A DNA stretch of 64,000 nt from Haplodiscus bocki (lineage: Eukaryota). Made by a program: the position numbers and the translations under genes. Each line of letters starts with the position of its first letter. Positions within the stretch are counted from its first letter, which is position 1. Positions 1-64,000 of the stretch are shown piece after piece. The notes beneath the pieces are model-generated. The model saw only the letters and a program-made list of their open reading frames with translations, was not told the origin of the DNA and did not search any database. The stretch spans positions 129,642,001 to 129,706,000 of the forward strand of contig OZ296649.1 in assembly GCA_965655095.1 (NCBI GenBank), read 5' to 3'.

Positions 1-9955: not shown

Positions 9956-10752
9956 TGCAATCTTTTACAATAGAGTTGGTTTCCAATTCATCTGCACAAC
10001 AGTTTCCAGACAAATCACTCAGCTCCTTTACACATTTCTTAACTAATCAAATGAATCTGGAAGGTCAATGGGAGGTTGCATTTTTGGAATTATCCTACCC
10101 GCCAATCAATGTACCCAAACGTCAGAGAAAGAAAATTCGTGTTTTTCCAAAAAACGCTCAAAGTCATTTTTTTTTCTGCAACCCGGTCTCTACTCTTCCA
10201 TTACGGATATTGTTGCAGCTATGAATGTTCTCATTCAGGAAAAACACAATCACAACGAAAGCTGTATCACAGTTAAAGTGTGTCGAAGAATGCACAAAGG
10301 TGAGGTTTACCTTGCAAATGAAAGATTTGTTCTTGCAATCTTTGTTACGGACCGGGGACACGTTTAAGGAAATAAAGTTGGCAGTGAATTTGTTGTCATG
10401 TTGAGAGAAAAAGGACCTTACAAAACTGAATTTGCTTTAGACATTGTCCGCATACAGTCTCTTATGGTATACACGAACCTGATTGAGTACAAGGTCGTTG
10501 TCGACACAAAAATCCCTTTTTTCCGTTGCTTTCTTTTCATTTCAAGCTGAAAGCTGCTGAGATTACAGCCACCGGACAGTAAATAAACTACCAGACGTTT
10601 AGCAAACTGCATTTCAGACGGCTGCCTTAAATTTTTTTCATGCTATTCACATTGATTTGGGAGACACGAGCGGTGAAAAAATACCCTTTGTATCAGTCGA
10701 TATCACTCGTCTTGTTCTGATGTTTAGAAAAGCTTCCAACATTCAATTCTAA
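9955..10752 (+). pseudogene. Minor capsid (penton-like) protein
   Basis: SFTIELVSNSSAQQFPDKSLSSFTHFL..MNLEGQWEVAFLELSYP, PGLYSSITDIV, YTNLIEY..V.DT..P..R, and IHIDL.DTSGEKIPF motifs of Polinton minor capsid proteins. Confidence 0.8.
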
Positions 10753-10770
10753 ACTAGAAGACGTTACAAG

Positions 10771-11130
10771 ATGATTGCTTTAAGGCAAATGGAAAATCAA
10801 TTCTATAGAGTTATTGGTCGACAACGTGGGCGTGAATTCGGTGCACTTGCACATTTTATTGAAAGAATCACAACTCGCGTTTTGGAAAAATATATCGTCC
10901 CAGCTGCAGAACGCGTGGGTGCTGACTTGTTTGAAATTGTTGTGCCGCAAATTGCAGAAGTTGATATTGGATAAAACAATTCCAGAACAGCTGCAAAAAG
11001 TGTGGAAGGACAAACCCTGAGAAAACAATTGAGTAGTGGCGGCAGGAACAGGACTGTATGCAGAGTCATTCCAACAAAGTCTGTAAAACATACCAGTGGG
11101 TCGCGGAGTTTACAAACATCTCTCAATATC
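10771..11130 (+). pseudogene. Small basic virion/core-like protein with QRGxxFG motif
   Basis: YRVIGRQRGREFGALAHFIERITTRVLEKYIVPAAERVGADLFEIVVPQIAEV..AAKSVEGQTLRKQLSSG. Lies between the minor and major capsid genes. Confidence 0.65.
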
Positions 11131-11882
11131 ATGCCCAATATTTTTCCGTTGCAACCTTTTGTCGCAGTTTCTGGAAATCTTGGTGGAAAAGCCCCAGTCG
11201 TGGACAATATCTTGCCGTCTGACGAACAAAAAAATTATCCTACTACTTTACTTGATGAAAAGTGCATATAGTTTGAAATTCAAACGGATCGCAACTATCA
11301 CGTTGATTTGAGACAGACGTATTTGGCTTTGAAACTGAAACTTGTCAAGAGTCGCGGTCACAAGACGCACAAAACCAAAGAAGTAAAAAAAGAGCACAAA
11401 GAAGAGGCCAAGCGGATGAGGAAATGGCGGCACAGGAGGATTGAGAGTCTCCATTTTCTTTCATTACTCATGTATCATGTAAACAACTTTTTGTGCGCAA
11501 TTTTTTCCAGTGTTGAGGTGTACGTCATCAATCAGAAGTTTTACAACTCCAATGGATTGTATGCACACAAGTCTTACATAGCCAACGACTTCAGTGAGGC
11601 CATCTCTGAATACAAGAGCGTTTTGAACAGCCAGGGATACGACCATGGAGAAATTCCTGATGAAATTTTGGTAGCGCCTTTTTATGAACCTTCTTTCGAA
11701 AGGAGAACAAAATTGCTTAGTGGACTCGATGGCTTCATGTTGTATGTTAAATTGGCAGTTGACTTTTTCTCCATTTCTGAAAGGGTATGTCCAAACACGA
11801 ATAAAAGGCTACGACTAATCAGAGCCAGACTTCAATTTTATGTGAATAGTGACAACCCCAACGTTAGTCTTGGAGTTGTCGT
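11130..11882 (+). pseudogene. MCP: Major capsid protein (double jelly-roll), 5' part; truncated by the satellite
   Basis: YPTTLLDEKCI*FEIQTDRNYHVDLRQTYLALKLKLVK...VNNFLCAIFSSVEVYVINQKFYNSNGLYAHKSYI...KLAVDFFS..RLRLIRAR...SDNPNVSLGV, then an abrupt switch to repeat sequence. Confidence 0.85.
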
Positions 11883-14800
11883 TCTTCACGTATTTGCTCC
11901 ATCCAAAATGTCGATGAAGCACAGGAAGATTTTCACCTAAACCAACTCTTCCACAATCGCAAAGCCTTTCGTACAAACACTGTGAAACTTTGTTGGGTCA
12001 GTGCATCCATTTTTCTATAGGAAGAAACTGAAGAGTTTTGATTTTTCAACTTCCAATCCGTAGAAACGAAGAGCAAGAGCTTCAAAAAGACATTTCTTGT
12101 CTTTGTACAGTTTTTTAATGTGTGTTCTTTGTAAGATAAACAGTTGACAGACATTCTGGCGTCCTATGGAAACATTTTTGAGTAGAGCAATGAAATCTCA
12201 TACTGGTGAGCTTGTAAAAATCAAATGGTTTTTGGCTGCGCATTTTCTTGAAAAAAGCCTCAAATAAATTCAATTGAATAATGTTGGGCTTTTCCGGATC
12301 GTTAAACTATTCAAAAGCGAAACTTTTTATCATCCTAAAGGTCCTGTAGCTTTTCAAGAAGGAAGGTGTGCTCGCAGTTCTTCCGAGAAACTTCAATAGG
12401 TCTACTATCCGAAAACCTTCGAATTTGAAAGAGACAATATGGTTCACCTTCTTGGTCATTACTTCTTCAATATCCCAATCGTTTATGTACATTAAGATCA
12501 AACAGCTCTGCATTTTTGTTGAGCTTCCCTTTGCGTATAGAAGTTATCAAGAACATAAACTAATGAATCTACCAAAACGTTTGGATTTGAGTTGCCGAGA
12601 AAAATTGGAGCTTTCATCAAGTTGGAGGAGGTTGTTACAACTACTGGTTTGTGCTTACCAATTCAAGGATGACGTCAAAATCAGGTTTTTCTTTTCTTTG
12701 CAGATGAATTGATTCAAGATCGAATAGTTTCAAGTTCTTGAAGAACATTTGATATTATGTGCACAGAAGATTTGATCCTATTTGTCAAGCAGGGTTTCCT
12801 GTATTTAATACAGGTTCACTGGGAAATTGTGGTAAACTCTTTCCTGGAAAATTTCAGGAGTCACTCCAGATTTAACTTTTTTGCTAAATTGATCGCACGA
12901 TGGACACCAATAAGCTTTTGAGAGTACATTGATATGGGACACATAGATAATGTGGTTTTTGTAACGCATTATTCGAACAGTTTGGAAAGTTTGCCAACAC
13001 TTTTCGTGGCTGGCTCTTCAGGATTTGCTCCATCCACAAAGTTGACGTCGAACAGGAAGATGTTCACATGAACCAATTCTTCCACTACCAAAAACTTTTT
13101 CAAACTAACACGGTCAAAGATTGTTGGGTCAGTTCATCCGGTTTTCTTCAGGAGGATCCTTAAGAGTTTTGAATTTTCAGATTTCAGTCCGTAGAACTGA
13201 AGAGCGAGAGTTCCAAACGGACATTTTCTGTCTTTGTACAGTTTTTTATTGTCTGTTTTTGTGAAATAAACGTTTGACAGACTGGTTATTGGTGAGGCAT
13301 CTTGGCATCCTTTGAACACGTCTTTGAGTTAAGCAACAAAATCTGATAGCAGTGAGCTCATGAAGTATAAGGGGTTTCTGGTTCCACAGTTGATTTAGAA
13401 AAAGCCTCAAATTGTTTCAATTGAGTGATTTTGGCCACTTCCGTGTCATTAAACTATCCATATCGGAAATTTTTTACCCTCTTAAACTTCCTGGAGGCTT
13501 TCAGGAATGAAGCTATGCTGACAGTTCTTCCGAGAAAATTCAGTAGGTCTATTAGCCAAAAATCTCCGAATTTGACGGAGACATTTTATTTCACATTTTT
13601 TATCGCTACTGTTCAATCTCTCGATCGTTACCGTATATTAGGATCAGACAGCTCATCATAAATTTGATGTCGTACTTCGCTCTTTCGAAACAAAAGACAT
13701 GAAGCTTTTTGCCAAATCTTTCTGAATGAATATGCAAACTGATATGGTGCAATAATCTTTTCAGAAACACTGGGTTTTGTTGATGTTCTTCGATACACTT
13801 GTCTTCAAGGTCCGTTGATCGTAGCAACAACAATATTGATTGAAAGATCATGAAAAAAGATCAACTTTGTTCTTTTTACTGGTCTCAATCTCCTAGGTTT
13901 TAAATTTTTGCTGAGCTTCCCTTTGTGTAAAGAAATTATTATGAACATAAACTCATGAATCTAGCAAAGCCTTTGGATTTGAGTTGCCGAGAAAAATTGG
14001 AGCTTTTATCAAGTTGGCGGAGGTTGTTACAACGACTGGTTTGTGCTTACCAATTCAGGGATGACATCAGTATCAGGTTTTACTTTTCTTTGCAGATGAA
14101 TTGATTGAAGATCGAATAATTTCAGGTTCTTGAAAAACTTTTGATATTATGTGCCCAGAATATTTGACCCTAATTGTCAAGCAGGGTTTCCTGAAGTTAA
14201 TACATGTTCACTGGGAAATTGTGGTAAACTCTTTCCTGAAACTTCTCAGGAGTTACTCCAGATTTAAGTTTCTTGCTAGATTGATCGAACGATGGGCAGA
14301 GATAAGCTTTTGAGAGTATCTTGATATGGGACACATAGAAAATGTGGTTTCTGTGACGCATTATTCGAACAGTTTGGAATGTTTGCCAACACTTTTCGTG
14401 GCTGGCTCTTCAGGATTTGCTCCATCCACAAAATCGACATTGCACAGGAAGATTTTCACGTAAACCAATTCTTCATCTACCGAAAAATCTTTCAAACAAA
14501 CACCATCAAAGTTTGTTGGGTCAGTTCATCCGGTTTTCTTCAGGAAGACCCTTAAGAGTTTTTAAATGTCAGTTTTCAGTCCGTAGAGTTGAAGAGCGAG
14601 AGTTCCAAACGGACAATTACTCTCTGTGTACAGTTCTTTGTAGTCTGTTTCTTGTAAATTAAACAACTGACAGACTTTTTATTCGTGAGGGATCTTCGCA
14701 TCCTTTGAAAACGTCTTTGAGTAAAGCAACAAAATCTGATTGCGCTGAATTCATAAAATGTAAGGGTTCTTTTGCTCCACAGTTGATTCACAAAAAGCCT

Positions 14801-17800
14801 CAAATTAATTCAATTGAGTAAGTTGGGTCTTTTCCGGGTTATTAAACTATCCATACGGAAGATACTTTATTCTCCTAAACGTCCTGGAGGCTTTCAGGAA
14901 TGAAGCTGTGCTGGCAGTTCTTCCGAAACCTTCAATAGGTCTATTAGCTGAAAATCTCCGAAGTTGTTGGAGACAATTTGTTTCTTACTTTTTATTGCTA
15001 CTGTTCAATCTCTCGATCGTTAACGTATATTAGGATCAGACAGCTCATCATAAATTTGATGTCGTACGTCGCTCTTTCGAAACAAAAGACATGAAGCTTT
15101 TTGCCAAATCATTCTGATTGAATATGCAAACTGATAATGTGTAATAGTCTTTTGAGAAACATTGCGTCTTGTTGATGTTTTTCGATACACTTGTCTTCAA
15201 GATCCATTGGTCGTCGCAACAACGCTATTGTTTGAGAGCTCATGAATAAAGATCGACTTTGTTCTTTTTACTGGTCTCAATCTCCTAGGTTTTAAATTTT
15301 TGCTGAGCTTCCCTTTGTGTAAACAAATTATTATGAACATAAACTCATGAATCTAGCAAAGCCTTCGGATTTGAGTTGCCGAGAAAAAATGGAGCTTTTA
15401 TCAAGTTGGCGGAGGTTGTTACAACAACTGGTTTGTGCCTACCAACTCAGGGATGACATCAGTATCAGGTTTTACTTTTCTTTGCAGATGAATTGATTGA
15501 AGATCGAATAATTTCAGGTTCTTGAAAAACTTTTGATATTATGTGCCCAGAATATTTGACCCTAATTGTCAAGCAGGGTTTCCTGAAGTTAATACAAATT
15601 CACTGGGAAGTTGTGGTAAACTCTTTCCTGAAACTTCTCAGGAGTTACTCCAGATTTAAGTTTCTTGCTAGATTGATCGAACGATGGGCAGAGATAAGCT
15701 TTTGAGAGTATCTTGATATGGGACACATAGAAAATGTGGTTTCTGTGACGCACTATTCGAACAGTTTGGAATGTTTGCCAACACTTTTCGTGGCTGGCTC
15801 TTCAGGATTTGCTCCATCCACAAAATGGACATTGCACAGGAAGATTTTCACATAAACCAATTCTTCCTCTACCGAAAAATCTTTCAAACAAACACCGTCA
15901 AAGTTTGTTGGGTCAGTTCATCCGGTTTTCTTCAGGAAGACTCTTAAGAGTTTTTAAATGTCAGATTTCAGTCCGTAGAGTTGAAGAGCGAGAGTTCCAA
16001 ACGGACAATTACTGTCTTTGTACAATTCTTTGTAGTCTGTTTCTTGTAAATTAAACAACTGACAGACTTTTTATTCGTGAGGGATCTTCTTATCCTTTGA
16101 AAACGTCTTTGAGTAAAGCAACAAAATCTGATTGCGCTGAATTCATAAAATGTAAGGGTTCTTTTGCTCCACAGTTGATTTACAAAAAGCCTCAAATTAA
16201 TTCAATTGAGTAAGTTGGGTCTTTTCCGGGTTATTAAACTATCCATATGGAAGATACTTTGTTCTCCTAAACGTCCTGGAGGCTTTCAGGAATGAAGCTG
16301 TGTTGGAAGTTCTTCCGAAAAATTTCAATAGGTCTATTAGCTGAAAATCTCCGAAAATGTTGGAGACAATTTGTTTCACATTTTTTATTGCTACTGTTCA
16401 ATCTCTCGATCGTTACCGTATATTAGGATCAGACAGCTCGTCATAAATTTAATGTCGTACGTCGCTCCTTCGAAACAAAAGACATGAAGCTTTTTGCCAA
16501 ATCATTCTGAATGAATATGCAAACTGATATTGTGTAATAGTCTTTTGAGAAACATTGCGTCTTGTTGATGTTTTTCGATACACTTGTCTTCAAGATCCAT
16601 TGGTCGTCGCAACAACGCTATTGTTTGAGAGCTCATGAATAAAGATCGACTTTGTTCTTTTTACTGGTGTCGATCTCCTAGGTTGTCGATTTTTGTTGAG
16701 CTTCGCTTTGTGTATAGAAATTATTAAGATGATAGAACTAATGAATCTACCGAAAACTTTGGATTTGAGTTGCCGAGAAAAAATGCAGCTTTCATCAAGT
16801 TGCAGGAGGTTGTTACAACGAATGGTTTGTGCTTACCAAGTCAGGGATGACGTCAGTATCAGGTTTTTCTTTTCTTTGCAGATGAATTGATTCAAGATCG
16901 AATAGTTTCAAGTTCTTGAAAAACATTTGATATTATGTGCACAGAAGATTTGATCCTATTTGTCAAGCAGGGTTTCCTGTATTTAATACAGGTTCACTGG
17001 GAAATTGTGGTAAACTCTTTCCTGGAAAATTTCAGGAGTCACTCCAGATTTAACTTTTTTGCTAAATTGATCGCACGATGGACACCAATAAGCTTTTGAG
17101 AGTACATTGATATGGGACAAGTAGATAATGTGGCTTTTGTAACGCATTATTCGAACAGTTTGGAAAACTTGCCAACATTTTTGGTGACTGGCTCTTCAGC
17201 ATTTGCTCCATCCACAAAATCGACGTCGCACAGGAAGATGTTCACTTAAACCAATTCTTCCAATACCGAAAAATCATTCAAACAAACACCGTCAAAATTT
17301 GTTGGGTCAGTTCATCCGTTTTTCTTCAGGAAGACCCTTAGAAGTTTTTAAATGTCAGATTTCAGTCCGTAGAGTTGAAGAGCAAGAGTTCCAAACGGAC
17401 AATTTTTGTCTTTGTACAGTTTTTTAAAGTCTGTTTCTTGTATATTAAACATCTGACAGACTTGTTATTCGTGAGGGATCTTCGCATCCTTTGAAAGCGT
17501 CTTGCAGTAAAGCAGCAAAATCTGATAGCGGTGAATTCATAAAATGTAAAGGTTCTTTTGTTCCACAGTTGATTTACAAAAAGCCTCAAAATAATTCAAT
17601 TGAGTAAGTTTGGTCTTTTCCGGGTTATTAAACTATCCAAATGGAAGATATTTTTTTCTCTTCAACGTCGTGGAGGCTTTCAGGAATGAAGCTATGCTGG
17701 CAGTTCTTCCGAGAAACTTCAATAGGTCTATTAGTTGAAAATCTCCGAAATTGTTGGAGACAATTTGTTTCACATCTTTTTTGCTACTGTTCAATCTCTC

Positions 17801-20800
17801 GATCGTTACCGTATATTAGGATCAGAGAGCTCATCATAAATTTGATGTCGTACTTCGTCCTTCGAAACAAAAGACATGAAGCTTTTTGCTGAATCATTCT
17901 GAATGAATATGCAAACTGATTTTGTGTAATAGTCTTTTGAGAAATATTGCGTCTTGTTGATGTTCTTCGATACACTTGTCTTCAAGATCCATTGATCGTC
18001 GCAACAACGCTATTGTTTGAGAGCTCAAGAATAAAGATCGACCTTGTTCTTTTTACTGGTGTCGATCTCCTAGGTTGTCGATTTTTGTTGAGCTTCGCTT
18101 TGTGTATAGAAATTATTAAGAACATAAACTAATGAATCTACCAAAAACTTTGGATTTGAGTTGCCGAGAAAAAATGCAGCTTTCATCAAGTTGCAGGAGG
18201 TTGTTACAACGAATGGTTTGTGCTTACCAAGTCAGGGATGACGTCAGTATCAGGTTTTTCTTTTCTTTGCAGATGAATTGATTCAAGATCGAAAAGTTTC
18301 AAGTTCTTGAAAAACATTTGATATTATGTGCACAGAAGATTTGATCCTATTTGTCAAGCAGGGTTTCCTGTATTTAATACAGGTTCACTGGGAAATTGTG
18401 GTAAACTCTTTCCTGGAAAATTTCAGGAGTCACTCCAGATTTAACTTTTTTGCTAAATTGATCGCACGATGGACACCAATAAGCTTTTGAGAGTACATTG
18501 ATATGGGACACATAGATAATGTGGTTTTTGTAACGCATTATTCGAACAGTTTGGAAAGTTTGCCAACACTTTTCGTGGCTGGCTCTTCAGGATTTGCTCC
18601 ATCCACAAAGTTGACGTCGAACAGGAAGATGTTCACATGAACCAATTCTTCCACTACCAAAAACTTTTTCAAACTAACACGGTCAAAGATTGTTGGGTCA
18701 GTTCATCCGGTTTTCTTCAGGAGGATCCTTAAGAGTTTTGAATTTTCAGATTTCAGTCCGTAGAACTGAAGAGCGAGAGTTCCAAACGGACATTTTCTGT
18801 CTTTGTACAGTTTTTTATTGTCTGTTTTTGTGAAATAAACGTTTGACAGACTGGTTATTGGTGAGGCATCTTGGCATCCTTTGAACACGTCTTTGAGTTA
18901 AGCAACAAAAACTGATAGCAGTAAGCTCATGAAGTATAAGGGGTTTCTGGTTCCACAGTTGATTTAGAAAAAGCCTCAAAATGTTTCAATTGAGTGATTT
19001 TGGCCACTTCCGTGTCATTAAACTATCCATATCGGAAATTTTTTACCCTTTTAAACGTCCTGGAGGCTTTCAGGAATGAAGCTATGCTGACAGTTCTTCC
19101 AAGAAAATTCAATAGGTCTATTAGCCAAAAATCTCCGAATTTGACGGAGACATTTTGTTTCACATTTTTTATCGCTACTGTTCAATCTCTCGATCGTTAC
19201 CGTATATTAGGATCAGACAGCTCATCATAAATTTGATGTCGTACTTCGCTCTTTCGAAACAAAAGACATGAAGCTTTTTGCCAAATCTTTCTGAATGAAT
19301 ATGCAAACTGATATAGTGCAATAGTCTTTTCAGAAACACTGGGTTTTGTTGATGTTCTTCGATACACTTGTCTTCAAGGTCCGTTGATCGTAGCAACAAC
19401 AATATTGATTGAGAGATCATGAAAAAAGATCAACTTTGTTGTTTTTACTGGTCTCAATCTCCAAGGTTTTAAATTTTTGCTGAGCTTCCCTTTGTGTAAA
19501 GAAATTATTATGAACATAAACTCATGAATCTAGCAAAGCCTTTGGATTTGAGTTGCCGAGAAAAATTGGAGCTTTTATCAAGTTGGCGGAGGTTGTTACA
19601 ACGACTGGTTTGTGCTTACCAATTCAGGGATGACATCAGTAACAGGTTTTACTTTTCTTTGCAGATGAATTGATTGAAGATCGAATAATTTCAGGTTCTT
19701 GAAAAACTTTTGATATTATGTGCCCAGAATATTTGACCCTAATTGTCAAGCAGGGTTTCCTGAAGTTAATACATGTTCACTGGGAAATTGTGGTAAACTC
19801 TTTCCTGAAACTTCTCAGGAGTTACTCCAGATTTAAGTTTCTTGCTAGATTGATCGAACGATGGGCAGAGATAAGCTTTTGAGAGTATCTTGATATGGGA
19901 CACATAGAAAATGTGGTTTCTGTGACGCATTATTCGAACAGTTTGGAATGTTTGCCAACACTTTTCGTGGCTGGCTCTTCAGGATTTGCTCCATCCACAA
20001 AATCGACATTGCACAGGAAGATTTTCACGTAAACCAATTCTTCCTCTACCGAAAAATCTTTCAAACAAACACCATCAAAGTTTGTTGGTTCAATTCATCC
20101 GGTTTTCTTCAGGAAGACCCTTAAGACTTTTTAAATGTCAGTTTTCAGTCCGTAGAGTTGAAGAGCGAGAGTTCTAAACGGACAATTACTGTCTTTGTAC
20201 AGTTCTTTGTAGTCTGTTTCTTGTAAATTAAACCACTGACAGACTTTTTATTCGTGAGGGATCTTCGCATCCTTTGAAAACGTTTTTGAGTAAAGCAACA
20301 AAATCTGATTGCGCTGAATTCATAAAATGTAAGGGTTCTTTTGCTCCACAGTTGATTTACAAAAAGCCTCAAATTAATTCAATTGAGTAAGTTGGGTCTT
20401 TTCCGGGTTATTAAACTATCCATATGGAAGATACTTTATTCTCCTAAACGTCCTGGAGGCTTTCAGGAATGAAGCTGTGCTGGCAGTTCTTCCGAAAAAC
20501 TTCAATATGTCTATTAACTGAAAATCTCCGAAGTTGTTGGAGACAATTTGTTTCTTACTTTTTATTGCTACTGTTCAATCTCTCGATCGTTACCGTATAT
20601 TAGGATCAGACAGCTCATCATAAATTTGATGTCGTACGTCGCTCTTTCGAAACAAAAGACATGAAGCTTTTTGCCAAATCGTTCTGAATGAATATGCAAA
20701 CTGATATTGTGTAATAGTCTTTTGAGAAACATTGCGTCTTGTTGATGTTTTTCGATACACTTGTCTTCAAGATCCATTGATCATCGCAACAACGCTATTG

Positions 20801-23800
20801 TTTGAGAGCTCAAGAATAAAGATCGACCTTGTTCTTTTTACTGGTGTCGATCTCCTAGGTTGTCGATTTTTGTTGAGCTTCCCTTTGTGTATAGAAATTA
20901 TTAGGATGATAAAACTAATGAATCTACCAAAAACTTTGGATTTGAGTTGCCGAGAAAAATTGGAGCTTTCATCAAGTTGGAGGAGGTTGTTACAACGACT
21001 GGTTTGTGCTTACCAACTCAGGGATGACATCAGTATCAGGTTTTACTTTTCTTTGCAGATGAATTGATTGAAGATCGAATAATTTCAGGTTCTTGAAAAA
21101 CTTTTGATATTATGTGCCCAGAATATTTGACCCTAATTGTCAAGCAGGGTTTCCTGAAGTTAATACATGTTCACTGGGAAATTGTGGTAAACTCTTTCCT
21201 GAAACTTCTCAGGAGTTACTCCAGATTTAAGTTTCTTGCTAGATTGATCGAACGATGGGCAGAGATAAGCTTTTGAGAGTATCTTCATATGGGACACATA
21301 GAAAATGTGGTTTCTGTGACGCATTATTCGAACAGTTTGGAATGTTTGCCAACACTTTTCGTGGCTGGCTCTTCAGGATTTGCTCCATCCACAAAATCGA
21401 CATTGCACAGGAAGATTTTCACGTAAACCAATTCTTCCTCTACCGAAAAATCTTTCAAACAAACACCATCAAAGTTTGTTGGTTCAATTCATCCGGTTTT
21501 CTTCAGGAAGACCCTTAAGACTTTTTAAATGTCAGTTTTCAGTCCGTAGAGTTGAAGAGCGAGAGTTCTAAACGGACAATTACTGTCTTTGTACAGTTCT
21601 TTGTAGTCTGTTTCTTGTAAATTAAACCACTGACAGACTTTTTATTCGTGAGGGATCTTCGCATCCTTTGAAAACGTTTTTGAGTAAAGCAACAAAATCT
21701 GATTGCGCTGAATTCATAAAATGTAAGGGTTCTTTTGCTCCACAGTTGATTTACAAAAAGCCTCAAATTAATTCAATTGAGTAAGTTGGGTCTTTTCCGG
21801 GTTATTAAACTATCCATATGGAAGATACTTTATTCTCCTAAACGTCCTGGAGGCTTTCAGGAATGAAGCTGTGCTGGCAGTTCTTCCGAAAAACTTCAAT
21901 ATGTCTATTAACTGAAAATCTCCGAAGTTGTTGGAGACAATTTGTTTCTTACTTTTTATTGCTACTGTTCAATCTCTCGATCGTTACCGTATATTAGGAT
22001 CAGACAGCTCATCATAAATTTGATGTCGTACGTCGCTCTTTCGAAACAAAAGACATGAAGCTTTTTGCCAAATCGTTCTGAATGAATATGCAAACTGATA
22101 TTGTGTAATAGTCTTTTGAGAAACATTGCGTCTTGTTGATGTTTTTCGATACACTTGTCTTCAAGATCCATTGATCATCGCAACAACGCTATTGTTTGAG
22201 AGCTCAAGAATAAAGATCGACCTTGTTCTTTTTACTGGTGTCGATCTCCTAGGTTTTCGATTTTTGTTGAGCTTCCCTTTGTGTATAGAAATTATTAGGA
22301 TGATAAAACTAATGAATCTACCAAAAACTTTGGATTTGAGTTGCCGAGAAAAATTGGAGCTTTCATCAAGTTGGAGGATGTTGTTACAACGACTGGTTTG
22401 TGCTTACCAACTCAGGGATGACATCAGTATCAGGTTTTAGTTTTCTTTGCAGATGAATTGATTGAAGATCGAATAATTTCAGGTTCTTGAAAAACTTTTG
22501 ATATTATGTGCCCAGAATATTTGACCCTAATTGTCAAGCAGGGTTTCCTGAAGTTAATACATGTTCACTGGGAAATTGTGGTAAACTCTTTCCTGAAACT
22601 TCTCAGGAGTTACTCCAGATTTAAGTTTCTTGCTAGATTGATCGAACGATGGGCAGAGATAAGCTTTTGAGAGTATCTTGATATGGGACACATAGAAAAT
22701 GTGGTTTCTGTGACGCATTATTCGAACAGTTTGGAATGTTTGCCAACACTTTTCGTGGCTGGCTCTTCAGGATTTGCTCCATCCACAAAATCGACATTGC
22801 ACGGGAAGATTTTCACATAAACCAATTCTTCCTCTACCGAAAAATCTTTCAAACAAACACCGTCAAAGTTTGTTGGGTCAGTTCATCCGGTTTTCTTCAG
22901 GAAGACCCTTAAGAGTTTTTAAATGTCAGATTTCAGTCCGTAGAGTTGAAGAGCGACAGTTCCAAACGGACAGTTACTGTCTTTGTACAATTCTTTGTAG
23001 TCTGTTTCTTGTAAAATAAACAACTGACAGACTTTTTATTCGTGAGGGATCTTCGCATCCTTTGATAACGTCTTTGAGTAAAGCAACAAAATCTGATTGC
23101 GCTGAATTCATAAAATGTAAGGGTTCTTTTGATCCACAGTTGATTTACAAAAAGCCTCAAATTAATTCAATTGAGTAAGTTGGGTCTTTTCCGGGTTATT
23201 AAACTATCCATATGGAAGATAATTTATTCTCCTAAACGTCCTGGAGGCTTTCAGGAATGAAGCTGTGCTGGAAGTTCTCCCGAAAAACTTCAATAGGTCT
23301 ATTAGCTGAAAATCTCCGAAAATGTTGGAGACAATTTGTTTCACATTTTTTCTTGCTACATTTCAATCTCTCGATCGTTACCGTATATTAGGATCAGACA
23401 GCTCGTCATAAATTTGATGTCGTACGTCGCTCTTTCGAAACAAAAGACATGAAGCTTTTTGCCAATTCATTCTGAATGAATATGCAAACTGATATTGTGT
23501 AATAGTCTTTTGAGAAACATTGCGTCTTGTTGATGTTTTTCGATACACTTGTCTTCAAGATCCATTGATCGTAGCAACAACAATATTGATTGAGAGATCA
23601 TGAAAAAAGACCAACTTTGTTGTTTTTACTGGTCTCAATCTCCAAGGTTTTAAATTTTTGCTGAGCTTCCCTTTGTGTAAAGAAATTATTATGAACATAA
23701 ACTCATGAATCTAGCAAAGCCTTTGGATTTGAGTTGCCGAGAAAAATTGGAGCTTTTATCAAGTTGGCGGAGGCTGTTACAACGACTGGTTTGTGCTTAC

Positions 23801-26800
23801 CAATTCAGGGATGACATCAGTATCAGGTTTTACGTTTCTTTGCAGATGAATTGATTGAAGATCGAATAATTTCAGGTTCTTGAAAAACTTTTGATATTAT
23901 GTGCCCAGAATATTTGACCCTAATTGTCAAGCAGGGTTTCCTGAAGTTAATACATGTTCACTGGGAAATTGTGGTAAACTCTTTCCTGAAACTTCTCAGG
24001 AGTTACTCCAGATTTAAGTTTCTTGCTAGATTGATCGAACGATGGGCAGAGATAAGCTTTTGAGAGTATCTTGATATGGGACACATAGAAAATGTGGTTT
24101 CTGTGACGCATTATTCGAACAGTTTGGAATGTTTGCCAACACTTTTCGTGGCTGGCTCTTCAGGATTTGCTCCATCCACAAAATCGACATTGCACAGGAA
24201 GATTTTCACGTAAACCAATTCTTCCTCTAGCGAAAAATCTTTCAAACAAACACCATCAAAGTTTGTTGGGTCAATTCATCCGGTTTTCTTCAGGAAGACC
24301 CTTAAGAGTTTTTAAATGTCAGTTTTCAGTCCGTAGAGTTGAAGAGCGAGAGTTCTAAACGGACAATTACTGTCTTTGTACAGTTCTTTGTAGTCTGTTT
24401 CTTGTAAATTAAACCACTGACAGACTTTTTATTCGTGAGGGATCTTCGCATCCTTTGAAAACGTCTTTGAGTAAAGCAACAAAATCTGATTGCGCTGAAT
24501 TCATAAAATGTAAGGGTTCTTTTGCTCCACAGTTGATTTACAAAAAGCCTCAAATTAATTCAATTGAGTAAGTTGGGTCTTTTCCGGGTTATTAAACTAT
24601 CCATATGGAAGATACTTTATTCTCCTAAACGTCCTGGAGGCTTTCAGGAATGAAGCTGTGCTGGCAGTTCTTCCGAAAAACTTCAATAGGTCTATTAGCT
24701 GAAAATCTCCGAAGTTGTTGGAGACAATTTGTTTCTTACTTTTTATTGCTACTGTTCAATCTCTCGATCGTTACCGTATATTAGGATCAGACAGCTCATC
24801 ATAAATTTGATGTCGTACGTCGCTCTTTCGAAACAAGAGACATGAAGCTTTTTGCCAAATCATTCTGAATGAATATGCAAACTGATATTGTGTAATAGTC
24901 TTTTGAGAAACATTGCGTCTTGTTGATGTTTTTCGATACACTTGTCTTCAAGATCCATTGATCATCGCAACAACGCTATTGTTTGAGAGCTCAAGAATAA
25001 AGATCGACCTTGTTCTTTTTACTGGTGTCGATCTCCTAGGTTGTCGATTTTTGTTGAGCTTCCCTTTGTGTATAGAAATTATTAGGATGATAAAACTAAT
25101 GAATCTACCAAAAACTTTGGATTTGAGTTGCCGAGAAAAATTGGAGCTTTCATCAAGTTGGAGGAGGTTGTTACAACGACTGGTTTGTGCTTACCAACTC
25201 AGGGATGACATCAGTATCAGGTTTTAGTTTTCTTTGCAGATGAATTGATTGAAGATCGAATAATTTCAGGTTCTTGAAAAACTTTTGATATTATGTGCCC
25301 AGAATATTTGACCCTAATTGTCAAGCAGGGTTTCCTGAAGTTAATACATGTTCACTGGGAAATTGTGGTAAACTCTTTCCTGAAACTTCTCAGGAGTTAC
25401 TCCAGATTTAAGTTTCTTGCTAGATTGATCGAACGATGGGCAGAGATAAGCTTTTGAGAGTATCTTGATATGGGACACATAGAAAATGTGGTTTCTGTGA
25501 CGCATTATTCGAACAGTTTGGAATGTTTGCCAACACTTTTCGTGGCTGGCTCTTCAGGATTTGCTCCATCCACAAAATCGACATTGCACGGGAAGATTTT
25601 CACATAAACCAATTCTTCCTCTACCGAAAAATCTTTCAAACAAACACCGTCAAAGTTTGTTGGGTCAGTTCATCCAGTTTTCTTCAGGAAGACCCTTAAG
25701 AGTTTTTAAATGTCAGATTTCAGTCCGTAGAGTTGAAGAGCGACAGTTCCAAACGGACAGTTACTGTCTTTGTACAATTCTTTGTAGTCTGTTTCTTGTA
25801 AATTAAACAACTGACAGACTTTTTATTCGTGAGGGATCTTCGCATCCTTTGAAAACGTCTTTGAGTAAAGCAACAAAATCTGATTGCGCTGAATTCATAA
25901 AATGTAAGGGTTCTTTTGCTCCACAGTTGATTTACAAAAAGCCTCAAATTAATTCAATTGAGTAAATTGGGTCTTTTCCGGGTTATTAAACTATCCATAT
26001 GGAAGATAATTTATTCTCCTAAACGTCCTGGAGGCTTTCAGGAATGAAGCTGTGCTGGAAGTTCTCCCGAAAATCTTCAATAGGTCTATTAGCTGAAAAT
26101 CTCCGAAAATGTTGGAGACAATTTGTTTCACATTTTTTCTTGCTACATTTCAATCTCTCGATCGTTACCGTATATTAGGATCAGACAGCTCGTCATAAAT
26201 TTGATGTCGTACGTCGCTCTTTCGAAACAAAAGACATGAAGCTTTTTGCCAATTCATTCTGAATGAATATGCAAACTGATATTGTGTAATAGTCTTTTGA
26301 GAAACATTGCGTCTTGTTGATGTTTTTCGATACACTTGTCTTCAAGATCCATTGGTCGTCGCAACGACGCTATTGTTTGAGACCTCATGAATAAAGATCG
26401 ACTGTGTTCTTTTTACTGGTCTCAATCCCCTAGGTTTTAAATTTTTGCTGAGCTTCCCTTTGTGTAAAGAAATTATTATGAACATAAACTCATGTATCTA
26501 GCAAAGCCTTTGGATTTGAGTTGCCGAGAAAAATTGGAGCTTTTATCAAGTTGGCGGAGGTTGTTACAACGACTGGTTTGTGTTTACCAACTCAGGGATG
26601 ACATCAGTATCAGGTTTTACTTTTCTTTGCAGATGAATTGATTGAAGATCGAATAAATTCAGGTTCTTGAAAAACTTTTGATATTATGTGCCCAGAATAT
26701 TTGACCCTAATTGTCAAGCAGGGTTTCCTGAAGTTAATACATGTTCACTGGGAAATTGTGGTAAACTCTTTCCTGAAACTTCTCAGGAGTTACTCCAGAT

Positions 26801-29800
26801 TTAAGTTTCTTGCTAGATTGATCGAACGATGGGCAGAGATAAGCTTTTGAGAGTATCTTGATATGGGACACATAGAAAATGTGGTTTCTGTGACGCATTA
26901 TTCGAACAGTTTGGAATGTTTGCCAACACTTTTAGTGGCTGGCTCTTCAGGATTTGCTCCATCCACAAAATCGACATTGCACGGGAAGATTTTCACATAA
27001 ACCAATTCTTCCTCTACCGAAAAATCTTTCAAACAAACACCGTCAAAGTTTGTTGGGTGAGTTCATCCGGTTTTCTTCAGGAAGACCCTTAAGAGTTTTT
27101 AAATGTCAGATTTCAGTCCGTAGAGTTGAAGAGCGAGAGTTCCAAACGGACAATTACTGTCTTTGTACAATTCTTTGTAGTCTGTTTCTTGTAAATTAAA
27201 CAACTGCTAGACTTTTTATTCGTGAGGGATCTTCGCATCCCTTGAAAACGTCTTTGAGTAAAGCAACAAAATCTGATTGCGCTGAATTCATAAAATGTAA
27301 GGGTTCTTTTGCTCCACAGTTGATTTACAAGAAGCCTCAAATTAATTCAATTGAGTAAGTTGGGCCTTTTCCGGGTTATTAAACTATCCATATGGAAGAT
27401 ACTTTATTCTCCTAAACGTCCTGGAGGCTTTCAGGAATGAAGCTGTGCTGGAAGTTCTCCCGAAAAACTTCAATAGGTCTATTAGCTGAAAATCTCCGAA
27501 AATGTTGGAGACAATTTGTTTCACATTTTTTCTTGCTACATTTCAATCTCTCGATCGTTACCGTATATTAGGATCAGACAGCTCGTCATAAATTTGATGT
27601 CGTACGTCGCTCTTTCGAAACAAAAGACATGAAGCTTTTTGCCAATTCATTCTGAATGAATATGCAAACTGATATTGTGTAATAGTCTTTTGAGAAACAT
27701 TGCGTCTTGTTGATGTTTTTCGATACACTTGTCTTCAAGATCCATTGATCGTAGCAACAACAATATTGATTGAGAGATCATGAAAAAAGACCAACTTTGT
27801 TGTTTTTACTGGTCTCAATCTCCAAGGTTTTAAATTTTTGCTGAGCTTCCCTTTGTGTAAAGAAATTATTATGAACATAAACTCATGAATCTAGCAAAGC
27901 CTTTGGATTTGAGTTGCCGAGAAAAATTGGAGCTTTTATCAAGTTGGCGGAGGCTGTTACAACGACTGGTTTGTGCTTACCAATTCAGGGATGACATCAG
28001 TATCAGGTTTTACGTTTCTTTGCAGATGAATTGATTGAAGATCGAATAATTTCAGGTTCTTGAAAAACTTTTGATATTATGTGCCCAGAATATTTGACCC
28101 TAATTGTCAAGCAGGGTTTCCTGAAGTTAATACATGTTCACTGGGAAATTGTGGTAAACTCTTTCCTGAAACTTCTCAGGAGTTACTCCAGATTTAAGTT
28201 TCTTGCTAGATTGATCGAACGATGGGCAGAGATAAGCTTTTGAGAGTATCTTGATATGGGACACATAGAAAATGTGGTTTCTGTGACGCATTATTCGAAC
28301 AGTTTGGAATGTTTGCCAACACTTTTCGTGGCTGGCTCTTCAGGATTTGCTCCATCCACAAAATCGACATTGCACAGGAAGATTTTCACGTAAACCAATT
28401 CTTCCTCTAGCGAAAAATCTTTCAAACAAACACCATCAAAGTTTGTTGGGTCAATTCATCCGGTTTTCTTCAGGAAGACCCTTAAGAGTTTTTAAATGTC
28501 AGTTTTCAGTCCGTAGAGTTGAAGAGCGAGAGTTCTAAACGGACAATTACTGTCTTTGTACAGTTCTTTGTAGTCTGTTTCTTGTAAATTAAACCACTGA
28601 CAGACTTTTTATTCGTGAGGGATCTTCGCATCCTTTGAAAACGTCTTTGAGTAAAGCAACAAAATCTGATTGCGCTGAATTCATAAAATGTAAGGGTTCT
28701 TTTGCTCCACAGTTGATTTACAAAAAGCCTCAAATTAATTCAATTGAGTAAATTGGGTCTTTTCCGGGTTATTAAACTATCCATATGGAAGATAATTTAT
28801 TCTCCTAAACGTCCTGGAGGCTTTCAGGAATGAAGCTGTGCTGGAAGTTCTCCCGAAAATCTTCAATAGGTCTATTAGCTGAAAATCTCCGAAAATGTTG
28901 GAGACAATTTGTTTCACATTTTTTCTTGCTACATTTCAATCTCTCGATCGTTACCGTATATTAGGATCAGACAGCTCGTCATAAATTTGATGTCGTACGT
29001 CGCTCTTTCGAAACAAAAGACATGAAGCTTTTTGCCAATTCATTCTGAATGAATATGCAAACTGATATTGTGTAATAGTCTTTTGAGAAACATTGCGTCT
29101 TGTTGATGTTTTTCGATACACTTGTCTTCAAGATCCATTGGTCGTCGCAACGACGCTATTGTTTGAGACCTCATGAATAAAGATCGACTGTGTTCTTTTT
29201 ACTGGTCTCAATCCCCTAGGTTTTAAATTTTTGCTGAGCTTCCCTTTGTGTAAAGAAATTATTATGAACATAAACTCATGTATCTAGCAAAGCCTTTGGA
29301 TTTGAGTTGCCGAGAAAAATTGGAGCTTTTATCAAGTTGGCGGAGGTTGTTACAACGACTGGTTTGTGTTTACCAACTCAGGGATGACATCAGTATCAGG
29401 TTTTACTTTTCTTTGCAGATGAATTGATTGAAGATCGAATAAATTCAGGTTCTTGAAAAACTTTTGATATTATGTGCCCAGAATATTTGACCCTAATTGT
29501 CAAGCAGGGTTTCCTGAAGTTAATACATGTTCACTGGGAAATTGTGGTAAACTCTTTCCTGAAACTTCTCAGGAGTTACTCCAGATTTAAGTTTCTTGCT
29601 AGATTGATCGAACGATGGGCAGAGATAAGCTTTTGAGAGTATCTTGATATGGGACACATAGAAAATGTGGTTTCTGTGACGCATTATTCGAACAGTTTGG
29701 AATGTTTGCCAACACTTTTAGTGGCTGGCTCTTCAGGATTTGCTCCATCCACAAAATCGACATTGCACGGGAAGATTTTCACATAAACCAATTCTTCCTC

Positions 29801-32800
29801 TACCGAAAAATCTTTCAAACAAACACCGTCAAAGTTTGTTGGGTGAGTTCATCCGGTTTTCTTCAGGAAGACCCTTAAGAGTTTTTAAATGTCAGATTTC
29901 AGTCCGTAGAGTTGAAGAGCGAGAGTTCCAAACGGACAATTACTGTCTTTGTACAATTCTTTGTAGTCTGTTTCTTGTAAATTAAACAACTGCTAGACTT
30001 TTTATTCGTGAGGGATCTTCGCATCCCTTGAAAACGTCTTTGAGTAAAGCAACAAAATCTGATTGCGCTGAATTCATAAAATGTAAGGGTTCTTTTGCTC
30101 CACAGTTGATTTACAAGAAGCCTCAAATTAATTCAATTGAGTAAGTTGGGCCTTTTCCGGGTTATTAAACTATCCATATGGAAGATACTTTATTCTCCTA
30201 AACGTCCTGGAGGCTTTCAGGAATGAAGCTGTGCTGGAAGTTCTTCCGAAAAACTTCAATAGGTCTATTAGCTGAAAATCTCCGAAAATGTTGGAGACAA
30301 TTTGTTTCACATTTTTTATCGCTACTGTTCAATCTCTCGATCGTTACCGTATATTAGGATCAGACAGCTCATCATAAATTTGATGTCGTACGTCGCTCTT
30401 TCGAAACAAAAGACATGAAGCTTTTTGCCAAATCATTCTGAATGAATATGCAAACTGATATTGTGTAATAGTCTTTTGAGAAACATTGCGTCTTGTTGAT
30501 GTTTTTCGATACACTTGTCTTCAAGATCCATTGATCGTCGCAACAACGCTATTGTTTGAGAGCTCAAGAATAAAGATCGACCTTGTTCTTTTTACTGGTC
30601 TCAATCTCCTAGGTTGTCGATTTTTGTTGAGCTTCCCTTTGTGTATAGAAATTACTAGGATGATAAAACTAATGAATCTACCAAAAACTTTGGATTTGAG
30701 TTGCCGAGAAAAATTGGAGCTTTCATCAAGTTGGAGGAGGTTGTTACAACTACTGGTTTGTGCTTACCAATTCAGGGATGACGTCAAAGTCAGGTTTTTT
30801 TTTCTTTGCAGATGAATTGATTCAAGATCGAATAATTTCAAGTTCTTGAAAAACATTTGATATTATGTGCACAGAATATTCGATCCTATTTGTCAAGCAG
30901 GGTTTCTTGTAGTTTATACACGTTCACTGGGATATTGTGGTAAACTCTTTCCTGAAAAATTTCAGGTGTTGCTCCAGATTTAGCTTTTTGCTAAAGTGAT
31001 TGCACGATGGCTAGCGATAAGCTTTTGAGAGTACATTGATATGGGACACATAGATAATGTGGTTTGTGTAACGCATTATTCGAACAGTTTGGAAAGTTTG
31101 CCAACACTTTTCGTGGCTGGCTCTTCAGGATTTGCTCCATCCACAAAGTTGACGTCGCACAGGAAGATGTTCACATGAACCAATTCTTCCACTATCAAAA
31201 GTTTTTTCAAACTAACACGGTCAAAGATTGTTGGGTCAGTTCATCCGGTTTTCTTCAGGAGGATCCTTAAGAGTTTTGAATTTTCAGATTTCAGTCCGTA
31301 GAATTGAAGAGCGAGAGTTCCAAACGGACAATTACTGTCTTTGTACAATTCTTTGTAGTCTGTTTCTTGTAAATTAAACAACTGCTAGACTTTTTATTCG
31401 TGAGGGATCTTCGCATCCCTTGAAAACGACTTTGAGTAAAGCAACAAAATCTGATTGCGCTGAATTCATAAAATGTAAGGGTTCTTTTGCTCCACAGTTG
31501 ATTTACAAAAAGCCTCAAATTAATTCAATTGAGTAAGTTGGGCCTTTTCCGGGTTATTAAACTATCCATATGGAAGATACTTTATTCTCCTAAACGTCCT
31601 GGAGGCTTTCAGGAATGAAGCTGTGCTGGAAGTTCTTCCGAAAAACTTCAATAGGTCTATTAGCCAAAAATCTCCGAATTTGACGGAGACATTTTGTTTC
31701 ACATTTTTTATCGCTACTGTTCAATCTCTCGATCGTTACCGTATATTAGGATCAGACAGCTCATCATAAATTTGATGTCGTACTTCGCTCTTTCGAAACA
31801 AAAGACATGAAGTTTTTTGCCAAATCTTTCTGAATGAATATGCAAACTGATATGGTGCAATAATCTTTTCAGAAACACTGGGTTTTGTTGATGTTCTTCG
31901 ATACACTTGTCTTCAAGGTCCGTTGATCGTAGCAACAACAATATTGATTGAAAGATCATGAAAAAAGATCAACTTTGTTCTTTTTACTGGTCTCAATCTC
32001 CTAGGTTTTAAATTTTTGCTGAGCTTCCCTTTGTGTAAAGAAATTATTATGAACATAAACTCATGAATCTAGCAAAGCCTTTGGATTTGAGTTGCCGAGA
32101 AAAATTGGAGCTTTTATCAAGTTGGCGGAGGTTGTTACAACGACTGGTTTGTGTTTACCAATTCAGGGATGACATCAGTATCAGGTTTTACTTTTCATTG
32201 CAGATGAATTGATTGAAGATCGAATAAATTCAGGTTCTTGAAAAACTTTTGATAATATGTGCCCAGAATATTTGACCCTAATTGTCAAGCAGGGTTTCCT
32301 GAAGTTAATACATGTTCACTGGGAAATTGTGGTAAACTCTTTCCTGAAACTTCTCAGGAGTTACTCCAGATTTAAGTTTCTTGCTAGATTGATCGAACGA
32401 TGGGCAGAGATAAGCTTTTGAGAGTATCTTGATATGGGACACATAGAAAATGTGGTTTCTGTGACGCATTATTCGAACAGTTTGGAATGTTTGCCAACAC
32501 TTTTCGTGGCTGGCTCTTCAGGATTTGCTCCATCCACAAAATCGACATTGCACAGGAAGATTTTCACGTAAACCAATTCTTCCTCTACCGAAAAATCTTT
32601 CAAACAAACACCATCAAAGTTTGTTGGGTCAGTTCATCCGGTTTTCTTCAGGAAGACCCTTAAGAGTTTTTAAGTGTCAGTTTTCAGTCCGTAGAGTTGA
32701 AGAGCGAGAGTTCCAAACGGACAATTACTGTCTTTGTACAGTTCTTTGTAGTCTGTTTCTTGTAAATTAAACAACTGACAGACTTTTTATTCGTGAGGGA

Positions 32801-35800
32801 TCTTCTCATCCTTTGAAAACGTCTTTGAGTAAAGCAACAAAATCTGATTGCGCTGAATTCATAAAATGTAAGGGTTCTTTTGCTCCACAGTTGATTTACA
32901 AAAAGCCTCAAATTAATTCAATTGAGTAAGTTGGGTCTTTTCCGGGTTATTAAACTATCCATATGGAAGATACTTTATTCTCCTAAACGTCCTGGAGGCT
33001 TTCAGGAATGAAGCTGTGCTGGCAGTTCTTCCGAAAAACTTCAATAGGTCTATTAACTGAAAATCTCCGAAGTTGTTGGAGACAATTTGTTTCTTACTTT
33101 TTATTGCTACTGTTCAATCTCTCGATCGTTACCGTATATTAGGATCAGACAGCTCATCATAAATTTGATGTCGTACGTCGCTCTTTCGAAACAAAAGACA
33201 TGAAGCTTTTTGTCAAATCATTCTGAATGAATATGCAAACTGATATTGTGTAATAGTCTTTTGAGAAACATTGCGTCTTGTTGATGTTTTTCGATACACT
33301 TGTCTTCAAGATCCATTGGTCGTCGCAACAACGCTATTGTTTGAGAGCTCATGAATAAAGATCGACTTTGTTCTTTTTACTGGTCTCAATCTCCTAGGTT
33401 TTAAATTTTTGCTGAGCTTCCCTTTGTGTAAAAAATTTTTATGAACATAAACTCATGAATCTAGCAAAGCCTTTGGATTTGAGTTGCCGAGAAAAATTGG
33501 AGCTTTCATCAAGTTGGAGGAGGTTGTTACAACGACTGGTTTGTGCTTACCAACTCAGGGATGACATCAGTATCAGGTTTTACTTTTCTTTGCAGATGAA
33601 TTGATTGAAGATCGAATAATTTCAGGTTCTTGAAAAACTTTTGATATTATGTGCCCAGAATATTTGACCCTAATTGTCAAGCAGGGTTTCCTGAAGTTAA
33701 TACATGTTCACTGGGAAATTGTGGTAAACTCTTTCCTGAAACTTCTGAGGAGTTACTCCAGATTTAAGTTTCTTGCTAGATTGATCGAACGATGGGCAGA
33801 GATAAGCTTTTGAGAGTATCTTGATATGGGACACATAGAAAATGTGGTTTCTGTGACGCATTATTCGAACAGTTTGGAATGTTTGCCAACACTTTTCGTG
33901 GCTGGCTCTCCAGGATTTGCTCCATCCACAAAATCGACATTGCACAGGAAGATTTTCACGTAAACCAATTCTTCCTCTACCGAAAAATCCTTCAAACAAA
34001 CACCATCAAAGTTTGTTGGGTCAGTTCATCCGGTTTTCTTCAGGAAGACCCTTAAGAGTTTTTAAGTGTCAGTTTTCAGTCCGTAGAGTTGAAGAGCGAG
34101 AGTTCCAAACGGACAATTACTGTCTTTGTACAGTTCTTTGTAGTCTGTTTCTTGTAAATTAAACAACTGACAGACTTTTTATTCGTGAGGGATCTTCTCA
34201 TCCTTTGAAAACGTCTTTGAGTAAAGCAACAAAATCTGATTGCGCTGAATTCATAAAATGTAAGGGTTCTTTTGCTCCACAGTTGATTTACAAAAAGCCT
34301 CAAATTAATTCAATTGAGTAAGTTGGGTCTTTTCCGGGTTATTAAACTATCCATATGGAAGATACTTTATTCTCCTAAACGTCCTGGAGGCTTTCAGGAA
34401 TGAAGCTGTGCTGGAAGTTCTTCCGAAAAACTTCAATAGGTCTATTAGCTGAAAAACTCCGAAAATGTTGGAGACAATTTGTTTCACATTTTTTATTGCT
34501 ACATTTGAATCTCTCGATCGTTACCGTATATTAGGATCAGACAGCTCGTCATAAATTTGATAACGTACGTCGCTCTTTCGAAACAAAAGACATGAAGCTT
34601 TTTGCCAAATCATTTTGAATGAATATGCAAACTGATATTGTGTAATAGTCTTTTGAGAAACATTGCGTCTTGTTGACGTTTTTCGATACACTTGTCTTCA
34701 AGATCCATTGGTCGTCGCAACAACGCTTTTGTTTGAGAGCTCATGAATAAAGATCGACTTTGTTCTTTCTACTGGTGTCGATCTCCTAGGTTGTCGATTT
34801 TTGTTGAGCTTCGCTTTGTGTATAGAAATTATTAAGATGATAAAACTAATGAATCTACCGAAAACTTTGGATTTGAGTTGCCGAGAAAAAATGCAGCTTT
34901 CATCAAGTTGCAGGAGGTTGTTACAACGAATGGTTTGTGCTTACCAAGTCAGGGATGACATCAGTACCTGTTTTTCTTTTCTTTGCAGATGAATTGATTC
35001 AAGATCGAATAATTTCAAGTTCTTGAAAAACATTTGATATTATGTGCACAGAATATTCGATCCTATTTGTCAAGCAGGGTTTCTTGTAGTTTATACACGT
35101 TCACTGGGAAATTGTGGTAAACTCTTTCCTGAAAAATTTCAGGTGTTGCTAAAGATTTAGCTTTTTTGCTAAATTGATTGCACGATGGCTAGCGATAAGC
35201 TTTTGAGAGTACATTGATATGGGACACATAGATAATGTGGTTTGTGTAACGCATTATTCGAACAGTTTGGAAAGTTTGCCAACACTTTTCGTGGCTGGCT
35301 CTTCAGGATTTGCTCCATCCACAAAGTTGACGTCGCACAGGAAGATGTTCACATGAACCAATTCTTCCACTATCAAAAGTTTTTTCAAACTAACACGGTC
35401 AAAGATTGTTGGGTCAGTTCATCCGGTTTTCTTCAGGAGGATCCTTAAGAGTTTTGAATTTTCAGATTTCAGTCCGTAGAATTGAAGAGCGAGAGTTCCA
35501 AACGGACATTTTCTGTCTTTGTACAGTTTTTTATTGTCTGTTTTTGTGAAATAAACGTTTGACAGACTGGTTATTGGTGAGGCATCTTGGCATCCTTTGA
35601 ACACGTCTTTGAGTTAAGCAACAAAATCTGATAGCAGTGAGCTCATGAAGTATAAGGGGTTTCTGGTTCCACAGTTGATTTAGAAAAAGCCTCAACTTGT
35701 TTCAATTGAGTGATTTTGGCCACTTCCGTGTCATTAAACTATCCATATCGGAAATTTTTTACCCTCTTAAACGTCCTGGAGGCTTTCAGGAATGAAGCTA

Positions 35801-38800
35801 TGCTGACAGTTCTTCCAAGAAAATTCAGTAGGTCTATTAGCCAAAAATCTCCGAATTTGACGGAGACATTTTGTTTCACATTTTTTATCGCTACTGTTCA
35901 ATCTCTCGATCGTTACCGTATATTAGGATCAGACAGCTCATCATAAACTTGATGTCGTACTTCGCTCTTTCGAAACAAAAGACATGAAGCTTTTTGCCAA
36001 ATCTTTCTGAATGAATATGCAAACTGATATGGTGCAATAATCTTTTCAGAAACACTGGGTTTTGTTGATGTTCTTCGATACACTTGTCTTCAAGGTCCGT
36101 TGATCGTAGCAACAACAATATTGATTGAGAGATCATGAAAAAAGATCAACTTTGTTCTTTTTACTGGTCTCAATCTCCTAGGTTTTAAATTTTTGCTGAG
36201 CTTCCCTTTGTGTAAAAAATTATTATGAACATAAACTCATGAATCTAGCAAAGCCTTTGGATTTGAGTTGCCGAGAAAAATTGGAGCTTTCATCAAGTTG
36301 GAGGAGGTTGTTACAACGACTGGTTTGTGCTTACCAACTCAGGGATGACATCAGTATCAGGTTTTACTTTTCTTTGCAGATGAATTGATTGAAGATCGAA
36401 TATTTTCAGGTTCTTGAAAAACTTTTGATATTATGTGCCCAGAATATTTGACCCTAATTGTCAAGCAGGGTTTCCTGAAGTTAATACATGTTCACTGGGA
36501 AATTGTGGTAAACTCTTTCCTGAAACTTCTCAGGAGTTACTCCAGATTTAAGTTTCTTGCTAGATTGATCGAACGATGGGCAGAGATAAGCTTTTGAGAG
36601 TATCCTGATATGGGACACATAGAAAATGTGGTTTCTGTGACGCATTATTCGAACAGTTTGGAATGTTTGCCAACACTTTTCGTGGCTGGCTCTTCAGGAT
36701 TTGCTCCATCCACAAAATCGACATTGCACAGGAAGATTTTCACGTAAACCAATTCTTCCTCTACCGAAAAATCTTTCAAACAAACACCATCAAAGTTTGT
36801 TGGGTCAGTTCATCCGGTTTTCTTCAGGAAGACCCTTAAGAGTTTTTAAGTGTCAGTTTTCAGTCCGTAGAGTTGAAGAGCGAGAGTTCCAAACGGACAA
36901 TTACTGTCTTTGTACAGTTCTTTGTAGTCTGTTTCTTGTAAATTAAACAACTGACAGACTTTTTATTCGTGAGGGATCTTCTCATCCTTTGAAAACGTCT
37001 TTGAGTAAAGCAACAAAATCTGATTGCGCTGAATTCATAAAATGTAAGGGTTCTTTTGCTCCACAGTTGATTTACAAAAAGCCTCAAATTAATTCAATTG
37101 AGTAAGTTGGGTCTTTTCCGGGTTATTAAACTATCCATATGGAAGATACTTTATTCTCCTAAACGTCCTGGAGGCTTTCAGGAATGAAGCTGTGCTGGCA
37201 GTTCTTCCGAAAAACTTCAATAGGTCTATTAACTGAAAATCTCCGAAGTTGTTGGAGACAATTTGTTTCTTACTTTTTATTGCTACTGTTCAATCTCTCG
37301 ATCGTTACCGTATATTAGGATCAGACAGCTCATCATAAATTTGATGTCGTACGTCGTTCTTTCGAAACAAAAGACATGAATTTTTTTGCCAAATCATTCT
37401 GAATGAATATGCAAACTGATATTGTGTAATAGTCTTTTGAGAAACATTGCGTCTTGTTGATGTTTTTCGATACACTTGTCTTCAAGATCCATTGGTCGTC
37501 GCAACAACGCTATTGTTTGAGAGCTCATGAATAAAGATCGACTTTGTTCCTTTTACTGGTCTCAATCTCCTAGGTTTTAATTTTTTGCTGAGCTTCCCTT
37601 TGTGTAAAGAAATTATTATGAACATAAACTCATGAATCTAGCAAAGCCTTTGGATTTGAGTTGCCGAGAAAAATTGGAGCTGTCATCAAGTTGGAGGAGG
37701 TTGTTACAACGACTGGTTTGTGCTTACCAACTCAGGGATTGCATCAGTATCAGGTTTTACTTTTCTTTGCAGATGAATTGATTGAAGATCGAATAATTTC
37801 AGGTTCTTGAAAAACTTTTGATATTATGTGCCCAGAATATTTGACCCTAATTGTCAAGCAGGGTTTCCTGAAGTTAATACAGGTTCACTGGGAAATTGTG
37901 GTAAACTCTTTCCTGAAACTTCTCAGGAGTTACTCCAGATTTAAGTTCCTTGCTAGATTGATCGAACGATGGGCAGAGATAAGCTTTTGAGAGTATCTTG
38001 ATATGGGACACATAGAAAATGTGGTTTCTGTGACGCATTATTCGAACGGTTTGGAATGTTTGCCAACACTTTTCGTGGCTGGCTCTTCAGGATTTGCTCC
38101 ATCCACAAAATCGACATTGCACAGGAAGATTTTCACATAAACCAATTCTTCCTCTACCAAAAAATCTTTCAAACAAACACCGTCAAAGTTTGTTGGGTCA
38201 GTTCATCCGGTTTTCTTCAGGAAGACCCTTAAGAGTTTTTAAATGTCAGATTGCAGTCCGTAGAGTTGAAGAGCGAGAGTTCCAAACGGACAATTACTGT
38301 CTTTGTACAATTCTTTGTAGTCTGTTTCTTGTAAATTAAACAACTGCTAGACTTTTTATTCGTGAGGGATCTTCGCATCCCTTGAAAACGTCTTTGAGTA
38401 AAGCAACAAAATCTGATTGCGCTGAATTCATAAAATGTAAGGGTTCTTTTGCTCCACAGTTGATTTACAAAAAGCCTCAAATTAATTCAATTGAGTAAGT
38501 TGGGTCTTTTCCGGGTTTTTAAACTATCCACATGGAAGATACTTTGTTCTCCTAAACGTCCTGGAGGCTTTCAGGAATGAAGCTGTGCTGGAAGGTCTTC
38601 CGAAAAACTTCAATAGGTCTATTAGCTGAAAATCTCCGAAAATGTTGGAGACAATTTGTTTCACCTTTTTTATTGCTACTGTTCAATCTCTCGATCGTTA
38701 CCGTATATTAGGATCAGACAGCTCGTCATAAATTTGATGTCGTACGTCGCTCTTTCGAAACAAAAGACATGAAGCTTTTTGCCAAATCATTCTGAATGAA

Positions 38801-41800
38801 TATGCAAACTGATATTGTGTAATAGTCTTTTGAGAAACATTGCGTCTTGTTGATGTTTTTCGATACACTTGTCTTCAAGATCCATTGGTCTTCGCAACAA
38901 CGCTATTGTTTGAGAGCTCATGAATAAAGATCGACTTTGTTCTTCTTACTGGTGTCGATCTCCTAGATTGTCGATTTTTGTTGAGCTTCGCTTTGTGTAT
39001 AGAAATTATTAAGATGATAAAACTAATGAATCTACCGAAAACTTTGGATTTGAGTTGCCGAGAAAAAGTGCAGCTTTCATCAAGTTGCAGGAGGTTGTTA
39101 CAACGAATGGTTTGTGCTTACCAAGTCAGGGATGACGTCAGTATCAGGTTTTTCTTTTCTTTGCAGATGAATTGATTCAAGATCGAATAATTTCAAGTTC
39201 TTGAAAAACATTTGATATTATGTGCACAGAAGATTTGATCCTATTTGTCAAGCAGGGTTTCTTGTATTTAATACAGGTTCACTGGTAAATTGTGGTAAAC
39301 TCTTTCCTGGAAATTTTCAGGAGTCACTCCAGATTGAACTTTTTTGCTAAATTGATCGCACGATGGACACCAATAAGCTTTTGAGAGTACATTGATATGG
39401 GACAAGTAGATAATGTGGTTTTTGTAACGCATTATTCGAACAGTTTGGAACGCTTGCCAACACTTTTCGTGACTGACTCTTCAGCATTTGCTCCATCCAC
39501 AAAATCGACGTCGCACAGGAAGATGTTCACTTAAACCAATTCTTCCAATACCGAAAAATCATTCAAACAAACACCGTCAAAATTTGTTGGGTCAGTTCAT
39601 CCGTTTTTGTTCAGGAAGACCCTTAGAAGTTTTTAAATGTCAGATTTCAGTCCGTAGAGTTGAAGAGCAAGAGTTCCAAACGGACAATTTACGTCTTTGT
39701 ACAGTTTTTTAAAGTCTGTTTCTTGTATATTAAACATCTGACAGACTTGTTATTCGTGAGGGATCTTCGCATCCTTTGAAAGCGTCTTGGAGTAAAGCAA
39801 CAAAATCTGATAGCGGTGAATTCATTAAATGTAAGGGTTCTTTTGTTCCACAGTTGATTTACAAAAAGCCTCAAAATAATTCAATTGAGTAAGTTTGGTC
39901 TTTTCCGGGTTATTAAACTATCCAAATGGAAGATACTTTATTCTCCTAAACGTCCTGGAGGCTTTCAGGAATGAAGCTGTGCTGGCAGTTCTTCCGAAAA
40001 ACTTCAATAGGCCTATTAGCTGAAATTCTCCGAAAATGTTGGAGACAATTTGTTTCACCTTTTTTATTGCTACTGTTCAATCTCTCGATCGTTACCGTAT
40101 ATTAGGATCAGACAGCTCGTCATAAATTTGATGTCGTACGTCGCTCTTTCGAAACAAAAGACATGAAGCTTTTTGCCAAATCATTCTGAATGAATATGCA
40201 AACTGATATTGTGTAATAGTCTTTTGAGAAACATTGCGTCTTGTTGATGTTTTTCGATACACTTGTCTTCAAGATCCATTGGTCTTCGCAACAACGCTAT
40301 TGTTTGAGAGCTCATGAATAAAGATCGACTTTGTTCTTCTTACTGGTGTCGATCTCCTAGATTGTCGATTTTTGTTGAGCTTCGCTTTGTGTATAGAAAT
40401 TATTAAGATGATAAAACTAATGAATCTACCGAAAACTTTGGATTTGAGTTGCCGAGAAAAATTGCAGCTTTCATCAAGGTGCAGGAGGTTGTTACAACGA
40501 CTGGTTTGTGCTTACCAAGTCAGGGATGACATCAGTATCAGGCTTTTCTTTCCTTTGCAGATGAATTGATTCAAGATCGAATACTTTCAGGTTCTTCAAA
40601 AACTTTTGATATTATGTACACAGACTATTTGATCCTATTTGTCAAGCAGGGTTTCCTCTGGTTGATACACGTTCACTGGGACACTGGGAAAATGTGGTAT
40701 ACTTTTTCCTGAAACTTTTCAGGTGTCACTCCAGATTTAACTTTTTTGCTAAATTGATCGCACGATGGACAGCGATAAGCTTTTGAGAGTACATTGATAT
40801 GGGACAAGTAGATAATGTGGTTTCTGTAACGCATTATTCGAACAGTTTGGAAAGCTTGCCAACACTTTTCGTGACTGGCTCTTCAGCATTTGCTCCATCC
40901 ACAAAGTTGACGTCGCACAGGAAGATGTTCACATGAACCAATTCTTCCACTACCAGAAATTTTTTCAAACTAACACGGTCAAAATTTGTTGGGTCATTTC
41001 ATCCGGTTTTCTTCAGGAAAACTCTTAAGAGTTTTGAATTTTCAGATTTCAGTCCGTAGAATTGAAGAGCGAGAGTTCCAAACGGACATTTTTTGTCTTT
41101 GTACAGTTTTTTAAAGTCTGTTTCTTGTAAATTAAACATCTAACAGACTTGTTATTCGTGAGGGATCGTCGCATCCTTTGAAAGCGTCTTGGAGTAAAGC
41201 AACAAAATCTGATAGCGGTGAATTCATAAAATGTAAAGGTTCTTTTGTTCCACAGTTGATTTACAAAAAGCCTCAAAATAATTCAATTGAGTAAGTTTGG
41301 TCTTTTCCGGGTTATTAAACTATCCAAATGGAAGATATGTTTTTCTCTTCAACGTCGTGGAGGCTTTCAGGAATGAAGCTATGCTGGCAGTTCTTCCGAG
41401 AAATTTCAATAGGTCTATTATTTGAAAATCTCCGAAATTGTTGGAGACAATTTGTTTCACATCTTTTTTGCTACTGTTCAATCTCTCGATCGTTACCCTA
41501 TATTAGGATCAGAGAGCTCATCATAAATTTGATGTCGTACTTCGTTCTTTCGAAACAAAAGACATGAAGCTTTTCGCTAAATCATTCTGAATGAATATGC
41601 AAACTGATATTGTGTAATAGTCTTTTGAGAAACATTGCGTCTTGTTGATGTACTTCGATACACTTGTCTTCAAGATCCATTGGTCGTCGCAACAACGCTA
41701 TTGTTTGAGTGCTCATGATTAAAGATCGACTTTGTTCTTTTTACTGGTGTCGATCTCCTAGGTTGTCAATTTTTGTTGAGCTTCGCTTTGTGTATAGAAA

Positions 41801-44800
41801 TTATTAAGATGATAAAACTAATGAATCTACCAAAAACTTTGGATTTGAGTTGCCGAGAAAAGTTGCAGCTTTCATCAAGTTGCAGGAGGTTTTTACAGCG
41901 AATGGTTTGTGCTTACCAAGTCAGGGATGACGTCAGTATCAGGTTTTTCTTTTCTTTGCAGATGAATTGATTCAAGATCGAATAATTTCAAGTTCTTGAA
42001 AAACATTTGATATTATGTGCACAGAAGATTTGATCCTATTTGTCAAGCAGGGTTTCTTGTATTTAATACAGGTTCACTGGTAAATTGTGGTAAACTCTTT
42101 CCTGGAAATTTTCAGGAGTCACTCCAGATTTAACTTTTTTGCTAAATTGATCGCACGATGGACACCAATAAGCTTTTGAGAGTACATTGATATGGGACAA
42201 GTAGATAATGTGGTTTTTGTAACGCATTATTCGAACAGTTTGGAACGCTTGCCAACACTTTTCGTGACTGACTCTTCAGCATTTGCTCCATCCACAAAAT
42301 CGACGTCGCACAGGAAGATGTTCACTTAAACCAATTCTTCCAATACCGAAAAATCATTCAAACAAACACCGTCAAAATTTGTTGGGTCAGTTCATCCGTT
42401 TTTCTTCAGGAAGACCCTTAGAAGTTTTTACATGTCAGATTCCAGTCCGTAGAGTTGAAGAGCAAGAGTTCCAAACGGACAATTTTTGTCTTTGTACAGT
42501 TTTTTAAAGTCTGTTTCTTGTATATTAAACATCTGACAGACTTGTTATTCGTGAGGGATCTTCGCATCCTTTGAAAGCGTCTTGGAGTAAAGCAATAAAA
42601 TCTGATAGCGGTGAATTCATAAAATGTAAGGGTTATTTTGTTCCACAGTTGATTTACAAAAAGCCTCAAATTAATTCAATTGAGTAAGTTGGGTCTTTTC
42701 CGGGTTATTAAACTATCCATACGGAAGATACTTTATTCTCCTAAACGTCCTGGAGGCTTTCAGGAATGAAGCTATGCTGGCAGTTCTTCCGAGAAACTTC
42801 AATAGGTCTATTAGTTGAAAATCTCCGATTTTGATGGAGACAAGTTGTTTCACATTTTTTATCGCTTTTGTTCAATCTCTCGATCGTTACCGTATATTAG
42901 GATAAGAGAGCTCATCATAAATTTGATGTCGTACTTCGTTCTTTCGAAACAAAAGACATGAAGCTTTTTGCTAAATCATTCTGAATGAATATGCAAACTG
43001 ATATTGTGTAATAGTCTTTTGAGAAACATTGCGTCTTGTTGATGTTCTTCGATACACTTGTCTTCAAGATCCATTGGTCGTCGCAACAACGCTTTTGTTT
43101 GAGAGCTCATGATTAAAGATCGACTTTGTTCTTTTTACTGGTGTCGATCGCCTAGGTTGTCGATTTTTGTTGAGCTTCGCTTTGTGTATAGAAATTATTA
43201 AGAGCATAAACTAATGAATCTACCAAAAACTTTGGATTTGAGTTGCCGAGAAAAATTGCAGCTTTCATCAAGTTGCAGGAGGTTGTTACAACGACTGGTT
43301 TGTGCTAACCAAGTCAGGGATGACATCAGTATCAGGTTTTTCTTTCCTTTGCAGATGAATTGATTCAAGATCGAATAATTTCAGGTTCTTGAAAAACTTT
43401 TGATATTATGTACACAGACTATTTGATCCTATTTGTCAAGCAGGGTTTCCTCTGGTTGATACACGTTCACTGGGACACTGGGAAAATGTGGTATACTTTT
43501 TCCTGAAATTTTTCAGGTGTCACTCCAGATTTACCTTTTTTGCTAAATTGATCGCACGATGGACAGCAATAAGCTTTTGAGAGTACATTGATATGGGACA
43601 AGTAGATAATGTGGTTTTTGTAACGCATTATTCGAACAGTTTGGAAAGTTTGCCAACACTTTTCGTGACTGGCTCTTCAGCATTTGCTCCATCCACAAAG
43701 TTGACGTCGCACAGGAAGATGTTCACATGAACCATTTCTTCCACTACCAAAAATTTTTTCAAACTAACACGGTCAAAATTTGTTGGGTCATTTCATCCGG
43801 TTTTCTTCAGGAAAACTCTTAAGAGTTTTGAATTTTCAAATTTCAGTCCGTAGAATTGAAGAGCGAGAGTTACATACGGACAATTTTTGTCTTTGTACAG
43901 TTTTTTAAAGTCTGTTTCTCGTAAATTAAACGTCTGACAGACTTGTTATTCGTGAGGGATCGTCGCATCCTTTGAATACGTCTTTGAGTAAAGCAATAAA
44001 GTCTGATAGCGGTGAGTTCATAAAATGTAAGGGTTATTTTGTTCCACAGTTGATTTACAAAAAGCCTCAAATTAATTCAATTGAGTAAGTTTGGTCTTTT
44101 CCGGGTTATTAAACTATCCATATGGAAAATATTTTATTCACCTAAACGTTGTGGAGGCTTTCAGGAAGGAAGATAAGCTGGCAATTCTTCCGACAAACTT
44201 CAGTAGGTCTATTAACTGAAAATCTCCGATTTTGATGGCGACAATTTGTTTCTTACTTTTTATTGCTACTGTTCAATCTCTCGATCGTTACCGTTTATTA
44301 GGATCAGACAGCTCATCATGATTTTGATGTCGTACAAGAAAACGACAAAACATTCAAAACAAAAGCCATGAAGTTTTTTGCCAACTCTTTCTGATTGAAT
44401 ATACAAACTGATATGGTGTAATAGTCTTTTCAGAAACACTGCGTCTTGTTGATGTTCTTCGATACACTTGTTTTCAAGATCCGTTGGTAGTCGCAACAAT
44501 GCTATTGTTTGAGAGCTCATGAATAAAGATCAAATTTGTTCTTTTTACTGGTCTCAATCTCCTAGGTTTTCGATTTTTGTTGAGCTTCGCTTTGTCGCTT
44601 TGTGTAAAGAAGTTATCAAGAACATAAACTAATGAATCTACCAAAACCTTTGGAGTTGAGTTGCCGAGAAAAATTGGAGCTTTCATCAAGTTGCAGGAGG
44701 TTGTTACAACGACTGGTTTGTGCTTACCCATTCACGTGACGACATAAGTATCATGATATTCTTTTCGTTGCAGATGAATTGATGGAAAATCGAATTTTTT

Positions 44801-46590
44801 CAGTTTCTTGAAGAGCTTTTGATACTATGTGCACTGAACTTTTGATCTTAATTTTCAAGCACGGTTTCCTGTAGTTATTACAAGTTTATTGGGAATTTGT
44901 TGTAAACTCACTCCTGAAAAATTGTCAGGTGTTAGTTCTGATTTCTGTTTTTTCATGAATTGATCATTTGATGAGCAGTGTTAAGCTTTTGAGAGTACAC
45001 TGATGTGGGACACATCGAAAATGTAGTTTTTGTGACGCATTATTCGAACAGTTTGGAATGTTTGCCAACACTCTTCATTGCTGGCTCTTCAGGATTTGCT
45101 GCATCCACAAAGTCGAATTCGCACAGGAAGATGTTCACTTAAACCAGGTTTTCCACAACCAGAAAAGTTTTCATACAAACACCGTGAAAGTTTGTTGGGT
45201 CAGTTTTTCCACTTTTCCTCAGGAAAGTACTGAAGAGTTTTGAATTTTCAACTTTCAATCCATAGAAGTGAAAAGCGAGAGCTCCAGAGAGACGACTTTC
45301 GTCTTTGTGCAGTTTTTTAATGTGTGTTCTTGGAAAGACAAGGAGTTGACAGACTGGTTATTCGTGAGTCTTTTTGGCATCCTATGAAAACGTATTTGAG
45401 TAGAGCAACAAATTATGATACCGGCCAATATAATTTTTAAGGGCTTTTTGGTTTCGCAATTTGTTTTAATAAAACCTTCAAATGTTTTAATTGAGTTATC
45501 TTGGGCTTTTCCAGGTCATTGAACTATCCAAATGGAAATTGCTTCATCGTCCTATACCTCTTGTAGGCTTTCAGGAATGAAGCTATTCTCGCAATTTTTC
45601 GAAAAATTTCAGTAGGTCTTGTAGCTGAAAATCTCCTAATTTGAAAGAGACAGTTTGGTTCACTTTGTTCATCATTACTAGCGAAATCTCTTGATCATTC
45701 ATGTATGATAGGATCAGATAGATCCTCATATACCTGATGTCGTACATTGCTCTTTCGAAACATAAACATGAAGCACAGTGCAATATTTTTTCGAATGGGG
45801 TTGTAAACTGGTATGATGACACAATCCATTTGCAGACAATGCGCCTTGTTGATCGTGTTTGAAACACTTGTCTTCAAGATTCATCAGTCTCCAAAGTTTT
45901 CCATTTTCGCTGAGCTTCGCTGTGTGTATATAAATCATCAAGAACATAAGCTAATGAATCAAGCAAAACCCTTGGATTTGAGTTGCGTAGCAAAACTGGA
46001 CCCTTTATCAAGTTGGAGGAGATTGTTACAGATACTGCTTCCGGCGTAGCGATTCGTGTGATGCTATCAAAAACAAGATTTTCTTTCCTTCGCAGATGAT
46101 ATGAATAAAGATCGAATTTTTTCAGGTTCTTGAAAAGCTTTTGATATTATGTAAACAGCATCCTTGATCGTAATTGTCAAGCAACTTTTCTTGTACTTAA
46201 TACACGTTCATTCGGAATTGGTGGTAATTTTTGCTCTGAAAAAATGTCAAGTGTCACTCCAGATTCAACTTTTTTGATGAAATGATCGCACGATGGACAA
46301 CGATAGGTTTTGGAGAGTAGTCTTTCATACAAGCACTGTGAAGTCTTGTTGGGTATGTTTCTCCAATTTTCTGTAAGAAGACACTGAGTAAATTGGAATC
46401 TTCCTTTTTCAATCCGTAGAAATAGGAGCGAGAGCTACAAAGCGACAATTTTAGTCTTTTGTATTGTTTTTAGTTGATTATTTTTAAGACAAACAGTTGA
46501 CAGATTGGTATATGGTGACCGATTTTGGCAACCAGTGAAAACATTTCCGGGTAGAGCAACAAAATTTAATACCGATGAGCTCGGAAAAGA
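11882..46590 (-). repeat. Macrosatellite: ~25 head-to-tail copies of a ~1,393-bp unit derived from an internal pPolB fragment
   Basis: Anchor TTGCTCCATCCA at ~11894, 13025, 14417, 15809, 17203, 18595, 19986, 21380 ... 42283, 43684, ~45095. Spacing is mostly 1391-1394 bp. The minus strand gives pPolB-like GKHKPVVVTTS.NL.KAPIFLGNS, AKYDIK, LLKFLGRTAS..SFLK, LYKD..CPFGTLAL, homologous to 1-830. Confidence 0.97.
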
Positions 46591-47292
46591 TCCAGGTTGC
46601 GTAGGCTCGTTCTTTTGATCACGATTAAAGGACGTTGTTGTTGCCTAATAGGTTCCTGAAATTTGTCAGATGTTCACGAGTAGTCGCAAACTGAGTCGCT
46701 ACAACAGTACTTTGTTCTGGGATGAGCTTTTAATTGATAACTCATTTCTTCGGTGTATTTGGGCCCAAAACGGACTTTTTCTTCCTTAGCAAAAACTTGG
46801 AGGCTGCCGGAAGCAACAACTTTTGAGTTTTCAACAGAATTTTTGAATCCAAGTTTTTCGGTGCGAGTTTAGGGCGCTGTATTTCTATTGCCCACCATAG
46901 AAACCGTGAAATAAAGTATGGAGGCTTTTAACTTTTCATTGAGACTAACATCGACAAGTCGACACACAAATTGTTCGATGTCATCATCTTGAATCTTTGA
47001 TCCAAATTTTGCTGCAAGTTCCTAACACTTCTGTTCCTATGATTTTTAAAAGCTATAAAACTCTTCATCACATGCTTTGTAGTTGCAAACTGCTATTGAA
47101 TTTTTTTATTTTGTTTTCTGGCAAGATGATAAAGTTCACAAGCCAAAGTTTTTGTTGCGAAAGTTGAACGTTCGAGACAGTTAAGGCTCCCAGCAAAACA
47201 TCTTCTCTAATGTCGTACAGCGTTCTTGTACGTGGTTTGTGTTCCACAAATTTCACAAGCGTTTTGTTTCCGTTGCGTTTCTGGAAAAGCAT
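45438..47292 (-). pseudogene. pPolB: Native 5' portion of the parent pPolB gene of element B, continuous with the last repeat copy
   Basis: Beyond 46590 the repeat junction is absent and the sequence follows the upstream pPolB sequence seen at ~830-1545. ATG at 47292 (MLFQKRNGNK.. vs MPGLNRNEEV..). Confidence 0.75.
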
Positions 47293-48119
47293 TTCAGTAA
47301 AATTTCTTACACACAAACACTGAAAAAAACGCTAACATTGAACCAATTTGACTTCATCGGTGCTAGCGAAAAAATAGTGATTAGCTTGTATCGAGTGATG
47401 CTATTTACAAAATACAGTAAGTGAAGAACCCATAAAAAATACGGTTTCGTGTCACCATAAAAGAGAAACAGAGTCAAATAGGCAGAAATCAAACTGCCAA
47501 TCAAAGTTGGAACTCAAAAGTTAAACTGAACTGGAAAGTAAGCAAAGGATGATCCAATACTCAATCTTTCACAAAAACTGTTTTAGACTGTTCACTGTCA
47601 ATGGCTAGAGATAGTTTTCCTTAAAATTGTAAGAAAGTGAGAATCAATCAAGCAATCAAGTCCAATTCTTTCGTCTGATAAGGAGAGTGTCTGACTAGTG
47701 TATGGAATCAAGCTGAACAAGGATCCTCCGACAAGCTCACAGACTGTCTGAGAAAATCACTTGAATGGACAAACATGCTCCAATAGAGAGACAACCTGTC
47801 CGATAAATTTTGTCAAGTGGAATAAGCTCTTTCCACGATGATACAATTTGTCTTAGTAAACTATTGAGATGGAACATCTATCTCCAGAGTTTATCCCAGA
47901 AACTTCCATATCAAATGTCAATCAAGTCCCTCGAGGAATCAAACAACAAATGTTGCAGAGTAACTGCTGTGTAGAGGTTAAAAGCGTCTGATCACAGACT
48001 CATAGAAAAATCGAAGCAATTTATTGCAGTTTGAAGACAAGAGGAACCAAACGAGAACGCTGAGCTTTTGAAACACTAAACCACTGTGTTGCTTCTTATC
48101 GAAAAGTCGAAAAAAACCC

Positions 48120-48170
48120 TAATACCTGCTTGGTTAAAAAAACGTTACGAGTGTTGCCATCGCTGAAAAC
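48120..48170. promoter_or_regulatory. Second copy of the conserved non-coding block
   Basis: TTGGTT..AGTGTTGCCATCGCTGAAA matches 2200-2251. Confidence 0.4.
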
Positions 48171-48889
48171 AAAGTTAACCAATCATCATCCCATCTAGCG
48201 CTACACCATTGATTGTACCACTTTACACTTTTTCTTAATTGAAACAGTGGGCGTTAATCAAAAAGGAGTGTCCCAGTTTGTTCGAATGGCATTTTTTTAC
48301 GAAGAAATTCCAGAACAGTCTTCGAACAAAGTGGAAAGGGATACGTATTTCTACCGCCCATTCCGAATAAATCCCAGCAGCAGCATCAGACTAACAAGTG
48401 TTGGCAAAATTTCCAAAAAAAAAATCTTTTGCTACAGACTTGTTCCAATTTTATGGTTTGATGAAACAGCAGCGTTGTATCCAACGAGAAGTGAAGGTTT
48501 CCAGATGAACCTTGGTTGTTTAGTCAACAGTTTTGCGTGAACTGTTCGAAACTTGTGACCAATCTGGCTGTCGTTTGTTCACTCCACCACCCAGACCAAA
48601 AATGAGATTGCATCAACAAAATCAGTGATAACCTTTTTGCTTATTGCTTCACAGACGCCATCGGATTTTCAAGCAGACAAATTCATTTATTGTTCCCTTT
48701 TGAACACAAAAAGTCTTGAAGCTCTTCTGTCAAAATATTTCCTCTATGCCTTAGTGAAATCGCTTTTAGACCTCCACAATTTGCCACTTTTTATCATCAC
48801 AAATTTTACCACCTATGAAAGAAGCGGTACAGGTGTCAAATGTTTGCCAACATTTACCAGATCTATACCGTACATTACATTTAACCAGA

Positions 48890-49450
48890 ACAACTTTCTC
48901 AGTCTCTAACGACAATATCTAGTGGACTTTCGAATTTGATCCGGACTTTGTAGTTTCAAAGGTTAAAGATCTTGTCCACAATATATCAATTTGCCACCTA
49001 TAGCTTGGCACTTGCTTTTGTCATAGAGGCGACATGTTTTGAAAGATCAATCAACGCTGTTTCCAGTTAGTGAAAACCTCGAAGAGAATGGAGAATACGG
49101 TTGAAGTACTATCAAAGGATGGTGAACAGGAGATGAAAACAAGTGGTTAGGATTGATCAGATATGGATGACTTCGATTTATAGCGGAAAAACGTTCTATT
49201 GGACATGGATGCTGTCTTCGGACCAAGTATAGATGCCTCTTTCTGCCGTAGAGCTTTGAACAATTAATTGGAAGGTTCAGTATAGTTTTTCAATTAATTC
49301 GTCGATGAGGAAGACAATAAGAACTTGCCACTATCAATTTCAGTGTCTCAGGAGAACAATTAACTTTCCAGTTAGCTTGGAAACCTTCATTTCAGAAAGC
49401 GGAGGTAAAACATGCCACAACCCGCATCTAGAAGTATATTTGAACATTTA
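48890..49450 (+). pseudogene. Element B homolog of the acidic/Pro-rich accessory gene
   Basis: TTTCTCAGTCTCTAACGAC..AGTGG matches ~3731. TTGGACATGGATGCTGTCTTC matches ~4050-4070. Confidence 0.55.
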
Positions 49451-49559
49451 TCTCTATGCCGTACCTCATTTCGTCAAAACACTCATCTAAAATGTTGCCT
49501 TTCCTCATACTCTTTATCAACACGAATCAAAAACAGGTGAAGCATAAGGAATTCTAGTT

Positions 49560-49785
49560 CCTTTTCGCAAGTTAAAAATACCAGCCTACCTTTGCATGTA
49601 TCAAAATCCTACAGAGAAGAAGTGGGACACCAGAAAGAAAGCAAAAGACAAAAATTTTGAAAAACAGTGAACAAGTTCTTAAGTGAACGCCGACTTCTAT
49701 CTAGTTGAGAGAGATTTTGTAGGCTGTAGTTGCTACTTGTGGTTTGGAGGAAAACGTTGCAGAAGCATATGGAGTGGAACTAGAC
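49560..49785 (+). pseudogene. Second EGF-like gene copy (element B)
   Basis: FYLVERDFVGCSCYLWFGGKRC retains the C-x-C-x5-G-x-R-C EGF C-terminus. The DNA (CCTACAGAGAAGAAGTGGGACA, TATCTAGTTGA) aligns with ~4490-4600. Confidence 0.7.
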
Positions 49786-49819
49786 CCAAGTTCAACTATG
49801 AAAACTGCGGAAGATATCG

Positions 49820-50370
49820 CGTCGAAACATCACACGTTGTAGATTTTTTGATTCGAAACGTGACACAAAGTTTTTTTTTCAATTCAAAAATTCGCTCTTT
49901 TCAAAAAAAAATACAGAATTGTGTTTTTTGAAAAAACAAGGAAAACGCAAGGAAAATTGCTTGTATGGCATAGAAAATATCAAAAAGGACTTTCTATAAC
50001 CATGTTTTTTATAGAAAACTGATTCTAGAAGACAATACTCAAATCGAAATGTGATGTGTTGTCAAAAGTTGGTTCACAATGTGATGGATTTAAGCAAAGT
50101 TAATTCAAAATCTCACATGTTTTAAGAAGTCCGTTTCCAACGCTGGGTTGTTCGAAAAACTTTGCTCCAGAGTCTTAGTTTTCAAAAAATCGGAGAATTG
50201 CAAACTTTCAGGAGAAAACGATTGAAATTGAGTTTTTTCGAAGACGGGATTTTGTTGAAAAATTGACTTGTTGGATGATTTTTTTCAAAATATGATGCAA
50301 TTCATGAAACTGAGCTCAAAGTCTTACGCATTGTGAGAAAATTGATGCGAAATCTGAATTGCTTTTTAAC
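49820..50370. repeat. Degenerate AT-rich ~30-bp repeats downstream of the EGF copy
   Basis: CACACGTTGTAGATTTTTTGATTCGAAA, CAAAATCTCACATG, CAAAATATGATGC, GAAATCTGA variants; positional homolog of 4745-5168. Confidence 0.5.
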
Positions 50371-52799
50371 CTGACTTTGAGGTTACCGCTGAATGATCGT
50401 TTCTGTTCACAACCATAAAAATGAAATGTTGTACGAAAGGATAACAAAAGGCTGTCTGTTTAGAAAGTCGAAAGCAGCCATCACAAGTACAGTTTCAAAT
50501 AGCAACTTTTCCCGTATCCTTCTGGAGAAATTTGTCTTCGACGCTAGTCATTTTGCTCAGAATAATGTAGAGAAGCCGCTACGGGGCAGAATTTCTAAAA
50601 AGACTAGAGTTTTTCTCAATTTATTTCTGTCTCAAAACGAACAATTGCTGACGTGATTCCAAAATTCGTCGGTTGTTTTCATCGGTTCCGTGCAGAGAGG
50701 TAAAAAAAAATTAGAGCAACTCAAACATTTCACGGATGCACAGAGTAAACTAGTTCTTTACATTGTTTCTGAGACAAAACGTCTTGAAACTTGGTACCAA
50801 ACTAAAGTCATAAAACCTTATTGGAGGAAACTTGTGAGTGTTTGGCACGTCTCTGTTTGTAGATTGGTGGTCGTTTAATGGTAGTTGCCCGTTTACTGTT
50901 ATTTGGACTCTAACTGGCTAACTTGGCATTTGCTTTTGCACTAACAGTGGACGTTTACGAACCTCTTTCGACTGGAAAAAAATAAATTCCTCCTTAAAAA
51001 ACATTTTTTGAAAACTCTTATTATGCTAGAATAGTTCGGAGATACACCTAGCAAATTATACAAATCATTTTCGATTCTCTTTCCATGTTTGGTCTTGTTA
51101 AACTTTTCGGGACTCTTCAAAACAATCACCAAATTTGCGTCTATTTCGGGTTTTTGGAAACAATTCCAAAAAAAGTTTCGTTTAATTTTTTTTCGCGAGT
51201 CTCTTTTTGCAAACCACAAATTTTTGTTCAGCACGCTGTTTGAAGCATATTTAAAGTACTGGTTAAATTACATAGTTTTCTACACTTCATCAAAAAATTG
51301 TCGATTCTTGGCGTAAAGTTTTGCCACTGAAACTACCTTTAGTAAGTGTAAAGAGATTTTTTAATTCTACATAAATAAGTGGAGCAGAGTGTGTTTAATT
51401 TCTGTGATACTTCGCCAGGCTCTCTTATTAGTAGAATGTATTATCTGGCACTGGGTAGAACACACATTTTGTCGCCGTAGTTGGCAATGTATTACTTTAG
51501 GGAGACAATGTAATTTGTATGCATGTTTGCATAAAAAAAACTTTCTTATTCCATTATTCTGCACAATGACTGCAAAACACCTGTAACAGAGCTGCAGTCC
51601 GTGTGTTGAGGCTTTTTGAACAACTGATTCTGAATTTTAAAGTATTTTTCTTTCTTGTAAAGACAGTCAAAAAATCGAGGCAACTTAATTATAGGAAGGG
51701 TTTTGTTACAATGACCGGAAGAAGGAAGAGTCTCGTCTGTGAACTATGACGTTAGGATAACTAAATAGACCATGCAGACGTGTATTAAGGCAAGAATTTG
51801 CACCTCAATGTTCTTTGTTCATTTTTTAGTCTTAATAACGAATGTTTTTTTGTCGCTACCACCTTGTTCTGTCAGAGACCAAAAATTACCGCTCATAAAG
51901 CCACTGCTTCTTTGATCAGGCTAGCTATAACCGGCAATGTTTTCTCCAGTTTTTGTCAAGACAGGTTTGAATCTAACCTTTCCTAATTTAGGAGAATATC
52001 CGATTTCCTGGACGTTAAACTCAAAGTCTCCCAGAAAAATGAGAAGAAATGTTTCCGGCTGTTCCTTAATCTTACAAGATAACAAACAGACTTGAAACCT
52101 TTTAAGAGGTTACCGCATTCAGTCAATTGTTGCTTTAGAATTTTTTAACAGAGAAGCGAAATTTTCTCCCGTTCAGATCCTAATTCTTCCCAAAGACGGG
52201 GATGAACACTTCATGATGGCTCAAAAAAAGGTTGTTGTTCCTGTGGGCCCTGCAAACTGATGACATTTGAGACTCTGCTGCTGTATAAGGTGGGCAGGCT
52301 GGATAACTTCATTTGATCAAGCCCAACTTTTGCAAGACATAGGAGGGGAGAAAATGGATAGTGATTATTTGACTTAGAAAAATGATGAATATAAAAACCC
52401 ACTCGATCCTGAAAGTTCAAAGGTAGCTCAAATTTTGAAAATAAACCCGGTTGTGGGCCATAGGAAAAACTTGATCCAGCAAATACTCGGATCGTTTCTT
52501 CTTCTTCTCAAATCGTGATGAAATGGAACAGTAGACAACATAGAAACTTTTTTCTCAACCTAAAATCAAGAATAAGAGTTTGTCGTGGTGTTGTAACAAC
52601 TATAAAATCTCCTTCTTAAAACCATGAGCTGACTCTAGTGGAAAAAAGACAATCACCAGCCATTGTCAAGACTAACCCAAAGGATGAAGTTTTTGATCCC
52701 AAATGGACAATATGATAATCACTAGAAAAGTATGTGTCTTCAAGGCTGATATAGACAAGTTGAGCATTGCCGTAAACCATCAGCGAAATAAGATGTGCT

Positions 52800-52960
52800 T
52801 GAAACGTAATGGACTGTACCTGGAAACGAGTGATTAACGGAACCTTTCAGCAAAAATATTTATCTTCAAAAATGTCTGGACAGTTTGTTCCAGGCGTTGA
52901 ATTTTTTGGGATGAAACAACAAATCATATGTGGAACAAAATCCATCGAAAAGTGATGTTC
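52800..52960 (+). pseudogene. Short packaging ATPase remnant
   Basis: GGAACCTTTCAGCAAAAAT and AGTTTGTTCCAGGCGTTGAATT resemble ~7795-7915. Heavily deleted. Confidence 0.45.
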
Positions 52961-53204
52961 TTTTTCTGATTAAGGTTTTCCGATGAAACCCGAGACTGAA
53001 ACTGTCATTTTAACGCAATTCTGACAAAAAACCTTGTTTTTGAGTAGTACAAATTATTAATCGAGCGATAGAATGTTTTATTGAGAGTAGGACTAAATAT
53101 TTCTTTTTGGTTGAATCATTGGCTATGGTGACTTTAGAATGGAACGTGTATTTTACTCACCCAACCCAACCTTGTTTTTCATGGCGAAATTGTGTCTCCG
53201 AATA

Positions 53205-53630
53205 CTTTCGTAATCGTACAAAAAAATCTTTGAAAATCCTCCACCGTTTTTTTGTATGATTATTGATAACGTTTCGTTCCCTAATTTAGCACATTTTGTC
53301 TCAACCCTGATGTGTAGGAGAAAGTGCTTGAAAGAGTTTGTACCAAAGAAACTGAAGAATTTCGACTACTTTTCCATTCTATTCAGCAATCTACAACAAA
53401 AATTTTGGAAAAATTATTTTGAAAAAGTAGACAGACTTCGCATATCCAGGCCTGATTGACCATTCAAAAAGATTCTCAAGCCACAAGGTACACGAGACAT
53501 TTACGTTTTGGAAACTGTTGCGCCTGCGTCAAGAAAACGGCCCAAATACACACAAAAAAACTTCAATAGGAATAGGAGTTTCGTGGTGAGTTTTATCCAG
53601 TAATTTTGATCAAAGTCAAATAACAATTCA
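53205..53630 (+). pseudogene. INT: Integrase 3' remnant
   Basis: Homologous to ~9540-9950 (TTCCATTCTATTCAGCAA, GACAGACTTCGCATATCCAGG, TCGTGGTGAGTTTTATCC). Confidence 0.7.
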
Positions 53631-54420
53631 ACCGTTTACAAAATAGTTAGTTTTTTTGCAAAGTTTTCGCTAACCATTACATTCTGCTTTTTTGGAATCT
53701 TCCTACAAAACAAACGAATCTGGATTGGCATTATGAGTTTTCAGTTTCAGGGAGATTGCAACTAGCATTGCATCAAAATACTAAAGATGTAGGGTTCGGG
53801 TTTTCAACACATAATGTGCCAGCTTGTCAGGATTATTTTACATAGAATGAGACCTTTCTTTCCGAACATTGTTGTTACTGAAGTCAAGAACATGTTTTTT
53901 TCAAGAGAGACAGAATCTCATTGAAAGTTGTATCACGGTTAAAATGTCTCGAAGAAAAAACGAAAGTTTGGGAAAACCTTCGTAAGGGTATGACTTTGTC
54001 TTGGATTGTTTAGTACGGTCTTTAAACGTGTTTTTTAAGAGAAATGTTTGCACTGAATTTGTAAAAATGCTCAGAGGGAGGAAAGATTGCGAACCATACT
54101 TTGCTTACGAACTTGTCAGCATCCCTTTTTTCTAAATGTACATAGACTTGATTGAGTACAAAAATGTTGGCACCACAAACAATTCAATGCTGCGTTGGTT
54201 TCTTTTTGTTTCAGAACTAAGAGCTGCAGGTTTTATATCAACTAGACAGTACATGAAAAACGAAGCAATTAGTCAGTTACAAATCAGACCGTTGCTCTAA
54301 TAGTTTTTTGAAAGTACTCACCTTGTATTTGAAGATACGAGCGGACGAAAAGCCGTTGTACCACTCCACGCCTTTTGAATAATTTTGGTTTTGAGAAAAA
54401 AATCCAAACAACAATAATGA
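53626..54420 (+). pseudogene. Minor capsid (penton-like) remnant
   Basis: Homologous to 9955-10752 (GACTTGATTGAGTACAA, GATACGAGCGG). Confidence 0.7.
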
Positions 54421-54435
54421 AAAAGGCGTTACAGG

Positions 54436-54770
54436 ATGGTTGCATCAAACCAAGTTAAAATACTAACACCTAGGTGGGTTTGGCCGAGTGCCCTGAAGGG
54501 CATTCCCTTCACTTGCATAAATTATTGGTAGAATAGTAATTCCATTTTTAAGTATATAGGACGTCCCGGCTGCAAAACCTGTTGATGTGGAATCTGTGGA
54601 AATTGCCGAGGTGGTTATTAGAAGAAAATTTTTTAGAAACTGCAAAGAATATGACCTTTGAGAACACAACTGGGTGATAGTATATAGAACAAAAGAATCA
54701 TTCCAACAAAATAAATCGATCAAAAACGTCGCAGCATATAAACAATTTTAGAAACCTTTTCTAAGCGGTC
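54436..54770 (+). pseudogene. Core-like protein remnant
   Basis: CGTTACAGGATGGTTGCATCAA, GTCCCGGCTGCAAAAC and GAAATTGCCGAGGT match 10760-10970. Confidence 0.6.
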
Positions 54771-56624
54771 CTGTCATTCCGTAGTAATAAATGGTACAAA
54801 TTTTCGTGGAACCTTCTCGAAACCTGGAAACCTCGGAGAGGAAATTCAATTAAGTGACGACAATCCGTCATCCCACAATAACAATTTTATCCTACTACCA
54901 CAAATTGATCTAAAATGCGTAGAGTTTGAGCTTCAAAACAAAAGGATTTTTACACTGATTTAACGGATACGTTTTGGGCGATGAGAAAATAACTGTTCAA
55001 AACTCGTTATTACGAAACTTGACTACAAAAAAAGCTTGAAAGAACAAAAAGACTAAAAAAACTGCAGCCAAAGAGAAAATGTAGAACTATACTCCCCTTC
55101 CTCTGGCTACTCATGAAAACAACCTATTGTTGTGATTTTCTTCCATTGTTCAGGTGTAGATCAATAACCATCAGATGTTAATTCCAAATTGACTCATTCC
55201 GAAGGAACATTACCAATACAAATTTTTCCAGGCGGCCTTCTTTGAGTGAAAGAGAGTTCTGAATTGCAAAGGCGAAGACTTCAAACACTCTCCTGACGAG
55301 TTCATGGACGCACCTCTATCTAAACTTTTTTCCGAAGGAGAATGAAACTGCTTCGTGGACGCGGCGGTTTCAGGTTTTTTCAATGTAATTTTGCGACTGA
55401 ATTTTCCTCCAATATTGAATTACTATATCCAGGTTTGACATTTGTGCTACAATCAATCAGAGCCTGATACTGTTTTCAAGTGACTACCCATAAATCATTG
55501 GTTAGTCTCTGAATTGGAGATTGTTTCCTTTAATTTGTCGCATTCCCCTCGAAGAGCACAATCAATTGAATTGAATGGAGATAGCTACACGTGCATCTGC
55601 TGATAAAAACTAGCTGAAGACCCTAGCAATGACCGGCAGACCTTTGAGAACACAACTGGGTGATAGTATTTAGAACAAAAGAATCATTCCAACAAAATAA
55701 ATCGATCAAAAACGTCGCAGCATATAAACAATTTTAGAAACTTTTTCTAAGCGGTCCTGTCATTCCGTAGTAATAAATGGTACAAATTTTCGTGGAACCT
55801 TCTCGAAACCTGGAAACCTCGGAGAGGAAATTCAATTAAGCGACGACAATCCGTCATCCCACAATAACAATTTTATCCTACTACCACAAATTGATCTAAA
55901 ATGCGTAGAGTTTGAACTTCAAAACAAAAAGATTTTTTACACTGACTTAACGGATACGTTTTGGGCGATGAGAAAATAACTGTTCAAATCTCGTTATGAC
56001 GAAACTTTGACTACAAAAAAAGCTCGAAAGAACAAAAAGACTAAAAAAACTGCAGCCAATGAGAAAATGTAGAACTATACTCCCCTTCCTCTGGCTACTC
56101 AAGAAAACAACTTATTGTTGTGAATTTCTTCCATTGTTCAGGTGTAGATCAATAACCATCAGATGTTAATTCCAAATTGACTCATTCCCAAGGAACATTA
56201 CCAATACAAATTTTTCCAGGCGGCCTTCTTTGAGTGAAAGAGAGTTCTGAATTGCAAAGGCGAAGACTTCAAGTACTCTCCTGACGAGTTCATGGACGCA
56301 CCTCTATCTAAACTTTTTTTCCGAAGGAGAATGAAACTGCTTCGTGGATGCGGCGGTTTCAGGTTTTTTTAATGTAATTTTGAGACTGAATTTTCCTCCA
56401 ATATTGAATTACTATATCCAGGTTTGACAATTGTGCTACAATCAATCAGAGCCTGATACTGTTTTCACGTGACTACCAATAAATCAATGGTTAGTCTTTG
56501 AATTGGAGATTGTTTCCTTTAACTTGTCGCATTCCCCTCGAAGAGCACAATCAATTGAATTGGATGGAGATAGCTGCACGTGCATCTGCTGATAAGAACT
56601 AGTTGAAGACCCTAGCAATGACTG
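54653..56624. repeat. ~986-bp direct tandem duplication (core 3' end + MCP 5' half)
   Basis: GACCTTTGAGAACACAACTGGGTGATAGTA at 54653 and 55639; the copies are highly similar through GAAGACCCTAGCAATGAC. Confidence 0.95.
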
Positions 56625-56815
56625 TTATCTATCTTCTCTGACAAAAAGAGAAGAAAATATTTTTTCACATTGACTCAGTTCCTCGGATTGCAACAGCAAC
56701 GAAGACAAACTATGCAATCTTTCGACTGTACCCAGAAGGTGATTCCAGCTATCATCAATTCGATATACGATACTTGAGAAAACTAAGATGGGGTCAATTG
56801 ATGTTAGACTTCGTT
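54792..56815 (+). pseudogene. MCP: Major capsid remnant with internal ~986-bp duplication; 3'-truncated
   Basis: TTATCCTACTAC, GTTAGTCT(C/T)TGAATT match element A MCP. It continues past the element A breakpoint (..VPRIATA..TN..YHQFD..LR.GQ..DF-like) to ~56815. Confidence 0.7.
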
Positions 56816-57849
56816 GGAGCTGATATGTTTGGCATGTGTGTCTTCGTTGCAGCTTATATGTTTTGCTTCTGTGAACGAATCTAGCGGAAGAAGAACTCAT
56901 TCTCATTTTTCATTAGGTTTGCTCATCATGACGCCATAACTGAAACACCTCCACTGAAAAGTTTTACTTGCTTTTTATTAGTTTGCTATATTCACTTCTG
57001 GGTTTCGCTACTCCGACAAAGACGTCAGAAAGTTTTTGATAGTCATTTGATAAAATTCATTACCTCCGTATAAATAGGATTCTTGTATAACCTAAAGTAG
57101 GAAACTTGCCTCGTAGAGCCAAATACTAGTTAGCGGTATTGCAGCAAGGATGCTATTTAGAGCAGGTGTTCTGCAACATAAGGCATGACGACTTCTCATC
57201 AAGGTTTTGAAAAGTTATCTTTCCGAAAGAAAGACGGTAGTGTTTATTTACGTGACCTCATATTTGAGCTCCTTCTGACCAAATGATCAACCAATTGTGA
57301 CCATAAGTTAAAAAAGAAGCGACGTTACTTCCGTGTGCGGTTTCCGCCGTCAAAGCGACAGGTAATTGTTTAAAATCGCCGTCAATAAGCAATTGAAACA
57401 CCCGTGGACTTCCTTCAAGGACCAAACGAAAATCACTTTTGTAATACTCTCCATCACAAAACATACAATTTGCTTTCTTTTCCTTGAAACATAGTTGAAC
57501 GAAATCGTCAAGGACACAGACTGTTCTCGCTTTGGACAGTTGAACGTTATTACGCGGAGGGATTGCAAAAACTGGAAGCATCGAAGTGTCGTCGTCCTTC
57601 AATTGATATCATCTACTTTGCATTGTTACCCTGTTGAACCTCCCAACACCCTTGATTTCTGCTGTGCAAGCGGCATCATTTTTGATGGTTGCAACCTCAT
57701 TTTTGTCTTTTTGTATTTATCACGCCAATCCAGCAGTTACTAAATAGTTCCCAAAGAACTTGATGCCTGCATTCAACTCACTCTGAAACAGATTGCCACA
57801 GATCGAGTGGAAAAGTAATTACAGGGTGACGTCCTTTTGTCCGAAACCG

Positions 57850-58170
57850 ATTGGTCCATTTTGTGTCACTCTTGCCACTCAGAAGAGTTTGGCGTTTTAA
57901 CAATCAGACTGTCCATGGATGATCATTCGGTCCAGCAAGGTAGTACAACCCAGCGGAACAAGAATTTTGATATTTAGGAAGTTTGCACTGATCTGTGTGG
58001 AACACTTGGATTTTGGGAAACCTAGAGGATCTTTTCTGCCCCAAAACTCGAGATCTTGTTGATCCTAAAGCAGACCAAAAGAGTTGCTCAACTCAACTAT
58101 TGCGACACAACCGAACACCCTACTGCTCAGAGATAACGCCACTTGTTTAGTCAGGAAGCAATGGAGTCAG
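57850..58170 (+). pseudogene. Remnant of the DEDD-like conserved gene
   Basis: GAGTTTGGCGTTTT..GAACAAGAATTTT..GTGTGGAACA..CTGCCCCAAAA..GATCTTGTTGATCC match 6930-7230, with an internal deletion. Confidence 0.6.
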
Positions 58171-58536
58171 TAAGTTTTTAGGTTTTGTTTCGTGAATTTT
58201 AATGCCTTCTTTTATACAAAAAAAGTTTGTGGAAAGTATTTTTCATCTCAAGGCTCACTATTGAGAAATTGAGAATAATGGCTAGATGATTGATCAGAAG
58301 ATAAGTTCAGTTCTAACAAAATATCCTCGACATTCACACGCCGGGAGAGACAATCCCAGGCTTTCTGGCCAAAAAATTGTTCCATATCTCTGGTTGTCGT
58401 TTTTTGTCCTAAGTTCTCCGTCACTTTGTTTAATATTTACTCCAGCTTTCGGGACTTCATTTTTAAAACCCTGCGGTGAATCAATTGTTTCAGGTCAGAT
58501 TTTGGTGCAGTGAAGCGGAAACTTTTCACTGTGGCC

Positions 58537-59270
58537 ATGACAATGATCAGAGTAAGAATCGTCTTTTCATCACTGGCTGCACCGTAGGAGGCAAGAAAAA
58601 TGCAGATTCTTTGCAATTGGCTAAAATTTGGGGCAATGAACGTTTCAACCAAAGTACCACAAAACTTACTTTTTTTATCAACAGTCCTAACCATTTCACG
58701 AACTTATGCAGAAAAAGCGGAATGCTTCTAGTTTGTTCAAGGCTTAAACCTTGAATTCATCAACTCGCTTGAAATCAACGGTACAAAAAACCTAATAAAT
58801 TTTAACGAGTCTTGAGAATTTATTTGTATTTCAGAAGTTCTTTTTGACAAGGCTTGTGCTGGAATGCATCGAGGATTGGATATTTATTTTCCGACTTCAG
58901 ACACAAGCTTCTTTCATTAATGTAATTTAGGCCAGGACACTGTGCTTCATGGCACACAAATTGATCTGATCAGTTCTCCTGGTGACAACGCTGAGTAAAG
59001 CAATATGTCTTGCATCAGCGCTGGTTGACTGATAATGAGACGCAACATCTGCTCCTTGCGGCTGTTTTCGAACGACTTGTCGCTACAAATAAACGATTGA
59101 CTACGTGGCTCTACAAACATTGGGTGCTTTCCATGGGGAAATTGTATTTCCGAATACTTGAAATTTTCAAAGCTTTTCGGTAAAAAACAAGCAACATCTT
59201 TTGACTCTCCAAGTTTTGCAACTGTATCTCCCAGAAGTAAGTCTTGCCTCGCAGACCTGTCAGACCGGTG
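58537..59270 (+). pseudogene. Packaging ATPase remnant
   Basis: ACGTTTCAACCAAAG, TTATGCAGAAA, AGTTTGTTCAAGG, GCTGGAATGCATCGAGGATTG and ACAAACATTGG are collinear with 7700-8430. Confidence 0.75.
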
Positions 59271-59889
59271 TTTTGCAGGTTTGTATGCCAATGCCACTTG
59301 GATCTTCGCCGACGAAAACTACTAAGCACAAAACGGCAGCACGTAGCTAAATCCAAGAAGAAGTGTGTTTTTTTGCCAATACAAAACTTTGTTCGGCATA
59401 AACGATGAATTCTGGCGTCCGAAAATGACTGTATGATCCTAAAAGTAACTTCCTTTGGCTCGTTAACCATGGTTTTTCATATGGAACAGTTTTTTTGTCC
59501 CAACTTCTGCGTACAACAACAAATTGAATTTGCAAGCGTTTATGAAGCAAGAACTTCGAAAAAATCAAACTCAGTTGATTCCCACGTACCAAATTAACTC
59601 GCTTGATAAGGAAACAAACAAAATTTTGATTTGATCAAACTGACGCACTAGTGGATACATTTTTGAGCTTTCCTGTTATTAGGTTCTCAAAAGCTCAGTC
59701 TTTGGTTTAGGATGGTGTGAAAAAGGTCGTTTACTCTCTGACTCAGCGCACCGTCTGCGTCGTGGAAGCGCAGACGTTCCAGACTAGACTTCTAGTTTAA
59801 GTTACTTGACGCAGCCAGTATATCGTCTACTCTGATTCTGGAACGAAAAATATAGCCATACGCAAGGGACCTGGGTCCCTTTAAAACTT

Positions 59890-60795
59890 AGGACGTCAGA
59901 AACTGCAAAGTTTGAAGTTTGTACACGCAAGGTGAAGCAGCTCATGGTTTTGTGCAAAAAATGGTTAAATCTGGCAATCCGCAAGTATCAAAAGTCAAAC
60001 TTTTTTTGCATCTAAGGAACTCATGTACAAAAATTACGGTGACAACACGAAACTGAAGAGACTAAAGGCATTGACAGATTCAAAGCAAAAAATGATGCAT
60101 CGATCTGGCTTATGTTCATAAGCTGGCAAGAAACAACAAATTTGTAAGCTGTTTGTCACTTCGGCAAGACTTGTTCGATAGAAGCATAGATGCAAAAAGA
60201 AAAATAAATTAAATGATTCCATTGATACTATTCGAGCTTTTCCAGTTACAACTACAAAAAAGAATTGGCCGAAAAATGTTGAGTCGACACGGGCGCAGAA
60301 ATTTTCGGAGAGTTTAAAAAGACTTGGAACACCGAACTGATACACAACCACTATAAAAGTATTGAGATTAAGTCAGTGTTTCGTAATCGTACAAGAAATT
60401 AATTGAAAATACTTCACTGTTAATTGTATGATTTTTGATAACGTTTCGTTCCCTAATTTCGCATATTTTGTCTCAACCTTGATGTTCAGGAGAAAGTGCT
60501 TGATAGAATTTGTACCAAACCACTTGAGGAAGTTCGACAATTTGTCCATTCTATTCAGCAATCTACAAAAAAAAGTTTGAAAAAATTATTTTGAAAAAAT
60601 AGACAGACTTCACATATCCAGGCCTGATTGACCATTCAAAAAGATTTTCAAGCCACAAGGTACACGAGACAATTACGTTTTGGAAACTGTTGCGCTTGCG
60701 TCAAGAAAATGGACCAAATACACAAAAAAACATCAACAGGATTAGGATTTCCGTGGTGAATTTTATCCGGAAATGTTGATCAAGATCAAATAACA
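59890..60795 (+). pseudogene. INT: Integrase remnant
   Basis: CGCAAGGTGAAGCAGCTCATGG, AGTATCAAAAGT, GATCTGGCTTATGTTCATAAGCTGGC, CAAGACTTGTTCGATAGA are collinear with 9080-9950. Confidence 0.75.
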
Positions 60796-61610
60796 ATTCA
60801 ATTGCTTACAAATTAGTTAGTTTTTGATTTTTTTTTGCTAAGTTTTCGCTAACCACTATATTCTGCTTTTTTTGGAATCTTTCTACGAAACAAACGAATC
60901 TAGATTGGCATTATGAGTTTTCAGTTTCAGGGAGATTGCACCTAGCATTGCATCAAATTACTAAAGATGTAGGTTTCGGGTTTTCAACACATAATGTGCC
61001 AGCTTGTCAGGATTAGTTTACATAGAATGAAACCTTTCTTTCCGAACATTGTTGTTGCTGAAGTCAAGAACATGTTTTTTTCAAGAGAGACAGAATCTCA
61101 CTGAAAGTTGTATCACGGATAAAATGTCTCGAAGAAAACACTAAAGTTTAGGAAAACCTTCGTAAGGGTATGATTTTGTCTTGCATTTTTTAGTACGGAC
61201 TTTGAAAAAGCTTTTTAAACGAAATGTTGGCAGTGCATTTTTAAAGATGCTCAGAAGAAGAAAACCTCGCAAACCAGAGTTTGCTCACGAACTTGTCAGC
61301 ATCCATTTTTTCTAAATGTACCTAAATGTGCATACACTTGATTGAGTACAAAATTGTTGGCAACACAAACAATTCAATGCTGCGTTGGTTTCCTTTTGTT
61401 TCGGAACTAAAAGCTGCAGACTTTATGTCAACTGGACAGTACATGAAATTTGAAGCATTTAGTCACTTTGAATTCAGACCGCTGCTCTAAAAGTCTTTTG
61501 AAAGTATTCACCTTGTATTTAAAAATAAAAGCGGACGAAAAACCGTTGTACCACTCCATGTCTTTTGACTTGCTTTGGTTTTGAGAAGAACGTCCAATTT
61601 TCAATATTAA
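60796..61610 (+). pseudogene. Minor capsid (penton-like) remnant
   Basis: Duplicate of 53626-54420; homologous to 9955-10752. Confidence 0.7.
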
Positions 61611-61625
61611 AAAAGGCGTTCCAGG

Positions 61626-61960
61626 ATGGTTGCATCAAACCAAGTCAAAAAACCAACTCCTAGGTGGGGTTGGCCAAGTGCCCTGAAGGGCATTCCCTGC
61701 ACTTGCACAAATTATTGGTAGAGTAGTAATTCTACTTTTATGTAAATATGTCGCCACGGCTGCAAAACCTGTTGGTGTGGAATCTGTGGAAATTGCCGAG
61801 GTTGTTACTAGCAGAAGATATTTCAGAAAACTGCAAAGAATGGGACCGCAGACCTTGAGAACACAACTGGGTGATGGTATTGAGAACAAAAGAATCACTC
61901 CAACAGAAAAAATTGATCAATCAAATCGGTGCATATGAACAATTTTGGAAACTTTTCTCG
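61626..61960 (+). pseudogene. Core-like protein remnant
   Basis: ALAQIIGRVVILLLCKYVATAAKPVG..EIAEVVTS is readable; homolog of 10771-11130. Confidence 0.65.
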
Positions 61961-61987
61961 GCGGTCCTGTCATTCCGGAGTAATTTT

Positions 61988-63028
61988 TGGTACAATTTCT
62001 TGTGGCACCTTCTGGAAACCTGGAAACCTTGGAAAGAAAATTCAATTAAGTGACGAGAATCCGTGATCCCGCAAACGACAATTTTATCCTACTACCACAA
62101 ATTGATCTAAAATGCGTGGGGCTTGAACTTCAATACAAGAGGATTTATTACGTTGACTTAACGCATACTTTTTGGGCGATGAGAAAAAAACTGTTCAAAA
62201 TTGGTTATGACGAAACTTTGACTACAAAAAACTGCTCGAAAGAACACAAAGGTTTAAAAAGCTGCAGCCAATGAAAAGGTATAGAATTATACTGCCGTTC
62301 CTCTAGCTACTCAAGAAAACAACTTTTTGTTGTGAATTTCTTCCATTGTTCAGGTGTAGATCAATAACCATCAGATGTAATTTTCAAATAGACTCATTGC
62401 GAAGGAACATTACCAGTCCAACTACTTCCAGGGGGCCTTCTTTGAGTGAAAGAGAGTTCTTAATTGCAAAGGCGAAGACTTCAAATACTCTCCTGACGAG
62501 TGCATGGACGCACCTCTGCCTAAATATTTTTTCTGAAGGAGAATGAAACTGCTTCGTGGACGCGGTGGTTTCAGGTTTTTTTTTGTAAATTTGAGACTGA
62601 TTTTTCCTCCAACACTGAATTACTATATCCAGGTTTAACATTTGGGCTACAATCAATCAGAGCCGGACATTGTTTTCACGTGACTACCCATAAATCCATG
62701 GTTAGTCTTTGAATTAGTGATTGTTTCCTTTAATTTGTCGCATTGCCCTCGAAATGCATGATCATTTGAAAAGAATGGAGATAACTGCACATGCTTTTGG
62801 TGATAAAAACTATTCGGAGACCCTTGTAATGACTATTATCAATCTTCACAGACAAAACAAGAAGACAGATACTGTTTTAACAATGGTTCAGTTCCTCGGA
62901 TTGATACCGCAACGGAGACAAACTATGCAATCTTTGGACCGTACCCAGAAGGTGATTCCAGCTGTCAAAAGTTCGATTTAAGACAATTGAGAAAACTAAG
63001 AGGGGGTCAATTGATATTAGACTTCTTT
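61988..63028 (+). pseudogene. MCP: Major capsid remnant, 3'-truncated at the same point as the 56815 copy
   Basis: DLKCVGLELQYKRIYYVDLTHTFWAMRKKL, CRIALEMHDHLKRM..NYSETL..II, LRKLRGGQLILDF, then the same junction sequence as at ~56815. Confidence 0.75.
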
Positions 63029-64000
63029 GGAGCTGAAATAATTGGCATGTGTGTCTTCGTTGCAGCTGATATCTTCTGCTTCTGTGAAGGAATCTATCGG
63101 ACGAAGAACTCATTCTCATTTTTCATTAAGTTTGATCATCATGACGCCATAAGTGAGACACCTTCACTAAAACGTTTCAATTGTTTTCTATTAGATCATT
63201 ATATTCACTTCTGGGTCTCGCTTCTCCGACAAAGACGTCACAAAGTTCTTCAAAGTCATTTGATAAAATTCATTACCTCCGTATAAATAGGATTCTTGTA
63301 TAACCTAAAGTAGGAAACTTGCCTCGTAGAGCCAAATAATAGTTAGCGGTATTGCAGCAAGGATGCTATTTAGAGCAGGTGTTCTGCAACATAAGGCATG
63401 ACGACTTCTCATCAAGGTTTTGAAAAGTTATCTTTCCGAAAGAAAGACGGTAGTGTTTATTTACGTGACCTCATATTTGAGCTCCTTCTGACCAAATGAT
63501 CAACCAATTGTGACCATAAGTTAAAAAAGAAGCGACGTTACTTCCGTGTGCGGTTTCCGCCGTCAAAGCGACAGGTAATTGTTTAAAATCGCCGTCAATA
63601 AGCAATTGAAACACCCGTGGACTTCCTTCAAGGACCAAACGAAAATCACTTTTGTAATACTCTCCATCACAAAACATACAATTTGCTTTCTTTTCCTTGA
63701 AACATAGTTGAACGAAATCGTCAAGGACACAGACTGTTCTCGCTTTGGACAGTTGAACGTTATTACGCGGAGGGATTGCAAAAACTGGAAGCATCGAAGT
63801 GTCGTCGTCCTTCAATTGATATCATCTACTTTGCATTGTTACCCTGTTGAAGCACCCAACACCCTTGATTTCTGCTGTGCAAGCATCACCAATATTGTCG
63901 ACGGCCTTCTCGTATTTCGTTTTTCGTATCTGTCACCCCGATCCAGTATGTAGTAAATAGGTCACGAGGAAGTTGATCCCTGCATTCAATTCATTCTGAA

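What the first reader, a model, noticed from the sequence alone, without database searches (positions are those of the whole stretch)
11882..46590. 35-kb macrosatellite built from a viral-type DNA polymerase exonuclease fragment
Seen: ~25 tandem copies of ~1,393 bp. Each reads on the minus strand as one contiguous pPolB segment (from the ..LLK....C region through ExoI, ExoII AKYD and the FPY region), then jumps back at a shared junction (..TCATAAAATG|TAAGGG.., e.g. ~14760). Stops and frameshifts are shared by the core copies and most unit lengths are not multiples of 3, so dead coding DNA was amplified. Established: TE-derived satellites exist, but usually come from LTRs, UTRs or termini. Inference: a Polinton-polymerase-derived macrosatellite that may act as centromeric/heterochromatic DNA or as an amplified small-RNA template against active Polintons.
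Basis: partly seen in the sequence, partly recalled or inferred. Interest (0 to 1): 0.88.

Follow-up and report, generated by a model that had tools for sequence, protein, structure and literature searches.

The report
Tandem array from dead Polinton polymerase
A 35-kb run of about 25 head-to-tail copies of a 1.39-kb piece of a long-dead, virus-like transposon's DNA polymerase gene grew on the spot inside that transposon; this is an ordinary way for satellite DNA to arise, and nothing here shows a function.

Summary
Window 11883-46590 is a tandem array with period 1391-1394 bp, about 24.9 unit equivalents. Full units are 87-100% identical and both edges are degraded.

Each unit, read on the minus strand from junction to junction, is collinear with residues about 1-466 of protein-primed B-family DNA polymerase relatives (Pfam PF03175). 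It runs through ExoII and the PYE region and stops there. No polymerase domain occurs anywhere in the window. Every unit is dead, with 7-13 stops and 2-6 frame changes, mostly shared.

New context: the window holds two collinear, same-orientation copies of an element carrying this polymerase plus an rve integrase, so it is Polinton/Maverick-like. The array is the polymerase 5' end of one copy. Its right end keeps the native upstream flank, which argues for amplification in place followed by unequal exchange.

The centromere and small-RNA ideas are untested. The array shares no exact match longer than 12 nt with the neighbouring copy.

Satellites derived from transposon coding sequence, including one from a Polinton, are already described. 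I rate this a new member of a known kind, of moderate to low interest.

The parts
11883..46590 (-). Tandem array of about 24.9 units of 1391-1394 bp. Each unit is a dead copy of the first ~466 codons of a protein-primed B-family DNA polymerase gene, belonging to element copy R.
   Evidence: Per unit there are 7-13 stops and 2-6 frame changes, and 28-39% identity to P0193.
21724..23117 (-). One example unit, junction to junction. It is collinear with P0193 residues 4-466.
44715..46590 (-). Right-edge units, the first on the minus strand. They are the most divergent (68-80% to the core) and closer to relatives than core units (about 40% identity). The array ends exactly at a unit start.
11883..12644 (-). 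Left-edge partial unit. It is degraded, has an internal deletion, and is cut mid-unit about 118 codons into the segment, where it abuts copy L.
46591..62715 (.). Native upstream region of element copy R. It is collinear with copy L positions 838-11880 and is enlarged by internal duplications.
59505..60709 (+). rve integrase remnant of copy R, broken (up to 4 stops and 1 frame change in the detectable part). A partial duplicate lies at 53247-53555.
1..837 (-). Copy L: a solitary N-terminal polymerase fragment (P0193 residues 3-271, 47% identity, E 8e-63). It is broken (4 stops, 1 frame change) and runs off the window start.
838..11880 (.). Copy L: the region upstream of the polymerase gene. It is collinear with 46591-62715, and no recognisable capsid-module genes were found.
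9003..9863 (+). Copy L: rve integrase core (62% identity to P0258, E 2e-85). It is nearly open, with 1-2 stops.

Best explanation
A Polinton/Maverick-like element (copy R, carrying a protein-primed polymerase plus an rve integrase) inserted here and decayed. After it was already riddled with stops and frameshifts, a 1393-bp segment was duplicated in place. The segment runs from about 6-10 bp upstream of the N-terminus seen in the longest relative to about codon 466, just past the ExoII and PYE region. Repeated unequal exchange or replication slippage then expanded it to about 25 copies, in blocks of 1 to 16 units.

The array now evolves neutrally by concerted evolution. The core is homogenised, and the two edges are older and more ancestral. 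On this reading it has no function of its own. It is a by-product of a duplication-prone, repeat-rich neighbourhood.

Shown: the array, its homology, its phase, the native right flank, the shared breaks, the neutral pattern and the block duplications. Inferred: the order of events, the exchange mechanism and the absence of function.
For: Homology chain.
- An array piece hits P0002-P0011.
- P0007 has more than 2600 relatives.
- Relatives extending C-terminally carry PF03175, both precomputed and rescored above the gathering score: P0227 at 45 bits, P0146 and P0234 at 34.8, P0176 at 26.9.
- Those same proteins hit the array at E 6e-15 to 2e-19.
- Each unit covers P0193 residues about 1-466. KYD lies at residue 374 and PYE at 445, and no HSP spans a junction.

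Origin in place.
- The array's right end (46590) is a unit start.
- The flank beyond it is homologous to the sequence upstream of the solitary polymerase fragment of copy L: 63.6% over 110 ungapped columns, then collinear blocks for about 11 kb.

Dead before amplification.
- 27 stop sites are shared by at least 19 of 23 full units.
- Most are also present in the edge copies: 10 of 11, 19 of 25 and 6 of 11.

Neutral drift.
- Variable sites among units show no codon-position bias (117/97/97, p = 0.28).
- No conserved ORF or Pfam hit exists on either strand.

Unequal exchange.
- Units fall into subfamilies, with a 4-unit block repeated at lag 16 (96-98%) and pairs at lags 3, 4 and 13.
- In 37 of the 57 columns where both edges differ from the uniform core, the two edges agree with each other.

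Duplication-prone neighbourhood.
- There is a 6.2-kb direct duplication, a 984-bp tandem and a 90-bp tandem nearby.
Against: - No piece of a unit hits PF03175 directly, so polymerase identity rests on a two-step chain through unnamed database proteins.
- The downstream partner of the array, the rest of the polymerase gene, is missing. The left end is cut mid-unit against copy L, so the original duplication breakpoints cannot be fully read.
- Absence of function is an inference from sequence only.
- An identical 69-aa array ORF is recorded on a different 14,576-bp contig. The repeat therefore exists at one more place at least, and its genomic extent is unknown.
Confidence: 0.75

Rival explanations
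1. The array is a small-RNA (piRNA/siRNA) source locus that silences related Polinton-like elements.
For: It lies in a nest of degenerate, same-orientation element copies, the kind of place where such clusters are found. This part rests on established knowledge, not on a test made here. The many copies would raise template dosage.
Against: Units are 28-39% identical at protein level to sampled relatives. They share no exact match longer than 12 nt with the neighbouring copy L, the same as with unrelated DNA, so guides made here could not pair with that lineage. The units lack the native upstream region, and there are no expression data.
Confidence: 0.1
2. The array is a centromeric or otherwise structural heterochromatin satellite.
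For: It is a tandem array with a homogenised core and divergent edges, like many centromeric arrays. TE-derived centromeric satellites are known (PMC7004042, PMC9659126).
Against: It is only about 35 kb and is bounded on both sides inside one window by non-satellite DNA. The flank ORFs of the window lie on a 776,855-bp contig. There are no chromatin data.
Confidence: 0.05
3. The array was made elsewhere, by rolling-circle copying of an excised circle, and was then inserted here.
For: Rolling-circle models exist for tandem arrays of truncated transposons (PMC12628747). The left end of the array is cut at an arbitrary phase.
Against: The right end is exactly at a unit start and continues into the element's native upstream sequence, as shown by collinearity with copy L. 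That is expected for growth in place and not for an inserted concatemer.
Confidence: 0.06
4. The array is an assembly artefact (over-expanded or mis-joined repeats).
For: Long tandem repeats are hard to assemble. The same ORF also occurs on a separate 14.6-kb contig, which could be an unplaced piece of the same array.
Against: Units differ by 0-13% in a structured way, with subfamilies, multi-unit blocks and graded edges, which artefactual copies would not show.
Confidence: 0.04

Closest known systems
TE-derived satellite DNA from coding regions (LINE ORF2, gag, CACTA transposase; LmiSat34-299 of Locusta migratoria, homologous to a Polinton CDS)
   Same: A dead internal coding piece of a mobile element is turned into a head-to-tail array (PMC9659126, PMC12628747, PMC4935994).
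   Different: The unit here is much longer (1393 bp against 299 bp for the locust case). It covers one defined gene segment, the N-terminus to just past ExoII/PYE. The birth locus is preserved, with the native flank and a non-amplified paralogous copy in the same window.
Polinton/Maverick elements
   Same: A protein-primed B-family polymerase and an rve integrase occur in one roughly 12+ kb unit, present twice in the window. The defining pair and size range are as described in PMC10748475.
   Different: Both copies are dead and incomplete in the window. No capsid, ATPase or protease genes, TIRs or TSDs could be shown.
Satellite growth by unequal exchange after a first duplication (the model of McGurk and Barbash, PMC5932611)
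   Same: A tandem TE-derived dimer acts as seed and expands by unequal exchange. Multi-unit block duplications and older edges are seen here.
   Different: That model starts from a double insertion of whole elements at one site. Here the unit is an internal fragment, so the seed was a local duplication and not a double insertion.

Membership tests
Protein-primed B-family DNA polymerase (Pfam PF03175, DNA_pol_B_2) | Significant sequence similarity to family members | tested here: met
   Relatives that pass the PF03175 gathering score hit the array at E 6e-15 to 2e-19, on the minus strand only, against at most 30 bits in shuffles. Direct Pfam scans of single unit pieces found nothing.
Protein-primed B-family DNA polymerase (Pfam PF03175, DNA_pol_B_2) | Exonuclease motifs in collinear order (ExoII KYD, then the PYE region) | tested here: met
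   The unit covers P0193 residues 1-466, with KYD at 374 and PYE at 445. The KYD reading is seen in subfamily A units. The ExoI assignment is my reading only.
Protein-primed B-family DNA polymerase (Pfam PF03175, DNA_pol_B_2) | Polymerase (palm/fingers/thumb) domain | tested here: not met
   Nothing in the window matches residues beyond 471 of P0193 or beyond 59 of P0227.
Protein-primed B-family DNA polymerase (Pfam PF03175, DNA_pol_B_2) | Open reading frame | tested here: not met
   There are 7-13 stops and 2-6 frame changes per unit.
Polinton/Maverick | pPolB and rve integrase in one element | tested here: met
   Copy L has the polymerase at 1-837 (-) and the integrase at 9003-9863 (+). Copy R has the array and an integrase remnant at 59505-60709. 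Integrase relatives pass the rve gathering score.
Polinton/Maverick | Capsid module (major and minor capsid proteins, packaging ATPase, maturation protease) | tested here: inconclusive
   There were no Pfam or PHROGs hits among the 65 flank ORFs of at least 70 aa or among the 10 longest ORFs of copy L. The copies are decayed and the libraries are poor for these proteins.
Polinton/Maverick | Terminal inverted repeats and 5-8 bp target-site duplication | not testable with these tools
   One end of each copy lies outside the window or is replaced by the array. No inverted repeats were found in the flanks.
Satellite DNA / macrosatellite | Head-to-tail units of constant period with concerted evolution | tested here: met
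Satellite DNA / macrosatellite | Abundance at genome scale and heterochromatic location | not testable with these tools
   The only hint is that an identical array ORF occurs on another 14,576-bp contig.
Centromeric satellite | Association with centromeric histone | not testable with these tools
   No chromatin data are available.
Small-RNA source locus against related elements | Near-perfect complementarity to target elements | tested here: not met
   The longest exact match to the neighbouring copy L is 12 nt, equal to background. Other genomic copies could not be examined.

The most novel reading that the evidence does not exclude
The array is not a neutral by-product. One possibility is that it is a selected small-RNA or chromatin-organising locus. 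Another is that both ends of the same dead element were amplified (1.39 kb x25 at the polymerase end, 6.2 kb x at least 1.6 at the integrase end) because elements of this kind have an amplification route of their own.
Probability: 0.07. Interest if true: 0.7.

Novelty: new member of a known kind. Interest (0 to 1): 0.33.

Why it matters
The window catches a transposon-derived macrosatellite at its birthplace. The first unit still sits in its native flank, and a non-amplified paralogous copy 45 kb away serves as an outgroup. The order of events (death of the gene, local duplication, block-wise expansion, homogenisation of the core) can therefore be read from one sequence.

There is also a practical point. 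Arrays like this inflate counts of Polinton polymerase genes and seed databases with many short fragment 'proteins'.

It does not open a new question unless expression or chromatin data show a function.

Tried and rejected
- **TRF**: blind to a 1.39-kb period, so I replaced it with a k-mer and blastn self-comparison.
- **Pfam on seven minus-strand unit pieces and three flank ORFs**: no relevant hit. The pieces are too short and too decayed.
- **P0001**, the best hit of the representative search: an unrelated 59-aa-repeat protein with spurious summed scores. Rejected.
- **Profile of 26 relatives against PDB sequences**: no hit.
- **AlphaFold model of P0133 with that alignment**: mean pLDDT 34. 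It is unusable, so I ran no fold search.
- **Pfam on 65 flank ORFs and PHROGs on 10 ORFs of copy L**: nothing.
- **Plus-strand ORFs of the array**: no Pfam hit, and they are not conserved among units.
- **Rfam and tRNA scans**: empty.
- **Cluster look-ups**: no names or accessions, so the host stays unidentified. CpG observed/expected of about 0.8 argues against a heavily CpG-methylated genome such as a vertebrate's.
- **Whether copy L is a younger nested insertion or an old segmental duplicate of R**: unresolved. The integrase is better kept in L (62% against 36-48%), but the density of breaks in the polymerase fragment of L is similar to that of R's edge unit.
Full report
**Observation.** The window has no N, about 37% G+C, and no ORF longer than 210 aa. 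A k-mer offset histogram shows a dominant period of 1393 bp (also 1392 and 1394) and multiples of it, confined to about 12.5-45.3 kb. blastn of one unit against the window resolves 23 full units (12646-44713, 87-100% identical to the reference unit). It also resolves one nearly full degraded unit (44715-46030) and partial remnants at both ends. Together these span 11883-46590, or 24.9 unit equivalents. 13 of 17 junction-to-junction lengths are not multiples of three.

**What the unit is.** Single stop-free pieces of a unit gave no Pfam hit.
- A 94-aa piece from the divergent right-edge unit, searched against 1.84 billion representatives, found ten short unnamed proteins from eukaryote-size contigs (E 1e-6 to 7e-4). 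It also found one spurious repetitive protein.
- One of the ten, P0007, has more than 2600 relatives.
- Searching with the C-terminal part of P0033 reached relatives that carry PF03175, 'DNA polymerase type B, organellar and viral'.
- Rescoring confirmed PF03175 above the gathering score for P0227, P0146, P0234 and P0176, and below it for N-terminal fragments.
- Local tblastn of these proteins against the array gives hits on the minus strand only. The best single HSP is 92.8 bits (E 1.5e-25), against at most 30 bits in shuffled arrays.
- Between consecutive junctions every unit maps collinearly to residues about 1/4-466 of P0193 (615 aa), using all three frames. No HSP crosses a junction.
- In P0193 the ExoII KYD lies at residue 374 and the PYE motif at 445.
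- Nothing in the window matches the polymerase domain proper.

**State of the copies.** Against P0193 each unit shows 7-13 in-frame stops, 2-6 frame changes and 28-39% identity. 27 stop sites are shared by at least 19 of 23 full units. Most are also present in the divergent edge copies: 10 of 11, 19 of 25 and 6 of 11 alignable sites. The DNA was therefore already dead when the oldest surviving units separated. Variation among units shows no codon-position bias (117/97/97 variable columns, p = 0.28). No ORF is conserved across units on either strand, and plus-strand ORFs have no Pfam hit.

**Array dynamics.**
- Units fall into a homogenised core, a subfamily A (units 1, 5 and 17, with 14 intermediate) and a subfamily C (units 4 and 20-22).
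- A four-unit block recurs at lag 16 (96-98%), and pairs recur at lags 3, 4 and 13.
- In 57 columns both edge copies differ from an otherwise uniform core, against about 16 expected if the edges varied independently. In 37 of those the two edges agree with each other.
- The edges therefore keep older states, and the core descends from a later ancestor. This is the classical picture of unequal exchange with concerted evolution.

The strongest polymerase match in the window lies outside the array, at 4-820 on the minus strand (P0193 residues 3-271, 47% identity, E 8e-63). It runs off the window start.
- The DNA upstream of that fragment (838-11880) is collinear, block after block, with the DNA to the right of the array (46591-62715) at about 63-82% identity.
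- An alignment across the boundary puts the unit start at 46590 in the right copy and at 837 in the left copy. Identity over the 110 ungapped columns upstream is 63.6%.
- The window thus holds two same-orientation copies, L and R, of one kind of element. The array is the polymerase 5' end of copy R, still attached to its native upstream flank.
- An ORF at 9196-9579 (+) that gave only a faint rve hit has more than 1000 relatives at 58-68% identity carrying PF00665. Several of these pass the rve gathering score.
- With those proteins the integrase spans 9003-9863 in L (E 2e-85) and 59505-60709 in R. The R copy is decayed, and a partial duplicate lies at 53247-53555.
- Polymerase plus rve integrase is the defining pair of Polintons/Mavericks (PMC10748475).
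- Capsid-module genes were not detected, and the ends could not be examined.
- Four contig lengths recur between the polymerase and integrase hit lists, one of them only 21,685 bp. This is weak circumstantial support that the two genes travel together.

**Mechanism.** Because the right end of the array is a unit start in native context, growth in place is favoured over insertion of a concatemer made elsewhere. The left end is cut about 118 codons into a unit and abuts the integrase-side end of copy L within about 5 bp. Either L inserted into the array, or a rearrangement joined them. The integrase of L is better kept than that of R, but break densities in the polymerase fragments are similar, so I leave this open. 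The same neighbourhood carries a 6.2-kb direct duplication (53206-57787 and 60379-64000), a 984-bp tandem inside it and a 90-bp tandem. That fits a duplication-prone region.

**Function.** Nothing in the sequence points to one. The longest exact match between the array and the polymerase fragment of copy L is 12 nt, no more than with unrelated DNA. Small RNAs from the array could therefore not guide silencing of that lineage. Other genomic copies could not be checked. An identical 69-aa array ORF is recorded on a different 14,576-bp contig, while flank ORFs lie on a 776,855-bp contig. At least one more place, or an unplaced piece or haplotig, therefore holds the repeat.

**Comparison with what is known.** Reviews list satellites derived from TE ORFs (PMC9659126, PMC12628747). 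The locust satellitome includes a 299-bp satellite homologous to a Polinton CDS (PMC4935994). Expansion from a tandem seed by unequal exchange is the model of PMC5932611. This case is a new member of that kind. It is notable for its long unit, its defined gene segment and its preserved birthplace.

**Limits, and rules kept.**
- Consensus lines printed by the alignment tools were not used.
- Queries were single-frame pieces or database proteins as returned.
- I did not fetch DNA around relatives' genes, beyond the window on its own contig, or from the 14.6-kb contig. Such a look-up might bring in a virus-like element of an animal. These steps are referred.

- One search printed coordinates of stop-bounded pieces of the left flank, before I recognised that flank as part of element copy L.
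- In my working reasoning I once inferred the place of a stop in the integrase from an ORF end given by the ORF listing.

No part of the window looked human. The host remains unidentified.

Noticed in passing
window 1-837 (-): A second, non-amplified N-terminal polymerase fragment, and the strongest polymerase match in the window (E 8e-63). It runs off the window start. Whether it is itself the first unit of another array cannot be seen.
   Followed up: partly
window 9003-9863 (+); 59505-60709 (+); 53247-53555 (+): rve integrase core. It is well kept in copy L (62% identity to relatives) and decayed in copy R, where it is partly duplicated.
   Followed up: yes
window 53206-57787 and 60379-64000: A 6.2-kb direct duplication (87-89% identity) of the integrase-side end of copy R, plus about 1.3 kb beyond the point where copy L stops. 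It runs off the window end and may be a second, larger-unit tandem repeat.
   Followed up: partly
window 54653-56622: A 984-bp tandem duplication (96.7% identity) inside the 6.2-kb repeat.
   Followed up: no
window 2734-2914; 4737-4948: Short tandem repeats in copy L: 90 bp x2 at 95%, and a roughly 58-bp repeat at 75%.
   Followed up: no
array ORFs 20571-20777 (-) and 21965-22171 (-): This exact 69-aa ORF is recorded in the protein collection on a 14,576-bp contig together with a variant at least 90% identical. Flank ORFs are recorded on a 776,855-bp contig.
   Followed up: partly
relatives P0133, P0073, P0048 (residues about 65-86), a region covered by the unit: A C2H2-zinc-finger-like stretch N-terminal to the exonuclease region. 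It scores below Pfam's threshold (about 20 bits against 25.2).
   Followed up: no
whole window: CpG observed/expected is about 0.8 in both the array and the flanks. There is no strong CpG depletion, which argues against a vertebrate-type methylated genome.
   Followed up: no
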